A program made the position numbers and the translations under genes. Below are positions 1 through 64,000 of a DNA stretch of 64,000 nt, piece by piece (position 1 is the first letter of the stretch; the number at the start of each line of letters is the position of its first letter). The DNA lies in the IMG/VR virus record IMGVR_UViG_3300049828_000286. One strand, 5' to 3'. Source of the DNA: an uncultured virus (IMG/VR IMGVR_UViG_3300049828_000286) (Duplodnaviria; Heunggongvirae; Uroviricota; Caudoviricetes). The notes under the pieces are model-generated. The model was not told the DNA's origin and did not search any database. It was given only the letters and a program-made list of their open reading frames with translations.

Positions 1-1
1 C

Positions 2-583
2 ACGGCCAAGCTTGCGGAACTCGAGAAGGCGCAGGAGAAGGCACACGAGAAGCCGGACAGCGAGAAGACCGACAAGGAAAAGAAGGCCGAGGATGCTCGC
101 GATGCGGAAATTGCTAGGTTGTCCGCAAAGGTTGACGAGTACAAGTCGGTCGCTGAGCAGCTAAAGGCTGACAAGGAAAAGGCGGTCAAAGACTTACAGT
201 CAGTGTCGCAGCAGACCACGAACAACCGTCGTAAGGACGCGTTCCTGGATGCCGCAAAGGACATTAGCTTCTTTGACCCACTCGAAGTATACAGCCTCGT
301 AGGCGACCAGATTGCCGTTGATGAGAACGGCCAGATCTTCGTCAAGAACCTTCGAACTGGTGAGGCCCGCCTGAATGGCAGCCTCGAACCCATGACGGTG
401 AAGGAGCTCCTGGTGGAGTTTCGTAAGGCTAAGCCGTACATGGTGCGTGCAACAGATGCTTCTGGTGGTACTGGGACTCAGGCTAGCGAAAAGACTGAGG
501 TTCGCACACCGAAGACCAAGGATGTCTCTAAGATGACAGCCGAGGAATTCGAGCAGTACCGCAACGATCTCCTCTCTCAATAA
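2..583 (+). CDS. Capsid scaffolding protein (5' truncated by window edge)
   Basis: The frame is open from base 2 (TAKLAELEKAQEK...). The protein is charged and coiled-coil-like, ends ...SKMTAEEFEQYR, and lies directly upstream of the major capsid gene. Confidence 0.7.
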   Translation, partial: TAKLAELEKAQEKAHEKPDSEKTDKEKKAEDARDAEIARLSAKVDEYKSVAEQLKADKEKAVKDLQSVSQQTTNNRRKDAFLDAAKDISFFDPLEVYSLVGDQIAVDENGQIFVKNLRTGEARLNGSLEPMTVKELLVEFRKAKPYMVRATDASGGTGTQASEKTEVRTPKTKDVSKMTAEEFEQYRNDLLSQ

Positions 584-714
584 CCACCCCCTCTTCCGAA
601 CGAAGGAAGAGTACGAGGCGTGGCCCTCCACATACTGGCGCATAGCTATACCAATCCGGGTTATCGCCAGATACAACCCTCTTCTTCTCTTCCCTCATTC
701 GAGGTATATACAAC

Positions 715-1707
715 GTGGCTACTAATGTCGTCCTTGGTTCGGGTCATCCGAATTATAACGCTTCTGGCTCTGAGCTCACTCTTGAGCAGCGCACTTTCTA
801 CAACCGCAATCTCCTGAGCCGGCTCCTGCCGATGCTCGTCTACACGCTGTTTGGCGTGCCGAAGCCGATGCCGGCTAACTCTGGCCAGACCGTGCAGTTT
901 CGTCGGTTTGTCAGCCTGGCTATTCCCGGTAGTCCGCTTGTTGAAGGCGTGACGCCGTCCAGCACCAACCTGTCGATGACCTCGCTCTCCGCGACTCCTC
1001 AGCAGGAAGGCGCGTTCATCGAGATCTCGGACCTGGTCGATCTGACCGCTCCGGATCCGGTCCTGATTGAGGCTGGTGCGCTCCTTGGTGAGCAGGCTGC
1101 CCTCCTGATTGACTCCCGTGTGCGTGACGTCCTGGTCGCAGGAACCAACGTACAGTACGCCGGTACTGGCAACGCCGCTCGTGGCGACGTGGCTGCTGGC
1201 GACATCGTGACGGCAACGGACTTCCGCAAGGCGGTTCGGACCCTTCAGAACAACAAGGTGGCCAAGCTGACCTCCATTGTGAATGCCAGCACGGGTGTCG
1301 GTACGCAGCCCATCCCGGCATGCTACGTGGCGATCATCGGACCATCGACCCACTTCGATCTCAAGGGGATCGCTGGGTTCGTTCCTGTCCATGAGTATGG
1401 TTCAACCGCTGGCATGCTGCCAGGCGAGGTTGGTCAGCTCGAGGACATCCGCTTCGTCCTCACGCACAACGCCAAGGTCTTCACTGGTGCAGGTACGGCC
1501 GGCGCAGACGTCTACGCGACACTGATCCTTGGTCAGGGTGCATTCGGTGTCATCGCGCCATCTGGTGTCGAGAACATCGTCAAGCCGTTCGGTGCTGGTA
1601 ACGACCCACTCAACCAGCGCATGACGACTGGTTGGAAGGCGTACTTCACGGCTGTCCGTCTGGAAGAGGCCGCGATTCTACGTCTCGAGCACGCTGTCTC
1701 TGCCTAA
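715..1707 (+). CDS. Major capsid protein, N4-gp56 family
   Basis: 330 aa with family-like motifs TFYNRNLL, PMPANSGQTVQFRR, GEVGQLEDIRFV and DPLNQRMTTGWKA. GAGG lies upstream of the GTG start. Confidence 0.9.
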   Translation: MATNVVLGSGHPNYNASGSELTLEQRTFYNRNLLSRLLPMLVYTLFGVPKPMPANSGQTVQFRRFVSLAIPGSPLVEGVTPSSTNLSMTSLSATPQQEGAFIEISDLVDLTAPDPVLIEAGALLGEQAALLIDSRVRDVLVAGTNVQYAGTGNAARGDVAAGDIVTATDFRKAVRTLQNNKVAKLTSIVNASTGVGTQPIPACYVAIIGPSTHFDLKGIAGFVPVHEYGSTAGMLPGEVGQLEDIRFVLTHNAKVFTGAGTAGADVYATLILGQGAFGVIAPSGVENIVKPFGAGNDPLNQRMTTGWKAYFTAVRLEEAAILRLEHAVSA

Positions 1708-1728
1708 TTCCTAGGCACACATTAGTAC

Positions 1729-1764
1729 TGGAGGCCTCCTTCGTGGGGCCTCCACTTTCCTTTT
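1729..1764 (+). terminator. Intrinsic terminator after the capsid gene
   Basis: Stem TGGAGGCCTC/GGGGCCTCCA with a TTCG-containing loop, followed by CTTTCCTTTT. Confidence 0.75.
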
Positions 1765-1781
1765 GATTGGATAGACAACTC

Positions 1782-2075
1782 ATGGCAAAGAACGAAGACC
1801 TTCAGGACGCTCCTGAGCAGTTTCAGGCTCCGGCTCCGAAGATGAAGACGCCGAAGGGCTCAGCGGTGCAAGCGCTGGATACTGATGCATTTGATACAGG
1901 CCGACTCCTGGCACGTGGCCCCAAGCGAGAGATTAGTCTCATGGCTGGCGGCCCAAGTGAACCAAAGACCGTCCCAGTCATTATCAACGGCTACCGCTAC
2001 GAGGTACAGCGAGGCGTAGACGTCGAAGTGCCTGAGCAAGTCGCTATTCTTCTTCGAGACGCCGGCTACCGGTAA
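1782..2075 (+). CDS. Small head-associated hypothetical protein
   Basis: ORF between the capsid and adaptor genes. C-terminal VIINGYRYEVQRGVDVEVPEQVA resembles small proteins that follow N4-gp56-type capsid genes. The ATG at 1782 was chosen as start. Confidence 0.6.
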   Translation: MAKNEDLQDAPEQFQAPAPKMKTPKGSAVQALDTDAFDTGRLLARGPKREISLMAGGPSEPKTVPVIINGYRYEVQRGVDVEVPEQVAILLRDAGYR

Positions 2076-2084
2076 GGACGACTC

Positions 2085-2675
2085 ATGGCGCTGATTACCA
2101 CAGTTGGAGGCACGACCAGTGATAGCTATGTGAGTGTGGCAGAGTCCAATACGTACTTTGCGAACCACTACAGCCTATCGAAGTCTACGCTGTGGGATAC
2201 CCTCGAGACAGCACAGAAGGAGCGCCTCCTTCGAACCTCCTGTCTCTTTGTGGATCAGGTACGCGTACTCGATGACACTGTTGCATCTGGTGCGCTTGTC
2301 TCTGCTCTCGTGGATGCCACGAAGCTGAGCGAGATTACGATTCACAAGCTGAACTCTGGGCAGCGCCTACAGTTTCCACGCAACCTTGATCATGTTGACG
2401 AGGTTGGCTATATCCCAGACGCGATTAAGGTCGCTCAGTTCGAGCAGGCGATTTACCTGCTCTCCATGGACGACGGCCCTGTGTCTGCGCAGTTCCTTGG
2501 AGTGGTTGAAGAGCGCACAAAGGTGGGCTCCATTGAGGTCATGCAGCGGTTCGGCTCGTCTCGTACAGGGTCAGGTACGACCGTGTCTCCACTCTCCCAG
2601 ACGCTCCTCTCGCCAATTACGGTTGACCTCATGAAACCGTTCATTCGGCCACAGCGTCGGATTCGCCGCTCCTAA
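2085..2675 (+). CDS. Head-tail adaptor (DnaT-like domain family)
   Basis: Motifs SDSYVSVAESNTYF, QRLQFPR and IPDAIKVAQFEQA. Position after the capsid gene, with an AAGGA RBS. Confidence 0.7.
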   Translation: MALITTVGGTTSDSYVSVAESNTYFANHYSLSKSTLWDTLETAQKERLLRTSCLFVDQVRVLDDTVASGALVSALVDATKLSEITIHKLNSGQRLQFPRNLDHVDEVGYIPDAIKVAQFEQAIYLLSMDDGPVSAQFLGVVEERTKVGSIEVMQRFGSSRTGSGTTVSPLSQTLLSPITVDLMKPFIRPQRRIRRS

Positions 2676-2676
2676 G

Positions 2677-2701
2677 CCGGCACACTGTGCCAGTCTGACA
2701 T
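2677..2701 (+). repeat. Dispersed 25-bp element, copy 1
   Basis: CCGGCACACTGTGCCAGTCTGACAT, between the stop at 2675 and the ATG at 2700. Confidence 0.9.
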
Positions 2702-3086
2702 GCCCACCGGTTCCTCTATACGGGCCAAGATTGCCCGCACGCTTGAGAAGCTGAATGCCACTGGCAGGCCGGTGTACTGGCGCGTGGTGACGACGACCGG
2801 TGGTAATCCGATTCTAGGTATCCACGGCACGACAACGACGGTGGACACGCTGATTAGTCCACAGCCTGCCGTCGACAAGGTACCCACAGAGCAAGTGGTC
2901 AGTTCTGGTGGGCGGCTCCAAATTGGCGACTATCGGCTGACCTTCGATGGCACCGTGTCGGAAACCTATTTTGCCACACGGCTCCTGGTCTACGGGTCAT
3001 CTGTACTGAAGATCGTCTCTGTCGACCCATTCGCCATCTATGGAACCATTGTGGCCTATGAGGTCATTGCCAGGGAGGTCGTGTAA
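2700..3086 (+). CDS. Putative head-closure / head-tail joining protein
   Basis: 128 aa, beta-rich, with GRLQIGDYRL and LKIVSVDP. Called mainly on synteny. Confidence 0.55.
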   Translation: MPTGSSIRAKIARTLEKLNATGRPVYWRVVTTTGGNPILGIHGTTTTVDTLISPQPAVDKVPTEQVVSSGGRLQIGDYRLTFDGTVSETYFATRLLVYGSSVLKIVSVDPFAIYGTIVAYEVIAREVV

Positions 3087-3505
3087 TGACATTGTCGGAC
3101 AGCTTCATTACATTCCTCAATGCACAGCTCCAGGGTGACCCACCGGTCAAGTGGCTCCGCGCCACAAAGACTGACGCCAGTAGTGCCGTTCTTCAGCATG
3201 ACGCCTGCAATGTTAAGGTCCTTGGCTATTACGACCAGGGCCCACTAGAAGAAGGACTTCTGTCAGTGGACGTGCTTGGCAGCGATGAGCGGCAGGCGAT
3301 GGAATGGTGCCGGCGCATTAAGGACATCATGTCAGCCGAGACCACACCAGAGTACGACTTCAGTGGCCCAGCTCCACAGCACACTGGCCGCAATATCCAT
3401 TGGGACTGCGAAGACCTCAATTGGCAGCTAGTCCGCTCGGCCAATTCGTACGTGCATTACAACATGACCTTCATGGTGAGGCACGGAAACCCCGTCAGTC
3501 ACTAG
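3086..3505 (+). CDS. Putative tail terminator/completion protein
   Basis: 139 aa, TAATG-coupled, immediately before the tail tube gene. Synteny only. Confidence 0.45.
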   Translation: MTLSDSFITFLNAQLQGDPPVKWLRATKTDASSAVLQHDACNVKVLGYYDQGPLEEGLLSVDVLGSDERQAMEWCRRIKDIMSAETTPEYDFSGPAPQHTGRNIHWDCEDLNWQLVRSANSYVHYNMTFMVRHGNPVSH

Positions 3506-3511
3506 CTAGCA

Positions 3512-3520
3512 TGGTATAAT
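3512..3520 (+). promoter_or_regulatory. Extended -10 promoter (TGGTATAAT) for the tail operon
   Basis: Perfect TGnTATAAT in the intergenic gap upstream of the tail tube gene. Confidence 0.65.
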
Positions 3521-3639
3521 TAGTATAGGAGTCAGCCTAAGTTTGGGCCGTCACTCCGAACCTTTCTCGTGCCTCTTCGGCGCGAATTCCCCACACAGTT
3601 TGCGGCATTTTACCTCATGCGCCGCCGAGTGTCATAATC

Positions 3640-4206
3640 ATGCCAAGTAACAAGAATACCGTCCAGACTCCCAAGTCTGGCAATACGACTCGAGCGGTAC
3701 TCGCTGAGCGCGTGTATGTCGCGCCAGTTGGTACCTCATATCCCGATCCGACGAAGCTTAACGGAACCGATCCGGCAGCTCCGTGGGTGGACCTTGGCAT
3801 TGTCATGAACAGCCAGGTTCAGCTTGCCTATACCAAGGAGACGAAGTACGTCGAGACTGGTATTGAGAAGGTACGTCGTGGTGCCTACATCACGCAGAAG
3901 ACGGCGAATGCTCAGTTCACCCTCGAGCAGTACGACATGGGTGTCCTCGAGGCCATCTCTGGCATCGCGTCGACCAGCATCACTGGCGGTAAGAAGATGA
4001 CTGTTGGTCTTGACGACCTCGTCGAAAAGATGATGCTGTTCGTTGGCACCAACAAGTTCGACGGCAAGGAGTATCATCACCTTGCAAAGCGTGGCGTGAT
4101 CACCTGGAACGCCCAGCAGAACGATGACTACCGTGTCATTCAGGTAAGCGCAGAGCTCTACCTCGACGACACGGACGGGTTCTTCAAGTTGTTCGTACTT
4201 GACTAA
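3640..4206 (+). CDS. Major tail (tube) protein
   Basis: 188 aa with VYVAPVGT...WVDLG typical of siphovirus tube proteins. Strongly biased codons, followed by a hairpin and the chaperone gene. Confidence 0.75.
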   Translation: MPSNKNTVQTPKSGNTTRAVLAERVYVAPVGTSYPDPTKLNGTDPAAPWVDLGIVMNSQVQLAYTKETKYVETGIEKVRRGAYITQKTANAQFTLEQYDMGVLEAISGIASTSITGGKKMTVGLDDLVEKMMLFVGTNKFDGKEYHHLAKRGVITWNAQQNDDYRVIQVSAELYLDDTDGFFKLFVLD

Positions 4207-4227
4207 TCCCTAAGTCGTTAACAAATA

Positions 4228-4263
4228 AGCCACTTAGGGGTGTCATGCCTCTAAGTGGCTCTT
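4228..4263 (+). terminator. Hairpin/terminator after the tail tube gene
   Basis: Long stem AGCCACTTAGGGG/CCTCTAAGTGGCT with a weak T tract. Confidence 0.6.
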
Positions 4264-4310
4264 CGCGTATATATGGACCTCTCTGGCAAGAGACATAGGA
4301 GCAATGTGCA

Positions 4311-4856
4311 ATGAGTGAAACCGTGGTCGCGATGACCCCAGAACTGCGTGAGCAAGTACACAACGCCATTCGTAATGAGCATGGCGCGACCTTTTGGATT
4401 GGCGATAAGGCGAAGGGTGGTCGCGAGTTCCCAATCAAAGACCTCAGCTACGACGACTATATGGAGTTTCTCGAGTTGTCCAGGCCCATCATCCAGGCTG
4501 TCGTGGAGATGGTGAAGGTCGAAGACAATGGCACGCCGAACGGGGCCATCACTGCAGATATGGCCAATCTCAGTATTGATACGATTGTTGGGCTGGCCGG
4601 AAAGAATCTGCCACGCATGGCCTGGATCTGCGCCCGTCAGTCTGACCCGCTAATCACTGAGGATGAGGTCAAGCGGCTCGCTCGCAGGCCGTTTCACCTG
4701 GTCCCGCCGATCATTGCCCAGGTCAAGCACAACGAGCTGGCCAAGGAGATCATGGATTTTTTTCTGACTGCCCCGGCCCTGGTGACAGAGATGATTCCGG
4801 ATCTCGGGGCGATCCCGATCCACGATTTGGTGTCGACGACAAAGGCAACCCGCTAA
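4311..4856 (+). CDS. Tail assembly chaperone (gpG-like)
   Basis: Lies between the tube and tape measure genes and contains a slippery T7 run at 4757-4763. Confidence 0.75.
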   Translation: MSETVVAMTPELREQVHNAIRNEHGATFWIGDKAKGGREFPIKDLSYDDYMEFLELSRPIIQAVVEMVKVEDNGTPNGAITADMANLSIDTIVGLAGKNLPRMAWICARQSDPLITEDEVKRLARRPFHLVPPIIAQVKHNELAKEIMDFFLTAPALVTEMIPDLGAIPIHDLVSTTKATR

Positions 4857-5134
4857 TCTACATTGACTCCCTGGCCCAGACCTATCACTGGTCCATGCAA
4901 GATTGTCTCAAGATCACACTGCCACAAGTCATCCTGTTGAATCACGCCTCGCAAGTCAACAGGTCCCGCCTCGATAAGAAGCTTGATCACTACCGCAGGA
5001 CCAATACTGGTTCGATGGAGGACCAGATGGAAGCGGCCATGAATCCTGAAGGCTCGCAGGCCCTCTACAAGGGTAAGCGTCTCGATCAGCTGACCACCGA
5101 GGAGTACGTGGACTATATGAACCAGCCATTCTAA
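4757..5134 (+). CDS. Tail assembly chaperone -1 frameshift extension (gpGT-like)
   Basis: The -1 frame is open from T TTT TTT (4757-4763) to TAA at 5134 and encodes ...IDSLAQTYHWSMQDCLKITLPQV... Confidence 0.75.
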   Translation, partial: FFSDCPGPGDRDDSGSRGDPDPRFGVDDKGNPLIYIDSLAQTYHWSMQDCLKITLPQVILLNHASQVNRSRLDKKLDHYRRTNTGSMEDQMEAAMNPEGSQALYKGKRLDQLTTEEYVDYMNQPF

Positions 5135-5799
5135 TGCCCAAAGCCAGGATGCTCCGTGCGAATCGAAAGTCCCTTATTGCAGAAGACCTACGGGCCATGC
5201 TGCGAGACTGGGACGTCGATCCTGCCGGCCTCCAGGTTGCGCTGACCATTGACAGCGGGCATGACTACTGGTGGTTCTTGGAGTATGGCACTGGTCAGTA
5301 CTTCGGGCAGGAGGGATACCCAGACGGCGAGCTGACGCCACCCTCATCAGCTCAGGGCCGCAGTCCAAGCGGTGGTCCTTACGAGATTAAGCCAGTCAAC
5401 AAGAAGTTCCTGCGATTCGTGAACCGCAATAGCCAGAACGTTCCACGATGGAATGAGCTACCAGGCGAGCTCGTGTTCTCAAAGGGCGTGGTACACCCTG
5501 GTATTCCTGCCCAGGGCTTTGTGCGTCGTGCAATGGCCGCCATGGACCTTCGTCTCCTTCGTCGCCTGTCTGAGCTCGACGAGGACGATACACTGCCAAC
5601 ACGTTCAGAGGTCATTGAGGTGCTGAACGAAGAAGTGCAGTACATGCTCTATGACGTGCAGGCCTCTGTGCCTGAGTCCGCTGACTACTTCCAGGGGAAC
5701 CCTCTCCTGGATCCTGACTATCTCCCTGAGGACCTAGACGACGAGATCGTGGTGAATAGCCACCTTCGCGATGCGTTCGATGTGAGGCTTGCGCGCTAA
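5134..5799 (+). CDS. HK97 gp10-like neck/tail-completion protein
   Basis: YWWFLEYGTG and HPGIPAQGFVRRA motifs. Confidence 0.6.
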   Translation: MPKARMLRANRKSLIAEDLRAMLRDWDVDPAGLQVALTIDSGHDYWWFLEYGTGQYFGQEGYPDGELTPPSSAQGRSPSGGPYEIKPVNKKFLRFVNRNSQNVPRWNELPGELVFSKGVVHPGIPAQGFVRRAMAAMDLRLLRRLSELDEDDTLPTRSEVIEVLNEEVQYMLYDVQASVPESADYFQGNPLLDPDYLPEDLDDEIVVNSHLRDAFDVRLAR

Positions 5800-8700
5800 T
5801 GGCAAAGAAGAACGAGGTCTATCAACTCTCGCTCGATATCAGAGACTATGTGAAGGCCCTCGCGGATGCCGTGAAGGCCTTTTCGCGTTTTGAGCAGGAG
5901 ATTGGTAAGCAGATCTCGCTTCGTGTCAACATCGACCAGGACAGCATTAACCGCATGGCGCAGGCCATGGGGCGTGGTGTCAAGACTGCCGTCGATGAGT
6001 CGACAAAGGTAGCTACACAGGCAGCTCAGAAGTCCATGCAGGGCGTGGTGGCAGAGACCACGAAGGCCTCGCAGCAGATTGCCGCAGTCACTAAGAAGTC
6101 TCATCAGGAGATTCTCAAGGAAGCCGAGAAGATCGCCGCTGAGCGAAGGTCCATCGCTGCGAAGACCGTGAAGGATCATGAGTCCGCTGAGGACAAGATT
6201 CTTGCTGCCACAAAGGCGAAGCTGGCAAGCGTCCAGAAAGAGGTTGAGAAGGCTGATAAGCTGTACGCTTCTATTCGTAAGAAGAGGGACCTTGAGGCAA
6301 GTCGTCAGGCTGGACTTCCTGAAGACAAACAGAACAATTCCAAGTGGGCCGAACTACTTAGCCAAGAGCAGGCGGCTAAGCAGGTTAAGTTCGCCAGGCT
6401 AATAGAAGGCGATGAGATTCGCAAGCAACTGGAAGCCCAGGAACAGGCCCAGATTCTCGCTAAGTCCAAGGATCGGATTGAGAGCGTAGCGAAGGCGCGG
6501 ACGGCTGCCTATGCCGAAGAGAAGCGCCGCAATACTGAACATGCCGCCCAGGTGAAGCAAATCGCCCTGGAGCTCGAGCAGGCCCAGATTGCCAGCATTG
6601 ACCGTGTGTCAGAGGCAAACCAGAAGGCCCATGCGGAAGAGCGTGCGGCCAATACCAAGCTGTCAGCTGAGCGAGCTAAACAGGCGGATCAGACTGTCAA
6701 GGAGAACGAGAAGGCCGCGCTAAAGGTGCGAGCCGTCTGGACGAATGCCCTTGGCGATGATGTCTTCGACCAGATTAGCCCGAAGATTGCGGCCAAGGCG
6801 AGACGCATGGCCCGCGACCTGGAAACCAAGTTGCGTGTGGCCGGTGTCGATCCGCGCAACGTCCAGCGGACCCTACGCGCCCAGGGTGGCTACGACCCCT
6901 TCAAGATCGATGATGATGGCAAGTACGCCATTGAGCCATCTGCGCTCCTAGCGAAGGTTGGTGAGAACAATAAGGGGAAGGCCAAGTATGACATTGACAC
7001 TATGCGTGTCGGTGACTTTAGAGACAGCATTCGGCTAGCCGGAGAGAACCAGAAGGCTCATGAGCTATCCACGAAGGCTATTCTAAAGAACGAGCAGGAT
7101 GCCTATACAAAGACAAAATCCCTTCTAAATGAACTGGCTAGGGAGAACAAAGCAGCTGCCGACAAGAAGCTTGAGCATGTTAATCGTGTTCATAAGGCAG
7201 AGGTCGCCGCATACGAAGAGAACAAGAATCTCGCTAACAAAGAGAAGACCACAGCAGAGAAGCACCTTCAGAATCTCGCAGCGTGGCGTAGTGGCTACAA
7301 CAAGGCAGAGAGAGCGGCTTATGCATACGACAGCCGAAGAGACAAGGCCATTAGTGATAAGGCTATGTCTATTGGCAGGTCTGAGGTGTCTGCATATGCT
7401 GAAGACCGCAATAGGGTTATGGACGCCGAGAAGGAACAGGCGGCCATTGAGCTTGCTGCTCGTAGTCGTATTAATAGCGTTCAGAAGGCAGAAGTCCAGG
7501 CATACGCAGAAGCTAAGCGTAGGAGAGATGAGTTCTATAGGGCCGAGGTTGCCGCATACGACATTCTGAAAAATCGTATTGACGACGTGCGGAAGGCAGA
7601 GGTATCAGCCTACGCCGAGCAAAAGCGTAGAACTGCCAAGCTAGAGAAAGCTGAAGTGTCTGCCTATGGCACAGAGAAGAACAGAGTCACTAGCGTTCAG
7701 AAGTCGGAAGTCGATGCGTATAAGGAGCGAGACGCCAGGCTGAAGAATCAGCGAGACACCTGGATGAGGGCAGTTGACATTGTAAAGGATGTCAATGCTC
7801 GCGTGCAGGCGGCCGGAGGTGTGTCTGACTTTATCAAGCAGGAAGACATTGTCGAGCTTGACCAATACACCGGTAAGTTGCGCATCCTGAGTGACGTGGT
7901 GAAGCAGGCCCAGCGTGACATGAGGGCGATGGAGCGAGCGAAGTCTCGAGACCTCCAGGGCGCTCTCTATGGCGACGAGGCGATTCGACGTGCTGACAAG
8001 GCTGCCTTTGTTACCAATGCTCGCTACCAGGACGCAGGCATCAATAGAACAGTCAAGCGTGACCAGTTCATTGAGCAGAACGCGGTAAGTGGCGATCTCC
8101 AGTTCTCGTTTCTCAAGGAGGCCGAGGCTCGTGTCGCAGCGACTAGGGAGATTAACGCATCCAGGCTGGCTCAGCGACAGCTAAATAAGGATATGGCGCA
8201 GTCAGAGAAGCTCGTGACTGGCTTCGGTCGTGGCTGGAAGGACACCGGTACACAGATTGCTGAGTCTGCTGTACGCCTGGCGAAGTTCTACCTTATCTTC
8301 CGTGGCGTTGGAGAGGCCTTCAGGCTTGTCGAGCGTTCTGTATCTGCGGTTATCCGTGGTGGCCTTGAGTTCATTCGCATCTCAGAACTACAGCGTCTTG
8401 GTGTCCAGGGTATCCTGGCAGAGAACTATAAGGTCATTGATGCCTATGGCGACACTGTAAAGCCAGCAGAGTCACTAGCTCTCTTACAGACGCAGGCCAG
8501 GAAGGAATGGGAGCGCATGCAGGAGTCGGCCCTCGCAGTCGTAGGTACGACTGAGGACCTGATGTCGCTGTATGTAGGTATTCTTCCGCACGCAGCCAAA
8601 CTTGAACAGTCCACAGAGGCTGTCCAGGACATGGTGAAGTCAACGGCCATCGCGGCAAGTCTGATGGATATCAGCTTCCAGGATGCTCGTTCCGCTATCG

Positions 8701-11700
8701 TGTCGTTACTCCAGGGCCGCAACCTCCAGCGTAATCGACTGGTCTCTGCTCTTGGTATTGACGCCAGCACGCTCAAGGAGTTAAAGGGGACGCCACAGCT
8801 CTTCCTTGAGGTCCAGAAGCGCCTTGACTCGTTCATGGTTATGGCACCTCAGGCGGAACAGACATTTGGTGCGCTATCTGAAACATTTAGAGATCTCGTC
8901 GCTCGAGTAGGTGAGGCATTCTCTCAGCCTCTTGTTGATCTATTTAGAGAGATCATGATCGGCGCGAAGGGTGCTGCTGGTGGTAAGGGTCTCATCGAGA
9001 TGCTCTTTGGTGACCGTAAGCAGAATGAGGGCATTCGTCTCCTTGACGAGGTGAGGGCACGCTTCGCTCTGATCAAGACGGCAATGACAGACGCCATGAC
9101 GCCAGTGAGAGAATTCTGGCGAGAGCTTACAGGTGAAGGCGCAGGAGATGCAATTGACCAGACGGTCCTAGGATTTGCCACCATCTTCAAGAGCGCCATG
9201 ACGCTTCTTGTGTGGTTTACCAAGCTCACGCTTGTGGTCACCCAGTGGGTCTCTGTCAATACTACACTAATCAAGGGCATCCTACTGCTAGCGGTCACGC
9301 TAGCTGGTGGTAGATGGCTCATGCAGTTTGGGAATGGCGTACAGTCTGTGATTGCATCACTGAATGCAATGCGAGCGGCCACGATTGCCAATGCTGCTGC
9401 TGCAGCTGCTGCTAAGACTCCGGTGTTGTCTGGCGCTGGCGCTATTAATATGACCGCTGTCTCTGCGACAAAGGCCAGTAGCGCGATGACCGTGCTTGGT
9501 GGTGCCGTTGGAACACTAGCCACTGGTATCGTCGCTGGCGGAATCATTGCTGCTCTGTCCATGGTGATAGCCAAGTTGACGCAGATCTACGAGCAGGCCA
9601 GTCGCGCAAAGACTGCCATGAATCTTCTATTGCCAGGTGCCAGCCTTGACGAGATTGATCAGGCTCTGCTTGAGGATACAGGGCGATTAACTAGTCAAGA
9701 CCCAGAGGTGCGTTCTGCGGCTGGTAGGAACTTTGGCACGTCAGCCCGCCGAAGATCTGAAGAGTCGGCGACAGTGACATTCGAGCAATTCAAGAAAGTC
9801 AATGACAAGTTTAGGGCCACGTATGCAAGGATTAATGACGCCGCATCTAAGGATGAAAAGGCTGCCATTAGCATGGAGGGCGAGGCGCTTCGTATTGAGC
9901 GTGACAGGATGCTGGCGATTGTGAATAGGTCAGCCGAGGGCATCATTGGAGACGTGGCTAATCTTGAGGCCAACATCAGAACGTCGAAGCGAATTCTGGA
10001 AGGACTGAAGCCGACAATACTGATCGAGACAGACTCAGAGGGTAATACAACAGACGCGACAAGCGCAGTGTTCGAGAAGAAGAAGAAGCAAACCCTTGAC
10101 AATATTGCCCAGGGTGAAAGAGATCTTGCCTACATTAAGCGTCTAGCCGCAGAGGCCAACGTCAAGCGTCAGGAGTTTGAGAAGGAAGTTAGTCCGACAC
10201 AACTGATCGCAAATGAATGGAGTGGTGGCGACGACGGCGATGGCAAGAAGGGGCCTGGCTTTAAGACCAACCTTGATGAAAAGCTGAAGGACATCGAGGA
10301 CTTCTTTGCTATGCAGTCCAAGATCCTTGATATCTGGCGTTCGAATAATCTCATTGGTGAAGCTCGCTTCGACGAGGAAATGGAGCGACTTGAAGCTGCT
10401 CGACTAGAGGCGGTGAAGGCCAACCTGGATGCTCAGCTTGTAGAGCTGGATGAATTCTATAAGAAGAAGAGCGTCAAGCTAAAAGACGACCCAGAGACGG
10501 ATGACGAGATTCAATACGCACAGCTTCGACAGGGGATCGCGAATCAGCAGACTAGTACGACTCGTGAGATCCAGGTCAACGTTGAGCGCCGAACGTCTCG
10601 AGTTGAGCGGCTCGGCAATGAGGGTAACGAGCTTGCTAATGAGGCGCGTGAGGGTCTACTTGGCTTCGTTTCTGACGTGTTCGGCGGGGCCGAAGAAGAG
10701 GTTGATCGGCAGATCGATAAGCTGATTGACAAGTTTACAGATGAGGCCAAGAAGAAGGGACAAGAGAATAATCCGAACGTTGTGTCAGCACTGAAGGAGA
10801 TTGATGCGATTCGCGGTATTGCGAAGGCGCGTAAGGCTCTTGAGGTAGAGATGAAGACGTGGGAGACCGCGTACGGTAATCTGCGCCAGGAAGAGGACCT
10901 CCTGACAGAGACGCATGAGCGTGGCATCTTGTCGACTGACAAGTATACGAAGGCGCTGGCGATAAATCGTCAGGCCCAGATGGCAAATCTTCAGGCTCGT
11001 AAGGATGCGCTTCAGAGGCAGGATGATCAGTTGGTCGCGTTACAGGACGATGGCAAGGGTATTCGCGCAGGAGAGCGCGAGCGTATTACCCAAGAGATCC
11101 GCGACCTGACCATGGAGCAGATGGCATTGCTGCAGCGTATCCCAACGGCAGTTGAGGCATTTGGCAAGCTTGGTAGCTTTGTGAGCGGGTTGGCGACTGG
11201 AATGGCTGAAGTCTTTGAGCCGTTTAGTCAGGGCGCGGCCGATGCGCTTAGGATGGTCGATGCCATGATTTCCAAGTGGCAGTCATTCATGGGCCTTATT
11301 ACCCAGTTCAGAGATGTCCAGGCGACCTTTGCTGCGTCCAGGATGGGTATGCCTGGCGGCGGTGGCGGCGCGACGGCTGGCCTTGTTGGCGGCTCTGTGC
11401 CGTTCCTTGCGTCTATGTTTGGTAATGGAAACACGAGCTCGCTAGGTGGCGACTCTATTGCCTTCGCGAGGGGCATTCCGTCCATTGGTAGCGGTGCCGT
11501 GCAGAGCTCAGGCAGCGGTGGAAATCTCTTTACCGGTGGCAGCGGAGCGGGCCTGGCTGCGGCGACGTTCGGTATCTCAGCAGCTATCACGATTGGCGTG
11601 ATGATGTACCAGAAGTCGGTCGAGAAGGCCACGAAGAGGGTAGAGGACGGATTCAAGAAGATCTCAGAGGCACTCAATAGTGGCGCGGCAACTCTAGGAG

Positions 11701-13046
11701 AATCACTTCAGTCACTTGAGGCAGAGCGAAAGCTCCAGGAAGAGAAGCTGCGCGGTAGCAAGTCTGGTCGCAAGGCTCTGAAGGAATCGCAGGACGAGTA
11801 TGAACAGATGGTTGAGGATCTCAAGCGTCAAATGAAGTCCGTCCGTGACTCCTTCGATGAGACGCTGAAGGGTCTTCGTGCCGGCACTGACGTCTTCGGA
11901 GACTTTGCTCGCGAGCTCTTTAATCTAGAGAAGCAAGCCAAGGAGTATATGGACACGTTTACCTTTGGCACGCCAGAGTATGAGGCGGCCCTTGGTAAGG
12001 TGACAGAACTGTTCACGCTGTCTCTACAGAACCTCAAGGCCAACATGGAAGAGAGCATGCTTGGTTACGAGGGTGACGCGATTGGTTCTGTTGAGCGATA
12101 CCTTGACCTCATGAAGACCGAGGCTGGGCTCCAGAAGCAGCTATCACAGCTAGACCGTGAACGCAGAGACCTGGCTGAGTCCAAGGAAGACCTGGTCCTG
12201 GCCAAGAGGGAGGCTGCTCTTCAGGAGATTGAGGACAAGGAAAAGCTGCTCCAGCTGGAACTGCGGATCAGCGAAATCATTCGTTCCTCCATTGAAGAAG
12301 AGGCGGCTGTTCGTCGGCGCGGCCTGGTAGATGCCCAGCTGTCAGTGGCACAACAGAAGGCCATTGAAATCTCCAGGATCCGAGAGAGATCCCGGAAGGA
12401 GCTTGACCAGGCACGTAAGGATCTTGAGCGTGGCCGCATTGAGAACCAGCAGAGCATGAAGGACCGTGAGCGATCTCTGCGTGACCAGGAAGAGAGCATT
12501 GCGGATCGAGAGGTCAGCCTGGTCGAGGAGGATACAGAGCTCAGGGAAGAGCTCGAGCTGACGCGTATCCGTCTCAATGGTGCTCGCCAGGTTGCCGATA
12601 TCGAAGGGGCCGTGTTTGGCCTCTCGCGGAATCGCTTTGATCTTGAGCGCCGCAGGCAGGAGCTCGAGGTGAAGACGGCCACTCTTCAGGTGAAGAAGTG
12701 GGAGCAGACCAAGATGTTGATCGATTCAATCATGGCCAGTGGTGGCGAGCTGTTTGTGCCCCCTCCTGGATTCCCTCAGGTTCGCGTCCAGATCGGGAAC
12801 ATCGTCATCGACAACCGCTCGAACTCGGTATCGACGACTAGTCCTGGGACCACCCCTGCCCCGTCTAATCCCAATGCGCCAGGTGGTCCGTTCTATCCAC
12901 CATACGACCCAAACAATCCTGCCAATGGTGGCTATGACCCCAACGGGAACTACATCCCTGGCGTTCCATACGGCGATGACATCCGTAGTTCGCTTCCAAA
13001 CTCAGACATCTATAACACCCTCCGCAGGCAGGGATACGGAATCTAA
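5799..13046 (+). CDS. Tape measure protein
   Basis: 2415 aa, Ala/Glu/Lys-rich helical protein with hydrophobic Gly/Ala segments, downstream of the chaperone genes. Confidence 0.9.
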   Translation: MAKKNEVYQLSLDIRDYVKALADAVKAFSRFEQEIGKQISLRVNIDQDSINRMAQAMGRGVKTAVDESTKVATQAAQKSMQGVVAETTKASQQIAAVTKKSHQEILKEAEKIAAERRSIAAKTVKDHESAEDKILAATKAKLASVQKEVEKADKLYASIRKKRDLEASRQAGLPEDKQNNSKWAELLSQEQAAKQVKFARLIEGDEIRKQLEAQEQAQILAKSKDRIESVAKARTAAYAEEKRRNTEHAAQVKQIALELEQAQIASIDRVSEANQKAHAEERAANTKLSAERAKQADQTVKENEKAALKVRAVWTNALGDDVFDQISPKIAAKARRMARDLETKLRVAGVDPRNVQRTLRAQGGYDPFKIDDDGKYAIEPSALLAKVGENNKGKAKYDIDTMRVGDFRDSIRLAGENQKAHELSTKAILKNEQDAYTKTKSLLNELARENKAAADKKLEHVNRVHKAEVAAYEENKNLANKEKTTAEKHLQNLAAWRSGYNKAERAAYAYDSRRDKAISDKAMSIGRSEVSAYAEDRNRVMDAEKEQAAIELAARSRINSVQKAEVQAYAEAKRRRDEFYRAEVAAYDILKNRIDDVRKAEVSAYAEQKRRTAKLEKAEVSAYGTEKNRVTSVQKSEVDAYKERDARLKNQRDTWMRAVDIVKDVNARVQAAGGVSDFIKQEDIVELDQYTGKLRILSDVVKQAQRDMRAMERAKSRDLQGALYGDEAIRRADKAAFVTNARYQDAGINRTVKRDQFIEQNAVSGDLQFSFLKEAEARVAATREINASRLAQRQLNKDMAQSEKLVTGFGRGWKDTGTQIAESAVRLAKFYLIFRGVGEAFRLVERSVSAVIRGGLEFIRISELQRLGVQGILAENYKVIDAYGDTVKPAESLALLQTQARKEWERMQESALAVVGTTEDLMSLYVGILPHAAKLEQSTEAVQDMVKSTAIAASLMDISFQDARSAIVSLLQGRNLQRNRLVSALGIDASTLKELKGTPQLFLEVQKRLDSFMVMAPQAEQTFGALSETFRDLVARVGEAFSQPLVDLFREIMIGAKGAAGGKGLIEMLFGDRKQNEGIRLLDEVRARFALIKTAMTDAMTPVREFWRELTGEGAGDAIDQTVLGFATIFKSAMTLLVWFTKLTLVVTQWVSVNTTLIKGILLLAVTLAGGRWLMQFGNGVQSVIASLNAMRAATIANAAAAAAAKTPVLSGAGAINMTAVSATKASSAMTVLGGAVGTLATGIVAGGIIAALSMVIAKLTQIYEQASRAKTAMNLLLPGASLDEIDQALLEDTGRLTSQDPEVRSAAGRNFGTSARRRSEESATVTFEQFKKVNDKFRATYARINDAASKDEKAAISMEGEALRIERDRMLAIVNRSAEGIIGDVANLEANIRTSKRILEGLKPTILIETDSEGNTTDATSAVFEKKKKQTLDNIAQGERDLAYIKRLAAEANVKRQEFEKEVSPTQLIANEWSGGDDGDGKKGPGFKTNLDEKLKDIEDFFAMQSKILDIWRSNNLIGEARFDEEMERLEAARLEAVKANLDAQLVELDEFYKKKSVKLKDDPETDDEIQYAQLRQGIANQQTSTTREIQVNVERRTSRVERLGNEGNELANEAREGLLGFVSDVFGGAEEEVDRQIDKLIDKFTDEAKKKGQENNPNVVSALKEIDAIRGIAKARKALEVEMKTWETAYGNLRQEEDLLTETHERGILSTDKYTKALAINRQAQMANLQARKDALQRQDDQLVALQDDGKGIRAGERERITQEIRDLTMEQMALLQRIPTAVEAFGKLGSFVSGLATGMAEVFEPFSQGAADALRMVDAMISKWQSFMGLITQFRDVQATFAASRMGMPGGGGGATAGLVGGSVPFLASMFGNGNTSSLGGDSIAFARGIPSIGSGAVQSSGSGGNLFTGGSGAGLAAATFGISAAITIGVMMYQKSVEKATKRVEDGFKKISEALNSGAATLGESLQSLEAERKLQEEKLRGSKSGRKALKESQDEYEQMVEDLKRQMKSVRDSFDETLKGLRAGTDVFGDFARELFNLEKQAKEYMDTFTFGTPEYEAALGKVTELFTLSLQNLKANMEESMLGYEGDAIGSVERYLDLMKTEAGLQKQLSQLDRERRDLAESKEDLVLAKREAALQEIEDKEKLLQLELRISEIIRSSIEEEAAVRRRGLVDAQLSVAQQKAIEISRIRERSRKELDQARKDLERGRIENQQSMKDRERSLRDQEESIADREVSLVEEDTELREELELTRIRLNGARQVADIEGAVFGLSRNRFDLERRRQELEVKTATLQVKKWEQTKMLIDSIMASGGELFVPPPGFPQVRVQIGNIVIDNRSNSVSTTSPGTTPAPSNPNAPGGPFYPPYDPNNPANGGYDPNGNYIPGVPYGDDIRSSLPNSDIYNTLRRQGYGI

Positions 13047-13049
13047 GCT

Positions 13050-13763
13050 ATGCCATCTACCGTAAACATCTCAGGGACTCTCTACGACGCGGTTGGGTCA
13101 GCCATCACCACAGGGACGCTCTATGTCACGCTGCAGCAGGACATGATTCTGGATGGTCAGAAGATCACGCCGACTCGACTCTCTCTGCCGGTCACAGGGG
13201 CGATCTCTTTCAACATCTACCCCACTGCTGGCGCATACCCCACAGGGATCACGTATTACGTCCAGTACGACCCAGATCCGGCAGACCTCAGCAAGCCGAT
13301 GCATGCCAAGATTGGCTACTGGGAGAACTACTGGGTGGTACCTACGACGCCGTCCACGCAGTCGATTGGCAGCTTCCCCGTGGCCATCCGCTCCACTGCC
13401 CTTGCTGCCTATCTGCCGACCACCTCCTGGGCTCGTGGCTTCGCGGCCGACCTGAGGGTCGTTTCTGGCAATACCACGCTCACAGCGTCCGACAATGGCT
13501 GTATGGTCTATATCGACTCTGGCACGGCACGCACGATGACCTTGCCACAGCCTGCCGCTGGACTGCACTTTACGCTCGCCTGTGGCCAAGCCGCAGCGCA
13601 CGTCCTCTCCCCGACTGGTAGTAGCAAGTTTAATGGACTAGGCCTCACAAAGACCAACGGCCAGACGCTGGTGTCAGCGGTGTCCGCTGGCAACTTTGTT
13701 CGTATCGTCGCCGTGGATACGTCAAACTGGTATATCCTTGAGTCACGCGGTACCTGGTCGTAA
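13050..13763 (+). CDS. Minor tail / fibre-like protein
   Basis: N-terminal beta domain plus a C-terminal TLTASDNG...TMTLP...GLHFT...NWYI fibre-like domain. Confidence 0.6.
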   Translation: MPSTVNISGTLYDAVGSAITTGTLYVTLQQDMILDGQKITPTRLSLPVTGAISFNIYPTAGAYPTGITYYVQYDPDPADLSKPMHAKIGYWENYWVVPTTPSTQSIGSFPVAIRSTALAAYLPTTSWARGFAADLRVVSGNTTLTASDNGCMVYIDSGTARTMTLPQPAAGLHFTLACGQAAAHVLSPTGSSKFNGLGLTKTNGQTLVSAVSAGNFVRIVAVDTSNWYILESRGTWS

Positions 13764-13770
13764 GCCTCAA

Positions 13771-13794
13771 CGGCACACTGTGCCAGTCTGACAT
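13771..13794 (+). repeat. Dispersed element, copy 2
   Basis: CGGCACACTGTGCCAGTCTGACAT, identical to 2678-2701, starting 8 nt after the stop codon. Confidence 0.9.
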
Positions 13795-13816
13795 TGTGAC
13801 TCATCCATTGTCAGCA

Positions 13817-13825
13817 TGCTATAAT
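13817..13825 (+). promoter_or_regulatory. Extended -10 promoter (TGCTATAAT)
   Basis: Consensus match separated by 5 nt from the ATG at 13831. Confidence 0.6.
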
Positions 13826-13830
13826 TGAAT

Positions 13831-14001
13831 ATGTCTGATCTATATGCGTGGGCCCTGGACAAGGGATGGTACCTTGCCTGGTGGACCATGTGGCCGCTCT
13901 TGGTAATCTGGGCGTCCTATTACGTGCTAGTGCGTCCTGTCCTAGTGCGACTAGATTCCATCATTGTCCTACTAAGGCAGATACATGGCGCTGGATCTTA
14001 A
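13831..14001 (+). CDS. Small membrane protein (56 aa, not in the ORF track)
   Basis: Manual translation MSDLYAWALDKGWYLAWWTMWPLLVIWASYYVLVRPVLVRLDSIIVLLRQIHGAGS. It fills the gap and overlaps the next start. Confidence 0.6.
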   Translation: MSDLYAWALDKGWYLAWWTMWPLLVIWASYYVLVRPVLVRLDSIIVLLRQIHGAGS

Positions 14002-15583
14002 CGTTATTGGTGAGCGCGTCTATCGACGGCCAGGCCAAGGTATCCTCTCGAGGACCGGTACGATGGCCGCGATGAACCAGGACTATACGGTATGCTTTAA
14101 GATCCGTACGGCTCTTGCGGCAGACCCTAATGCATCGTATCCAACATTCTTCATGCTGTTTGATGGAGATGATGACTACTCGGCTGGTATTTGGGCTGGG
14201 TTCATGCCTGGGTCAAACGAAATCACCGTATATAGCTTTATAGATACCACCGATTGGCAGGGGGTAGAGCCGGCCAGTCTTCCACTGATGCAGGGCCAAG
14301 AGCACCACTTTGCCTATACGCGTTCAGGCACCACGCATACTGCCTATCTTGATGGCGTGAATATTGGTACGTGGACGCATAACGTATCTGGCAGCCCTGC
14401 GCTGAATACGATGCGTCTCGGTTCTGACACAGCACTCGCCTGGTATCAGGGTGACTACACGATTCGACAGCTGAGGGAATGGCAAGGGACGGCGCTGACG
14501 AGTGGTCAGTTAAATGCTGAGCGAGCCTCTGATGCTGCTGTGCTGACGACTAATCTGTTTACAGATCTCCCACTGAGCTCAGCATTTGACCTAACAGACA
14601 CGACGAACAATAACCATGACCTTGTCATCACAAGGGCCGTTAAGTCTGATTGGGTCAATATGGCTGTTCGGTTCCATTCATCGCCACTCCCAGTGTTTAC
14701 AGGCCCATATACGGCCATGTTGTGGTTCAAGCCTATAGCAAACCCAACTCCAGAGTTTCAGGCGATCTATGGTGTCGAGGGAGCCTCGTGGTACATTGCG
14801 CTCGCTAGGGGAGGCGACTGGAAGCCGTATGCGGCTTTTCAGACGCCAGGCGCTGCTGCCACTGGTCAGCAAACAGATCCTAATGTTGCGCCGCTGAACG
14901 TCTGGCAGCACGTCACCATGGTTCGTACTGGGACAAGTATTCTCTTTTACATTAATGGTCTCCTAATTGGTACGCAGACGGCTGATTTTGCCTCAGTAGA
15001 GACGTATATTGAGTTCTTAGGTCACATCGCTGGTCAGTCGCAAGTGAGGCTGGCGTACTTTCGGTCGTGGTCTGCTGCCCTCTCGCAGCCAGAGATCGCG
15101 CTAGAGATGCCAAGTCGACTGCCGCTTCGATACACAGACCTTCTCGCGAACACGCCGCTTGAAACACACCTTCTTGATTCGACCGATAATCAGAACCATT
15201 GGACAGGAGAGGGAGCCGTATCCTTCTCGACTGATTCTCCACTGTCTCTCAGCCTCGTTCTTCTGACTGGCTCGCTTTGGCACCCTTCGACTGGCACGAA
15301 ACTTACAACTGGCCAGCTAAGAATTCGTCCACGCACGTGGGCTAATAACAATACAGAGCTGGTTGCGCCAGTGATCATGGTCTATGCAATACCTGGCGAT
15401 GGCGATATCGAGCTCAGTCTTGCTCCCAGTCAAAGCTATGTTGTTGAGTTTGACCCTACCCCACTAGACCTCGTTACTCCTCTGGCCCAGAAGAGTGGCT
15501 ACTTCATTAATATCTGGACAGTTCCAGCAACTGGGCCAGTCGACATCTCCACACTACTAGGTAGCTACAATGCCTGTTCTTAA
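13985..15583 (+). CDS. Tail protein with two LamG/concanavalin A-like domains
   Basis: Two copies of the LamG pattern: HHFAYTRSG..TAYLDG and WQHVTMVRTG..FYING, each followed by ALT/ALS..I/L. Confidence 0.75.
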   Translation: MALDLNVIGERVYRRPGQGILSRTGTMAAMNQDYTVCFKIRTALAADPNASYPTFFMLFDGDDDYSAGIWAGFMPGSNEITVYSFIDTTDWQGVEPASLPLMQGQEHHFAYTRSGTTHTAYLDGVNIGTWTHNVSGSPALNTMRLGSDTALAWYQGDYTIRQLREWQGTALTSGQLNAERASDAAVLTTNLFTDLPLSSAFDLTDTTNNNHDLVITRAVKSDWVNMAVRFHSSPLPVFTGPYTAMLWFKPIANPTPEFQAIYGVEGASWYIALARGGDWKPYAAFQTPGAAATGQQTDPNVAPLNVWQHVTMVRTGTSILFYINGLLIGTQTADFASVETYIEFLGHIAGQSQVRLAYFRSWSAALSQPEIALEMPSRLPLRYTDLLANTPLETHLLDSTDNQNHWTGEGAVSFSTDSPLSLSLVLLTGSLWHPSTGTKLTTGQLRIRPRTWANNNTELVAPVIMVYAIPGDGDIELSLAPSQSYVVEFDPTPLDLVTPLAQKSGYFINIWTVPATGPVDISTLLGSYNACS

Positions 15584-15947
15584 CTACACATACGCATTCA
15601 AAGAAGAGAAGTCACGCGACACCGTCTTCGAGTTCGTGCGACTACAGAATGGCTTTCTCTTTGATGAAATTGCGGTGTCACGCATCAACATGGTCAGCGA
15701 TGGTCATGAATTCGTTATCGAGTACACGCGACTCGGTACGACTCTGAAAGACCTTCCTCCCGTGTATGTCTCTGCTGTGGACTTTGCTGCGGCTCGAGCT
15801 GAGGCTCAGGGTGATCGCGCCAAGTTCGCATCTGGGACGCTTGTTAAACGGCTCTTCGCAGATGGCTCTCGTCGGTGGCTAGAGTTTCATAAAAGCAACG
15901 ACGTCGATCAGTTGGCAGACGCCGACTTCATTGAGAGCATGAGGTAG
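15570..15947 (+). CDS. Hypothetical protein
   Basis: 125-aa ORF tightly coupled within the operon. Confidence 0.55.
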   Translation: MPVLNYTYAFKEEKSRDTVFEFVRLQNGFLFDEIAVSRINMVSDGHEFVIEYTRLGTTLKDLPPVYVSAVDFAAARAEAQGDRAKFASGTLVKRLFADGSRRWLEFHKSNDVDQLADADFIESMR

Positions 15948-16363
15948 TGTCCATGGCCAACAATAATAATGATGCTGTTCTTCTACTTATTGAGACGATC
16001 TCTAACGGCCAGAACCAGGCCAAGTCCGAGATCTTGTCTGCGGTCAGGGGAATCAATGACCGACTTGACACGCTGAATGGTCGTACTCGTCGCAATGAGA
16101 CGGACATCGCGGGTATTCATTCGAAGCACTCTGAGCAGGAAAAAGCCTACGAGGAATTTCGAGAGACTCTATCGAGGATGATGGACACGCAGGGCCGACT
16201 CGAGGCTGGTCTCTCAGAGATCAAATCTAGCGGCACGAGTGAGGGCGACGTCAGTATGTCCATGAGCAAGACCATGTTTACGGCGCTTGTGAGCGGCATT
16301 ACGGCTATCTGGGTCATCCTTGGCCCGGTCATTAGGGACCTACTGGGCATTTCATCGAAGTAG
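15947..16363 (+). CDS. Coiled-coil protein with a C-terminal transmembrane helix
   Basis: RLDTLNGRTRRNE coiled region and a hydrophobic C-terminus (MFTALVSGITAIWVILGPVI). Confidence 0.6.
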   Translation: MSMANNNNDAVLLLIETISNGQNQAKSEILSAVRGINDRLDTLNGRTRRNETDIAGIHSKHSEQEKAYEEFRETLSRMMDTQGRLEAGLSEIKSSGTSEGDVSMSMSKTMFTALVSGITAIWVILGPVIRDLLGISSK

Positions 16364-16367
16364 AGAC

Positions 16368-19300
16368 ATGCAAAGACTCCTCATCGACAACAGGGATGGG
16401 TTCGGCTACAGGGATTTCACAAGGTTCCTGTGGGAAGCAGGCCAGTTCCTGAGAGATACCGTCAATCAGCCCATCCTGTTTGACTTTCGCATCATCAATG
16501 TGGACAACGTCCCATGCTGGGTATTGCCGAAGCGTGGTGCGGTTGTCCGATTTGAGGACACGCGATTTGATATCTCCGATGAGGGTCACCCAGGCGTACT
16601 GTTTACTGGCGTCCTGACCTCAGATCCTGAGTACGTCTTCCTCGGCTCAAAGAACGGCCAAGAGGCGCATGGGTATGCTTGCCAGGCGACTAGTGAGGAC
16701 TTCAAGCTCAATATCAAGCAGTTGACACAGAAGACCTATATCAATCGGACCCGTGGGTACATCCTGGCCGATCTGATTACGTCGATGTATGACACACCAG
16801 GCGAGGTGATGCCGTTTGAGCTGTCAAATATATTAGATGGCGGTGTTGAGCGGATCTATACCGTAGACCTCTCGAAGAAGTGGACCGAAGTCGCCGCTGA
16901 GTTTGCAAAGGCTGACGGGTATGTCTATTCGGTATTGAACTCATACGTCTACTACCGGCCAGCCATGGTGGAGTTCAATAACCCTGACCCTGCGGCCACT
17001 GTACGTATTGAAAGCACTGATCCTCGATACAACCCGCACCAGCTAAGGCTAAGCAGAGCCGGCACTGAGATCTATAACGATGTGACCGTGCTTGGCCAAG
17101 ATGAGGCCGGTCCATCTGTCACGGAGTGCTTTGTTAGCGACGGACATCAGCCGTACTTACAGCTGACCCATATGCCGTATGGCGTCGAAGAGGCGACCCT
17201 CGTTGACGACGATCTAGCGGCTACGACGTTTGATACGTCAAGGTGGCAGGTGCGAGATGACGGTGGGCACCTGGAGATGTTCGAAGACAGCCTGAATGTA
17301 ACTGGAGGCCCTGGTGGCGTAGAGAGGGCCGCGCTCGTGCTACGAAAGGGCCTTGAGCTTGGTGGCATTCTTGAGTTCCGCGATGGCGAGATCATGTTCG
17401 GCCCAACGGCCTCAGGGACGGCGTATCTGGGGACTCTCTATAACTCAGACGAGCTGCTCGATAGTTCCATTGTGGTTGGGTGGAAGCTGCTCCTGACAGT
17501 TGGGGTTGATAATCCGAATGGTCCAGCGATTGTTCCAGTTGGTCCAGGTGGCGTGCTGGAAACCGCAGGGCTCTACTACCTGAATACCAGCTTCAGCTAC
17601 ATTCTCCGAAAGCGGATGCGCGCTGACCAGGTGCGCCGTAGTTCTGCCGCCTTCCTTGGTGCCACAGAGACAGGGAATCTATTTGAGGATCCGCAGACCC
17701 TCCAAACTGACGCGGAGGTGTATTGGACGATTGATGAGATTGACACCACTGACCCTGAGGATCTCTTTACCAGGAAGATTGAAGTCCTTCGGAAGACGTA
17801 CCAGAACATCTCTGACTTTGCGCTCTACTCGGCTGTTGCCAGTGTGAATGCTCGATTCGCCATGAATAATGTCATGGTGAAACAGCCAACGCAGGTTGAT
17901 GTCCTATTGGACAACACTGGAAAGACTCCGACTCCATCCGTTGTGCAGACCATCGACAACTATACTGGCACCTCCACGACTGTGTGGAGTGAGGATTGGT
18001 CCAGGGGTGACGCTGCTTCGGCCTTTCAGAATGGCTACTGGGAACGTCTAATCCAGCCAACTCGAGTAGTTAACCATCATGGCTCAGGGTCGTATCCAGG
18101 AGGCTACTCAGCCACTGTTCACACACTCACTCTGTCGAATACAGTGCCATCGACGGCGACAGCTGGTAACCTTATTGTGCTATGTATTTCAAGGTCTGAA
18201 GGTTCCTCAGGCCTCACGGTGACTGATAGCGAGGGTCATACATATACCAAGCAAGTGTCGGCTGGTAGCGCTACATCTGGGTATATTGAGATATGGACGA
18301 CGACTGTTGTTACTGGTGGAACGAGCCTTGAGTGGACTGTTACAAGTCCAGTATCTGAAGAGGTATGGATTTCATACCAAGAGATATCAGGGTGGAGCTC
18401 TATAGGCGCTACAGCCTCTGTCGTAAGTGATGCGAGTCCGATGGTCGTTGACCTTCCGGTTCAGACAGATCGCTCTTTAATGTTCAGCGCAGCTGTTTAT
18501 CCTGATTCTGGACCTTCTGTTATAACGACCCCTACTGGATGGAGCAATTTAGGTGGAGTCGGTGGTGCTTCCACGCAGCAGTACACTTTTAAGTACAGAT
18601 TCAATACGACTGCCAACTCTGACCCTTCGTGGGTTATCACGAACCCAACGCCTGGAACGAATTGTGCTGCAGTTGCGCTTCAGGTGTACGGCCTCCCAGT
18701 TCCTGACGGTACATATCCCGAGGTCATTCTAGCTGAGCACGTGACAGTCGTTGAAGGCGCAGGGCCTGGTGGCGTTAATGTGCTTGACTCGTTTGATGGC
18801 GGCGCATATGACGAGTCGGCAGTCCTAATGAACCTTCCTGGAACGTACAATGTCCTAGAGGGAAGCGCTAGCATGGATGTCAAGATGACCACCGCTCATG
18901 GTTGGTCTGGTGACATGATGGTGCTTGCCTATCAGTCGTCATTCTTAACGTCCAATAGTGATGAGACGTATGTCCGGTTCATTTCGAATGGAACAGACGT
19001 TACGTTTTCTGTCCATTACAACGACTGGGTAGGTGGCACTGATACCACGCCAATATACACAGCCTCAGTGGCCAATTTGATGGCAGGATTCGCAACTTTT
19101 GAGCTGCAGTGGAAGGTTGGAACTCCGACGTTTAGTGGTGGATACCTAGACGACGTAGCAGCTGATGGATATATCAGGCTTCTCATTAATGGCGTTGTTG
19201 TGAGCCAAGCCACAGGCGTTAGGCTATATCTGTCTAGCGGTGCGACTGCTGATACTAATCGTATCAATCGATTCGCCCCGATGAGATACGGCGCACTTGG

Positions 19301-22300
19301 TCAGTCTACCAACTATTCGCTGATGAGTTATGACTCAGGCGGCACGTCGTCATCATTGGATGCACAATTCAATGCCGCACCGATCCCTGGAGATGCGGTC
19401 GTTGTTATCGTGTCGGCTGCGGAGTCAGACCAGGACGACCTGTCGGTGTCAGACTCATTCGGCAATACATACACCTTGCAAGCCTCAACGTTCACGGACG
19501 GTCCATTCATCTATCTTGCGAAGGTAGTAAACTCAGGTAGGCCGTTTGTGGTCACGGTTGATACGGCACGCGTTGGTGGCGACGTGATGAGAGCTGTGCT
19601 TATGGAAGTGCATAATGTTGACTTCCAGGCAGCCTCACTCGTCAGTGACACAAACAATACGACAAGCACGTCAACAACGCCATATGACAATCTGGTTGTT
19701 GGAGACGATGCCCTACTGATTTCAGCGATGACGTACGACGGTAGCGGCCTGGCCGTTACCCCAAGCGCATTATGGGCCGAGAACTACCTTCTCGATGAGG
19801 GTAATTCTACTGGTGCTATGCTTGGTGTCATATCGAAGGTCGAGGTTCCGGCAGGCACGTACCAGCCTGGATGGACGCTATCGTCAAGTGTGACGTGGCA
19901 TGTTGCGTCCATTGCAATCAAGGCACCTGCTGCGTCGTCTGGGAACGTCTGGGAGCGTCCTAGTGTCGTGCCTGGTTATGTCGGTCGCTATATTGACGGC
20001 GGTAGGGCTGAGGTTCAGACAGCTGACAACAAGGCGAGACTTGTCTGGTATGCCATTGATGCTGGGCTTTCCAGTGGCACCTATTACGACATGGTCGTGA
20101 GCGATAAGCCGCGCTTCTACTGGCGGTTTACCGCGCTCGATACCGATGACTACGTCACCCAGTACGGCACGCTATTAGATGGCAGCGGGAATAGCCTTGG
20201 CACGTCTCAGTATCGCCTTATGCCTATGGGCGGGTATACGCTGCCTGCGGCGAGCGTGCTCGTTGGAGATGGTGATGCGAGTGTCCTCTTGAATGGGTCC
20301 AATGCGTACCTGAAGACCGAGAGTAATCTGCCATTCCCAGCTGGTGCCTTTACGATTGAGGCCTGGATCCAGACATCGACATCGGTGCCTGGGTTCGCAG
20401 CTGTCGCATGTAATAGGAATGGCGTGAGTGGGTTCTTCTTTGGTGTCTATCTTGGGAAGGCCCTCTTCCATGACGATACCTGGGGTTCGCCTGGCCTCGA
20501 GGGCGTCATGTCAATCGACGACGGACGGCCGCACCATATCTGCGTCACGTATGACGACGTCACAGATACTGGAAGGTTGTACGTCGATGGCCAGCTTGAA
20601 GCCACAGGAACACGGCCATCTATTGGTACATACAGCACTCAGCTGACCATCGGACTACAGGATCTCACGGACCCTGAGTACTACTTCCCTGGGAAGATCG
20701 ACGAGGTTGCGATCTATGGCAGGGCTCTGGCGCGTTCGGAGGTCTCTGCGCACGTGTCGCGTGGTAGCTACTTCATGTCAGATGCGGTAACCATTCCTGC
20801 TCCTGGAACAAAGGTTACAGTCAGGTATTGGAAGAATCAGCAGGCCAAGGCTCGCGTTACGAGTGCGTCTTCAATCCAGATCGAGAGAATGCGATTTGGC
20901 GATGACGGGATCCGTCAGAAGATTTTGCAGCCGTCTGATATGAACCCGGTCCCTCGTAGTTCACGTGAGTGCATGCTCCTTGGTGGTGCGTTCCTCGAGG
21001 ACTTCACCACAAAGAGATTTGAGGGTGGTTATAGCTTCGTGAGCATGGAAGATCACGAGACTGAGATACGTCGGTGGGTTCGTCCTGGTCGACCGCTGCA
21101 TATCAATGTGCCGGCGCTTCAGGATGATGAGCAGCGCCCTAATGGCGTCACTGTCATGATTGAATCTGTGTCGTCGCGGTTCCTCGGTAAGGGTGTCTAC
21201 GAGTTTACCCTAGACTTTGGGCCAGTTCGTGAGTTCGAGAACAAGCAGCGTGCCTTGCTGCTGGCCAGGAAGTCTCTGGTTGAGGTTCCGTCGCTGACGG
21301 ACTATCAGGAGATTGAGGCAGACGAGTTCGACGAACAGATCGGCATGCGACCACCGGATCCGATATCGATTGACATCACGTCGATGAATGGACCGTACAT
21401 TACGCTTAAGGCAGAGATGCCTCCGGCATCTGTGTTCGATGGGTATGAGTTCAGGATGTACGATGCTGGGTGGGGAGGCACTGGAGCATATCTCGCAGGC
21501 CTAGATGGGCGATCAAATGTCATCCCATATGTTCGAGACCACAAGTACTATTGCCGTTCTTACAGACTAGTCGATCCAGGCAACCCGTTCGGTTCTAAGA
21601 TCTACTCCGCGAATCACGCAATGATCCGCGTGTCCTATCCGATCTATGCTCCGAACGTTTATGGTGTAACTGGAGATCTGAACGCCACCAGGTGTCGCCT
21701 AGTGATGCCGAGTATGAGGGACCGTGACTTCTTCGCGTTCGTCATTAGAAAGGACAGCTGGTTCGGAGAGACACTCTACTACGGAGACGGCATCTATGCG
21801 AAGTACCAGGCTGCGAATGTCACAGCCTTCTTTGATGGTGGCCAGCTAATCCTCGAGATTCCGAACCCGTCACAGTTCACCTCGATGACGTTTGCCGTGT
21901 CGTCCGTGAATACGCTCGGCATGGGAACGTCAACACCGCAAATCTACACGGTGACGCGAGACACTCCCCTGCTCTCTTCTGGTCCGACCATTGCGAGCAC
22001 CACTCCAAACACCCTCACCTGGGTTGGTCAGGCTCACACGTGGGAGATTACTGAGTATGAGAACAGCACGCCTGTCAACACATTTAGTGTCCCTGGGGAG
22101 ACGCAGTCATGGACATTCCAGGCTGACGGCAGGGATCGGACCTACGAGGTTGCGCCAGTAGATAGCTTTGGTGGTGCAACGCCGATGACGTTTGACGTGC
22201 CTGGTGATATTGGCGTCCCATCGGCCCCAACGGCCTCATTGTCCTACGACAGTACGCCATCAACCGTGACGCAGGAGACGCTGGGTATTGTCCTCTCCTG

Positions 22301-23171
22301 GACGAAGCCTAGCACCAACTACTACGGCATTACGGTCTATGAATGGGAGGTTGCTGACAACGGCTCCTTTACCGTGAATGCCAATTGGCAGCGGAACCAG
22401 CTATACCCGAACAATGTCTCGGCTGCCACCTTCTCTGTCCCCTATCCAGAGCAGGGCGTCCTCCGCTATTTCCGCGTGAGGGCCGTTAATAGCTTCGGCA
22501 ACGGGGCCTGGTCATCTACGGTTTCAGGGACCGCTCCAAACGTCCTAGACGGGCTCACAGAGGGTGCCTTTGACGCGGCTGACCCAATCCTCCGTGGAGA
22601 TGCCAAGCTCGGAGGCGCGGCTGCCTACACTGTTGACAATGCCAATGACGCCACAGGAAGAGCGCTCGACGGTCTAGCCAGTGATGGCAACCTGTCACTG
22701 CCAGTGATCACGGGCGTGAAGGACAGCGTGTCAGGCCTGACCGCAACCTCTGATGACATCTACGATGTGGTCACCGGGTATCTTGGCGCATCAGCCGGGA
22801 TTCGGTTTGTGTGCTTGCTGGCTGGTGTCGATTATACAAGTGACGCCGTGGTTGCTGACGGGGTGGCGTATTTCCATATCCCGCTCGCCATGAACGGTAT
22901 GAACCTGGTGTATGCGAAGGCCAAGTGTGTGACGGCTGGAACGACTGGTACGGCAACGGTGCAGGTGCGCAATGTCACGCAAGCCGCTGACATGCTGTCA
23001 ACCAAGATTACGTTTGAATCAGGGGCGACTACATCAGGGACTGTGACAGCTGCGGTTATCGACACGGCGAATGATGACGTGGCCACAGATGACCTGTTGG
23101 CTATTGATATCGACACGCTGTCGACCACCAAGCAGAAGGGTATTCTCGTAACCCTTGGATTCGCCCTGTAA
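16368..23171 (+). CDS. Large tail tip / baseplate hub-host specificity protein with LamG and FN3-like modules
   Basis: About 2267 aa from the ATG at 16368. LamG motifs (FTIEAWI, HHICVTYD, LYVDG, IDEVAIYGRAL) and an FN3-like region (LSWTKPS...YFRVRAVNSFGNGAWS). Confidence 0.8.
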   Translation: MQRLLIDNRDGFGYRDFTRFLWEAGQFLRDTVNQPILFDFRIINVDNVPCWVLPKRGAVVRFEDTRFDISDEGHPGVLFTGVLTSDPEYVFLGSKNGQEAHGYACQATSEDFKLNIKQLTQKTYINRTRGYILADLITSMYDTPGEVMPFELSNILDGGVERIYTVDLSKKWTEVAAEFAKADGYVYSVLNSYVYYRPAMVEFNNPDPAATVRIESTDPRYNPHQLRLSRAGTEIYNDVTVLGQDEAGPSVTECFVSDGHQPYLQLTHMPYGVEEATLVDDDLAATTFDTSRWQVRDDGGHLEMFEDSLNVTGGPGGVERAALVLRKGLELGGILEFRDGEIMFGPTASGTAYLGTLYNSDELLDSSIVVGWKLLLTVGVDNPNGPAIVPVGPGGVLETAGLYYLNTSFSYILRKRMRADQVRRSSAAFLGATETGNLFEDPQTLQTDAEVYWTIDEIDTTDPEDLFTRKIEVLRKTYQNISDFALYSAVASVNARFAMNNVMVKQPTQVDVLLDNTGKTPTPSVVQTIDNYTGTSTTVWSEDWSRGDAASAFQNGYWERLIQPTRVVNHHGSGSYPGGYSATVHTLTLSNTVPSTATAGNLIVLCISRSEGSSGLTVTDSEGHTYTKQVSAGSATSGYIEIWTTTVVTGGTSLEWTVTSPVSEEVWISYQEISGWSSIGATASVVSDASPMVVDLPVQTDRSLMFSAAVYPDSGPSVITTPTGWSNLGGVGGASTQQYTFKYRFNTTANSDPSWVITNPTPGTNCAAVALQVYGLPVPDGTYPEVILAEHVTVVEGAGPGGVNVLDSFDGGAYDESAVLMNLPGTYNVLEGSASMDVKMTTAHGWSGDMMVLAYQSSFLTSNSDETYVRFISNGTDVTFSVHYNDWVGGTDTTPIYTASVANLMAGFATFELQWKVGTPTFSGGYLDDVAADGYIRLLINGVVVSQATGVRLYLSSGATADTNRINRFAPMRYGALGQSTNYSLMSYDSGGTSSSLDAQFNAAPIPGDAVVVIVSAAESDQDDLSVSDSFGNTYTLQASTFTDGPFIYLAKVVNSGRPFVVTVDTARVGGDVMRAVLMEVHNVDFQAASLVSDTNNTTSTSTTPYDNLVVGDDALLISAMTYDGSGLAVTPSALWAENYLLDEGNSTGAMLGVISKVEVPAGTYQPGWTLSSSVTWHVASIAIKAPAASSGNVWERPSVVPGYVGRYIDGGRAEVQTADNKARLVWYAIDAGLSSGTYYDMVVSDKPRFYWRFTALDTDDYVTQYGTLLDGSGNSLGTSQYRLMPMGGYTLPAASVLVGDGDASVLLNGSNAYLKTESNLPFPAGAFTIEAWIQTSTSVPGFAAVACNRNGVSGFFFGVYLGKALFHDDTWGSPGLEGVMSIDDGRPHHICVTYDDVTDTGRLYVDGQLEATGTRPSIGTYSTQLTIGLQDLTDPEYYFPGKIDEVAIYGRALARSEVSAHVSRGSYFMSDAVTIPAPGTKVTVRYWKNQQAKARVTSASSIQIERMRFGDDGIRQKILQPSDMNPVPRSSRECMLLGGAFLEDFTTKRFEGGYSFVSMEDHETEIRRWVRPGRPLHINVPALQDDEQRPNGVTVMIESVSSRFLGKGVYEFTLDFGPVREFENKQRALLLARKSLVEVPSLTDYQEIEADEFDEQIGMRPPDPISIDITSMNGPYITLKAEMPPASVFDGYEFRMYDAGWGGTGAYLAGLDGRSNVIPYVRDHKYYCRSYRLVDPGNPFGSKIYSANHAMIRVSYPIYAPNVYGVTGDLNATRCRLVMPSMRDRDFFAFVIRKDSWFGETLYYGDGIYAKYQAANVTAFFDGGQLILEIPNPSQFTSMTFAVSSVNTLGMGTSTPQIYTVTRDTPLLSSGPTIASTTPNTLTWVGQAHTWEITEYENSTPVNTFSVPGETQSWTFQADGRDRTYEVAPVDSFGGATPMTFDVPGDIGVPSAPTASLSYDSTPSTVTQETLGIVLSWTKPSTNYYGITVYEWEVADNGSFTVNANWQRNQLYPNNVSAATFSVPYPEQGVLRYFRVRAVNSFGNGAWSSTVSGTAPNVLDGLTEGAFDAADPILRGDAKLGGAAAYTVDNANDATGRALDGLASDGNLSLPVITGVKDSVSGLTATSDDIYDVVTGYLGASAGIRFVCLLAGVDYTSDAVVADGVAYFHIPLAMNGMNLVYAKAKCVTAGTTGTATVQVRNVTQAADMLSTKITFESGATTSGTVTAAVIDTANDDVATDDLLAIDIDTLSTTKQKGILVTLGFAL

Positions 23172-23218
23172 TCGTGTGATAGGGCAACTTAGGCTGTAGT
23201 AGAATATACACATTATTC

Positions 23219-23497
23219 TTGTGTATGGCCGTAGACAGTAGACATGCCGATTTCTCTGGCCAGGTGATGTACGGGAAGGACCTCCGTGACCATGCCTTGT
23301 ACGGAGCCATAATTAGCCTCACCTGTGAGCAGTTTGACGGCGTCAAGTTGACTGACGAGCAGGTGGCTCTTTTTGTGTTGATGATCAGTGAGGCTCAGTT
23401 CTCCAAGTCGTTTCAGGAGGGGCTGCGCCGGGTGGTGAAGGAGTCTCTTGGAGACCACCCATACGAGGTGCTCTGTCGCTACCTCAAGGTAGTGTAG
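23219..23497 (+). CDS. Hypothetical protein
   Basis: ORF downstream of a TAGAAT -10-like site at 23200-23205. Confidence 0.5.
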   Translation: MCMAVDSRHADFSGQVMYGKDLRDHALYGAIISLTCEQFDGVKLTDEQVALFVLMISEAQFSKSFQEGLRRVVKESLGDHPYEVLCRYLKVV

Positions 23498-23529
23498 GGC
23501 CTCCCCTAGCTCTAACTCTACTCTTTCGT

Positions 23530-23943
23530 TTGGACCCAATCCTTCTTTGGTCAGCTAGTGGCCGCAGCTACGTCTGTCGGTGTTTCGATCCTCGAGCCAG
23601 GAAGCGTAAGGGGCTGTGTTCTCCGTGCTATGAGCGGGCGTACAGGAAGAAGAAGAAAGCCTGCCCTGTCAAGAGCCGTGATTACAAGCTGAGGACTCGT
23701 TACGGCATCAATACCGATCAGTATGGAGAAATGCTCGTGAGCCAGGAGGGCCGATGTGCGATCTGCTCATCGGTGGCCTGTGATGAGCTTGTGCTTCATG
23801 TCGATCATGACCACGCAACTGGGCAGATTCGACAGCTATTGTGTGGACCGTGCAATACCTTGCTTGGAATGTGTAGAGACAGCACCGACATTCTCCAGCA
23901 GGCCATCGCCTACCTCCAGCGACACCAGGCAACCCATGGGTAA
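23530..23943 (+). CDS. Endonuclease VII domain protein
   Basis: YGINTDQY...QEGRCAIC...LHVDHDHATGQIRQLLCGPCNTLLG signature. Confidence 0.85.
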   Translation: MDPILLWSASGRSYVCRCFDPRARKRKGLCSPCYERAYRKKKKACPVKSRDYKLRTRYGINTDQYGEMLVSQEGRCAICSSVACDELVLHVDHDHATGQIRQLLCGPCNTLLGMCRDSTDILQQAIAYLQRHQATHG

Positions 23944-24406
23944 TGTTCTTAACCTCACGGAGTGGGAGTATCCGGAACACGTCCATCAAGAACTCTGCGA
24001 TCTTCTCCGAATCAATCCTCGCGTCTTTATTGTTCCAGATGCTATTCGTGACTTGTTTGCTGACCACTTAGGTGAGCCAGACATGAATGAGACTGAGGCG
24101 TTCTCTGACGAGTACAACAATATCGTCTACTTCTACTCACCTCTTTGGTCGCCTGAGTACCGCATGTGGCTGATCTTCCATGAGATGTTTCACTCGAGGC
24201 AGTACTTTGACCACGGGAATGCGGCTGGAGAGCGGTGGCAGAGCCTGACTGCTCCGCAAATGGAAGTGGCCTGGGAGAAGGAGGCGAATGAGTTCGCTGA
24301 CACGTACAGTGGCAGTGGCAAGCTAGACAAAGACTTCAAGCGATACGTAAAACCAGAAACCAAGAAAAAGCCTGAGCCAAAGCCACGAAGGAAGACAAAG
24401 AAGTGA
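23936..24406 (+). CDS. Zincin-like (HExxH) metallopeptidase, ImmA/IrrE-like
   Basis: LIFHEMFHSRQ followed by WEKEANEFA. The ATG at 23936 overlaps the previous stop. Confidence 0.55.
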   Translation: MGNVLNLTEWEYPEHVHQELCDLLRINPRVFIVPDAIRDLFADHLGEPDMNETEAFSDEYNNIVYFYSPLWSPEYRMWLIFHEMFHSRQYFDHGNAAGERWQSLTAPQMEVAWEKEANEFADTYSGSGKLDKDFKRYVKPETKKKPEPKPRRKTKK

Positions 24407-24510
24407 TAGAACGTCGAGTTAAACAAGGACAGACAACTGGTCAGCCATTCGCTAGTGGAATTAGTGGGATTACGTCATCGATAGTAGCAGACGATAACAG
24501 TGCAACCATT

Positions 24511-24867
24511 ATGACCACTATGACCACGCGAAACAAGGGTGCCTTCGACCTTGAGACGTACGACTATTACGCAAAGCAGCTGATCGAGAAGGCCCACCAG
24601 ATCGAGACGGCCAAGCGACCAGCCTATACGGTCGGCAGTGTTGATGTGCATGCCAACTTCAAGCGCACAGCAGAGCTAGCGGGAATCACTCCAGGGCAGG
24701 TGCTAGCGGTCTTTATGACCAAGCACTATGACGCCATCCTGTCAGCACTGGCGAGGCCTGAGCTCCCGCAGGCTGAAGAGATTGAAGGGCGGTTCGCTGA
24801 TCTCATTAACTACGCCAAGCTGGGATACACACTGCTCATGGCGCAGAAAGAGCTGCAGACCAAGTGA
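24511..24867 (+). CDS. All-alpha nucleotide-modification-associated domain protein (DUF1599/Nmad1-like)
   Basis: KRPAY...DVHANFKR...KHYDAI...EEIEGRFADLINY pattern. Start position uncertain. Confidence 0.5.
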   Translation: MTTMTTRNKGAFDLETYDYYAKQLIEKAHQIETAKRPAYTVGSVDVHANFKRTAELAGITPGQVLAVFMTKHYDAILSALARPELPQAEEIEGRFADLINYAKLGYTLLMAQKELQTK

Positions 24868-25073
24868 CAGGGCTTTGCTCAGCGCATAAGGACGGAGAGG
24901 ACCTGTCATGTGCCATTTGTTATCCACCAGAGGCCGCAGAGCCTCAGGTGGGCGACGTGCTCATGCTTGGTAAGTACTTGTGTTACGTCAGGAAGATTAC
25001 TAAGAAGGACATTATCGTGCGGCGTATCCGGAAGGATCGTATGGATCGCATTCAGGTGAGGGATAGCCAGTGA
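24864..25073 (+). CDS. Hypothetical protein
   Basis: GTGA-coupled at both ends. Confidence 0.5.
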   Translation: MTGLCSAHKDGEDLSCAICYPPEAAEPQVGDVLMLGKYLCYVRKITKKDIIVRRIRKDRMDRIQVRDSQ

Positions 25074-25660
25074 AGCGGGTAGGTGTGGACCTTGACGAAG
25101 TTGTCGCTGACTTTATTACCTCATTCAACACGCTCAGTAACGATGCGTTTGGTAGGCCCAAGGACATTACCTACCAGTGGCCAGAATGGTCAATCACGTC
25201 ATCGCTCGGACTGACGGAAACCCAGGAGGCCCACCTATGGGACCAGATCGTGTGCTCTGCCACGTTTTGGGAGTCGATGCCTGCCCTGCCTGGTGCCGGT
25301 GCTGCCCTTCAGCGCGTGTCCAGGCTTGAGTCACGTCAGGAGTTGGATGTCTGGTTCGTGACGAGCCGCCCAGATGTCGGTACGACACTCTCGCAGACGG
25401 AGCGTTGGCTTCGGCAGTTCGGATTCGCATCACCTCGCGTCATCATCACCGATGACAAGGGAGAGGTGGCGAAGGTTGTCAGGTTTGACTACTTCATTGA
25501 CGACAGGGACAAGAACTGTCTCGATATTAAGAAGGCTAGTCCTGGTACGACGGTCATGATGCCAGAAAAGGCATACAACAGAGCCTTGTGGTTCAGTCGA
25601 GATCTTGTCTTGGTGAGTGATTTTACAGAGGCTGTTCGTTTGATTGAGGAGGGATTGTGA
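25070..25660 (+). CDS. 5'(3')-deoxyribonucleotidase, HAD superfamily (NT5C-like)
   Basis: Motif I VDLDEVVADF, motif II FVTSR, motif IV YFIDD. Confidence 0.85.
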   Translation: MKRVGVDLDEVVADFITSFNTLSNDAFGRPKDITYQWPEWSITSSLGLTETQEAHLWDQIVCSATFWESMPALPGAGAALQRVSRLESRQELDVWFVTSRPDVGTTLSQTERWLRQFGFASPRVIITDDKGEVAKVVRFDYFIDDRDKNCLDIKKASPGTTVMMPEKAYNRALWFSRDLVLVSDFTEAVRLIEEGL

Positions 25661-26160
25661 TCCATCGGGACCAATGGCTGATCAATATCTGCAACGACCT
25701 TGGTAGCACAAGCGCATTGGCTCTCACACACAAGGGCCAGCCTGTTCATATCGGTCGCATGCTCTATGCCATCACTGGTAAGGAGTCATCATTTGGACAG
25801 CGCCGGACCTTTGTGAAGCATGAACCGGCCTATATGCCAGGCGGGAAGTACTACGTCAACTCGCCAAAGCTTCGCCAGGCCTATTACAAGTATGGCGTGC
25901 TCGCATCTTCCAGTTTCGGGGCCTTCCAGATCATTTACATCACCGCAGAAGAACTTGGATTCGCTGGTAATCCTGTTGAGCTGATCAGCGACAGAATCTG
26001 TGGGTACTACGCCCTGCAGTTGATCGAGAAGAGATTTAGTAAGGCCAAGACACTCACGCACGTCTTGGATGCCTATAACAGTGGAAATCACTACGACACG
26101 AACGTCCCGTACGACTACATTGCTGCAGTCACGGGCTATTACGAAGAATTGAATAGGTAA
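25657..26160 (+). CDS. Lysozyme-like / lytic transglycosylase endolysin
   Basis: Catalytic ES in KESSFG, GAFQI and AYNSG motifs. Near the holin gene. Confidence 0.7.
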   Translation: MIHRDQWLINICNDLGSTSALALTHKGQPVHIGRMLYAITGKESSFGQRRTFVKHEPAYMPGGKYYVNSPKLRQAYYKYGVLASSSFGAFQIIYITAEELGFAGNPVELISDRICGYYALQLIEKRFSKAKTLTHVLDAYNSGNHYDTNVPYDYIAAVTGYYEELNR

Positions 26161-26423
26161 TGTACGAAGATAATACATCAAAATTCGTAGCTGTAGACGT
26201 GCAGGAGCTATCAGCGACAGCACGTGGCCGCAAGGTCTACAACGCCATCCAGTCGTCGAACGCAGAAGAGTTCAGGAGCAAGCGCGGCCGGAAGATCTTC
26301 TTTGTCAGGGTCGACACCTTCGAAAAAATCAAGGCGCAAATGGGGTTCGAAGTCGAAGAAGGTTTCGATGGAACCTATCAGTGCGTCATGCCTACTGAAC
26401 CCCACGAGAGCATGGTGGTCTAG
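26160..26423 (+). CDS. Hypothetical protein
   Basis: TAATG-coupled ORF. Confidence 0.55.
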   Translation: MYEDNTSKFVAVDVQELSATARGRKVYNAIQSSNAEEFRSKRGRKIFFVRVDTFEKIKAQMGFEVEEGFDGTYQCVMPTEPHESMVV

Positions 26424-27077
26424 ATGCTACTACCAGAGCACGTCTACAACACGCTCGTGTCCGTGTGTGACACGTATCCATGGCCAGTTGTCGAGGACGA
26501 CTATCACCTTGGCGAGATCTTAAACGAGGTCGCCTGGACTCATCGATCTGAAGGATGGGGGCTCTCTCGGAAGACGGGCGGGCGTCATGTGAAAAGCCCT
26601 GTTGGGCTCATTGCTGAGGACATTCTGCAGCTACGCGATGGCAATCACTTTGATGTCCTACAGGCCGCATCCAAAGGCAATCCACTAAAGCCTGTTCGCG
26701 TCAGTAGCATTGGCATTATCGCCCCTGATCGACCATGGGTGGCCCCTGTCAATAATAAGCTGTCCTGGATGACCACGCCTCAGCAGCCGCCCACGCAGCC
26801 ACTGCCATCGCCAGAAGTCCCAGGCTCGACACAGGTGGTTGCCATGCTGGCTGACATCTCTAAGCAGCTGGTAGATGTCAACAACCGGCTCGCTCGCCTT
26901 GAGGCACAGCCATCCGGTACGGATCTCTCTGAATACGTGGACATGATGGTTGGTGCTGGCCCTGGCGAAGGAGCCCCGAACCATATCACAGACATCAAGG
27001 TGCGGATTGATCGTGCTACAGAACTGGCTCAGGCCATCATGAACAAACTGAATGCCTCGAAACTTCTTCGATACTAG
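26424..27077 (+). CDS. Hypothetical protein (globular domain, Pro-rich linker, coiled coil) in the lysis region
   Basis: 217-aa ORF with a PQQPPTQPLPSP linker. Confidence 0.65.
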   Translation: MLLPEHVYNTLVSVCDTYPWPVVEDDYHLGEILNEVAWTHRSEGWGLSRKTGGRHVKSPVGLIAEDILQLRDGNHFDVLQAASKGNPLKPVRVSSIGIIAPDRPWVAPVNNKLSWMTTPQQPPTQPLPSPEVPGSTQVVAMLADISKQLVDVNNRLARLEAQPSGTDLSEYVDMMVGAGPGEGAPNHITDIKVRIDRATELAQAIMNKLNASKLLRY

Positions 27078-27086
27078 AGGGACATT

Positions 27087-27485
27087 ATGCTTGAAGTGCT
27101 TGTTGAAGGTCTGTTTCACCTACTACCCATCGCCCTAACGATCATCGCCGCTGTCATTACTCGCCATGGCATTGCGTGGCTCAAGGCCACGTCTCAGAGG
27201 GCCGGCATTGAGCTCTCGAGCCGACAGGAAGCCTACATCATCCACGTGGCCACGCAGGCTGTGATGGCCGCAGAAGAGATTGTGGAGGCCAACTACAAGG
27301 CTGGTCTCTTGACTAAGTCCCAGAAGGCCGATAGGAAGCTACAGATGGCCATGGAGGACATTGCTGAGAAGTTGCCAGGCATGCCAGAGTATGATCGGGA
27401 CAAACTGATCCACGCTGTGCTCAACAACCTGAACCTGGGCGCTAGTGAGTTTGTGGGATTCATAACCGAGACTGAGAAGAAGTAA
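27087..27485 (+). CDS. Holin (LL-H-like)
   Basis: N-terminal transmembrane segment, then QAVMAAEE...KLQMA...LIHAVL pattern. Confidence 0.65.
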   Translation: MLEVLVEGLFHLLPIALTIIAAVITRHGIAWLKATSQRAGIELSSRQEAYIIHVATQAVMAAEEIVEANYKAGLLTKSQKADRKLQMAMEDIAEKLPGMPEYDRDKLIHAVLNNLNLGASEFVGFITETEKK

Positions 27486-27730
27486 TGTCCCTTGATGCGG
27501 AATCAAAGGGCATACCGACAAGGTACGTCGAGAAGCCTTTGTCAGCCTCCATCGATAGAACGCTCCAGAAGATCAAGAAGGACGGGTTCCTTGAACTCGA
27601 GGCCACCAATAAGGGGGTCGAAGTGGAGTTCGGTCACAAGTTCACGAAAGACTGGGTCGTTGGCGCATATGCCAGTCGAAACTGGGATGGAGCCATCCAG
27701 GCTGGCGTCAGAGTAAAGGGTGCCTGGTAG
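27485..27730 (+). CDS. Hypothetical protein with amphipathic beta strands ending in Trp
   Basis: TAATG-coupled and the last gene of the + strand arm. Confidence 0.6.
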   Translation: MSLDAESKGIPTRYVEKPLSASIDRTLQKIKKDGFLELEATNKGVEVEFGHKFTKDWVVGAYASRNWDGAIQAGVRVKGAW

Positions 27731-27751
27731 CGACACTCTCGTTGATAGATA

Positions 27752-27797
27752 CACAAATGGCCCGTTGGCGTAATTGCCTTCGGGCCATTGTTGTTTT
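27752..27797. terminator. Hairpin terminator at the convergence of the two arms
   Basis: Stem AATGGCCCG/CGGGCCATT followed by GTTGTTTT. Confidence 0.7.
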
Positions 27798-28545
27798 AGA
27801 TGTACTGCTCAATCCTGCACAGTGGCAGCTGGAGACTTGTGCGCGCATCCAGAATGGCCTGCGTATAGATCCACAGGTTAGGTGGGTGCTCTGGAAGGTC
27901 GCTCTTTGTGATCTCGCTATTGAGGTCTGACTCAAGGCTGTTCAGGAGCTCCTCGACCTGTGGCAGCGTGTACTTCCCATGCCTGATGTCCAGGAGCAAC
28001 TGCTGGCCCGTGGCGATAGGGAGCTGGATACGACGCTCTCGCGCATACTCAAGGCCCTGCAGCCCTAGCCGTGCGGCATGCATGGCGTACTTGGTGTCGA
28101 AGCCGTACTGTGTGGTCAGGTATTGCCTGTTCACGTCCTTCTGGCCTCGACGACCCATGAGGCGGTCCTTCTGGTCACGCATATACCCCAGGTATGACCG
28201 AAGAATACCCTTATGTGGTAGGTCTTCGATGATGCCGTCCATGACGGACTTCAGGATACGGCTCTCGCCTGAATCGACCACCGGGGCAAACAGCAGCTCC
28301 AGGAGCGTCGGGTTACCCTTGCTAATGAGCCGCATGAAGTGCTGCCACTCAAAGATTTGCGTCTTCGTGCGCGAGGATTCCATGACCTCAAAGGGTCGAT
28401 GGGTCGTGGCTAGCCGTTCCGATGGAGGATTAACACTCAGACACTTGTAGTCGTAGTCGGAACCTAGACTATTAAGGCCATACGCCCTGGAGCCCACCAG
28501 AAAAATCGCAATTGTGTTGTCGTGATACGGACGATTAGAGTTCAC
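27796..28545 (-). CDS. DNA polymerase beta-superfamily nucleotidyltransferase (YcgL/RlaP-like)
   Basis: VGSRAYGL..GSDYDY, KGNPTLLELLF, FDTKYAMHAARL and LLDIRHGK motifs. Confidence 0.85.
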   Translation of the reverse strand: MNSNRPYHDNTIAIFLVGSRAYGLNSLGSDYDYKCLSVNPPSERLATTHRPFEVMESSRTKTQIFEWQHFMRLISKGNPTLLELLFAPVVDSGESRILKSVMDGIIEDLPHKGILRSYLGYMRDQKDRLMGRRGQKDVNRQYLTTQYGFDTKYAMHAARLGLQGLEYARERRIQLPIATGQQLLLDIRHGKYTLPQVEELLNSLESDLNSEITKSDLPEHPPNLWIYTQAILDARTSLQLPLCRIEQYI

Positions 28546-29011
28546 TGCAATGCCACTCCTTGGTCCTGGCGAGGACCGATCCAGCCATGCGCATGCGGTT
28601 TCTGTGGTTACCGAACATGAGGTGTTGGTCGAATCCTTCAGTGGGATATAGTGTTAACGTGTAGCAATGAAAATTGGCACACTGAAGGTGTCGCCACTTT
28701 CCATACAGAAGCCCATTCGCCATGATCACGGGAAGGCTTATCATAAGTGATGGGTCACTCACCTTCCGCCGATAACAGCCGTTCTTGTACTCCCATTCAC
28801 TATTGGGGTGCAATGAATTTATGTCGACACATAGACTTCCATAATGAAATCTCAGCGTGCGACTTCCATTTAAGTACTCCTGGTCATCCTCTGTGAATCT
28901 GTATCTGTGGAACTTGCTGACAGGACTGTGGTCGCTCCGTTTATAGCCATGGAGTGTCCATGCCAAGATTTCCCGATGGCACACTAATTCAAGCTCGTTC
29001 CTTGGCTTCAT
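28535..29011 (-). CDS. Hypothetical protein (weak member of the tagged family)
   Basis: AT-richer ORF with N-terminal REILAWTLHG. Confidence 0.55.
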   Translation of the reverse strand: MKPRNELELVCHREILAWTLHGYKRSDHSPVSKFHRYRFTEDDQEYLNGSRTLRFHYGSLCVDINSLHPNSEWEYKNGCYRRKVSDPSLMISLPVIMANGLLYGKWRHLQCANFHCYTLTLYPTEGFDQHLMFGNHRNRMRMAGSVLARTKEWHCSEL

Positions 29012-29012
29012 A

Positions 29013-29047
29013 AATAGAAACCCAGCGCATCGTGGTGACTGCGCTGG
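29013..29047 (-). terminator. Intrinsic terminator
   Basis: On the - strand, CCAGCGCA...TGCGCTGG followed by GTTTCTATTT. Confidence 0.55.
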
Positions 29048-29070
29048 TGTCAGACTGGCACACTGTGCCG
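29048..29070 (-). repeat. Dispersed element, copy 3
   Basis: The - strand reads CGGCACAGTGTGCCAGTCTGACA, with only the palindrome centre differing. Confidence 0.9.
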
Positions 29071-29075
29071 CTAAT

Positions 29076-29462
29076 CTACTCTACGCATGTGAAATCCACG
29101 CTATAGACGGTCATTTGACCCTGGTTCACTGGGCTATGCCAGAGGGCGACAGATGCTGAACAATCTCTGTCGCATGTTATTGTGACGACCGCATTAGCCT
29201 GGGCCCCATTGACAGGCCCATAGACATCGTCAAGATTTAGAGCCCATCGTTCACCTGGTGACACCAGGAATGTTCTACGTCCAACTGTCTCGACTCCTTC
29301 AAACTTGACGTCTAGTTGAACACGAAGTGGGACCTTGTGTGGGTTACCGCCACTGAGCCATGTCTGCCGGTAGAGTCCACCATTTCGCCAGATGCCGGCC
29401 TCAGTCGCTAGTCCTACGGGGTGCCCCGCAAAACACCGGCCTGAAGCCGCCTGCCCAAAGGG
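29076..29462 (-). CDS. Beta-rich domain lacking its own start; possible -1 frameshift extension of the upstream secreted protein
   Basis: Protein-like reading LATEAGIWRNGGLYRQTWLSGGNPH... with no ATG/GTG near its 5' end. C CCT TTG lies at 29462-29456. Confidence 0.45.
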   Translation of the reverse strand, partial: PFGQAASGRCFAGHPVGLATEAGIWRNGGLYRQTWLSGGNPHKVPLRVQLDVKFEGVETVGRRTFLVSPGERWALNLDDVYGPVNGAQANAVVTITCDRDCSASVALWHSPVNQGQMTVYSVDFTCVE

Positions 29463-29863
29463 TCGATTGCGTTGCTCGGATCGGATGCCAGGAGTGCCTC
29501 TGCTCCAGTCACTGAGAATCGAATACTGAGAGGAATACCACGTGGAAACTGATCCACCGGAATCGGTGCGATTGAAAAGCAGCCCATTGCCCCGCTTCCG
29601 TTGCCGAGCCTGGTAATCGCTGTCTTGGCTACCGGGATCGTGACTGTAGGCGACGCTGCACCGACGCGGGTCGCGATCACTGTGCCTGAGGTGATTGACG
29701 CCCAATCCGTGTCGGGATATTCGAAATAGAGGGCGACCGGTGACGTAATTACTGACAGCGGACCAGTACCAGTGGGTGGGGTTGCCGCGCAGGATGGATG
29801 AACCTGGGCGAATGCTGGCATAGACACCAGCGAGAACATGAGTGCGATAATCAACTTCTTCAT
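29414..29863 (-). CDS. Secreted protein with a Sec signal peptide
   Basis: Classic signal peptide MKKLIIALMFSLVSMPAFA-Q. Confidence 0.75.
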   Translation of the reverse strand: MKKLIIALMFSLVSMPAFAQVHPSCAATPPTGTGPLSVITSPVALYFEYPDTDWASITSGTVIATRVGAASPTVTIPVAKTAITRLGNGSGAMGCFSIAPIPVDQFPRGIPLSIRFSVTGAEALLASDPSNAIDPLGRRLQAGVLRGTP

Positions 29864-30177
29864 TAGCTAATGAGCTCCTTAATCTCTTCCTTAATGGCCG
29901 CCCGCTCCTCCTGGAGCTTGACGATGCGTTCCTGTGCTGCCTTGATATGAGCCTGCTGGTCTTCGATCTGCTCCTTAATGAGAAGGAGGCGACGGAACGG
30001 GTCACTCTTTCGCTTGTGTAGCCCCTCAAGAATGCGTTCCAGTTCCTTCTCCTTGTCCTGATTTGGCTGCGGGTCTTCAGGATATGGATAGAGGTAACTG
30101 TAGAATGGGTCGCGCGCTGTTGTGGTCTGCTTGACGTAGTTGTCGGCGTCGTTAGGAGTGATGTACATGATTGACAT
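29863..30177 (-). CDS. Coiled-coil hypothetical protein
   Basis: Heptad-rich C-terminus, TAATG-coupled to the next gene. Start uncertain. Confidence 0.55.
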   Translation of the reverse strand: MSIMYITPNDADNYVKQTTTARDPFYSYLYPYPEDPQPNQDKEKELERILEGLHKRKSDPFRRLLLIKEQIEDQQAHIKAAQERIVKLQEERAAIKEEIKELIS

Positions 30178-30955
30178 ATTGTTCGAGTGTTTGCCTGACC
30201 TGTTGCCAGCCTTCAAAGTTGCCATGTCTGCCATCGGCTGGTGTGGCGACGTGTTCAAATGGGCTCAGGTGTCCTGACTCAGCCAGCTGGTTATAGAGTC
30301 GCTGATCATCTTCGAATGCACTATCCTTGCCATGATTGCTATAGCTGACCCTGGCGCACCTGGCCACGGATCGGATAATGTCTTCCGATGTGCTAATTTG
30401 TCCCGTGACATAGGGGAGATGGTACTGGCCATTAGTCACGAGTGTTGGTGTGGACTTGAGGTACAGGTCGCGCATCATAAAGGCGACATGCTGTAGCTCT
30501 GGTTGAGCGTCAGGGTGGCATCGCAGCCGAAAGAAGTTGTCGTACTCCGTCGCTGACACAATGACCGTGGCCCACATCCATGGCTCCAGGAGCCGGTTGG
30601 CAATCTGCTTATGCACGCAGCAGACAATGCTCATGTAGTTCGCTTGCCCGATAGCCTTATCTCGAGCCTCAAGCCAGCTCTCAAGGGCTAATGCTGATTC
30701 GCGATCTGTCAGGACTTCTTTGGCCTGCATTCCACGCTGGTTTCGGCCCCAGGCGATAGGGATAACAGGGTCGTTCTTGACCTGCTCGATGACCTTTTCA
30801 ATAGGAATAGCGCGACTACTGGCCGCATTCCTAGACAACATCCTGTGCGTATTGAGCTCTGCGAGAATCCACTTTGGGATCGTGATCTGAAATGTCGTAA
30901 GTCTGTGTCCTGTGATGGACACGCTGTCGGCGATGAGTGTAGCGCTGTACGCCAT
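30152..30955 (-). CDS. thyX: FAD-dependent thymidylate synthase
   Basis: ELNTHRMLSRNAASSRAIP, FFRLRCHPDAQPE, SVARCARVSY and HLSPFEH motifs. Confidence 0.9.
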   Translation of the reverse strand: MAYSATLIADSVSITGHRLTTFQITIPKWILAELNTHRMLSRNAASSRAIPIEKVIEQVKNDPVIPIAWGRNQRGMQAKEVLTDRESALALESWLEARDKAIGQANYMSIVCCVHKQIANRLLEPWMWATVIVSATEYDNFFRLRCHPDAQPELQHVAFMMRDLYLKSTPTLVTNGQYHLPYVTGQISTSEDIIRSVARCARVSYSNHGKDSAFEDDQRLYNQLAESGHLSPFEHVATPADGRHGNFEGWQQVRQTLEQYVNHVHHS

Positions 30956-30960
30956 GTCTC

Positions 30961-30969
30961 ATGGTAGCA
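30961..30969 (-). promoter_or_regulatory. Extended -10 (TGCTACCAT); thyX probably leaderless
   Basis: Separated by 5 nt from the thyX ATG, with no Shine-Dalgarno sequence. Confidence 0.5.
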
Positions 30970-31022
30970 CGGACTTCTACAGTTGTGCATGTGTTTTCTG
31001 GGTATCCGTAGTCAGACAGCTA

Positions 31023-31400
31023 TTACAAGCTGTCACCAACTGATTCTGTCATGAGCTCAGACACTCCGAGCGCATCGATGCACGTGTTGTCTTCTCGTAT
31101 GGCGCGCCCAACTTCGGAGGCGATCTCCTCTCGGTCTATGAGAGACGGCCATAGTTTCACGTCGTACGGCACATCTTCTCCAATCCTTGCCGCCTGCTCT
31201 CGTGTGTAGTCTGCAACTCGACCGGCAAAGACCATGACATGCTTTCGACATTCTGCCGGCAGTGAATGTCCGTCCAGGGCCAGGTCGTGCTCGAGCATGT
31301 TGACCAGCTCAGAGACAACGTACGGAAGTTCTACTATTCCATGACTCACAAGGTATCCTCTAGGAGCGACCAAGGTACCATCCAAGGTCTGACAGTCCAT
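31023..31400 (-). CDS. Hypothetical protein
   Basis: 125-aa ORF in the operon. Confidence 0.5.
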   Translation of the reverse strand: MDCQTLDGTLVAPRGYLVSHGIVELPYVVSELVNMLEHDLALDGHSLPAECRKHVMVFAGRVADYTREQAARIGEDVPYDVKLWPSLIDREEIASEVGRAIREDNTCIDALGVSELMTESVGDSL

Positions 31401-31707
31401 ATTGCTGCAATAACTCCCCTACTCGAGATTCGATTGCGTCCAGAACGTCATCTGGATCCCCAATAACGCCTGCAATAGCTGTGGCGTCCTTGTGCGTCAA
31501 TCCGTCTCGGTGTACTAGCTCTAGCGCCATCACCTCTTGTTGACTGAGTTTCCGTAAAACCGCCTCGACGTCGAGACAGTAGTCAATGAGTCGCACATCA
31601 AAGGACGTTCCGATGTTCGTGCAGACAATGCCTTCTCTGTCTTCGTAGAACCACTTCATGACGTTCTTCGCAATGGCGCGATAGACGTCTTCCCTAGTAT
31701 TTGCCAT
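31360..31707 (-). CDS. Sigma-70 region 4-like helix-turn-helix protein
   Basis: VEAVLRKLSQQEVMALELVHRDGLTHKDATAIAGV. Confidence 0.6.
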   Translation of the reverse strand: MANTREDVYRAIAKNVMKWFYEDREGIVCTNIGTSFDVRLIDYCLDVEAVLRKLSQQEVMALELVHRDGLTHKDATAIAGVIGDPDDVLDAIESRVGELLQQYGLSDLGWYLGRS

Positions 31708-31739
31708 GCTTGCCGCCGTGAGATTTCACAGGCGACGCG

Positions 31740-32201
31740 CTATGTACCGAGCTTACTTCCACAAAATACCTCAACAAATGTGTACACTGCTGCCTTGGCC
31801 TGTTGTAGGCTCTCCGTTGAGGGCCCATCGAAAAAGGCGTCTAACCGCGACTCGTAGTCGCTAGACACCTTAGGATGCCACTTCCGCATCCAGGCCTGGA
31901 TGTCAGAAGGGCTTCGGCCAACTGCGCGTTGAGCGAGTTGGTGTTGGCTGTAGAGACTCTCCGCGTACTCCTGCAGCTGCCGCCCAAGTGCCTCTGCATC
32001 ATCTCCGTCGACCACGTCAGCGAGCTTGGCCTTTGAGATCGCCCGCTCGAGCATGATCCTATAGGGCTTCAGCTTTGTCGGATCGCGTCTCGCGGCCTGT
32101 TGGCCTTTTTGGATAGACGACCAGACGCCAGTGATGGCCTTCAGAAATGGGGCGTAGTGTTGAAAGTTGAGCTCCTCATGCACAGAATCAACGGAATCCA
32201 T
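31740..32201 (-). CDS. Hypothetical helical protein
   Basis: 153-aa ORF. The listed ATG overlaps a TATAAT, so the true start may be the GTG at 32183. Confidence 0.55.
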   Translation of the reverse strand: MDSVDSVHEELNFQHYAPFLKAITGVWSSIQKGQQAARRDPTKLKPYRIMLERAISKAKLADVVDGDDAEALGRQLQEYAESLYSQHQLAQRAVGRSPSDIQAWMRKWHPKVSSDYESRLDAFFDGPSTESLQQAKAAVYTFVEVFCGSKLGT

Positions 32202-32304
32202 TATAGATCGACCTTGGTATAGGCCTCAACAATTTATTTCACGACTGGCCAAATTACAAAAATGTAGCGTGTGTTATTTACCATTGGATAGGAAATTTCA
32301 CGCA

Positions 32305-32931
32305 TCAAGGCCTCCACCACTCGCCAGAGACGACTCCGTAGCTACTCCAGCCAGCGCGGGGATTGATCGTTCCTGCGCCGACGATGATGTCAATGGCCTC
32401 GACGTACCCAGGCATGCCCACGTCGTAGCCAATCGTGTCGTCTGAAATCGGGCCTCCACGTCTTGACTTCATACCGAAGCGCGGGTCAATCTTATTCAGC
32501 CTGGTGGCGACGATCCTGGTGAATTCGGCTGGGTCATAGAAGATCAGTCCAGGGAATTCGCGGTCAACATCCTCGACGACGTCGTAGCGGTCTGGGGCTC
32601 TACGCATGTTCTGGTAGGGGCTGTTGTCTGGTGTGCCCCCACCGAAGCCGCCACCCATACCGCCGCCTGACGTGGCTCCCTGCTCCATGAGCTCCCAATC
32701 CACGTTGTACTGCTCTGTTCGCGTGCCAGGGTTAATCGATGGCGATGCCACAGACAACTGGATCGTCTTTGTCAGGATGGCAGCCATGGCTTTTGCGATA
32801 TGGCCCTGGAGGGCAGGTGTCAGGATGTCGCTCTGTGAACCAGCTGACTGCGATAGGGCTAGCCTGAACGCATTGGACGCGGCAATGATCTGCTCCTGTG
32901 GCCCGAGTTGAGGTTTGTTAGTCGTCCCCAT
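32305..32931 (-). CDS. Hypothetical protein with a Gly-rich linker
   Basis: Overlaps the primase stop. The C-terminal domain resembles the 26424 protein. Confidence 0.6.
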   Translation of the reverse strand: MGTTNKPQLGPQEQIIAASNAFRLALSQSAGSQSDILTPALQGHIAKAMAAILTKTIQLSVASPSINPGTRTEQYNVDWELMEQGATSGGGMGGGFGGGTPDNSPYQNMRRAPDRYDVVEDVDREFPGLIFYDPAEFTRIVATRLNKIDPRFGMKSRRGGPISDDTIGYDVGMPGYVEAIDIIVGAGTINPRAGWSSYGVVSGEWWRP

Positions 32932-34714
32932 TGGAGCTCACTCTCTGTCGTTCTTCTAGTGTCAGTTCTCGGAATGTACTGATTGCGCCATCAAAGTAGA
33001 GCGTCGTTTCGCCCCCACTGGAATAGCGACTCTTGTCAACCCTTAGAATGGCGTAAGGGGAATAGGCCCCGTGCGTGGTGCCAGTCCCATGCGCCTGGAC
33101 GTTTGTCTTTCGGCGCATGCGATACAGCATCATGACGACGTCTGAGTCTTGCGAGATTGAGCTCGAATCCTTCAAGTCATCCATGGTCATCATGTTGGTT
33201 GTCCCATCTTCTCGTGTCTTCAACTTGCGAGGCTGGGCAATCATGATGATTGGAATGTTCAGGTCAACCGCGATCTCCTTGAGTCGCTTGGTCACGATGC
33301 CAATTTCGCCGGCCTGATTGGTCGACGACCGGATGAAGTAGTTGATATTGTCAAAGGCCATACAGCGTAGGTCGTACCGCTTTACCGCAGATCGAATGGC
33401 CTTTTCGAGCTCGTCGAAGTTCTGGCCAGACTTGTACCCAAAGAAGAATGGCCACTTCTCCATCTCTGGGCGTATCCGCTGCACGTGATCCAGTTTGATG
33501 GCATTCATGTCCACGTGATGAATGTGCTGGATACATTTCCGCAGGACCATGGTCTCTGGCATCTCCAGGCACATCAGGTACGAGGGGATGCTGTCTTTGG
33601 CGTAGCCCAGTAGCTCCTGGAGGACAAATGATGTCTTGCCAACTCCTGCCTGGCCTGACACCGTGACCAGGAAGCCGTTCCAGTAGCCTCCGGCAATCAT
33701 CTCGTTCAGGCTTGTGAACTGACTGGGTAATCCATTGACGCCCTCGCTCCCGAGAAAGAGCTCCTCCTCGAGTCGATTGAATGCCTCGCCCATCGAGATC
33801 GCGTACTCCATCTCAAGAGGCTGAGACTCCTTGATCAGTTCATCGAACTCATCATTCGTGTGTCCCTGGGCGATGAAGTACTCGTTGACATCCTTCGCGT
33901 CTGGTAGAACGACATTTAGGACTGGGAAGTCCTCGAACTTCTTGGCAACCTTCAGCGCACCGTTCTGTCCAGCGACATCGCTGTCGTAGCAGAGGATCAG
34001 CTGGTTCGGTTTCGCTGCCGTGATGAGGTCATACCAGCGTGGCTTAAAGCTTCCGGCTCCAGTGGTTGTGGATACGACGGGCCGGTAGCCTTGCTGCCAG
34101 AGGGTCATGGCATCAATCTCACCCTCAACCAGGTAGATGACGTTTGAGTCTACGGACTTCAGCTGATGCTCGCCATAGAGCACAGAATCGCCGCCGCCCA
34201 TGCGTCGGAACCGCTTCTCATCCAGTCGGCGATACTTGACATCACAGATCTCGTCGTTGCTGATGTAGGGAAACATCAACCACTTGGTGCCATCATCCTC
34301 AACCTTGAGCCCCAGGTGCCACGCCTTCGCTGTCTCGAGCTTGATACCGCGACTCGCAAGAAAGGCCATCCCATCGCTGTCCTGTTCGAGGAGGTCGATG
34401 TACTTCTGGAACTTCTCCAGCTTGACACGTCGCTTGGCCACCTCTGGCTGGGCATTGCGGACAGGAGCCGTCTGTTCCCGTGGCATGAGACCCATATGCT
34501 TGAGAATGGCAAAGAACCCACCCGTCCTTCCGCATGACGCGTGCTTACAGTCCCAGGCCCCATTGTCAACGTTGAGATAGAACCGCCAGTCGCTTTTTCC
34601 GCAGAATGGACACTCCTTCAGAATGAGGTGATTGCCAGTCTGTCGATGTGGCAGCCCTTGCTGCGTAACAAACGACAGTGCTTGTCCCTGTTGGTAGACT
34701 GGAAAAGTGGCCAC
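32918..34714 (-). CDS. Bifunctional DNA primase-helicase (T7 gp4/Twinkle-like)
   Basis: Zn finger CPFC...C..C, TOPRIM (VEGEIDAMT, YDSDVAGQ, KDVNE) and DnaB-like helicase (GQAGVGKT, IAQPRK, DLKDSSSISQDSD). Confidence 0.92.
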   Translation of the reverse strand: MATFPVYQQGQALSFVTQQGLPHRQTGNHLILKECPFCGKSDWRFYLNVDNGAWDCKHASCGRTGGFFAILKHMGLMPREQTAPVRNAQPEVAKRRVKLEKFQKYIDLLEQDSDGMAFLASRGIKLETAKAWHLGLKVEDDGTKWLMFPYISNDEICDVKYRRLDEKRFRRMGGGDSVLYGEHQLKSVDSNVIYLVEGEIDAMTLWQQGYRPVVSTTTGAGSFKPRWYDLITAAKPNQLILCYDSDVAGQNGALKVAKKFEDFPVLNVVLPDAKDVNEYFIAQGHTNDEFDELIKESQPLEMEYAISMGEAFNRLEEELFLGSEGVNGLPSQFTSLNEMIAGGYWNGFLVTVSGQAGVGKTSFVLQELLGYAKDSIPSYLMCLEMPETMVLRKCIQHIHHVDMNAIKLDHVQRIRPEMEKWPFFFGYKSGQNFDELEKAIRSAVKRYDLRCMAFDNINYFIRSSTNQAGEIGIVTKRLKEIAVDLNIPIIMIAQPRKLKTREDGTTNMMTMDDLKDSSSISQDSDVVMMLYRMRRKTNVQAHGTGTTHGAYSPYAILRVDKSRYSSGGETTLYFDGAISTFRELTLEERQRVSSNGDD

Positions 34715-35076
34715 TAATTAACCCGAACCCATGCCTCGATATTCAGCTTGTCGTTCTCGTCAATATCCACAAGTACATAGATGTCCTGATCGTCGGCTTC
34801 CCCCTTCACGTCAATCTCAGCCTTAGGGTTGGGGTGATTGTACTGCTCGATCTGGTCGAGTGCCTCCTGGACTAGGAGCTCGATGCGCTTCCTGACCTCA
34901 TCCTTTGATGGCACCTGTGGGCTATCGCCCAGGGTGAGTCCCATGGCGCGCATCATGGTTGCTGTCGTGCGAGCCGCCAACTCGAGTTGGTTGTCGACAT
35001 GTGAGTTCATCAGGGAGGGTAGATACATAGAATCAGAGCTCAAAGAATTTGGAGTCGCTGTCGTCGGTAGCCTCAT
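34714..35076 (-). CDS. Hypothetical protein
   Basis: ORF coupled to the primase start. Confidence 0.55.
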   Translation of the reverse strand: MRLPTTATPNSLSSDSMYLPSLMNSHVDNQLELAARTTATMMRAMGLTLGDSPQVPSKDEVRKRIELLVQEALDQIEQYNHPNPKAEIDVKGEADDQDIYVLVDIDENDKLNIEAWVRVN

Positions 35077-35488
35077 GCTTTACCGTGACCGTTCGTGGTG
35101 TAGGCGGTTGCTCATCAAGCCTCGTTAGAAGCTCAATCGCCGGGTCGTTATGGAAGGCTGGAAGCTTGCGCGGTTCCTGCCAGGCCTTGATGTTGTCCAC
35201 GGTGAAGAATGACCGCATCGTCTTCACGTACGCGATGGAATTGGCCTTCTTTCGGAATGGGTCAGCCTCGTAGTGCTTCATGGCTGTCCAGATTTGCTGT
35301 GGCGTGATGCCATGCTCAAAGGCACGCTTCAGCGCCTTGTGTGAGCCAAGTTCCTCTTGTTTCGCATGCGGCCTGATATTCGACTTGTAGTACTCAGTGA
35401 TCCTTAGGACGTCCTTGAGTTGGACTGTATCTCCATCCTGAAGCTCAATATCCGAGGGCACTTCGGAGCGAACCTTTCGTGCTGCCAT
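35033..35488 (-). CDS. Hypothetical protein, possibly a replication-initiator C-terminal-like domain
   Basis: ATG at 35488. Helical pattern GITPQQIWTAMKHY...YVKTMRSFF. Confidence 0.45.
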   Translation of the reverse strand: MAARKVRSEVPSDIELQDGDTVQLKDVLRITEYYKSNIRPHAKQEELGSHKALKRAFEHGITPQQIWTAMKHYEADPFRKKANSIAYVKTMRSFFTVDNIKAWQEPRKLPAFHNDPAIELLTRLDEQPPTPRTVTVKHEATDDSDSKFFEL

Positions 35489-35730
35489 TCTTTCCGGCGC
35501 GTTCCGAACCCGTGCTTGATCAGTGAGTGGAGCACTCCCGATGTCCCTCGCTGCTGGTTGCATCTGACACACGCTGACACTATGTTTTCCCATGTATTAG
35601 ATCCCCCTAGTGACCGTGGTACCACGTGATCAACCGACCCTCCAGTACATAAACAATACGAGCACAGCTCTGCTCGTATCATCTTGGAGTAGCTGGTCTT
35701 GGTCCTCGAGCGATGCTTACGCCTTGCCAT
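35404..35730 (-). CDS. HNH endonuclease
   Basis: CSYC...SVDHVVPRSLGGSNTWENIVSACVRCNQQRG. Confidence 0.85.
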   Translation of the reverse strand: MARRKHRSRTKTSYSKMIRAELCSYCLCTGGSVDHVVPRSLGGSNTWENIVSACVRCNQQRGTSGVLHSLIKHGFGTRRKEWQHERFAPKCPRILSFRMEIQSNSRTS

Positions 35731-36022
35731 GCCACTGAAGCTGGTCTGCCGTCCAGCCTTGACGATGGCCAGTCAGCCCATCAAGTAGCGATAGGACAGA
35801 CACAGCTACAAGGAGACATGGGACAGCGACAATGAAGGCTGCGTAGTATAGGATTGTATTCACCGGTGGCATTCGTACGGCTGCCTTCGCTGACCGAAGG
35901 GCGACGTCGAACATGGTAAAGAGACCAACACCAAGGAGATACGGCAGCTGGATCAGTAGCAGGTATGGCAGTAACGCCAGAATATCAAGAAACACATGTT
36001 TTGCGCGCATTGCATGTGACAC
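35717..36022 (-). CDS. Membrane protein
   Basis: Two long hydrophobic segments. Confidence 0.6.
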   Translation of the reverse strand: MSHAMRAKHVFLDILALLPYLLLIQLPYLLGVGLFTMFDVALRSAKAAVRMPPVNTILYYAAFIVAVPCLLVAVSVLSLLDGLTGHRQGWTADQLQWHGKA

Positions 36023-36026
36023 GATG

Positions 36027-36293
36027 TCAAATCCTCATAAAGGTGAAAAGAGCCGACAGGTAGCTCCCGTTGTAGGCCAGGAACTTGAACGCTGGCTCGC
36101 CGTCGTCATAAGAAATTGGCATGAGCCCGATGCGACACAGCCCGACGATGACCCATGAGAATACACCGTCCAGATCGCCGCACTGTATACACAGGCGCAT
36201 TGGCATCCCGAGACAAATGACCTTCATCTTTTCCTGATTGCAGTACGTACATGTCTTCACGACTTCACCCATTCCTTCACTCGTCCGCCCCAC
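36027..36293 (-). CDS. Small CxxC-containing hypothetical protein
   Basis: CTYC and CIQC motifs. The start is probably a GTG near 36260. Confidence 0.5.
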   Translation of the reverse strand: MGRTSEGMGEVVKTCTYCNQEKMKVICLGMPMRLCIQCGDLDGVFSWVIVGLCRIGLMPISYDDGEPAFKFLAYNGSYLSALFTFMRI

Positions 36294-36634
36294 GCCGAGA
36301 GTTCAGTATAAACGCTGTCCTTCTTAATGGTCGGCAATTTTCCGGACATCGCCAACCTCCGCATCATCGCAACGCCAAGGATGAAATCCGGGTAGTATTC
36401 ATAGTTTTCCATAGATTGGAAGTTCTGCTCTACCCATCGTATCGCATTCAGTCTGGTCATGTCTGAGGGGTAGATCGCGCAATACAACAAAAACGCCTGC
36501 GCCCATCTGCCTCTTTTCACTTGCATCAAGAACACTATCTCGCGTTTTTGATTCAAGATGAACGCACATCTCAGCGGCGGTTTATGACCAGCAAATTGCA
36601 TCGCGATCACTTCTTTGTCAAATGGCTTCACCAC
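36257..36634 (-). CDS. Hypothetical protein (tagged family)
   Basis: N-terminal DKEVIAMQFAG. Confidence 0.55.
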   Translation of the reverse strand: MVKPFDKEVIAMQFAGHKPPLRCAFILNQKREIVFLMQVKRGRWAQAFLLYCAIYPSDMTRLNAIRWVEQNFQSMENYEYYPDFILGVAMMRRLAMSGKLPTIKKDSVYTELSAWGGRVKEWVKS

Positions 36635-36646
36635 AGCAATCTGCCC

Positions 36647-38488
36647 TTACGCTGACTTCTTCCCAATGACTGCAAACCTGTTGCGTTTGGCGTACTTGAG
36701 GGACTGTTCATATCTGACATGGTCAATGAGGTCAGTGGCCTCTCCCTTCGTGATGGTTTTGAAGTTTGCTGGCACTTTCATCTGCGCCAGAGCCATCTTC
36801 TGTCCGTCAGTGGCTAGTTGCTTCCTCCATCCGGCATTCCTGTCGACGAATCTCACCGAGTAGGAACGCATGCGCTTGGCCCAGCTCTCTGACTCCTGAA
36901 AGGCCTGCTCGAGTGACGGGACTTCGTTGACGAGCACTGTCCGCTGGCCATACTTGTCAAGCTCACCCTTCCAGCCATTCGGTGTCTGGCTAATGACCAT
37001 CCGTTCTTGCTTGTGGTTGTCTGACTGCAGGGTGACCACGTACTCCCCTGCGCTGCTCTTCCTCCAGCTCAGTGTGCTGTGTTCGAGAATCTCAGGCAGC
37101 GTATGGCTTTGCCAGAGATCCACCTCTTGCATCTGAACGTCCAGCTCTTCGAGGGACCGGATGTCTTCCGTATTTAGAGAGGGATGGCTCTCCTTGGCCT
37201 CCTCGAGCTTCTTGGCCGCGTCCAGCAGGTTCTGCCCCTTCGCATCAAAGTTAGCAGGGAGTCCAACCAACTCAGCTGATGTGATGAGGCTGTGCTTTCT
37301 GGCAATGTCGACCAGGTCGATCAGGATGCAATCGTCCTTGCCGTCAAAGAGCCGCGTTCCACGGCCTGCCATCTGGACATAGAGCGACTGGCTCTTGGTC
37401 GGCCTGGCCTGGATGATGCAGTTGACAGACGGCTCATCCCAGCCCTCTGTCAGTAGCATGGCATTGGTCAGCACGCGATACTGACCAGACGTAAAGCCTG
37501 ACAAGATGCGACGACGGTCCTGCGTGGCCATGTCGCCGTACACGACCTCAGCCGAGATGCCGGAAGCGTTGAAGCACTCGGCCATGTGCTTGGCATGGGC
37601 CACGTCGACAGCAAACGCCACCGCTTTTCTGTCAGGAGCATACTCCAGGTAGGACTTCACGGCCAGCCGGTTTCGCCCCTCGTCATCCACCACAGACGAC
37701 AGCTGGTCCAGCGCGAAGTCTCCAGCCCGCGTGGCAACCGTGTCCAGGTTGCGGTCTGTCAGCACGCGGTAGGCCCGAATAGGCGCAAGGAAGCCCTGCT
37801 CGATGCCATCCCGAATCGTCATGCTATAGGCAGACTGTTGAAAGACAGCTTCAAGGCCAATCTTGTCGCCACGCGTTGGCGTTGCGGTGACCCCTAGGAG
37901 TAGACAATTGGGCCGGCCCTGGGCATCCCATCCGGCCAGGCGTGATCGTTGCCAGGCGAGCCTCTCTGCCAGGCTAGACTCCCTGTCAGGCTTCTCTTCG
38001 ATCAGGAAGTCATCAGGGGGTAGTAGCCCGAAAGCCTGCAGGACGGTGACGTAGGATTTGGCTGTGGCGTGATGCGCCTCGTCGATCACCACCATGCGGA
38101 AGTCAGTGAGGTCAAACCGCATCAGTCGACGACACTCACTCTTGGCGATAGTCTGCACGGACGCAACCACAATGTCCGCGTCTGGATCGGCATGTAGGCT
38201 GGCCTGCTCGATCTGGACCTTAAGGTCAGGATTGGACCGGCTAATCTTGTCTCTGGCCTGCTCGAGGAGCTCCTCTCGATGCGCAATGATGAGCATCTTC
38301 CGTGATCGCTCAGGGTATGAGGACAACCACGCAGCCAACCGTGGTTCCTGGTGCAGATGTGAGAAGACGATGGTCTTCCCGAGCCCTGTTGCCAGACAGA
38401 GCAGTTGTCGCCAGGCCTGTCCAGACAGGAACAGGTCGGCTATGTTCGTTAGTGACTGACCCTGGTAGGGCCTGAGATCAAATGACAT
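36647..38488 (-). CDS. Superfamily II DEAH helicase (ResIII/Irc3-like)
   Basis: LRPYQ, ATGLGKT, IDEAHH, TATP, LTEGWD and YVQMAGRGTR motifs. AAGGA precedes the ATG at 38488. Confidence 0.92.
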   Translation of the reverse strand: MSFDLRPYQGQSLTNIADLFLSGQAWRQLLCLATGLGKTIVFSHLHQEPRLAAWLSSYPERSRKMLIIAHREELLEQARDKISRSNPDLKVQIEQASLHADPDADIVVASVQTIAKSECRRLMRFDLTDFRMVVIDEAHHATAKSYVTVLQAFGLLPPDDFLIEEKPDRESSLAERLAWQRSRLAGWDAQGRPNCLLLGVTATPTRGDKIGLEAVFQQSAYSMTIRDGIEQGFLAPIRAYRVLTDRNLDTVATRAGDFALDQLSSVVDDEGRNRLAVKSYLEYAPDRKAVAFAVDVAHAKHMAECFNASGISAEVVYGDMATQDRRRILSGFTSGQYRVLTNAMLLTEGWDEPSVNCIIQARPTKSQSLYVQMAGRGTRLFDGKDDCILIDLVDIARKHSLITSAELVGLPANFDAKGQNLLDAAKKLEEAKESHPSLNTEDIRSLEELDVQMQEVDLWQSHTLPEILEHSTLSWRKSSAGEYVVTLQSDNHKQERMVISQTPNGWKGELDKYGQRTVLVNEVPSLEQAFQESESWAKRMRSYSVRFVDRNAGWRKQLATDGQKMALAQMKVPANFKTITKGEATDLIDHVRYEQSLKYAKRNRFAVIGKKSA

Positions 38489-38593
38489 GGTGTCCTTAGG
38501 GGCGTGGTGTGTGGGTCTAATTCCACATTTCGGATTCAATAATCCGTGTCCTACCTTAGACGAACACCTCGCCTCAACTAGTATAACCCGTCC

Positions 38594-38911
38594 TCAGAAC
38601 AGATTCGGCTGTGTCAACTTCGTCGTGCTATTTAGCTTCTTGTGGCCATGGAATCGAGCCGGCCTCTTTGCCCGTGCGGTTGGCCTGACCTGATGATCGG
38701 GGATGTACTTGTACTCGCTGACCCGGATGATGCCGTCCTCGGTGCGAATGCTTCGAACCTGGTTGCGAATGTTCATCCCTTCGTGCGTGCGGAGCTCAGA
38801 GACGCGTGTGCGCCATGCGGCCTGTCCTCCCAGGGCCATCAGGGTAGCAATACCGATGGGCTGGTTGGGGTACGTCTCAAAGTAGTGCTTCAGTTTTTCC
38901 CTGTGTTTCAT
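38594..38911 (-). CDS. Winged helix-turn-helix DNA-binding protein
   Basis: AWRTRVSELRTHEGMNI...SEYKY pattern. Confidence 0.6.
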   Translation of the reverse strand: MKHREKLKHYFETYPNQPIGIATLMALGGQAAWRTRVSELRTHEGMNIRNQVRSIRTEDGIIRVSEYKYIPDHQVRPTARAKRPARFHGHKKLNSTTKLTQPNLF

Positions 38912-39213
38912 GTGCTTTCCTTTGTACGAAATGTGATGATGCCGTTGGCATCTTTTCCGACGACTTCGACCGTATTCCTCTCGACGTCCTCATGGCACTC
39001 GAAGCAGAGCGTGAGGCCATTCTCCATCGTATCCAGTCGCAACGTGGACCGCTTAATGATGTGATGGACCTGTAGATTGCGCCGACCCTCACACCTGCGG
39101 CACTTCCATTGGTCACGCTCAAGGATGGCGGTGTGCCAGGACTTGTACTCTCGGCCCGTGAGCTTCACCTTGCCCTTTTTTGGAATCTGCCTCACTGAGC
39201 TCTCCGGACGCAT
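38908..39213 (-). CDS. HNH endonuclease
   Basis: RDQWKCRRC...LQVHHI...NGLTLCFECH. Confidence 0.85.
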   Translation of the reverse strand: MRPESSVRQIPKKGKVKLTGREYKSWHTAILERDQWKCRRCEGRRNLQVHHIIKRSTLRLDTMENGLTLCFECHEDVERNTVEVVGKDANGIITFRTKEST

Positions 39214-39629
39214 AGACTGAAGCCACCGGCGTTCCTATAATAGCCGTTATGCTCGTTATGCGTGACAAGCAGCATGGCCGCAATGTCCGTGGTGACGCGC
39301 AGGCCTACTTGCTCGTGGACATCGTCTCCGGATGCGCCGCTGACTTCGCCCATGTCTCGTGAGGAGATGTCAAAAATACGACCTCCCTCGAGGTCAGCTG
39401 CGTCATCGTCAGTCGTGATATAGCGATACTCGCAGCAGGATTGGCCGAAGTCCCCAAGCTCATACACTCGTCCATCTTCCAGTGTGAGCCGAAGCAGGTG
39501 CTCGTTTCCTTCTCTGTCGAACACCGCAGATGCGATCACCTGTCCCAAGAGGTCATCAACACCATGGACAGGCTCTTCATTAGTGAGGCCGCGAACAATT
39601 GCCGCCTTGAGTACCTCTTCCTTGGTCAT
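39192..39629 (-). CDS. Conserved-looking phage hypothetical protein
   Basis: QSCCE and NEHNGYY motifs. Confidence 0.6.
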   Translation of the reverse strand: MTKEEVLKAAIVRGLTNEEPVHGVDDLLGQVIASAVFDREGNEHLLRLTLEDGRVYELGDFGQSCCEYRYITTDDDAADLEGGRIFDISSRDMGEVSGASGDDVHEQVGLRVTTDIAAMLLVTHNEHNGYYRNAGGFSLCVRRAQ

Positions 39630-40243
39630 TCCGCCTCATGTTCTGGCAGGCCAGATCGCCAGTCTGCCATCAGGACATCGACCAGGACGCCAGCCTCACT
39701 GGCTTCATCTGATGTGCCTGACAGCTGTCTCGCGATCCCAATGCATTCCTTATAGAAGGTTCGCTGTGTCTCTGAGAACATCAACGTCACCGGGTGCAGT
39801 CTGTCCGTGTCTCTGCCGAGCACCTTGTCACGTTGTTCTTTGGCCGCTGCCTGGACCTGGCTCACAGACATGTCATGGGCCATATCCAGAAGGGCTCGCT
39901 TGGCCTCTGGGCCACCTGGTAAGCTGGCGATCTCCCTGACCTTACTGATGCCAAGCTGGTCAAGTTCTCCTTCGGTCAGCAGCTTTGACTCGAGCATCTC
40001 GGCAATGGACAGGAAGTTCCTGGCCTGTCGAGGGCCGTAGTCAATCTCTCCCCTGTCCTGAAGGTCCGCAATGAAGTCGTCAAAGACCTTGAAGCCGTAC
40101 TCACGGTAGTAGGCGTTGTTCTTTAGCTCCCGCAGGAGTAGTGAGTTCTCGAGGACCGCTTCTCCGACTGTCTTACTGATCTGACTTAGACGCTCTCGGA
40201 TGAATGTGGCCCTCTGGCTAATGGGCTGTAGAATTTCGTTCAT
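39626..40243 (-). CDS. Hypothetical helical protein
   Basis: ATGA-coupled 205-aa ORF. Confidence 0.65.
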   Translation of the reverse strand: MNEILQPISQRATFIRERLSQISKTVGEAVLENSLLLRELKNNAYYREYGFKVFDDFIADLQDRGEIDYGPRQARNFLSIAEMLESKLLTEGELDQLGISKVREIASLPGGPEAKRALLDMAHDMSVSQVQAAAKEQRDKVLGRDTDRLHPVTLMFSETQRTFYKECIGIARQLSGTSDEASEAGVLVDVLMADWRSGLPEHEAE

Positions 40244-40608
40244 GATTCCAGTTCGGCCTTCAACTTCTCTAGCATCTTCTTCTTCTTCTCGAGCCGCTTC
40301 GCCTTGTTCTGTTCTTCCCTGATCTTTCGCTTCTCTTCTAGCTCGGCTTGCCTCTTCTTGTTTGCGGCCTCGTCCTTTCTAAGGGTCGCAGCAATCAGCT
40401 TGATGACTGGCTTCGAGCTGCTTGGGGTGGACTCAACAATGACGAATGCTCTCAGGCCAAGGTACTCAGGGATCTTGTGTGAGTAGCGGCAGAGTGCCCG
40501 AGCATCTTCCTCGCTGACCTCTTCCCATTCAAGCCCGTCTTGAAGGATAAAGTTCGTCTTCCATTCGTCCTCTACGCGCTGTCCGTAGATGATTTTGACT
40601 CTAGGCAT
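40240..40608 (-). CDS. Hypothetical protein with a Lys/Glu-rich coiled C-terminus
   Basis: Coupled ORF. Confidence 0.6.
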   Translation of the reverse strand: MPRVKIIYGQRVEDEWKTNFILQDGLEWEEVSEEDARALCRYSHKIPEYLGLRAFVIVESTPSSSKPVIKLIAATLRKDEAANKKRQAELEEKRKIREEQNKAKRLEKKKKMLEKLKAELES

Positions 40609-40798
40609 CTGGTACGTCCTCGATGGCTGCCTTCCTGACTACTCGCTTCACGGCGACGATCTTGTACACACCGATGATGTCGTCGTGTTCCCAAGGAAGG
40701 TCTTCATCCATATTCGATGGGTCATGCATGAGATCTTCGCCGTCAGTGTAGATCTCGACTGGTAGCTTGTACTTGGTGGCGATATCTTCAATAGCCAT
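40601..40798 (-). CDS. Hypothetical protein
   Basis: Coupled 65-aa ORF. Confidence 0.55.
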   Translation of the reverse strand: MAIEDIATKYKLPVEIYTDGEDLMHDPSNMDEDLPWEHDDIIGVYKIVAVKRVVRKAAIEDVPDA

Positions 40799-40975
40799 TA
40801 GAATCCAATCTTTGCCTGTGTCGGTTCATCGAATAACGGCGTTCCATCTGGAAGGTACAGAACGGGCTCTGGGTCTTCATGTTCAAACTCCCACAGCGAT
40901 GGCTCTGGGTAGTTCGTGCTGTTGAGTTCCCATTCCGCATTGTTGTCCTGGTTATCTGTGATGTATATGCACGCC

Positions 40976-41641
40976 TTAGAACTCGTCGTCTTCGGTCTCT
41001 GCTGCCTGACCACTTGCGGCTCCACCACGGACATACAAGTCAAATGCCGACTCAACCTCTGTCAGCAATGCCGCTGGGATCTCCTGCAGCTCACCGAACT
41101 TCAACTCAATCCAGTTCCCCTTGGCGCTTGAGTTCCTGTTGCTGGTCATCTTGAAGCTTCGCTCGAAGATGCGCTTAGCCTTCTTCTGGAGCTCGCTGGT
41201 AATCGTCCGGAACGGCGGGCACGACATACCCTTGACTCGCATCTCAAACACGACAGGAGCCCCGAACTCCTCGGTCTGCTTGAGGTCCAGGAATAGGACG
41301 TCGTACACGAGGTCTCGGCCTTTGAAGCCGCACGTCGCACAGAGGCTGGCAGGTGGCGAGTCGATGCGGCTATCTGGACGGATGGTATCCTTTGACGCGC
41401 ACCGTAGGCCAGTCTTGCCACCGTCCTTTTCCTTGTTCCACCACAGCACGCGCTCCCTGGTCACACGCAGGATCGCGACATGGAGCTCCTTGCCTAGGTA
41501 CGTCTTAGCATCAATGTCCATGAATCCGCCAGGTACGGCGTCCTCAATGCCATCAGTGTTTGTTCCAGCCTGAATTAGGGCCACCTTTGGAATGACAACG
41601 TCATCCTGTGTCAAACCCTCAAAACCAGTTTCGTAGCTCAC
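40976..41641 (-). CDS. Putative single-stranded DNA-binding protein
   Basis: AGGAG before the GTG at 41641. DVVIPKVALIQ N-terminus and an acidic tail ending in Phe (ETEDDEF). Adjacent to the exonuclease. Confidence 0.6.
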   Translation of the reverse strand: MSYETGFEGLTQDDVVIPKVALIQAGTNTDGIEDAVPGGFMDIDAKTYLGKELHVAILRVTRERVLWWNKEKDGGKTGLRCASKDTIRPDSRIDSPPASLCATCGFKGRDLVYDVLFLDLKQTEEFGAPVVFEMRVKGMSCPPFRTITSELQKKAKRIFERSFKMTSNRNSSAKGNWIELKFGELQEIPAALLTEVESAFDLYVRGGAASGQAAETEDDEF

Positions 41642-41649
41642 GCGATCTC

Positions 41650-42642
41650 CTAGTATTCCGTGTCTTCTGTGTTCACGACGTAGGCCATTTGGCCCTTTAC
41701 AGGTCGGTTCCGTTGGCTTTCGAGGAGCTCGCAGCTCGGTCGAGGTCCACAGAATCGACATTGCCAGTTCCGGTCGTCGTCATGTAGGACGGCTCGGATG
41801 TCATACGGATCCTGTTCAAAGGCTTCCGCCAGTTCAGGTCCATACTTGAAAATATGGGCTTCCACATCTGCCCAGTCCATCAGTGGTACTTCAGGTAATG
41901 TGACCGTGATGCCGTACCGGTCATTCCCACGCTTGTCCTGGCCAATCACCTTACGTTCAGTCTCACAGCCGAACGTCTTCTTTGGCAGCTGCCACTTGCC
42001 ATACTCCAGTTGAAACGTGGTCCCAGTGCTATAAACACCCGCCAGTGTCATGTAATGCACTTGGATTCTGTGTATATCCCACCACACCTGTTCGCCGGCC
42101 AGGCTATCTAGGTGACCTCCGTGCATCAGCCAACGATAGACATTGGTTTGTTTGACGTGGTCTTCCTTCGCGCCTTTGTTGAAGATGAAGTCAATAGACT
42201 TGTCCTGGATGGTCTTGTAGTCCTCAAGGGTCTTGTCCGTGAGACTCATGTAGTCGAATCGACCAGACAGTGTAAACGTTCGGCCAGTTTCCGGATCGGT
42301 GACGGTCTTAAAGAGCCGCCGTTCCGCGATGACACCAGGGACATTAGCGCTCGACTCGAGGAAGCCGTGAATCAGGCTGCCACGAACCGCCCAGTACAAC
42401 TGGCCAGGCTCCTGATAAAAGTCAGTCGTCCGTTCAAGAATGAGAGCACGTGGACAGCCGCCAAGCGCTGACGGGCTGACCATGTTGCCGCGATGTTCGT
42501 TGTTACTATGGTCACTGGCAATGGCCCTCAGGACACCCCCAGGTAGACACTTGTGCGGGCACACGTCCAGGCAGTGTTCAAAGCTGTTATCTGTCCCTGC
42601 GGTTGGTACGTGCGATGGACACCGGAACCCCTTTAATGGCAA
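41650..42642 (-). CDS. PD-(D/E)XK Cas4-like exonuclease
   Basis: SPSALGGCPR, GSLIH, LSGRFD, EDYKT, QTNVY and CRFC...C motifs. Confidence 0.8.
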   Translation of the reverse strand: MPLKGFRCPSHVPTAGTDNSFEHCLDVCPHKCLPGGVLRAIASDHSNNEHRGNMVSPSALGGCPRALILERTTDFYQEPGQLYWAVRGSLIHGFLESSANVPGVIAERRLFKTVTDPETGRTFTLSGRFDYMSLTDKTLEDYKTIQDKSIDFIFNKGAKEDHVKQTNVYRWLMHGGHLDSLAGEQVWWDIHRIQVHYMTLAGVYSTGTTFQLEYGKWQLPKKTFGCETERKVIGQDKRGNDRYGITVTLPEVPLMDWADVEAHIFKYGPELAEAFEQDPYDIRAVLHDDDRNWQCRFCGPRPSCELLESQRNRPVKGQMAYVVNTEDTEY

Positions 42643-42984
42643 CTACTTACCCTCCCTATACTCGAGAAGGTATGCACCCTCGGATAACGGGTCCTTGATG
42701 AGTACGAGCTCGTCTCCCTGCCGTGCCCCGATATTCCTCAGCCAACTGCGAGGGACTGACGTCCAACAGGCCCCAGTATTGTTTCTGACGATACGGTACC
42801 GCTTGTTCATGGCCATGGTCTTGGGATCACGAAACGTCAGCCGTAAGAGCGTAACGTCAACCTCTTCCCATTCGGCCATGTAGGACTTCGGCACGCCCTT
42901 AATCACAGACACTGGCAAGAAGACCGTTGGTTGCTTGGTGTCAGGGTCAGGAATGGTCGTGCATTGAATAGCTTGGAGAGGCAC
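42643..42984 (-). CDS. AbrB/MazE/SpoVT-like DNA-binding protein
   Basis: TSVPRSWLRNIGARQGDELVL. The start was placed at GTG 42984 because the upstream ATG overlaps the -10 box. Confidence 0.6.
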   Translation of the reverse strand: MPLQAIQCTTIPDPDTKQPTVFLPVSVIKGVPKSYMAEWEEVDVTLLRLTFRDPKTMAMNKRYRIVRNNTGACWTSVPRSWLRNIGARQGDELVLIKDPLSEGAYLLEYREGK

Positions 42985-42994
42985 AATACCTACC

Positions 42995-43028
42995 ATTATA
43001 GCAGGCGCATGACTAGTGCTTCACTAGT
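42995..43028 (-). promoter_or_regulatory. Extended -10 (TGCTATAAT) with an upstream inverted repeat ACTAGTG-AAG-CACTAGT
   Basis: The -10 box is at 42995-43003 and a perfect 7-bp inverted repeat at 43012-43028 lies over the -35 region. Confidence 0.6.
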
Positions 43029-43031
43029 TTT

Positions 43032-43367
43032 TCATAATCTCATCCCACTCCACTTAGATACCTGAATCTTTCCAAGGCACACCACCCATTGTGTGGATGT
43101 GATGGTGGGATTCGTTGAAGCTAGTCCTCCAAGCAGTTCAATGGTGAGAGCGATCCGTGCTGGATCGAGCTTCGCGTGTCTAGAGAACTTCTCTATGCAG
43201 TTGACGAAGTCAGCTCCTCTGATGTAAACCAAGTTTCGCCTTGCTTCTATTGACCGCTCGTCTATGCCAATTGTACGCCTAGCCGGATCCCATAGAATGT
43301 CATAGACCTTTTCACCGACGAGTTTAGCAGCGATAATGGCTCGTTGTTGCTGCGTGGTTAGTGCCAT
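43032..43367 (-). CDS. Hypothetical protein (tagged family)
   Basis: QRAIIAAKLVGEKVY. Confidence 0.65.
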   Translation of the reverse strand: MALTTQQQRAIIAAKLVGEKVYDILWDPARRTIGIDERSIEARRNLVYIRGADFVNCIEKFSRHAKLDPARIALTIELLGGLASTNPTITSTQWVVCLGKIQVSKWSGMRL

Positions 43368-43696
43368 ACATGTTCAGACTGGTGTTCTTTGTCTGCGGCA
43401 GGTTCCCCGTGCGTGGCAAGAACGTCCATGATTTCAGTGTGTCTTTCGACCATCTGGCTCGCGATCATATTGACCGTCTGGATAAGGGCCGGATCGGGCT
43501 TATAGCAGCTATCCGCTTCGACGCGGTCAATGATCAGATCTGACACGCCTGGGACGGCCATGGGTGCAATGAGGCGCAGGTTGCCGTCCTCGTCAGCAAT
43601 CGTCGTTGACAGGATGACCTCGAATGCGACTGGAATGCTGCCCTTATTGAAAACGTAGATTGCTGTCGTCATGGTCGTTCTCCTGTGGTCACTCAT
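43358..43696 (-). CDS. Hypothetical protein
   Basis: Coupled ORF. Confidence 0.55.
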   Translation of the reverse strand: MSDHRRTTMTTAIYVFNKGSIPVAFEVILSTTIADEDGNLRLIAPMAVPGVSDLIIDRVEADSCYKPDPALIQTVNMIASQMVERHTEIMDVLATHGEPAADKEHQSEHVWH

Positions 43697-43923
43697 AGGA
43701 CGCGCCCAGCTTCTCCTATGTGGTGATGAATACTAGCACACTGCGCGGCTCGTTTCGAGCTGTAGGCATAGCAACGAGATTCAGTCAGCCACTCTGGAAA
43801 CCCGTGCCGCCTGGCCACTGCTGTTCTCTCTGTGTTCGCGTCTCCGTAGCTGTCGTAAATGCTGTCTTTGAAGAGCCCCTCTAGCTCATTTCTCGCTACC
43901 ACTCGCCAATACTCACCGTTCAT
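43693..43923 (-). CDS. Hypothetical protein
   Basis: ATG at 43923 coupled to an upstream mini-ORF. Confidence 0.5.
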   Translation of the reverse strand: MNGEYWRVVARNELEGLFKDSIYDSYGDANTERTAVARRHGFPEWLTESRCYAYSSKRAAQCASIHHHIGEAGRVL

Positions 43924-43992
43924 GCTTCCCTGCCTCGGCTGACGCGTTTCTGGTGCTGTGTCATGCGCCCTCCTTCCCCGCAAAGGCGGCGG

Positions 43993-44232
43993 TCATGACC
44001 ATGCTCCTCGGGCCTCGATGTCGCGCACCATGGCCTCACGGAGCGTGCGTTCCACTCGCTCAGCGTCACCATTGACGGCGTACTCCTCGTGAATGCGCCC
44101 GATGCAGGTCTCGCTATCTCCCGCCACCGCGTACAAATAGCGGATCACGTTCTCGCTCCCATCGGTGGCGGTGTACCCGTATCGGCGGATTTCCAACGTC
44201 ACTGGCATCTTCTGCAGCAGTCGCCCCTTCAT
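43993..44232 (-). CDS. Hypothetical protein
   Basis: AAGGAGG RBS and ATGA coupling. Confidence 0.6.
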   Translation of the reverse strand: MKGRLLQKMPVTLEIRRYGYTATDGSENVIRYLYAVAGDSETCIGRIHEEYAVNGDAERVERTLREAMVRDIEARGAWS

Positions 44233-44783
44233 GCGCCCTCCTTCGCCTCGAGGGCGGCGTCGATGGCGGCGAGTGCCTCTACGGCCTGTGGGTTGACAGT
44301 AGCGGCGGTATGTGGACCAAGGCCATACACGTCATAGGCGAAACACATATGCTTTGCCTTTTGCGCCGCGATGTCCACCGCTCCGACCACGGTGGGCCTC
44401 ACCTGCGCCAGCACCTCCCGCAGCCGCGTCACCTCCGCCATGCGCCGGTCGTGTGCTTCTCGGCACGCCTGCCAGTCCCGCTCCAGCCGCGCCACCTCCG
44501 CACGGGCCTGCTCGGCGCGGGCATTGGCGGCTCGCAAGTCGGTGACTAATTCCTCGGCGCGTGCTTTCCACGTCAGGTCTGGAAAATGGTGGTCGCCGAT
44601 ATAGGCCAGTTTCTCCAACTCCCCTATCCGCGCCGCGTCCTCGGCGGTGCGGGCGGCGAGCAGCGCGTCCACTACTGCTCGCGCAAGGGTGTCTCCTAGT
44701 CTGGTGTCTCCTGGCAGAGCTTCACGCAACACCGATTCAATATCGTGAAGCTCGCGCTGCTCCGGGGTCAGGCGCGGCGTCAC
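44229..44783 (-). CDS. Ala/Arg-rich coiled-coil hypothetical protein
   Basis: GC-rich ORF. GTG at 44783 is coupled to a 33-aa hydrophobic mini-ORF (44780-44881). Confidence 0.55.
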   Translation of the reverse strand: MTPRLTPEQRELHDIESVLREALPGDTRLGDTLARAVVDALLAARTAEDAARIGELEKLAYIGDHHFPDLTWKARAEELVTDLRAANARAEQARAEVARLERDWQACREAHDRRMAEVTRLREVLAQVRPTVVGAVDIAAQKAKHMCFAYDVYGLGPHTAATVNPQAVEALAAIDAALEAKEGA

Positions 44784-44877
44784 GACAGCCACCACGATAA
44801 CGCGAGTAGGCCGAGGATAACGCCCCAGACGCAGACACACAGAACACAGGGACGCCCCTGCTGACGATAGTGGAGAG

Positions 44878-45252
44878 TCACTCCCGTCCCCCTTCCGGCG
44901 CGGGCTGTGTGGAGTGAATACACCTCAGCCCATCGAGGTCAGCTTTGGCTTTCTGAAGTTCCTCATGGAGTTCCTTGATATGCGGTACGACAATGCCGGT
45001 CGGCTCGTAGCACTGGTCACCTGCGATCAACCCAGCAATCTCACCATTCACGCCATACGTCCAGTCATAGGCTTGGACGAGGACGGCGACATCCAGCCCC
45101 TTGGCCTTGAGCGCCGCCACGACTTCGGCATCGGTGAGGTCTTTGGGACCACAGTAACCATTCTCACACACATACACTTGCGTCTTCTTGGACATACCAT
45201 TACTTGCACTTGTTGGGTATGGCCACTGGTCGTCGTTCGTTACGTCAATCAT
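44878..45252 (-). CDS. Hypothetical protein
   Basis: AAAGGA RBS before the ATG at 45252. Confidence 0.55.
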   Translation of the reverse strand: MIDVTNDDQWPYPTSASNGMSKKTQVYVCENGYCGPKDLTDAEVVAALKAKGLDVAVLVQAYDWTYGVNGEIAGLIAGDQCYEPTGIVVPHIKELHEELQKAKADLDGLRCIHSTQPAPEGGRE

Positions 45253-45269
45253 GAAACATCCTTTTTGAA

Positions 45270-45294
45270 ATGTCAGACTGGCACAGTGTGCCGG
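45270..45294 (-). repeat. Dispersed element, copy 4
   Basis: Exact reverse complement of 2677-2701. It supplies the TGA of the upstream gene. Confidence 0.9.
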
Positions 45295-45626
45295 TTGTAC
45301 TCGCGCTCTAGCTCCATATACACCATGGACCATCCCTGGAGTATCCACTCTGGTCTATCGTGAATCTCGAGAGCTCGAAGGATACGCATCAACTCACACT
45401 TAATATTATTCCACGTGTTCTCTGTCTCTTGGTATGGGTATGCGATGAACGTGGCGTGGTCTTGCGTCCTAATATCCAAGACAGAAGAGTCGTATTGTGG
45501 ACTGAAGATCGTACAGACTATATGTAGCTCGCCCATTCGTGTTGTGTACTTTCTGGTATCAATCTTCACACCACAGAAGCCACCAGCCACGGCTCGCCTG
45601 GCAATCCTACGCTCGAGTGCTGCCAT
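45273..45626 (-). CDS. Hypothetical protein (tagged family; paralogue of 45607-45957)
   Basis: RRAVAGGFCG and ILQGWSMVYMEL. Confidence 0.55.
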   Translation of the reverse strand: MAALERRIARRAVAGGFCGVKIDTRKYTTRMGELHIVCTIFSPQYDSSVLDIRTQDHATFIAYPYQETENTWNNIKCELMRILRALEIHDRPEWILQGWSMVYMELEREYNRHTVPV

Positions 45627-45957
45627 ATATCTTCTGTAGCTGTAGGTAGGCGATATACCAACCATAGACGATTGGGTGATCCTCTCGGTATGTCTGTTCG
45701 TGTTCTCGAATAGCACTGAACAGCTTGTCCTGGAGTTCACGCCAGTCATCGAAGGCGAGCAACCTCATTTCTCCTTGAGAACCAGTAGTCCAAATTTCAA
45801 CGGAGACCATGCCTATGGTTCTTGATGTTCTCATGGTCCACGGGTAATCGGCAGGACTTGACAGTTCCTCTACTACCACTGTCACCCCAAGGAGACCACC
45901 AGCGATAGCCTTCTTCTCGATGTCTCCCTGTATGCTATTCAAGACATGTGGCCTCAT
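45607..45957 (-). CDS. Hypothetical protein (tagged family)
   Basis: KKAIAGGLLG and IVYGWYIAYLQL. Confidence 0.55.
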   Translation of the reverse strand: MRPHVLNSIQGDIEKKAIAGGLLGVTVVVEELSSPADYPWTMRTSRTIGMVSVEIWTTGSQGEMRLLAFDDWRELQDKLFSAIREHEQTYREDHPIVYGWYIAYLQLQKIYGSTRA

Positions 45958-46837
45958 TCACAGACTTGTCATTGCGAAGCCGGATGAACCGTGGAAACCG
46001 CATGGCATTCTCTGTCAGCCGGTCATACCGCACCGTGACCACACAGGGGAACTGCCAGCGTGGGGCGCTCTTCCTTTCGGCGTCCCTGAATCCACTCCCC
46101 ACCCGACCCACGTCACGCCCAGTACCATCCTGGAGTGTGAGTGCGCCCATCATGGCCGCATTGCCATCCATCGGTGTCCAACCGGTGGCCACCAGGTCAG
46201 CCTCTAGCCAGGGCTTCCAGCGATAACAGTTAGCGCGGACTGTCTTGCTGCTACACGTCAGGAGGGTCGGCTTGTCCGTTTGCCATGCCACCAGGCCTTC
46301 CCATTGTTCGGCAATCGCCCTCGCCTGCAGCTGGTCAAACGTGCCTTCCAGGTGTGGGGCCTGCTGGACGACGGGTATCGGCCAAGATGACAGGACTTCC
46401 CTGAGCAGGGCTTGCCGTTCCCCATAGGGCACCTGCCAGGCTGGAAGGCCACTCAGGAACAGCAGGTCGAAGGCCATGAACGCCATACGCTTACCCACCT
46501 GTCGATACTGTGAGGTCTTCCCATGTGACCGGGCAATGCTCTGCGCTGCCTCGAAGTCATCCCGTTCGCCATTCCAGACGATGAACTCGGTATCCAGAAT
46601 CGTTCCCACAGGCCACGCCAGCATGGCCGCTGCCAGGTCTGGGAAACTGTCCGTGACTCGCTCGATCTTGCGGCTATAGATGTCCGCACGAGTCTCGCCC
46701 CTGACGAGCAAGTGCCGCAGGCCGTCATACTTCCGCTGGAAGGCATACTGAGCCGGTGGCAGGCTGCTCTCCAGGTCCATCGGCTTTGGTAGCATCAACG
46801 TGCTGGGAAGTCGGTCGAACGTCGTCAATAGTGACAT
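45935..46837 (-). CDS. ATP-dependent DNA ligase
   Basis: Motifs I KYDGLR, III ILDTEF, IIIa AFDLL, IV WEGLV, V RWKP and VI MRFPRF. Confidence 0.9.
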   Translation of the reverse strand: MSLLTTFDRLPSTLMLPKPMDLESSLPPAQYAFQRKYDGLRHLLVRGETRADIYSRKIERVTDSFPDLAAAMLAWPVGTILDTEFIVWNGERDDFEAAQSIARSHGKTSQYRQVGKRMAFMAFDLLFLSGLPAWQVPYGERQALLREVLSSWPIPVVQQAPHLEGTFDQLQARAIAEQWEGLVAWQTDKPTLLTCSSKTVRANCYRWKPWLEADLVATGWTPMDGNAAMMGALTLQDGTGRDVGRVGSGFRDAERKSAPRWQFPCVVTVRYDRLTENAMRFPRFIRLRNDKSVNEATCLE

Positions 46838-47324
46838 TGCGTAGTATCTCCGCTACCTCACCATTTTCGATGAGCGTTATTGACCCTCGGCTTAGTGCAT
46901 TCACTTTCTCTATCGACACCTGCGAAAGCGCATACGCAGTGAGCATAAGGTTGTGCTTGTTGACCCTACACCGAAGAAGCTTCTGAATCGCCTTGTCCCA
47001 GTATTCCTGCGTGATAGGCTCTAGTTGTTGTATGGTTGGGCGATAGTACTGGCGTGCTGGAAATCTCCGATTGAAACGACTTCGCATGGTAAAAACAGGC
47101 GGAGCTGGCGTCTCGGCATTTTTAGGACCGTAGACGGTTAGCCGGAACGTGCGGTACGTCTTAGTGGTGCCGTCAATGCCGTAAATGTGAAGGGCTCGGC
47201 CGGGTTTACCGCCGTGTTCATCATGGATAGCGCGCGACCAGCCAATCCTGGCGTCATACAGTTTTCCGCCGACCAGTCGAGCCGCCATGACAGACTTCAG
47301 GCTTACAAGTTGTTGTCTAGCCAA
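46725..47324 (-). CDS. Hypothetical protein (tagged family)
   Basis: KSVMAARLVGGKLY. The 3' end overlaps the ligase start by about 110 nt. Confidence 0.55.
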   Translation of the reverse strand: MARQQLVSLKSVMAARLVGGKLYDARIGWSRAIHDEHGGKPGRALHIYGIDGTTKTYRTFRLTVYGPKNAETPAPPVFTMRSRFNRRFPARQYYRPTIQQLEPITQEYWDKAIQKLLRCRVNKHNLMLTAYALSQVSIEKVNALSRGSITLIENGEVAEILRNVTIDDVRPTSQHVDATKADGPGEQPATGSVCLPAEV

Positions 47325-47806
47325 TGGTTAACCCTGTCTTCGTCATTGATGATTCTATCCATGATAAACTCACACTGAAGAACGAATCCTATGGTTAGTG
47401 CGAGCTTAAACTGCTCGTCTCCATTGTCTGCGCCGAGATACCATTGCTTAAGCTGATTAATGACGTCGCTTTTTGTATATACCAATGCGCTGCTATATAT
47501 ATTCTCGTAGTGTGGGTCCTCGTACTTGCATAAGTCCAAACGCATTCCGTCGCTTTGAACAAATAGCCATATTCTATATGGCAACAATGCTGCTCCTGTA
47601 ATTTTCATGGCGATGTCACGCCTGACGTAGTCCCTATTGATCTCTTTTGACAGCAGCGAAGAAGTCAATGAAGAGGTCGGAAACGTACGAAGGCACCCAT
47701 TTACTATGTGACGTAGCCCAGGTCTGAGCTCCGAGTAGCGTAGTGACTGTGCATCTACCATATGCTGACTGCCTTCCACCTTTCCCGGATCGCTTTGTCT
47801 TGTCAA
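47303..47806 (-). CDS. Hypothetical protein (AT-rich, internal tag-like segment)
   Basis: RRDIAMKITG..LPY. Start uncertain. Confidence 0.45.
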   Translation of the reverse strand: MTRQSDPGKVEGSQHMVDAQSLRYSELRPGLRHIVNGCLRTFPTSSLTSSLLSKEINRDYVRRDIAMKITGAALLPYRIWLFVQSDGMRLDLCKYEDPHYENIYSSALVYTKSDVINQLKQWYLGADNGDEQFKLALTIGFVLQCEFIMDRIINDEDRVNHWLDNNL

Positions 47807-47942
47807 CGCCGTGAGTTGGCTCTTGTGAGTTCAGCGTGTATGATACTTTGAGGCCGTTACCTGCAGCCTTGTAGTACCAGTGTTTACCCGTGGACAGTTC
47901 GAGCGCAATGACAATTTTGTCTATGGCCTTCTTGTCTGGCAT
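47634..47942 (-). CDS. Hypothetical protein (tagged family)
   Basis: DKIVIALELSTGKHWY. Confidence 0.5.
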   Translation of the reverse strand: MPDKKAIDKIVIALELSTGKHWYYKAAGNGLKVSYTLNSQEPTHGVDKTKRSGKGGRQSAYGRCTVTTLLGAQTWATSHSKWVPSYVSDLFIDFFAAVKRDQ

Positions 47943-48157
47943 GTCTTCTCGATATCCATAACGGTCGCTATAAATCGCAGCGGTTCGCGGGTAGTTGGTA
48001 TCTCAATCCAGGCGTCTTCGAGTGTTCCCATGAAGTCAAGGGTTTCACCGTCCCTGATTAAGAAACGTCGACCTGCTCTCGCCTGAAGTTCACTCCATGG
48101 ATACGGCTCGGTATTAGCTAGCTGCGACGCTATCGCCAGCTTCTTCAGGTACCCCAT
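47921..48157 (-). CDS. Hypothetical protein (tagged family)
   Basis: AGGAGG RBS; KKLAIASQLANTEPY. Confidence 0.55.
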   Translation of the reverse strand: MGYLKKLAIASQLANTEPYPWSELQARAGRRFLIRDGETLDFMGTLEDAWIEIPTTREPLRFIATVMDIEKTCQTRRP

Positions 48158-48467
48158 ACGCCTCCTGGTAGCGATCAATCAGGAACACGATGTACTCACC
48201 TAGGGTCTGCTTATCGAAGTTGTGTGAGTCGCAATAGATCCGTACGACAGCACCAGTCTTAAGCCCAACTTTCCTTCTGTTATTCTCAAGAACAACAGTA
48301 CGTTGAATGCCTGACTTGGCGATGAATGTCCCGCTGTCCTTTCTGAGTAGCCTGGTCTCTTCGGATTGCTTTGAGACGCTTGCTGTTCTTTTGATGGTCG
48401 TTGTCTGGCCCCCAAGTTCGAGGGCCAGCTTGATCTTCTGAAGCTCAGACTCCAACGGCTTCCTCAT
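48114..48467 (-). CDS. Hypothetical protein (tagged family)
   Basis: QKIKLALELGG. Confidence 0.55.
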   Translation of the reverse strand: MRKPLESELQKIKLALELGGQTTTIKRTASVSKQSEETRLLRKDSGTFIAKSGIQRTVVLENNRRKVGLKTGAVVRIYCDSHNFDKQTLGEYIVFLIDRYQEAYGVPEEAGDSVAAS

Positions 48468-49389
48468 CTTCCACGGGCTTTCTGTGGATCACATAGCCCA
48501 GGTGCTTCTGCTTGTAGTACTCAGGCAAGCCACGCGTGATGTTGCGACGAATCTTTGGCCAGGCATGCTGCCACAGCTGCTTGAGAATCTCCTCCTCGAG
48601 TTCGTCCCTCGTGTCCTGGAGGACTTCGGCCATCAGGGCAGGGATGTCCTGTGGCTGCCTGGCCAACTCTCCGCGCTCAGCCAGGTGCATGACAGCCTTG
48701 TCCCATCGGGCCTCTGACCGGATCGACTGACTGATACGCTCGATCACGTCGCCAGCTTTTTCGTTGTCCCTGGTCCAGAACTTCCGCTGAACCTCCTTGA
48801 AGTCCTCTCTGACCACTTTGGCCATGAGCCGCTTGCCATCCCCGCCAAAGAGGTCATGCCGGCACGGCTTCAGAACGACGCCTTCGATGATCTGTCCGCC
48901 GAGGATAGACTCGCGGTCAAGGAACTGATGGAGCGTGTCGACTGTGTGTTCACCCATCCCCAGCACTGGCACGTGCTCCAGGCCAATCCTGTCAGCTTCA
49001 GCCTTGCTTGCATCTGACGTCATGTACTTCTCTGGCCCAATCAGGATGTCGAAGAGGATGACATGATTGACCGGGATACGATTGTACGCGAGGCCATTGT
49101 GTCGTGGCTTCTGCAGGTATTCGCCACGGTACATGTAGCCGGGGGTGAGCGTATCCTGAATGGCCGCAATGGCCGTCACGCCCTTCTCAAACAGCGGCTC
49201 AGGATCGTCAGGCTTGATGTCCTGGCCCTTTGACCTGAAGCGCAACTGGCCATCGAACACACCGAAGGCGAAGAAGCTGCCATCAATCTTCTCCTGTACC
49301 TCGACAGGATGCTTCAGGATCTCCTCGACGGCTGAGTGGTTCACGTCGTAGATCTTCTGCGGACTGCGCCATGTGCTCTCGCTGCTCAT
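48445..49389 (-). CDS. RNA ligase (Rnl2-like family)
   Basis: QEKIDGS, YRGEY, LFDI, IEGVVLK and AKVVREDFKE nucleotidyltransferase motifs with no OB domain. Confidence 0.8.
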   Translation of the reverse strand: MSSESTWRSPQKIYDVNHSAVEEILKHPVEVQEKIDGSFFAFGVFDGQLRFRSKGQDIKPDDPEPLFEKGVTAIAAIQDTLTPGYMYRGEYLQKPRHNGLAYNRIPVNHVILFDILIGPEKYMTSDASKAEADRIGLEHVPVLGMGEHTVDTLHQFLDRESILGGQIIEGVVLKPCRHDLFGGDGKRLMAKVVREDFKEVQRKFWTRDNEKAGDVIERISQSIRSEARWDKAVMHLAERGELARQPQDIPALMAEVLQDTRDELEEEILKQLWQHAWPKIRRNITRGLPEYYKQKHLGYVIHRKPVEDEEAVGV

Positions 49390-49724
49390 ACCTGTGCCTT
49401 CTCCTGTGGGATCGTCAGTAACCAATTGCCATTCGGCTGGGCCAGATCATGCTTCCCGATTTTTGTCAGTAGATAAACGCCAAACGCGATGTCGTCGTCT
49501 ACCCTTGCAAAGCTCGACAGTGTGCCGAAGGCTCTCTTGAACGCATGGCCTTTCTGGAGCTCCACTTCTTTGTTGCTATTAAGCACGACAATGCTCACGT
49601 ACAGACCTTGCAGACGATTCGTTATCGAATAATTCCAACCCACCAAACTCACCATCTTACCCATTAGGGCGATGGCAAGTTGACGCTTATCGTATTTAGA
49701 CTGAAGTACTCGACTGACTCTCAT
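49386..49724 (-). CDS. Hypothetical protein (tagged family)
   Basis: GGAGG RBS; KRQLAIALMG. Confidence 0.5.
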   Translation of the reverse strand: MRVSRVLQSKYDKRQLAIALMGKMVSLVGWNYSITNRLQGLYVSIVVLNSNKEVELQKGHAFKRAFGTLSSFARVDDDIAFGVYLLTKIGKHDLAQPNGNWLLTIPQEKAQV

Positions 49725-49960
49725 ACCACCTCCACACGCGACGAATCTGTCTCGATCCACAGCCTCGCCCCACACGGCAGCGGGTCATGTGGCCTATAGA
49801 CAATCCTGGCCACTTCTGCTCCACTGGTATCGCGTAGTACTACCCCGGACCCCAGCTGGTTTGACTTGTACGTCTTGACCGTGAGAGGCGGGTCAGCCTG
49901 GCCGGTCTTTCGATTGTTCGCAATGACATGCTGGTTCACGTGGATGATGGTCTTCACCAC
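49721..49960 (-). CDS. Conserved-looking small phage protein
   Basis: IHVNQHVI...PPLTVK...YRPHDPLPCGARLWIET. Confidence 0.7.
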   Translation of the reverse strand: MVKTIIHVNQHVIANNRKTGQADPPLTVKTYKSNQLGSGVVLRDTSGAEVARIVYRPHDPLPCGARLWIETDSSRVEVV

Positions 49961-50271
49961 TGATGCTCCTGGCAGTCGGTGACACGGCCGAATAGCGTGT
50001 AAGACACCATGAGACTATCAGCCAAGGACTGGTCCGTGACAGGCTCCAGTTCGACGCCAGGATGGTCCTCTTCCCATGTGGGAATTTCTGTGTCCTCGAC
50101 CAGGACGTACAACCCGGTCCAGTCACGGTGAATCCTGTTCACGCCCTTAAGGCCACGTTCCACCTTGAACAAACCGAAGGTCTTCTTGTCTCCGAACGAA
50201 GTACTACCCTTATAGACTCGCTCAATCGACACGACGTACTTTATGGTAGCGGCGTACTTTGTGGTATTCAT
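49954..50271 (-). CDS. Hypothetical protein
   Basis: AAGGAGG RBS. Confidence 0.6.
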   Translation of the reverse strand: MNTTKYAATIKYVVSIERVYKGSTSFGDKKTFGLFKVERGLKGVNRIHRDWTGLYVLVEDTEIPTWEEDHPGVELEPVTDQSLADSLMVSYTLFGRVTDCQEHQW

Positions 50272-50435
50272 GACTGTTCCTCCTTCGGTGGGGCTGGGAT
50301 GGGCATCCAGTTTGATGCGAGGTTGACTGTGTTGAAGACAAGTCTAGCGCCGTATTCCTGCACCACGTACAACGTTGGCGACTTGCCGCCTTGCCATGGC
50401 CCTGGGATTAGAACGACGTATCCGTTACTTTTCAT
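50268..50435 (-). CDS. Small hypothetical protein (55 aa, not in the ORF track)
   Basis: MKSNGYVVLIPG...KEEQS, with ATGA overlaps at both ends. Confidence 0.55.
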   Translation of the reverse strand: MKSNGYVVLIPGPWQGGKSPTLYVVQEYGARLVFNTVNLASNWMPIPAPPKEEQS

Positions 50436-50575
50436 ATGTTAGGTCCGTCATCTTTAACCTGGATGGCGATTGACGGCTTGTCTCCATACCAGCCTCGTAG
50501 TAGAGACAGCATCACAGATGCCAGCCAGTCAGGAGCTGCCATTGGCGACCCTGTGACCTCTACGATCAGTTTCAT
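50432..50575 (-). CDS. Small hypothetical protein (47 aa, not in the ORF track)
   Basis: MKLIVEVTG...DGPNI, ATGA-coupled to Ku and to the next ORF. Confidence 0.55.
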   Translation of the reverse strand: MKLIVEVTGSPMAAPDWLASVMLSLLRGWYGDKPSIAIQVKDDGPNI

Positions 50576-51408
50576 GCCGACTTGGCCATCTTGACGGCGG
50601 CCTTCTTCTTCACGCTGGCCTTCACGGTCTTCGGCTTAGCCTGCTCGAGCATGGCCTTCATAGCCGCAACCAGGTCGACCGTTGGCGACTTGGCTTCGAC
50701 CACCTTAGCCACAGGAGCCTCCTGGCCAGTATGGCGGGCTTCGATGATGGCTCGCAGTTCCTGGGTATAGCGGTCAGGGAAGTCAGCCAGGACGAATTCA
50801 TCGTCCAGTGTGCCAACCACCTGCTTTGCCAGCTTGACCATCTGCGGGTCCAGTTCCTGTGACATGGCCGCTGCAAAGTCAGGGACTTGAGTGATCTTGC
50901 GGACCTCTTCCTCACGGTAGAGGGTATGCAGGACAATCCCGCCCTCATAGGCCTTGATACCCACGATATGCTCTCGGCCACGCAGGGTGATCTGTCCGAT
51001 GCCCACTCGGCCAGAGAGGCCCTCGCGAACAATGGCGAAGTTCATCGCGTGCTCATGACTTGCCGGCCCAATGAACGAGCTAGATGAGATGTAAATCGGG
51101 TCCAGTTCATCCTCGGGGATAGCATGGGTAATGCGCAGATTCTCAGACGAATCGACCTTGACGCTGTCAAAGTCCTGCTGGGTCATGTGGACATACTGAC
51201 CCTTGTCGATCTCGAACCCCTTGATGATCTCTGCTGACGTGACCGTCTTGTTGCACTTCCGACAGACGGTTTCCTGGTTGATACGGCAACCACATGCCGC
51301 GTGCAGCTGGTTGAACGACAGCTTGGCCTCTGATTCGTAGCTGGTGTACAGCTTAACCGGAACCGTCACCAGACCAATGCTCAGGCTACCCTTCCAGGTT
51401 GGCTTCAT
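50572..51408 (-). CDS. ku: Ku DNA end-binding protein
   Basis: WKGSLSIGLVTVPVKLY, LSFNQLH, IIKGFE, LHTLY.EEVR and F.DRYTQELRAIIE motifs, with a Lys-rich tail. Confidence 0.92.
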   Translation of the reverse strand: MKPTWKGSLSIGLVTVPVKLYTSYESEAKLSFNQLHAACGCRINQETVCRKCNKTVTSAEIIKGFEIDKGQYVHMTQQDFDSVKVDSSENLRITHAIPEDELDPIYISSSSFIGPASHEHAMNFAIVREGLSGRVGIGQITLRGREHIVGIKAYEGGIVLHTLYREEEVRKITQVPDFAAAMSQELDPQMVKLAKQVVGTLDDEFVLADFPDRYTQELRAIIEARHTGQEAPVAKVVEAKSPTVDLVAAMKAMLEQAKPKTVKASVKKKAAVKMAKSA

Positions 51409-51434
51409 GTCTGTTTCCTTGTGTTAATTGTGTA

Positions 51435-52088
51435 CTACCACGCACAACTGATGGTATGCATTTCCCTGATGATTCGAGCGTAATGTTGTACGCGCTGGTT
51501 CGCCGCCAGCATGACGTGACTGCCATGTAGTCCAGCGAGGTAAGCGAATTCATTTGTGACACACCGACACTCGTTCTTGATGGGATCCAGCGCCTCTGCC
51601 ATGTGTACCTTGGGCCAGTCAGACGGCTTATGGCCTAGGATATGAAACACACCTGACTGATCGATCTTGACAGATCGGCGTCTCCGCTGGCAGATAAACG
51701 TGATATTCACATCAGCGGGTAACTGGCACTTGAGGCCCAGTAGTTCTGGCATATCAGCCGCGACGAGCGTGGCTCTCCGTGACGGCAATGGACACCTGAT
51801 GTAGTGAACCATTCGCCTGCGGTGCGACGACAGCCAGAGCGTGGAAGAGGCCGCAGAGAATGTCGCACTACGGTCGCCGTTTCTACCCCCCCACTGGTCG
51901 ACTTCCTGTTGCGCGTTCACGATGCGTCGTATGTACGGATCGTCGAGATGCTGCACATACGCTGACACCTTGTCAATCAGCTCCTGCCAGGTGCTTGCTG
52001 TTACGTTATGCGGTAGGAAGAACTCCTTTCCGAGTCTTTCGCGATAGAGCTGCCACGTCCCGTCGACTTTGTGGGCCGGGATAATCAT
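51435..52088 (-). CDS. Hypothetical protein
   Basis: 217-aa ORF between the vWA and Ku genes. Confidence 0.55.
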   Translation of the reverse strand: MIIPAHKVDGTWQLYRERLGKEFFLPHNVTASTWQELIDKVSAYVQHLDDPYIRRIVNAQQEVDQWGGRNGDRSATFSAASSTLWLSSHRRRMVHYIRCPLPSRRATLVAADMPELLGLKCQLPADVNITFICQRRRRSVKIDQSGVFHILGHKPSDWPKVHMAEALDPIKNECRCVTNEFAYLAGLHGSHVMLAANQRVQHYARIIREMHTISCAW

Positions 52089-52091
52089 TCC

Positions 52092-53357
52092 CTAGTCCTC
52101 GAACGTGTCAATCTTGACGTGCTTACACGGCCATGGTGGCAGTCCACCACCAGCCACCATGACCAGGAGCAGGTTGCACTGTGGATGCTCAGTCGGCCAT
52201 CCCGTATAGCCGTCCGTCACGACAATCAGGGTATCGATCCTGGGCCGCATTCGGTCCATGTACATGATGCCCTCGGTCATGTCCGTTCCGCCGCCACCGT
52301 GCAGCTCGACCTGGGCCGCAGACATCACCTTCTGCGTGCTATGCACCGCCGCATCACATGCCGCCACGATGATCTCTGACCGTCCCAGTGTCTGCAGGAC
52401 GCCATCAATCTCTGCCAGGGCCTGGCTCAGCATCGAGTCAGACATCGAGCCAGAGGTGTCGACCAACATCCCGACACGAGGCACCACTGACCGCATGGTC
52501 GGCATAAGGATATTGCCGTAGGCCGCCTGTCGTCGTGCTGGCCGCTGCCACGAGAAGTTCTGCTTGCCTGGTACCGTGACCGTGCCACGGATCGCCGCCC
52601 GCAGGAGGTCCTTATAGTTGACCTTGGACTTCAGCTTCTGCTCAGCCCACCGCTTCCAGCCAGCCGGCACGTTCCCTTGCTGCTTGGCATGTTCCTCGAT
52701 GCGCCGAGCCGTATCACGGGTAATGGCCTCTCGCTCGCCCTCATCGAGCATATTGCCGTCATCTGGCAGCTTGTGCTTGTCAATGCCACCTGCGCATGAC
52801 CCACAGCCGCCAGCCGTGATCTGACCTTCGCCATCCCCCTTCCCCTTGCCGTCGCCGTCCTTATCGCCACCGTCGCCCTGACCACTCTGACACTTAGTGC
52901 TGACCTTCTTGACCTTCGGGTCATTCATCAGCAGTTCGTAGTACTTCTCAGCGGTCAGATTGTCCGCGTATCCATAGGTCGACGGATACAGCGCGAAGCT
53001 GGGCAGCTTGGCTCCATCAGCCTTGGCGTCGTCATTGATCTCGAGGTCGCCGGCCACGTTGAACAGCTGGTGATCCGCCTTGATGTCAGACTGACGACCA
53101 GCGTGATCACGCAGGTTATGTCCGACTTCGTGATACAGCGCACCACGCAGCTCATCAATGTGCCAGGACTTGATGGTCTCAGGGTCATAGACGACCCGCC
53201 AGTACTTGTCGACGCCAATCGTGCCCATGCCCTTGACCTGATAGAAGGACATCGAACACATGGCCGTCGCGAAATACGGCCATTCCTGGAGAGCACGGAA
53301 CCGTGCAGCCCTGAGTCGGAGGTCGGCTTCAGCGTCAAAGAGATACTTATCGTCCAT
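52092..53357 (-). CDS. HExxH metallopeptidase-like plus vWA domain protein (DUF2201-like)
   Basis: HEVGH, NVAGDLEIN, SWQRPARR, MIDAS VDTSGSM, GGGGTD and VTDGY motifs. Confidence 0.88.
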   Translation of the reverse strand: MDDKYLFDAEADLRLRAARFRALQEWPYFATAMCSMSFYQVKGMGTIGVDKYWRVVYDPETIKSWHIDELRGALYHEVGHNLRDHAGRQSDIKADHQLFNVAGDLEINDDAKADGAKLPSFALYPSTYGYADNLTAEKYYELLMNDPKVKKVSTKCQSGQGDGGDKDGDGKGKGDGEGQITAGGCGSCAGGIDKHKLPDDGNMLDEGEREAITRDTARRIEEHAKQQGNVPAGWKRWAEQKLKSKVNYKDLLRAAIRGTVTVPGKQNFSWQRPARRQAAYGNILMPTMRSVVPRVGMLVDTSGSMSDSMLSQALAEIDGVLQTLGRSEIIVAACDAAVHSTQKVMSAAQVELHGGGGTDMTEGIMYMDRMRPRIDTLIVVTDGYTGWPTEHPQCNLLLVMVAGGGLPPWPCKHVKIDTFED

Positions 53358-53371
53358 AGGTATTGTGTGTA

Positions 53372-53722
53372 TCAGTCAAGCTGATTGATCTGTTCCTGCA
53401 CTTCAAGGAAGAACAGGGTAACTGCTGCGAGGTCCTGGAATGGCGTGGCGACCATGTTGACAGTCCATGGGTGGCCATCACTCCATCTGCACTTTTCTAC
53501 CTTGGCGAAGAGCGTCCCACGTCGCTTACTGAACTCTCCGGTGCCTTCATATCGAGACGTCTTTGGGTTGTACTTACGCTTCTCTGCCAGTCTGTCTGGC
53601 AGGCGAAGCTCGAAGCTCTGTGGCTTCTTAGTGCCACGCTCCCTCCGGACGACAGTGCGGTACTGTCGTCCAGAGAGTTGAGCCGCCAGAGTAGCTTTCT
53701 GTAGCTGTTCTGGTGTAAGCAT
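53372..53722 (-). CDS. Hypothetical protein (tagged family) between the MoxR and vWA genes
   Basis: MLTPEQLQKATLAAQLSGRQY. Confidence 0.6.
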   Translation of the reverse strand: MLTPEQLQKATLAAQLSGRQYRTVVRRERGTKKPQSFELRLPDRLAEKRKYNPKTSRYEGTGEFSKRRGTLFAKVEKCRWSDGHPWTVNMVATPFQDLAAVTLFFLEVQEQINQLD

Positions 53723-53726
53723 GCTG

Positions 53727-54842
53727 TTAGACCCCGACAGAGATGCCAGCCGCACGCAGCATGTCCGCAAAGACCATGATGCTGTCCGGATACTCAGCCT
53801 TCGCAGGACGCACCTTGAGCAGTGTACGCACGCTCGACGAGGCGATGTCCGGAGCCTGCTCATAGGCATAAGCGAACAGGTCAAACGCCGTCGTCCAGCG
53901 CTTCGGCGTGTTGTTTGCCATGATGGCCGCCGTGATGCTAGCCAGGACGGCAAACTGCCGATCACCACGGAGATTCTTGATCTTGACCAACTTGAAGTCC
54001 TTCAGGAGCTCCTCAGGATTCGGCAAGTCAAGGTCTCGCTCGTAGGCGATGAATTCCTGCGCCGGCCCCTCACCCACCATGCCACTGATCAGCATGGACT
54101 TGACAGCAGGACTCGCGCCAACTGCAGACATCGCGGCCAGCAGGTTCGTTGTCCGATGCCAGGACCGCTTGGTCGGGAAGGGCTTGCTACCCTCGGCCTC
54201 CGTCTTCGGCGTGGCCTGCAACAGGGTCGGACGAGCCGTGATGAACGCCCCAACCGTCGCCGCCTTCTGCGGGATCAGGTCTCGCCAATTCGCAGGGAGA
54301 TGGGGAACCTTGGGGTCAGGGAAACCACCGAGCAACCCTTCCACATAGGCCTCGTGGTCCCCGTTGACTGCCTGAATCTGGCAGAACCGATTGGACAGCG
54401 GAGCCGCCAGGTTAAACCCATTGGCCGCACATTCCGGTGGATTCATGGCCGCGACCATGGCCACATTCGGTCCCAGGATGGTATCGCCAACCACGCGGTC
54501 ATTGACCACTCGCAAGCTGGCCGCCTGAGTGGCCGGTGCTGCCGTGGACAGCTCGTCGATGAAGATGATGGCGTCCTTGTCGCCCAGCTGTTCCTTCGAG
54601 AAACGGCGGGCCCAGGACGGAGCCATGAGTTCCATCCCGCGTTCGGTCAAGACAGGGAACCCACCCAAGTCCGTAGGTTCACGGATAGAGAGCAGGATGA
54701 CCTCGAGTGGCCAGCCGAGCCCGCGAGCAATCCCTTCCATGATGGACGACTTGCCCGTCCCCGGTTCACCGATGACGTTCAGAGGCTGCTTGGCCTGCAC
54801 ACAGATGCCGATAGCGTCGATGAGATTCTGAGTGGCGCTCAT
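53727..54842 (-). CDS. MoxR-family AAA+ ATPase
   Basis: Walker A GEPGTGKS, EPTDLGG.P, Walker B IFIDEL, AAMNP, APLSNRF and PTKRSW. Confidence 0.9.
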   Translation of the reverse strand: MSATQNLIDAIGICVQAKQPLNVIGEPGTGKSSIMEGIARGLGWPLEVILLSIREPTDLGGFPVLTERGMELMAPSWARRFSKEQLGDKDAIIFIDELSTAAPATQAASLRVVNDRVVGDTILGPNVAMVAAMNPPECAANGFNLAAPLSNRFCQIQAVNGDHEAYVEGLLGGFPDPKVPHLPANWRDLIPQKAATVGAFITARPTLLQATPKTEAEGSKPFPTKRSWHRTTNLLAAMSAVGASPAVKSMLISGMVGEGPAQEFIAYERDLDLPNPEELLKDFKLVKIKNLRGDRQFAVLASITAAIMANNTPKRWTTAFDLFAYAYEQAPDIASSSVRTLLKVRPAKAEYPDSIMVFADMLRAAGISVGV

Positions 54843-54963
54843 AGTGTGTTCTCTCCGTGCCCAGAAGGGGCAATTAACAACTGAACAAAATGGCTGGGAT
54901 GGCCTTCGCCACACCACCCCACGCCATGGGGAACCCTGAAGTCAGGCGAAGTGTAGCACAGTA

Positions 54964-55704
54964 TCACGTACTAAAACCAGTGTTTTCTGTGTAGTCCCGC
55001 AGAAACGACTTCTTGCCCATGCCATGCGCCAGAACGGCAATGTTCTTGACACCCGGCCTGGCTCCATTACACAGTCGACACTTTGCACAGGTGGTTCGCT
55101 TGCCACCCTCTTCGGTGGCTGGACAGATGATCTCGTCCTTCTGTAGCTCAGCCATACTGCCAATGACCCGGAATGTCCTCCAGCCCTTTGCGTTGGCGAT
55201 GAGCTTGTCTGTTGCCGTCTCCACGCTGGCCATGAGCCACTGTCTGAAGCGCTTGTCGCAGGTTCTCCAGGTATGCGTATACCCGGTCCATCCCTTTGCC
55301 CTGCGTGACAGCTGCGTGAAGACCCGATAGGGCAAGGCGGTAGGCTCTCCATACGCCCCGTGTCGTAGGACATGCTCCCGCATCCCAGGCATGCCCCTCG
55401 CATAGTTGCCACGTCGAAACGCTTCCCAGACTGCACGCGGCCCCTGGAACGGTTTGACATAGCAGATGCGATCCTGCTTCCCGTCTGCCCGAATGGTTGT
55501 CCGCAACGGACAGGAACCACAGATGGCCGCATCAGCCCCATTGACTGACGCGACTGTCGGTTGTACCTCCCGGTGTAGTAACCAGGCTTGCAGCATCGGC
55601 CCTGTTTTCGGGTTTTTGCTTGGTTGGTCGAACCCAGTGACCACGCAAATAATCGGTTCACCGTTGAGTTCGGAGGCTCCGTCGAACACGACGTACCCCT
55701 GCAC
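54964..55704 (-). CDS. Cys-rich protein, possibly a radical-SAM-derived fold
   Basis: NPKTG, ICGSCP...CYV, RHGAYGEP, GYTHTW, MASVE and CPA...CAKCRLC. Confidence 0.55.
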   Translation of the reverse strand: MQGYVVFDGASELNGEPIICVVTGFDQPSKNPKTGPMLQAWLLHREVQPTVASVNGADAAICGSCPLRTTIRADGKQDRICYVKPFQGPRAVWEAFRRGNYARGMPGMREHVLRHGAYGEPTALPYRVFTQLSRRAKGWTGYTHTWRTCDKRFRQWLMASVETATDKLIANAKGWRTFRVIGSMAELQKDEIICPATEEGGKRTTCAKCRLCNGARPGVKNIAVLAHGMGKKSFLRDYTENTGFST

Positions 55705-55719
55705 TGACGCGTACCTCCT

Positions 55720-56040
55720 TTACTCCAGCCTATGTGTCACTACTTTGCCATACATGACGAGATACCCAGAAACAAATGGTTTTGGCTTGCGTCCATCTAG
55801 TAGCATCAGAGTCTTATTGACCCTGTCTTGGTCGAGATCCTCTGAGAGCCTCATCTTCAGCAGTACGTCGTCCCATGACCCGTATGCTGTAAACAGCTCC
55901 ACGGCTGCGTCGTTATTCGGCTGTACGCAAAACACGCCTTCTACTTGACCTTTATTCCATGACCACGCAGATATTTGAATGTCATAGGGTTGAGCGTCCT
56001 GAAGCAAGACAGCGACCTTCTCCTTCTGTGTCAGCTCCAC
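55720..56040 (-). CDS. Hypothetical protein (tagged family)
   Basis: AGGAGG before the GTG at 56040; KEKVAVLLQDAQPY. Confidence 0.55.
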   Translation of the reverse strand: MELTQKEKVAVLLQDAQPYDIQISAWSWNKGQVEGVFCVQPNNDAAVELFTAYGSWDDVLLKMRLSEDLDQDRVNKTLMLLDGRKPKPFVSGYLVMYGKVVTHRLE

Positions 56041-56416
56041 TTGCCCTCCTACGCTTCTCTCGGAATCCACTCAGCCTGACTTCTCTGTTGGCGATCAGCC
56101 ATCCGTTTTGTGGAATGAACCGCTGCTGTTCGACCCTTCTCAGCGTCCTGAGTGTTGTATAGACCTTCAGTGGGTCGAGTTCTGGATCGTCCCGAAATAG
56201 CCTCAGGTAATTCTTAAAGCAGCCGAGCCCCTCTTCGTAGCATTTGACCGTTATCGCGGAGTCACCTTCTTTGTCTACAGACAGATACCAGTGCCGTCGC
56301 CCGGCCCCTGCATGGCCATACCAGTAGAGGTCATACCCTTCCCCTCCTGTCTCGAGAAGATGGGCAATCATGGCCTTCTTGCTAGGCTTCGCTCGCCTCT
56401 TTCCCTCTGTGCTCAC
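55982..56416 (-). CDS. Hypothetical protein (tagged family)
   Basis: AGGAGG before the GTG at 56416; KKAMIAHLLETGGEGY. Confidence 0.55.
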   Translation of the reverse strand: MSTEGKRRAKPSKKAMIAHLLETGGEGYDLYWYGHAGAGRRHWYLSVDKEGDSAITVKCYEEGLGCFKNYLRLFRDDPELDPLKVYTTLRTLRRVEQQRFIPQNGWLIANREVRLSGFREKRRRASGADTEGEGRCLASGRSTL

Positions 56417-56795
56417 GCAACCTCCTGTAACTCTCTGGCCAGCTGCCATTGTGTCCAGGCCGGCTAAACCACTCATGGTTCTCCATGCCCACGATGTAAT
56501 CCTGTGGACTTGGAATGAAGCGGTTTGCAAAGTCCTCCAGGACATGCTGCTCACCGATCAGCTTGACCGGTACAGTCTTGCCATCACTGTTCGTGATCGT
56601 CGTGCCGAACACGCGCTCCAGGATGACGCCGATGAACCAGCTGTTGTGTGTAAGGACACGATGGCGATTGTCAGAGATGGCAATCTTGCTGCTGTCCATC
56701 AGGTCATGGATGGGCAAGTAGTCCTCAGCCTTGCCGCCATACCGCCTGGCCGAACTCACCGCATGATGATAGGGCTTAGACACGTGGCAGCTCAT
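56382..56795 (-). CDS. DUF6915-like conserved phage protein
   Basis: PYHHAVSSARRYGG..EDYLPIH..MDSSK...RHRVLTH...IGEQHVLED. Confidence 0.7.
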   Translation of the reverse strand: MSCHVSKPYHHAVSSARRYGGKAEDYLPIHDLMDSSKIAISDNRHRVLTHNSWFIGVILERVFGTTITNSDGKTVPVKLIGEQHVLEDFANRFIPSPQDYIVGMENHEWFSRPGHNGSWPESYRRLREHRGKEASEA

Positions 56796-57180
56796 TGACC
56801 ACACTGACCTCGTACTGAGTGGCAAAGACCTTGTCGTAAATGCGGTCCCGTACCTCGTCTGGCAGGCTCATAATCAGGTCGCCGACATCCGTGTCTTGCC
56901 CTGCGATGATGCCAGCTGCCACCTTCTCCTTCTCGGTCAGCTCTGTAATGACACATTTCCTCATGTCCTGGTCGTGGCCCCATCCACCCTGGACGGTGTC
57001 GAACCAGACTGACAGATCGTCATCGCCCATCTCGTCGTAGAAATCCCGCGTCTGCTCCGTGACCCACTTTTTAGCTTCTTCCAGTGAGCCTGTCACGAAC
57101 GCGGGAGACATCCCGTCAGAGCTGCTGTACGTTTCGTCGTTGTACTCCCAGCTGGACTGTCCCACCACGTACTGCTTCAT
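56776..57180 (-). CDS. Acidic hypothetical protein
   Basis: ATGA-coupled, with WEYNDE. Confidence 0.6.
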   Translation of the reverse strand: MKQYVVGQSSWEYNDETYSSSDGMSPAFVTGSLEEAKKWVTEQTRDFYDEMGDDDLSVWFDTVQGGWGHDQDMRKCVITELTEKEKVAAGIIAGQDTDVGDLIMSLPDEVRDRIYDKVFATQYEVSVVNELPRV

Positions 57181-57482
57181 ACCTGGTCGGCCTCGATGTG
57201 CTGGTAGTACGCTTCGAGAACAGCAGTACGAAGGGCCGTGTTGGCCTGTGGATTCCCCTGGTCGATGGGTACGAGGTACACGTACTTCTGGTCCTCGCCA
57301 TCCTTGTCCTTGTAGCGGCGGTCAGGGAAGTCTACGAATGGCTCCTTGCCGTCGATCTTGGACTTCCAGATGCTGATACCGCGAAGCTTGAGGCCATCCA
57401 GTGTGCCCTTCTCGAACCAGATTTCCGCCTCGGCAAGCTTGCTCTCTGGACGGCGAGTGTTCTTAATGATACGGATACGCAT
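57177..57482 (-). CDS. SpoVG-like nucleic-acid-binding protein
   Basis: LRGISIW...FVDFPDRRY...LRTAVLEAY, with an AGGAG RBS. Confidence 0.7.
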   Translation of the reverse strand: MRIRIIKNTRRPESKLAEAEIWFEKGTLDGLKLRGISIWKSKIDGKEPFVDFPDRRYKDKDGEDQKYVYLVPIDQGNPQANTALRTAVLEAYYQHIEADQV

Positions 57483-57511
57483 AGATACTCCTGTTTTGTG
57501 TGTGACTTGGG

Positions 57512-57667
57512 TTAAAACAACTGGCCCGCGATGAGCCGACTCGTCTTGATTTTCAGCAGAATGCGCTGAAGCAGGCTCAGCCCGTGCAGTCGCTCTTCTT
57601 TGAGGGACTTGGCAATCGCATCTCTCATCGTGACGCGTGTGCTCTTGCCATCAGAATAGAACATCAT
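57512..57667 (-). CDS. Small hypothetical protein
   Basis: ATG at 57667 coupled to a 40-aa ORF at 57664-57786. Confidence 0.45.
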   Translation of the reverse strand: MMFYSDGKSTRVTMRDAIAKSLKEERLHGLSLLQRILLKIKTSRLIAGQLF

Positions 57668-57778
57668 GCGTAGTACTCTATGATCGCCATGGTCCATTCA
57701 CGTGACTCTTTCTGGTACTCCAGGTCATCCGTGATTCGCTGGATAACCTCAAGGATGCTCTCGATGGTGGCATCCATC

Positions 57779-58195
57779 TCAGTCATGCTCGTATTCCTTT
57801 ACTTCTGTTCGACCATCGGCGTACACAACAACCTTCGCGTGATCGCCAAAGGTCTCATGGAAGAAGTCTTCATCGAATCCATCGAGAAACGCACTCAGCT
57901 TGCTCTCGAGTAGCTCGTGGCCACCGTATCCAAGTTCCTCGTCGATGCCACGTTCATCGTCCTCTCCGTCAAACCGTGCGAATGGATAGGACGTGTTTAC
58001 GCCAAACTCGCACGGATCTCCGTCGTTGAAGTAGGGCGTGTATTGTGTCCATCCGAAGTACAGCAGCGTCGGAAACTCCTCGAAGATTTTCTTCGCTGTC
58101 TCAGTAAACATGCTCTCCATGAGAGTGTTCTTTTCTGCCGACAAATCGGAGATCTTCTGAATGATCTCGAGGATCCTCTTGTTCGTATCGTTCAT
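57779..58195 (-). CDS. Conserved-looking acidic phage protein
   Basis: FGWTQYTPYFNDGDPCEF...FGDH...EYEHD. Confidence 0.7.
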   Translation of the reverse strand: MNDTNKRILEIIQKISDLSAEKNTLMESMFTETAKKIFEEFPTLLYFGWTQYTPYFNDGDPCEFGVNTSYPFARFDGEDDERGIDEELGYGGHELLESKLSAFLDGFDEDFFHETFGDHAKVVVYADGRTEVKEYEHD

Positions 58196-58364
58196 GATTG
58201 CTCCAGGACGAGAACGGGCATTCCCTGATGCCTTAGGTGTTCAATGATGCGTCGAGCTGACGTGTCACACGCACGCACACAGTAGTGTCCAAGCCAGTGT
58301 GCGTCCAGTGGATCAAATGGCCAGTGCCGACAGTAGATGAACCAGGTCCGGTCACGCTTCCAGG

Positions 58365-58661
58365 CTACGGCACCGTGGCAGTGTCGATGTCCTCCATGAA
58401 CGCATTCAGGAAGCCGACGATCTCGCGGAACTGTTGCGCACTGAGCTGTGATGCCGACCCGGCGATCCTGATGTCCACTTGATCGAGGTCCCATGACAGG
58501 CCATACGAAACGCTCAGTAGCCATTTGCGATTTCTCTCATTCGCGATGTCAAACCGGAGACGACTACTACTCGTGTCTTTCTGGATGCACAGGGACATTC
58601 CATGACTGATGCCCGTCGAGACTATCGCCTTATCGCTGTTCTTCGTGTTCATCCTTGACAC
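58365..58661 (-). CDS. Hypothetical protein
   Basis: 98-aa ORF, with a competing overlapping frame at 58192-58524. Confidence 0.4.
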   Translation of the reverse strand: MSRMNTKNSDKAIVSTGISHGMSLCIQKDTSSSRLRFDIANERNRKWLLSVSYGLSWDLDQVDIRIAGSASQLSAQQFREIVGFLNAFMEDIDTATVP

Positions 58662-58780
58662 GCCTCTTATGTTTAGACCGTCTACCGTCCCTGTCCTTCT
58701 CTGTCCGATGTGGCCGTGTGGGCTTTGGCACTGGTACGCGCGGCAGCCAGCGCTTCTTCTTATCCTTCGTAGGTTCTTGT

Positions 58781-59023
58781 TTATATTCTGCGGATCTCAT
58801 CAGCGGTAAGCAACATGCGATAGTCATTTCGGTCAATGGCCCACTTGTACATTTGTGTAAGGGTCATCCAGTGATCATCACTCATGTGGTACCCGTGATA
58901 GTGGCCCGTAACACGAATCACGTAGCCACTGGATAGCCTGGCGTACTTATAGGGCTCCTCTCCAGAGAGTTTGGCCGCAATGAGCAGCTTGTCAATCTTA
59001 CCCAGTTGCTCGGCTACGGCCAT
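58781..59023 (-). CDS. Hypothetical protein (tagged family)
   Basis: DKLLIAAKLSGEEPY. Confidence 0.6.
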   Translation of the reverse strand: MAVAEQLGKIDKLLIAAKLSGEEPYKYARLSSGYVIRVTGHYHGYHMSDDHWMTLTQMYKWAIDRNDYRMLLTADEIRRI

Positions 59024-59474
59024 GTTGCCGTCTCTCCTTTGCGCGCTCTCGGAGACCTTCCTCACTATACTTAAGGCTCTTTTGCGCTATCCCTGCCCAG
59101 ACAATCGTGCGTCCAGACCAATACCGCTTTGAGATGGTTCGATGCCTCAGTTCCATCCATAATCGGTACGCGTGCGAGACGTGATTGGCCATCTTCATGT
59201 TATTGACCAAGTTCATGGTCGCTTCCTGAAACGATGTACCACATCCTACGCCGAGTTCAGTGAGTGAATAACCTGCACCGAAATTACCTTTCCTCAGCTG
59301 CGCTGTCATGGTAAATCGGGTGTAGGTCTTTCTGGAGCCATCCCACTTAGGATAGTCGGCGTCAAGTCTGACGCACACCTCGGAGGGGATGTTCTCGAGA
59401 TGCACGACCGTCACTTCCTTTGGCGTGAACATCTGCGATGCGCTTGAATTTTCCTTTTCTGATGTTGTTTCCAT
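58998..59474 (-). CDS. Hypothetical protein
   Basis: 158-aa ORF. Confidence 0.5.
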   Translation of the reverse strand: METTSEKENSSASQMFTPKEVTVVHLENIPSEVCVRLDADYPKWDGSRKTYTRFTMTAQLRKGNFGAGYSLTELGVGCGTSFQEATMNLVNNMKMANHVSHAYRLWMELRHRTISKRYWSGRTIVWAGIAQKSLKYSEEGLRERAKERRQHGRSRATG

Positions 59475-59763
59475 AGTTGAGCACGCCTTCTCTGATTTCT
59501 GTACGAGGCCGATAGCCGCAAAACGTGAGCCACGTCATCGCAGCTCTCGCTCTGTCATGTTTAGCCAATATTGCTAGCAGCCTGGACATGTCATCCTGCC
59601 ACGTCACTAGACTCCATGTGACGATGGCCTCTAGTAGGCATCCATCGACGGACACGTAGAGCTTTCTGACCGTGGAGCTGTCGTAGTAGTGAACCGTGAA
59701 GGCCCTTGCGCCTAAGAGCTTAGCCGCGACGATGTCCTTATCGCTAAAGACCACTAAGGACAT
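59362..59763 (-). CDS. Hypothetical protein (tagged family)
   Basis: DKDIVAAKLLGARAF. Confidence 0.55.
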   Translation of the reverse strand: MSLVVFSDKDIVAAKLLGARAFTVHYYDSSTVRKLYVSVDGCLLEAIVTWSLVTWQDDMSRLLAILAKHDRARAAMTWLTFCGYRPRTEIREGVLNYGNNIRKGKFKRIADVHAKGSDGRASREHPLRGVRQT

Positions 59764-60340
59764 CGGCTACCTCGTCATAGTGAACTGGCCGGAAGTCCCA
59801 GACATCCACGCCGACATTGAGCATGCGGCCATTCGTCTTCCAGGCCTCGTGAACATGGCCATGAATGAGCAGCCCACCGCTGTCCACTGGCCTGTACGGC
59901 GAGAGCTTCTCTTCTCGGCCATCGACGTGATCGCCGTGGTATGGCAGATGACACAGCCGTACAGCTTCCGTCTTGCCATGGAGGTGAAAGAGCAGCGTAT
60001 CCGTCTCGTGAATGCTCTTGAAGTACTTCAGGTACTCCTGCTCCCAATGCTCTCGCATACCTGGACGCTTGTGGTGATAACAGCGATGCGTCCTGTCGTG
60101 GTTGCCGTCGATGAGATACTTCTGGCCGTTCAGCCTGTCCATGATAGGCAGGCTTTTGGCAATCTCACCCATGGCCACGTCGCCAAGGACCGTTACGAAG
60201 TCATTGGGCCGCACGACCGCGTTCCAGTTGTCCACGATGGCCTCTGTCATGTGGTCAAGGTCTGTGAATGGCCGTTTGGATAGCTCGATGATGCGGGCAT
60301 GGCCTAGGTGAAGGTCGGCCGTGAACCAGGAATTGCTCAT
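59744..60340 (-). CDS. Calcineurin-like metallophosphoesterase
   Basis: DLHLGH, LGDV, GNHD, CHLP, HGHVH and NVGVD motifs. Confidence 0.9.
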   Translation of the reverse strand: MSNSWFTADLHLGHARIIELSKRPFTDLDHMTEAIVDNWNAVVRPNDFVTVLGDVAMGEIAKSLPIMDRLNGQKYLIDGNHDRTHRCYHHKRPGMREHWEQEYLKYFKSIHETDTLLFHLHGKTEAVRLCHLPYHGDHVDGREEKLSPYRPVDSGGLLIHGHVHEAWKTNGRMLNVGVDVWDFRPVHYDEVADVLSGL

Positions 60341-60657
60341 TGGATTTCTACCAGCTCCCATCGTGGTCCTGGCTTCTTGACCCCAGCAACGACTTCATCG
60401 AACGTGTACCCTGAAATGCGCCTAACCATGAAGCCGGTTTTATTCCCACTCACAATTTCTTGGGCTCCAGTCGCAGCCACATCAGCCAGTATGTCTGCGG
60501 TCACCTTTTCAGCAGTCAAGTTCTCGATCTTGCGAGCGTGCTTCGCCTGCAGAGCAAGGACTTTTGCTGAGGCAACATCAGGCGCGACGACCCAGCACCC
60601 ACAGTGCGCCTTGTTGTGAACTCGAAAGATATCCATGCCAGAGGATCCCGTGCTCAT
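60337..60657 (-). CDS. Hypothetical protein flanked by 16-bp direct repeats
   Basis: ATGA-coupled at both ends. Confidence 0.6.
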   Translation of the reverse strand: MSTGSSGMDIFRVHNKAHCGCWVVAPDVASAKVLALQAKHARKIENLTAEKVTADILADVAATGAQEIVSGNKTGFMVRRISGYTFDEVVAGVKKPGPRWELVEIQ

Positions 60658-61073
60658 TGGATTTCTCCTACTGGGTTGTCCGGGAACGTCGCATGGCGAA
60701 TAAGCGTGTATGCCATAGCAAACTCACACTCATACTTCCGCCATCGATCCGGATCTAAGCCAAGATCTCCGGCTGTCTCGTCTCGATAGATGCCTTGCTG
60801 CGCGAATCGCATTCGCTCGATACATGCAGCCATCATCTCCAACCTTGCGTTCTCTGGCCTGTGCCGTGGCTGGATACTCCCGACCATGAAATCAGGGCCG
60901 TATATCCAGTCCCGCTCGCCAAAGTAGAAATAAGCCCTCCAGCACGGAGTGAAGACTTGTGATCTGGTACACAGAGACAGCCTCACGAGCTTTACCTCGC
61001 ACCCATAGAGCAGTGCTCCAGCCATACCATGACGGGCGATCTGTTCGTGTGACGCTGTATGAAGGTCTAGCAT
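60654..61073 (-). CDS. Hypothetical protein (weak member of the tagged family)
   Basis: RHGMAGALLYG. Confidence 0.5.
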   Translation of the reverse strand: MLDLHTASHEQIARHGMAGALLYGCEVKLVRLSLCTRSQVFTPCWRAYFYFGERDWIYGPDFMVGSIQPRHRPENARLEMMAACIERMRFAQQGIYRDETAGDLGLDPDRWRKYECEFAMAYTLIRHATFPDNPVGEIQ

Positions 61074-61092
61074 ACCATGGAGCTTAATGCGA

Positions 61093-61782
61093 CTATGATG
61101 TTTTTGGGCCGTACATGAGCCAGAACAGTGTGCTCAACGCGCTATTGATGGAGGCCGTCTTTGCCTTGATGTCAATGCCCCCACTGTGAAGCGTGCATGT
61201 TACGTTGTTGTAGTCAGTGGTGAAGTTGAAATCAAACGTCCCTCCACGAGCGACACTCATCGCGAGCTGGTCAGGTGTTTTCTCGACGTTCTGTCGGTTC
61301 ACCCTCATGCCATATAATCGGGCCGAGGCATTTTGTCCCAGAGCCGATGGAACGAGGGCACACAGCGCGTCCATTTGTTGGCGAATGTTTCGCTGCGCAC
61401 TGCTGTCCTTGTCGCGTGCTGATAGCAGCGTTTGCCACAAATCACGGCTACTGGTGATGAATTCCTGCATCCGCTTGACCTGTGTCGCTGTCTTGTAGTG
61501 CCTGAACACCTCGATGCTCCTGTGGCCATCTTCCCCAGATATTCGATAGTTATGCGGGATGTACGTATGCAACGGGGCCTGGAGGTTCGATAGCGCTACC
61601 TTGAGATGACGGCCTTCTCGTCGCTGAACCTGATACACAGGCTGATCCTCGACTGGCCTGTCAGGGAAAGCTGTGGGATCGCGATACTCCGAGTACTCCC
61701 ACGATGACACACCGACATCAGGCGCAGGGAGTTCGGTCCATCCGAGCGCCTGTACCAACATGGCAAGCTGTGCTTGTGTCAT
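61093..61782 (-). CDS. Hypothetical protein
   Basis: GGAG RBS; 229 aa. Confidence 0.6.
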   Translation of the reverse strand: MTQAQLAMLVQALGWTELPAPDVGVSSWEYSEYRDPTAFPDRPVEDQPVYQVQRREGRHLKVALSNLQAPLHTYIPHNYRISGEDGHRSIEVFRHYKTATQVKRMQEFITSSRDLWQTLLSARDKDSSAQRNIRQQMDALCALVPSALGQNASARLYGMRVNRQNVEKTPDQLAMSVARGGTFDFNFTTDYNNVTCTLHSGGIDIKAKTASINSALSTLFWLMYGPKTS

Positions 61783-61850
61783 GACATCTCCAATCCAAGC
61801 GGCCTCTGTACCAGCCGATCATTGTCCACGAGTTGTATGCATTGGCCTCG

Positions 61851-62111
61851 TCAGCCGTTCTCCTCGCGGTTAATGGCCAAGACCGTTATGGCCATGCGAA
61901 CATCCTGGTCTTTCACAGCAAGAGCCCTAAGCATGCTGGCCGTGAATTGCAAGCGACGATTATAGCCAGTTAACCATCCCTCGCGTCGACCCTTCAGCAC
62001 ACACCAGCTGCGTTTTATTGGCCGTCTACACAACACACCAGCTGGCCTATAGACGTAAGGCTTAGCCTGCTGTAGTCTGGCCGCCACTACCAGTCGCTCG
62101 AATGTCGTCAT
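61851..62111 (-). CDS. Hypothetical protein (tagged family)
   Basis: ERLVVAARLQQAKPY. Confidence 0.6.
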   Translation of the reverse strand: MTTFERLVVAARLQQAKPYVYRPAGVLCRRPIKRSWCVLKGRREGWLTGYNRRLQFTASMLRALAVKDQDVRMAITVLAINREENG

Positions 62112-62299
62112 AGCCCTAATGGCCTCTGTACCAGTTGATCATTGTTCACACTCCTGAGAACGAACGACTGCTTGATCCCGAGGTCAGGCTGGTCCTTGAC
62201 GATACGTTCTGCTGAGGGCCTGTCACCACAGCAGGCCACGAATCGGCCATCGCTGTCTGTGATAACAAACATGACATCATTAGCCCTGATGCGTGTCAC
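62108..62299 (-). CDS. Hypothetical protein
   Basis: GTGA/ATGA-coupled 63-aa ORF. Confidence 0.55.
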   Translation of the reverse strand: MTRIRANDVMFVITDSDGRFVACCGDRPSAERIVKDQPDLGIKQSFVLRSVNNDQLVQRPLGL

Positions 62300-62730
62300 G
62301 CAACCAGTTTTCGTCGCATGTGGAACTCACCTTGCCATGGCTCCCACCTAGCTCGCATCCTGGCCAGTGTGGCCAACGGGACATGGTGCAGGTTGCTGAC
62401 GTACAGCTCGTAGTCCGTCATGCCCCCATCGAACAGGCTGATGACCTTGACCGGGATGCCCATGCTCCATGCCATCTCGAGGTACGGCTTCATCTCCTGA
62501 ACCGTCGTGAACGTGTTGGCTACCACGACATTCTGGCCTTCCTTGAGGGCATCCTCTGTCTCTCGCTGGCATTGCTGATGACAAAAGGCCAACTTGGCAG
62601 GGTCGAACAGATAGCGACCCTGGCCATCATGCATGTACATGTCAGCCTCGATATGGAAGCTGCCAGTAAACAGGTTGACCGCCGTGTACGACTTGCCAGC
62701 ACCTGGCAAGCCTCGCAGTAGGACCAGCAT
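62296..62730 (-). CDS. P-loop kinase (AAA_33 / polynucleotide kinase-like)
   Basis: LLRGLPGAGKS, EADMY, VVVANTF and HHVPLATLARMRARWE. Confidence 0.8.
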   Translation of the reverse strand: MLVLLRGLPGAGKSYTAVNLFTGSFHIEADMYMHDGQGRYLFDPAKLAFCHQQCQRETEDALKEGQNVVVANTFTTVQEMKPYLEMAWSMGIPVKVISLFDGGMTDYELYVSNLHHVPLATLARMRARWEPWQGEFHMRRKLVA

Positions 62731-62744
62731 ATTAGAACGCCAGG

Positions 62745-63179
62745 TCACTTCTTTACCTTCCTTTTTAGGTGACTCTTCCAACGTCGCATGTGGACCATGG
62801 CAGCTGCGACCAGTTCAAGGTTGTTGGGCTCGTCAGACACTGCCCGCATAGCATCAGAGAACCTGTCGCGCTGGTACTTTTCCTTGTCCCACTCCTTATG
62901 TAGCTTCTGGATGAGTGTCTGAGCCTGATGTTCCTCTTCTAGGGTAAGGTCCGAATAACCCTTTGCCTCTGAGACGTGTCGATTCAGGATGGGCAGTACA
63001 AGATCACGAGCCTTTCCGGTCAGCTCATCGTTAATATTGCCAGTTGCCACCATGTCCCTGAACTCTTCCCCGATGCTAGAGGCATAGACGGCGGGTATTG
63101 CTTCATCGAAGAAGCGAAAACGCTGCTCTAATGTCAGGCACCCCAGCCGAAATCTAAACAGGCTGATATCGTCTGACAC
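62745..63179 (-). CDS. Hypothetical helical protein
   Basis: 144-aa ORF. Confidence 0.55.
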   Translation of the reverse strand: MSDDISLFRFRLGCLTLEQRFRFFDEAIPAVYASSIGEEFRDMVATGNINDELTGKARDLVLPILNRHVSEAKGYSDLTLEEEHQAQTLIQKLHKEWDKEKYQRDRFSDAMRAVSDEPNNLELVAAAMVHMRRWKSHLKRKVKK

Positions 63180-63353
63180 CTAGGCGACCTTCCGGTTGAG
63201 ACGGCTGAAAGCCTTCCGCTGCTGGCGGGTCGCCTTCTTGCCGTTGAGGCCGAAGTGGGCCTGAATGGCCGCGTGTCGTTCCAGGCACTTCTTGCCCCAG
63301 GACGATCCGTTCATGCCGGGGAACTCGCTCTTCTTGATGCTGCGAACGCTCAT
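63180..63353 (-). CDS. Small basic protein
   Basis: AGGAG RBS before the ATG at 63353; Lys/Arg-rich. Confidence 0.6.
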   Translation of the reverse strand: MSVRSIKKSEFPGMNGSSWGKKCLERHAAIQAHFGLNGKKATRQQRKAFSRLNRKVA

Positions 63354-63391
63354 AGTGGTATTACTCCTGTATTGTGTGTATTTCTCGTGAA

Positions 63392-63415
63392 CATCAGATC
63401 GGCACACTGTGCCGG
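63392..63415 (-). repeat. Dispersed element, copy 5 (degenerate tail)
   Basis: The - strand reads CCGGCACAGTGTGCCGATCTGATG directly after TAA. Confidence 0.75.
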
Positions 63416-63793
63416 TTAGTAGAGGTATCCGTGATACTCCTCGTCAGCGATGGTATGACCGTTATCCCTGGCCCACTGCTTTGCCGCAGAGATGCCAGCA
63501 TCCTTGTAGGCATTGTTCCACTCTGCGCCGTCCGAGGAAATCAACGCACGGTCGTTCTGGTAGCTGCCACTGGTTACCTCGATGTCAACTAACTCGCCGA
63601 CTGTAGCCGCCATGGCATCCAGCTTAGCCCTCACATCAGCAGGTATACCGGTATCGACCCAAGCACCCTCACGACCCTTACGGCCTGGTGTTTTGTTGTC
63701 AGTGATCCACGCGTAGTGGCCCTCATTGACCAGGGACACGATCTCATCACCCTGGCCACGTAGCACAACCATGTGTAGCTTCATTCTGCGCAT
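63416..63793 (-). CDS. Hypothetical protein
   Basis: 125-aa ORF. Confidence 0.6.
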   Translation of the reverse strand: MRRMKLHMVVLRGQGDEIVSLVNEGHYAWITDNKTPGRKGREGAWVDTGIPADVRAKLDAMAATVGELVDIEVTSGSYQNDRALISSDGAEWNNAYKDAGISAAKQWARDNGHTIADEEYHGYLY

Positions 63794-63796
63794 CTC

Positions 63797-63988
63797 CTAG
63801 ACGGGCTTCTTCAGCTTGACGCCGGCCTTGTTGAGCGCGTGACCAACAGCTTTCCGCTGGGCCGGATTCAACTTCACGAACAGCCGCTTCACAGCGACCA
63901 ATCGTCCAACAGCCTTGTCTGGATTGTCCCCAGCACTCAGCTCAGACATGCCAGACACAAACAGGTCAGGGCGGTCCACTGGGTACAT
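63797..63988 (-). CDS. Hypothetical protein (possibly 5' truncated)
   Basis: ORF at the window edge. Confidence 0.45.
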   Translation of the reverse strand: MYPVDRPDLFVSGMSELSAGDNPDKAVGRLVAVKRLFVKLNPAQRKAVGHALNKAGVKLKKPV

Positions 63989-64000
63989 CTTGACAGTGGT

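What the first reader, a model, noticed from the sequence alone, without database searches (positions are those of the whole stretch)
28535..62111. About 18 small divergent proteins share an N-terminal AxxLxG helix tag and are interleaved between core early genes
Seen in sequence, listed by start coordinate. Strong matches: RAIIAAKLVGEKVY (43367), KSVMAARLVGGKLY (47324), KATLAAQLSGRQY (53722), KLLIAAKLSGEEPY (59023), KDIVAAKLLGARAF (59763), RLVVAARLQQAKPY (62111), KLAIASQLANTEPY (48157), KIKLALELGG (48467), KIVIALELSTG (47942), KEKVAVLLQDAQPY (56040), KAMIAHLLETGGEGY (56416). Weaker matches: KEVIAMQFAG (36634), REILAWTLHG (29011), KKAIAGGLLG (45957), RRAVAGGFCG (45626), KRQLAIALMG (49724), HGMAGALLYG (61073), and an internal RRDIAMKITG..LPY in 47303-47806. 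Most are 80-200 aa, basic and look AT-richer than neighbouring core genes. Most have a beta-rich middle and one hydrophobic C-terminal helix (IALTIELLG, LAAVTLFFL, MAITVLAI, IAFGVYLLT, FAMAYTLI). The middles show no alignable similarity by eye. Inference: either an extremely diversified paralogue repertoire, or unrelated cargo carrying a common docking tag, for example for capsid loading and injection (compare the T4 internal-protein capsid targeting sequence), for the MoxR-vWA chaperone, or for hetero-oligomer assembly of anti-defence effectors. I do not recognise this as a described family.
Basis: partly seen in the sequence, partly recalled or inferred. Interest (0 to 1): 0.88.

Follow-up and report, generated by a model that had tools for sequence, protein, structure and literature searches.

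The report
Orphan small-protein paralogue family in phage
An uncultured freshwater phage has multiplied one previously unseen gene for a small protein into about nine very diverged copies scattered among its early genes; the shared "tag" is the first helix of their common fold, and such expansions are a known habit of phages whose function here is untested.

Summary
All 17 N-terminal strings exist at the stated minus-strand ORF starts, but only nine are more alike than chance allows.

- **Motif is real.** It scored 243, against 148 +/- 6 for shuffles and a maximum of 240 in 200 real-segment controls.
- **It is not a detachable tag.** The same nine proteins carry a second, collinear C-terminal motif, [DE]xx[DP]x[RK]-x3-T-x3-[LIF], mostly 50-64 residues downstream. 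AlphaFold puts the N motif into helix 1 of a compact alpha-beta3-alpha2 domain.
- **Conservation is at protein level.** Nucleotide identity by codon position is 0.56/0.59/0.33.
- **Weaker matches fail.** The other eight candidates (seven listed weak matches and one internal match) do not rise above noise.
- **No relatives found.** There is no Pfam, PHROG, NCBIfam, PADLOC or PDB match. No relative appears among 1.84 billion representative proteins or in 81 phage loci.

Verdict: a lineage-specific, fast-diverging paralogue family in a novel siphovirus-like freshwater phage. This is a new family of a known kind. Function is unknown; the best guess is a panel of early binders of host or phage macromolecules.

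The parts
58781..59023 (-). Member, 80 aa: the minimal domain and the seed of the motif.
   Evidence: Top seed in the unsupervised scan. Leave-one-out HMM rank 1 with E 1.3e-4, aligned over HMM positions 5-77. C-block leave-one-out rank 2 of 49. AlphaFold pLDDT 85.5: H2-19, E27-30, E33-38, E41-46, H55-64, H68-79. AAGGAG lies upstream of the ATG.
43032..43367 (-). Member, 111 aa: the domain plus a C-terminal beta-hairpin tail.
   Evidence: Leave-one-out HMM rank 1 with E 1.1e-4, N part only. C-block leave-one-out rank 1 of 49. AlphaFold pLDDT 69.8 with the same element order plus E93-97 and E100-105.
59362..59763 (-). Member, 133 aa.
   Evidence: Leave-one-out HMM rank 1 with E 5.3e-3, aligned over HMM positions 5-107. 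C-block rank 2 of 49.
61851..62111 (-). Member, 86 aa, pI 11.1.
   Evidence: Leave-one-out HMM rank 1 with E 4.6e-4, aligned over HMM positions 7-84. C-block rank 1 of 49. pI.
47921..48157 (-). Member, 78 aa.
   Evidence: Leave-one-out HMM rank 1 with E 0.04. C-block rank 2 of 49. AGGAGG lies upstream.
55720..56040 (-). Member, 106 aa, GTG start, acidic.
   Evidence: hhalign against the five-member profile A5: E 3.2e-5 over 91 columns, rank 1 of 85. C-block rank 1 of 49. Leave-one-out HMM only rank 2, E 0.87.
55982..56416 (-). Member, 144 aa, GTG start. The public gene call starts 15 codons later.
   Evidence: hhalign against A5: E 2e-3 over 76 columns, rank 3 of 85. C-block rank 1 of 49. Not found by the leave-one-out HMM. 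The alternative start is seen.
46725..47324 (-). Probable member, 199 aa, TTG start, with a long insert between the two motifs.
   Evidence: Leave-one-out HMM rank 1 with E 0.14. hhalign E 4.7e-4 but over the N motif only, 16 columns. C-block rank 3 of 49 at residue 120.
53372..53722 (-). Weakest core member, 116 aa. It lies between the MoxR-type ATPase gene and the DUF2201/VWA gene.
   Evidence: N motif with a one-residue deletion. Leave-one-out HMM rank 4, E 4.1. hhalign E 0.015, at noise level. C-block rank 35 of 49, so not supported.
47303..47668 (-). Possible tenth member, if it starts at the TTG at 47668 (the longest ORF reaches 47806).
   Evidence: Best C-block score among 48 non-members (7.1, against 3.7 for the next), and an N-like motif 16 residues after that TTG. 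Not in the top 22 of 85 by hhalign.
36257..36634 (-). Possible outlier, 125 aa.
   Evidence: Best non-training hit of the N-motif HMM, but only E 0.32. hhalign E 0.013 over 18 N-terminal columns, at noise level.
47634..48467 (-). Two ORFs of this span, 47634-47942 and 48114-48467 (member 47921-48157 lies between them), sit inside the tandem cluster 46725-48467 and carry motif-like N-termini.
   Evidence: Not above noise. Only their position among members raises the prior.

Best explanation
Nine ORFs, possibly ten, are diverged paralogues of one orphan domain of about 80 residues, with the order helix 1, three beta strands, helix 2, helix 3. Seven are well supported and two are probable. They arose by repeated, partly tandem duplication inside the early/replication arm of a novel siphovirus-like freshwater phage.

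The 'AxxLxG tag' is one face of helix 1 ([KR]-x2-[IV]-A-A-[KRQ]-L), followed by the helix cap and the aromatic residue that opens strand 1. A one-faced motif on helix 3 (R-x3-T-x3-[ILF]) accompanies it. These are the fold-keeping residues, and possibly a conserved surface. The sheet, the loops and the C-terminal tails have diverged beyond recognition.

- **Shown:** the motif enrichment, protein-level conservation, the second collinear motif, the predicted common fold, and the absence from all libraries.
- **Inferred, about 30% confidence:** the proteins are intracellular early proteins that use the variable surfaces to bind different host or phage macromolecules (host takeover or counter-defence). 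Most are strongly basic, so nucleic acid or acidic protein surfaces are likely partners.
For: - The unsupervised scan recovers the motif: 243 against a shuffle maximum of 178 and a real-segment maximum of 240.
- Leave-one-out HMM: 6 of 9 rank first among 876 non-training ORFs, and three of those alignments run to the C-terminal helices.
- MAFFT finds invariant A16, L19 and T73 (numbering of the ORF starting at 59023) in all 9. In the five tightest members R69 is invariant as well.
- C-block leave-one-out profile: ranks 2, 1, 3, 35, 2, 1, 2, 1, 1 of 49. The best window was the expected block in 9 of 9.
- The pattern [RK]x3Tx3[LIF] occurs in 7 of 9 members against 4 of 48 other small ORFs, though the pattern was defined after seeing the alignment.
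- The spacing from N motif to C motif is 50-64 residues in 7 of 9.
- hhalign of a five-member profile against 85 other window proteins puts the four remaining members in the top five. Two of them align over the full length, at E 3.2e-5 and 2e-3.
- Nucleotide identity in the motif is 0.56/0.59/0.33 by codon position. Third-position identity is only 0.46 (53 of 115) where the residues are identical.
- AlphaFold with the 9-row family alignment gives pLDDT 85.5 and pTM 0.73 for the 80-aa member, with helix 1 at pLDDT 79-93. The 111-aa member gets the same element order at pLDDT 69.8.
- Members sit partly in tandem: 46725-48467, 55720-56416 and 58781-59763.
- Members have lower GC3 than the core genes.
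- Five of nine have a GGAG/GAGG-type site just upstream of the start.
- The same DNA, with at most one changed letter per listed piece (0 in 20 of 22, 1 in 2), is present in contigs of runs from two further studies, so it is not an assembly artefact.
Against: - With the N motif cut off, unanchored leave-one-out HMMs find the left-out member near the top in only 3 of 9 cases (ranks 6, 10 and 14 of 876). The other six rank 205-408.
- An unsupervised scan of residues 31 onward finds no motif above shuffles: 140 against a mean of 141.
- Most of the hhalign score comes from the N motif. For 47324, 53722 and 36634 only the N motif aligns.
- 53722 fails the C-block test, at rank 35 of 49.
- The two AlphaFold models used the same 9-row alignment, so they are not independent.
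- No outside homologue exists to test conservation or selection.
- The laid contigs showed only stray single-letter differences, none in a member ORF (one listed, at 51875), so no dN/dS test was possible.
- Nothing bears on function directly.
Confidence: 0.72

Rival explanations
1. Portable N-terminal tag. In this reading, otherwise unrelated small proteins share a short helix that docks them to one machine. Candidates are the scaffolding core (for packaging and injection, as with the T4 internal-protein capsid targeting sequence), the neighbouring MoxR/VWA pair, or each other.
For: - The N motif is by far the strongest shared element.
- For 47324, 53722 and 36634, profile methods align nothing else.
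- Unanchored C-terminal parts mostly do not find each other.
- 53722 lies between the MoxR-type ATPase and the DUF2201/VWA genes.
- In T-even phages, diverse internal proteins share only a capsid targeting sequence (passage read in PMC3012670).
Against: - A second collinear motif at conserved spacing is present in 8 of 9.
- Full-length profile alignments exist for five members.
- AlphaFold models the motif as a confident helix of a compact domain (pTM 0.73), not as a loose peptide.
- The genes lie in the early/replication arm, on the strand opposite the head genes.
- No conserved cleavage-type site follows the motif in the alignment.
Confidence: 0.13
2. A nucleic-acid-binding or toxin-like small fold. 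In this reading the members are relatives of an alpha-beta3-alpha family such as HicA/dsRBD-like proteins, or of an anti-CRISPR of the AcrIIA4 type, too diverged for sequence methods to detect.
For: - Weak fold-search rows: HicA chain 6hpb_A at Foldseek rank 3 (E 1.4, TM 0.30), and a phage HicA-like protein in BFVD (E 0.3).
- 7 of 10 members have pI > 8.
- The alpha-beta3-alpha(-alpha) topologies of HicA and AcrIIA4 are recalled from memory, not taken from a call.
Against: - No Pfam hit to HicA or anything else at E up to 10.
- A profile of the family finds nothing in PDB sequences at E up to 10.
- Most VIA alignments leave out helix 1.
Confidence: 0.07
3. Chance resemblance of amphipathic N-terminal helices, or a repeated DNA element (promoter, ribosome-binding region or recombination box) that happens to be translated.
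For:
- Real interior segments can reach 240 on the same statistic.
Against: - The observed 243 exceeds all 400 controls.
- The motif HMM gives no hit better than E 2.2 in 19,592 six-frame ORFs of 81 other phage loci.
- Third codon positions are no more alike (0.33) than unrelated sequence, while first and second positions are 0.56 and 0.59.
- The independent C motif co-occurs with the N motif.
Confidence: 0.04

Closest known systems
Expanded families of small orphan proteins in the early or variable regions of large phages. This includes the hyperplastic-region ORFans of T4-type phages and paralogue arrays of jumbo phages. The closest examples at hand are earlier unchecked notes of this scan: e1-5404208, e1-6037435, e1-307566.
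   Same: Many very diverged copies of one small protein in the early arm. Only a few fold-keeping residues near the ends are kept. There is no known function, composition is atypical, and the copies are partly in tandem.
   Different: This genome is only 76 kb and siphovirus-like, not a jumbo phage. The copies are mostly dispersed between replication and repair genes rather than forming one packed array. No relative was found in any other genome, whereas several of the earlier cases belong to large phage-wide families.
Capsid targeting sequence (CTS) of T-even phage internal proteins (PMC3012670, passages read).
   Same: A short conserved N-terminal segment on small, basic, otherwise very diverse phage proteins.
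   Different: In T-even phages only the CTS is shared. Here a second motif and a predicted common fold accompany it. The genes lie in the early arm opposite the head genes. Neither cleavage nor packaging has been shown.
AcrIIA4 (PDB 5vw1_B, 5xbl_D) and HicA (PDB 6hpb_A), both small alpha/beta proteins.
   Same: Similar size and a similar order of secondary-structure elements. The topologies are recalled from memory. The fold-search rows are weak.

Membership tests
Intragenomic paralogue family (one domain, several copies) | Members recognise each other above background when left out of the model. | tested here: met
   6 of 9 rank first of 876 ORFs (E 1e-4 to 0.14). Ranks 2 and 4 and one miss account for the rest. 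hhalign of a 5-member profile puts the other 4 members in the top 5 of 85.
Intragenomic paralogue family (one domain, several copies) | Similarity extends beyond one short motif, with collinear motifs at conserved spacing. | tested here: met
   C-block leave-one-out ranks are 3 or better of 49 in 8 of 9. Spacing is 50-64 residues in 7 of 9. However, unanchored C-part HMMs succeed in only 3 of 9, and an unsupervised scan of residues 31 onward finds nothing.
Intragenomic paralogue family (one domain, several copies) | Same fold in different members. | tested here: inconclusive
   Two AlphaFold models have the same element order, but both use the same 9-row alignment. No further folding jobs were available.
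T4-type CTS-tagged internal (ejection) proteins | Only the short N-terminal targeting peptide is shared; the bodies are unrelated. | tested here: not met
   A second motif and full-length profile alignments are present in the core members.
T4-type CTS-tagged internal (ejection) proteins | The tag is removed by the prohead protease and the protein is present in the virion. | not testable with these tools
   This needs virion proteomics. No prohead protease gene lies in the window, and 12.4 kb of the contig was not available.
HicA toxin family (Pfam HicA_toxin) | Match to the family profile. | tested here: not met
   No Pfam match of any kind at E up to 10 for 19 ORFs.
HicA toxin family (Pfam HicA_toxin) | Shared fold. 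| tested here: inconclusive
AcrIIA4-type anti-CRISPR | Shared fold. | tested here: inconclusive
Any curated family in Pfam-A, PHROGs v4, NCBIfam 20, PADLOC-DB 2 | Profile match. | tested here: not met
   No significant hit for any member in any of the four libraries.

The most novel reading that the evidence does not exclude
The conserved residues may be more than fold glue. They sit on single faces of helix 1 and helix 3 and include charged or polar positions: [KR] before the hydrophobic stripe, [KRQ] next to the invariant Leu, the Arg four residues before the invariant Thr, and the Thr itself. They could form one conserved docking surface for a common hub, such as the adjacent MoxR/VWA machine, a host hub protein or nucleic acid. 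The hypervariable sheet and tails would then each recognise a different target. On this reading the family is a set of phage adaptors built on one scaffold.
Probability: 0.15. Interest if true: 0.65.

Novelty: new member of a known kind. Interest (0 to 1): 0.35.

Why it matters
Expanded, fast-diverging small-protein families in phage early regions are prime candidates for host-takeover and counter-defence factors. This one is a clean example in a mid-sized, uncultured freshwater phage with no relatives in the databases searched. It supplies a compact 80-residue scaffold with two conserved helices and a variable sheet, which could be expressed and screened. On its own it is one more orphan family and opens no long-standing question. 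The report also corrects the more exciting reading, a transferable targeting tag on about 18 unrelated proteins.

Tried and rejected
**Searches for relatives that found nothing**
- Nucleotide search of 22 kb against 50,697 phage records: no match.
- The whole record of the nearest named phage (Tunturiibacter phage Tunturi_4, 28% identity on primase/helicase): no family match at E up to 10.
- Word-indexed search of 5.8 billion proteins with the family profile: only the window's own ORFs.
- Full HMMER search of 1.84 billion representatives: 8 hits at E up to 1e-3, all verified as the window's own. The 199-aa member did not appear.
- IMG/VR scans with primase/helicase, DUF2201 and MoxR proteins: no close relative.
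- 80 IMG/VR loci around distant DUF2201 homologues, plus the Tunturi_4 locus: the family HMM's best hit is E 0.22 and the N-motif HMM's best is E 2.2 among 19,592 ORFs.
- JGI metagenome scan with the protein at 63416-63793, meant to fetch the rest of the 76,440-base contig: nothing.
- A scan with alignment A5 was not possible because no stretch was conserved enough.
- ESM Atlas: best score 0.76, no lead.
- PDB sequence profile search: nothing at E up to 10.

**Structure and complexes**

**Other checks**
- Promoter and terminator scan of 43000-62500: 8 promoter-like sites, not enriched over shuffles (mean 10.9); 22 terminator-like sites against a mean of 12.2 +/- 3.8, with no pattern tied to the members.
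- Sequencing runs: no RNA holder is listed. The contigs of the non-source runs showed one listed single-letter difference (at 51875, outside the members), so no test of selection was possible.
- The DUF7448 protein (39192-39629) has a faintly motif-like N-terminus in the seed ranking, but the N-motif HMM does not support it.
The status of the possible members (47303-47668, 36634, 47942, 48467) therefore stays open.
- Earlier-scan look-ups by place and by sequence returned nothing.
- One literature search was seen as a listing only, and nothing from it was used.


Full report
**Setting**

The window is part of a 76,440-base contig of a novel tailed phage.
- The + strand from 1 to 27,730 carries the head scaffold, major head protein, adaptor, major tail protein, a 2,415-aa tape measure, a 2,267-aa protein without any PHROG match, endonuclease VII and a holin-like gene.
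- The - strand from 27,796 to 64,000 is the early/replication arm. It holds RlaP, ThyX, primase/helicase, two HNH genes, a helicase, DUF7448, a PD-(D/E)XK nuclease, DNA ligase, RNA ligase, Ku, a DUF2201 metallopeptidase/VWA protein, a MoxR-type ATPase, DUF6915, a phosphoesterase and an AAA_33 kinase-like protein.
- No whole genome is held for the window.
- The nearest named phages are Tunturiibacter phages, at 28% amino-acid identity on the primase/helicase. A 22-kb nucleotide search found nothing.
- The same DNA, with 0 or 1 changed letters in each listed piece (0 in 20 of 22), occurs in contigs of freshwater and freshwater-sediment runs from two studies besides the possible source. The sequence is therefore not an assembly artefact.

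Every one of the 17 strings is present at residues 5-15 of the ORF that starts at the stated coordinate. Each 14-residue window served as a seed, and its eight best BLOSUM62 matches in other ORFs were summed.
- The best seed at every width from 14 to 20 was the motif of the ORF starting at 59023. At width 12 the best seed was the same motif, in the ORF starting at 43367 or 59023.
- The observed score of 243 exceeded all 200 residue shuffles (mean 148.0, sd 6.1, max 178). It also exceeded all 200 sets of real interior segments (mean 175.9, sd 19.4, max 240).
- The top matches start at residues 6-10 of their ORFs.

Nine ORFs form the core, with starts at 43367, 47324, 48157, 53722, 56040, 56416, 59023, 59763 and 62111.
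- In leave-one-out full-length HMM searches against the window's 884 six-frame ORFs, six left-out members ranked first (E 1.1e-4 to 0.14). 56040 ranked 2nd, 53722 ranked 4th, and 56416 was not found.
- An HMM of the N block gave no non-training hit better than E 0.32 (36634) in the window.
- That HMM gave nothing better than E 2.2 in 19,592 ORFs of 81 other phage loci.

The motif is therefore real, specific to this phage, and carried by about nine ORFs rather than about eighteen.

**Protein or DNA?**

In the 14-codon motif of seven ungapped members, pairwise nucleotide identity is 0.56, 0.59 and 0.33 at codon positions 1, 2 and 3. Where the residues are identical, the third positions agree in only 53 of 115 cases. 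Conservation therefore acts on the protein, not on a repeated DNA element. Five of the nine starts have a GGAG/GAGG-type site just upstream.

**Tag or domain?**

MAFFT alignments of the nine show invariant A16, L19 and T73 (numbering of the ORF starting at 59023). They reveal a second block, [DE]xx[DP]x[RK]-x3-T-x3-[LIF]. In the five tightest members the Arg four residues before the Thr is invariant as well.

Evidence for a shared domain:
- A leave-one-out profile of this C block ranked the left-out member 2, 1, 3, 35, 2, 1, 2, 1 and 1 among 49 small proteins. In all nine, the best window was the expected block.
- The post-hoc pattern [RK]x3Tx3[LIF] is present in 7 of 9 members against 4 of 48 other small ORFs.
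- The C block lies 50-64 residues after the N block in 7 of 9. 47324 has a long insert.
- hhalign of a profile of five members against 85 other window proteins put the four remaining members in the top five. 56040 (E 3.2e-5, 91 columns) and 56416 (E 2e-3, 76 columns) aligned over the whole domain.
- AlphaFold with the nine-row alignment gave a confident compact model of the 80-aa member (pLDDT 85.5, pTM 0.73): H2-19, E27-30, E33-38, E41-46, H55-64, H68-79.
- The 111-aa member got the same order of elements plus a terminal hairpin, at pLDDT 69.8.

The conserved positions fall at i, i+3, i+4, i+7 on helix 1 and at i, i+4, i+8 on helix 3, so each is a single helix face. This is my reading of the alignment.

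Evidence against a shared domain:
- Without the N anchor, leave-one-out HMMs of the C-terminal parts place the left-out member near the top in only three of nine cases (ranks 6, 10, 14 of 876). The other six rank 205-408.
- An unsupervised scan of residues 31 onward finds nothing above shuffles.
- For 47324, 53722 and 36634, hhalign aligns only the N motif, and the last two are at noise level.
- 53722 fails the C-block test.
- The two structure models share one alignment.

On balance, a diverged paralogue domain explains the core best. A free-standing tag is not needed.

**The weaker candidates**

- 36634 is the best non-member, but it is at noise level.
- ORF 47303-47806 has the best C-block score of all non-members. 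It also has an N-like motif that would be N-terminal if translation starts at the TTG at 47668. hhalign does not support it.
- 47942 and 48467 lie inside the tandem cluster 46725-48467 but are not above noise.
- 45957 and 45626 are a separate pair of tandem paralogues (blastp E 0.022 over 110 residues).
- 29011, 49724 and 61073 have no support.

A joint two-motif scan that might have settled the possible members was not run (see Tried and rejected).

**Side claims**

- Seven of ten proteins have pI above 8 (median 9.7), against 47% of 47 other small ORFs.
- GC/GC3 is 0.51/0.56 in members, 0.53/0.63 in other small ORFs and 0.57/0.68 in 18 large genes.

**What it resembles**

No member matches Pfam (even at E 10), PHROGs, NCBIfam or PADLOC. 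A family profile finds nothing in PDB sequences.
- The word-indexed search of 5.8 billion proteins returned only the window's own ORFs. So did the full HMMER search of 1.84 billion representatives.
- The ESM Atlas gave no lead.

The T4 capsid targeting sequence is a fair analogy for 'diverse small proteins with a shared N-terminal piece' (passages of PMC3012670). Its defining feature, that nothing but the tag is shared, is not met here. The genes also lie in the early arm.

Earlier unchecked notes of this scan describe many expanded small-protein families in phage early regions. One of them has shared N- and C-terminal motifs. This finding is of that kind.

**How it most likely works**

- **Shown:** a lineage-specific family of seven to ten copies of an orphan alpha-beta3-alpha2 domain, conserved only on one face each of helix 1 and helix 3.
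- **Inferred:** duplication, partly in tandem, followed by fast divergence of the sheet, loops and tails. The proteins are made early and act inside the cell by binding different host or phage macromolecules. The strong positive charge of most copies points to nucleic acid or acidic surfaces.
- **Less likely but open:** the conserved polar residues on the two helices form a common docking surface, which would make the family a set of adaptors.

**Verdict**

This is a new family of a known kind and of modest interest.

Noticed in passing
window 45273-45957, - strand: Two adjacent ORFs, 45273-45626 and 45607-45957 (117 and 116 aa), are tandem paralogues of each other (blastp E 0.022 over about 110 residues). 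They have matching N-terminal and C-terminal segments. They form a second small orphan family, distinct from the main one.
   Followed up: partly
window 45935-46837, 48445-49389, 50572-51408, 27796-28545, - strand: The early arm combines Ku, an ATP-dependent DNA ligase, an RNA ligase and an RlaP-type nucleotidyltransferase. That is an end-joining and RNA-repair toolkit in one phage.
   Followed up: no
window 52092-54842, - strand: A DUF2201 metallopeptidase/VWA protein and a MoxR-type AAA ATPase flank one family member (53372-53722). The DUF2201 protein's best outside relative is only 39-46% identical.
   Followed up: partly
window 5799-13046 and 16368-23171, + strand: There are two giant late proteins. 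One is a 2,415-aa tape-measure-like protein (weak PHROG match). The other is a 2,267-aa protein with no PHROG match at all.
   Followed up: no
window 13050-13763 and 13985-15583, + strand: The N-terminal 100 residues of the 237-aa protein match residues 423-516 of the 532-aa tail-fibre-like protein (blastp E 3e-9). This is a shared module between neighbouring tail genes.
   Followed up: no
window 29076-30177, - strand: A 317-aa TTG-start ORF (29076-30029) overlaps two ORFs in other frames, out of frame. One (29414-29863) begins like a lipoprotein or signal peptide; the other is 29863-30177. It was not resolved which of these is the real gene.
   Followed up: no
window 57664-58195, - strand: The 40-aa ORF 57664-57786 and the next ORF 57779-58195 begin with similar 17-residue segments (53% identity, blastp E 0.038). 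This may be another small duplication.
   Followed up: no
window 43000-62500: The same DNA, with at most one changed letter per listed piece, is present in contigs of freshwater and sediment runs from two studies besides the possible source. The phage therefore seems widespread but almost invariant in the data at hand.
   Followed up: partly
window 35404-35730, 38908-39213 (- strand) and 23530-23943 (+ strand): Two HNH endonuclease genes lie among the replication genes, and an endonuclease VII gene sits after the tail genes.
   Followed up: no
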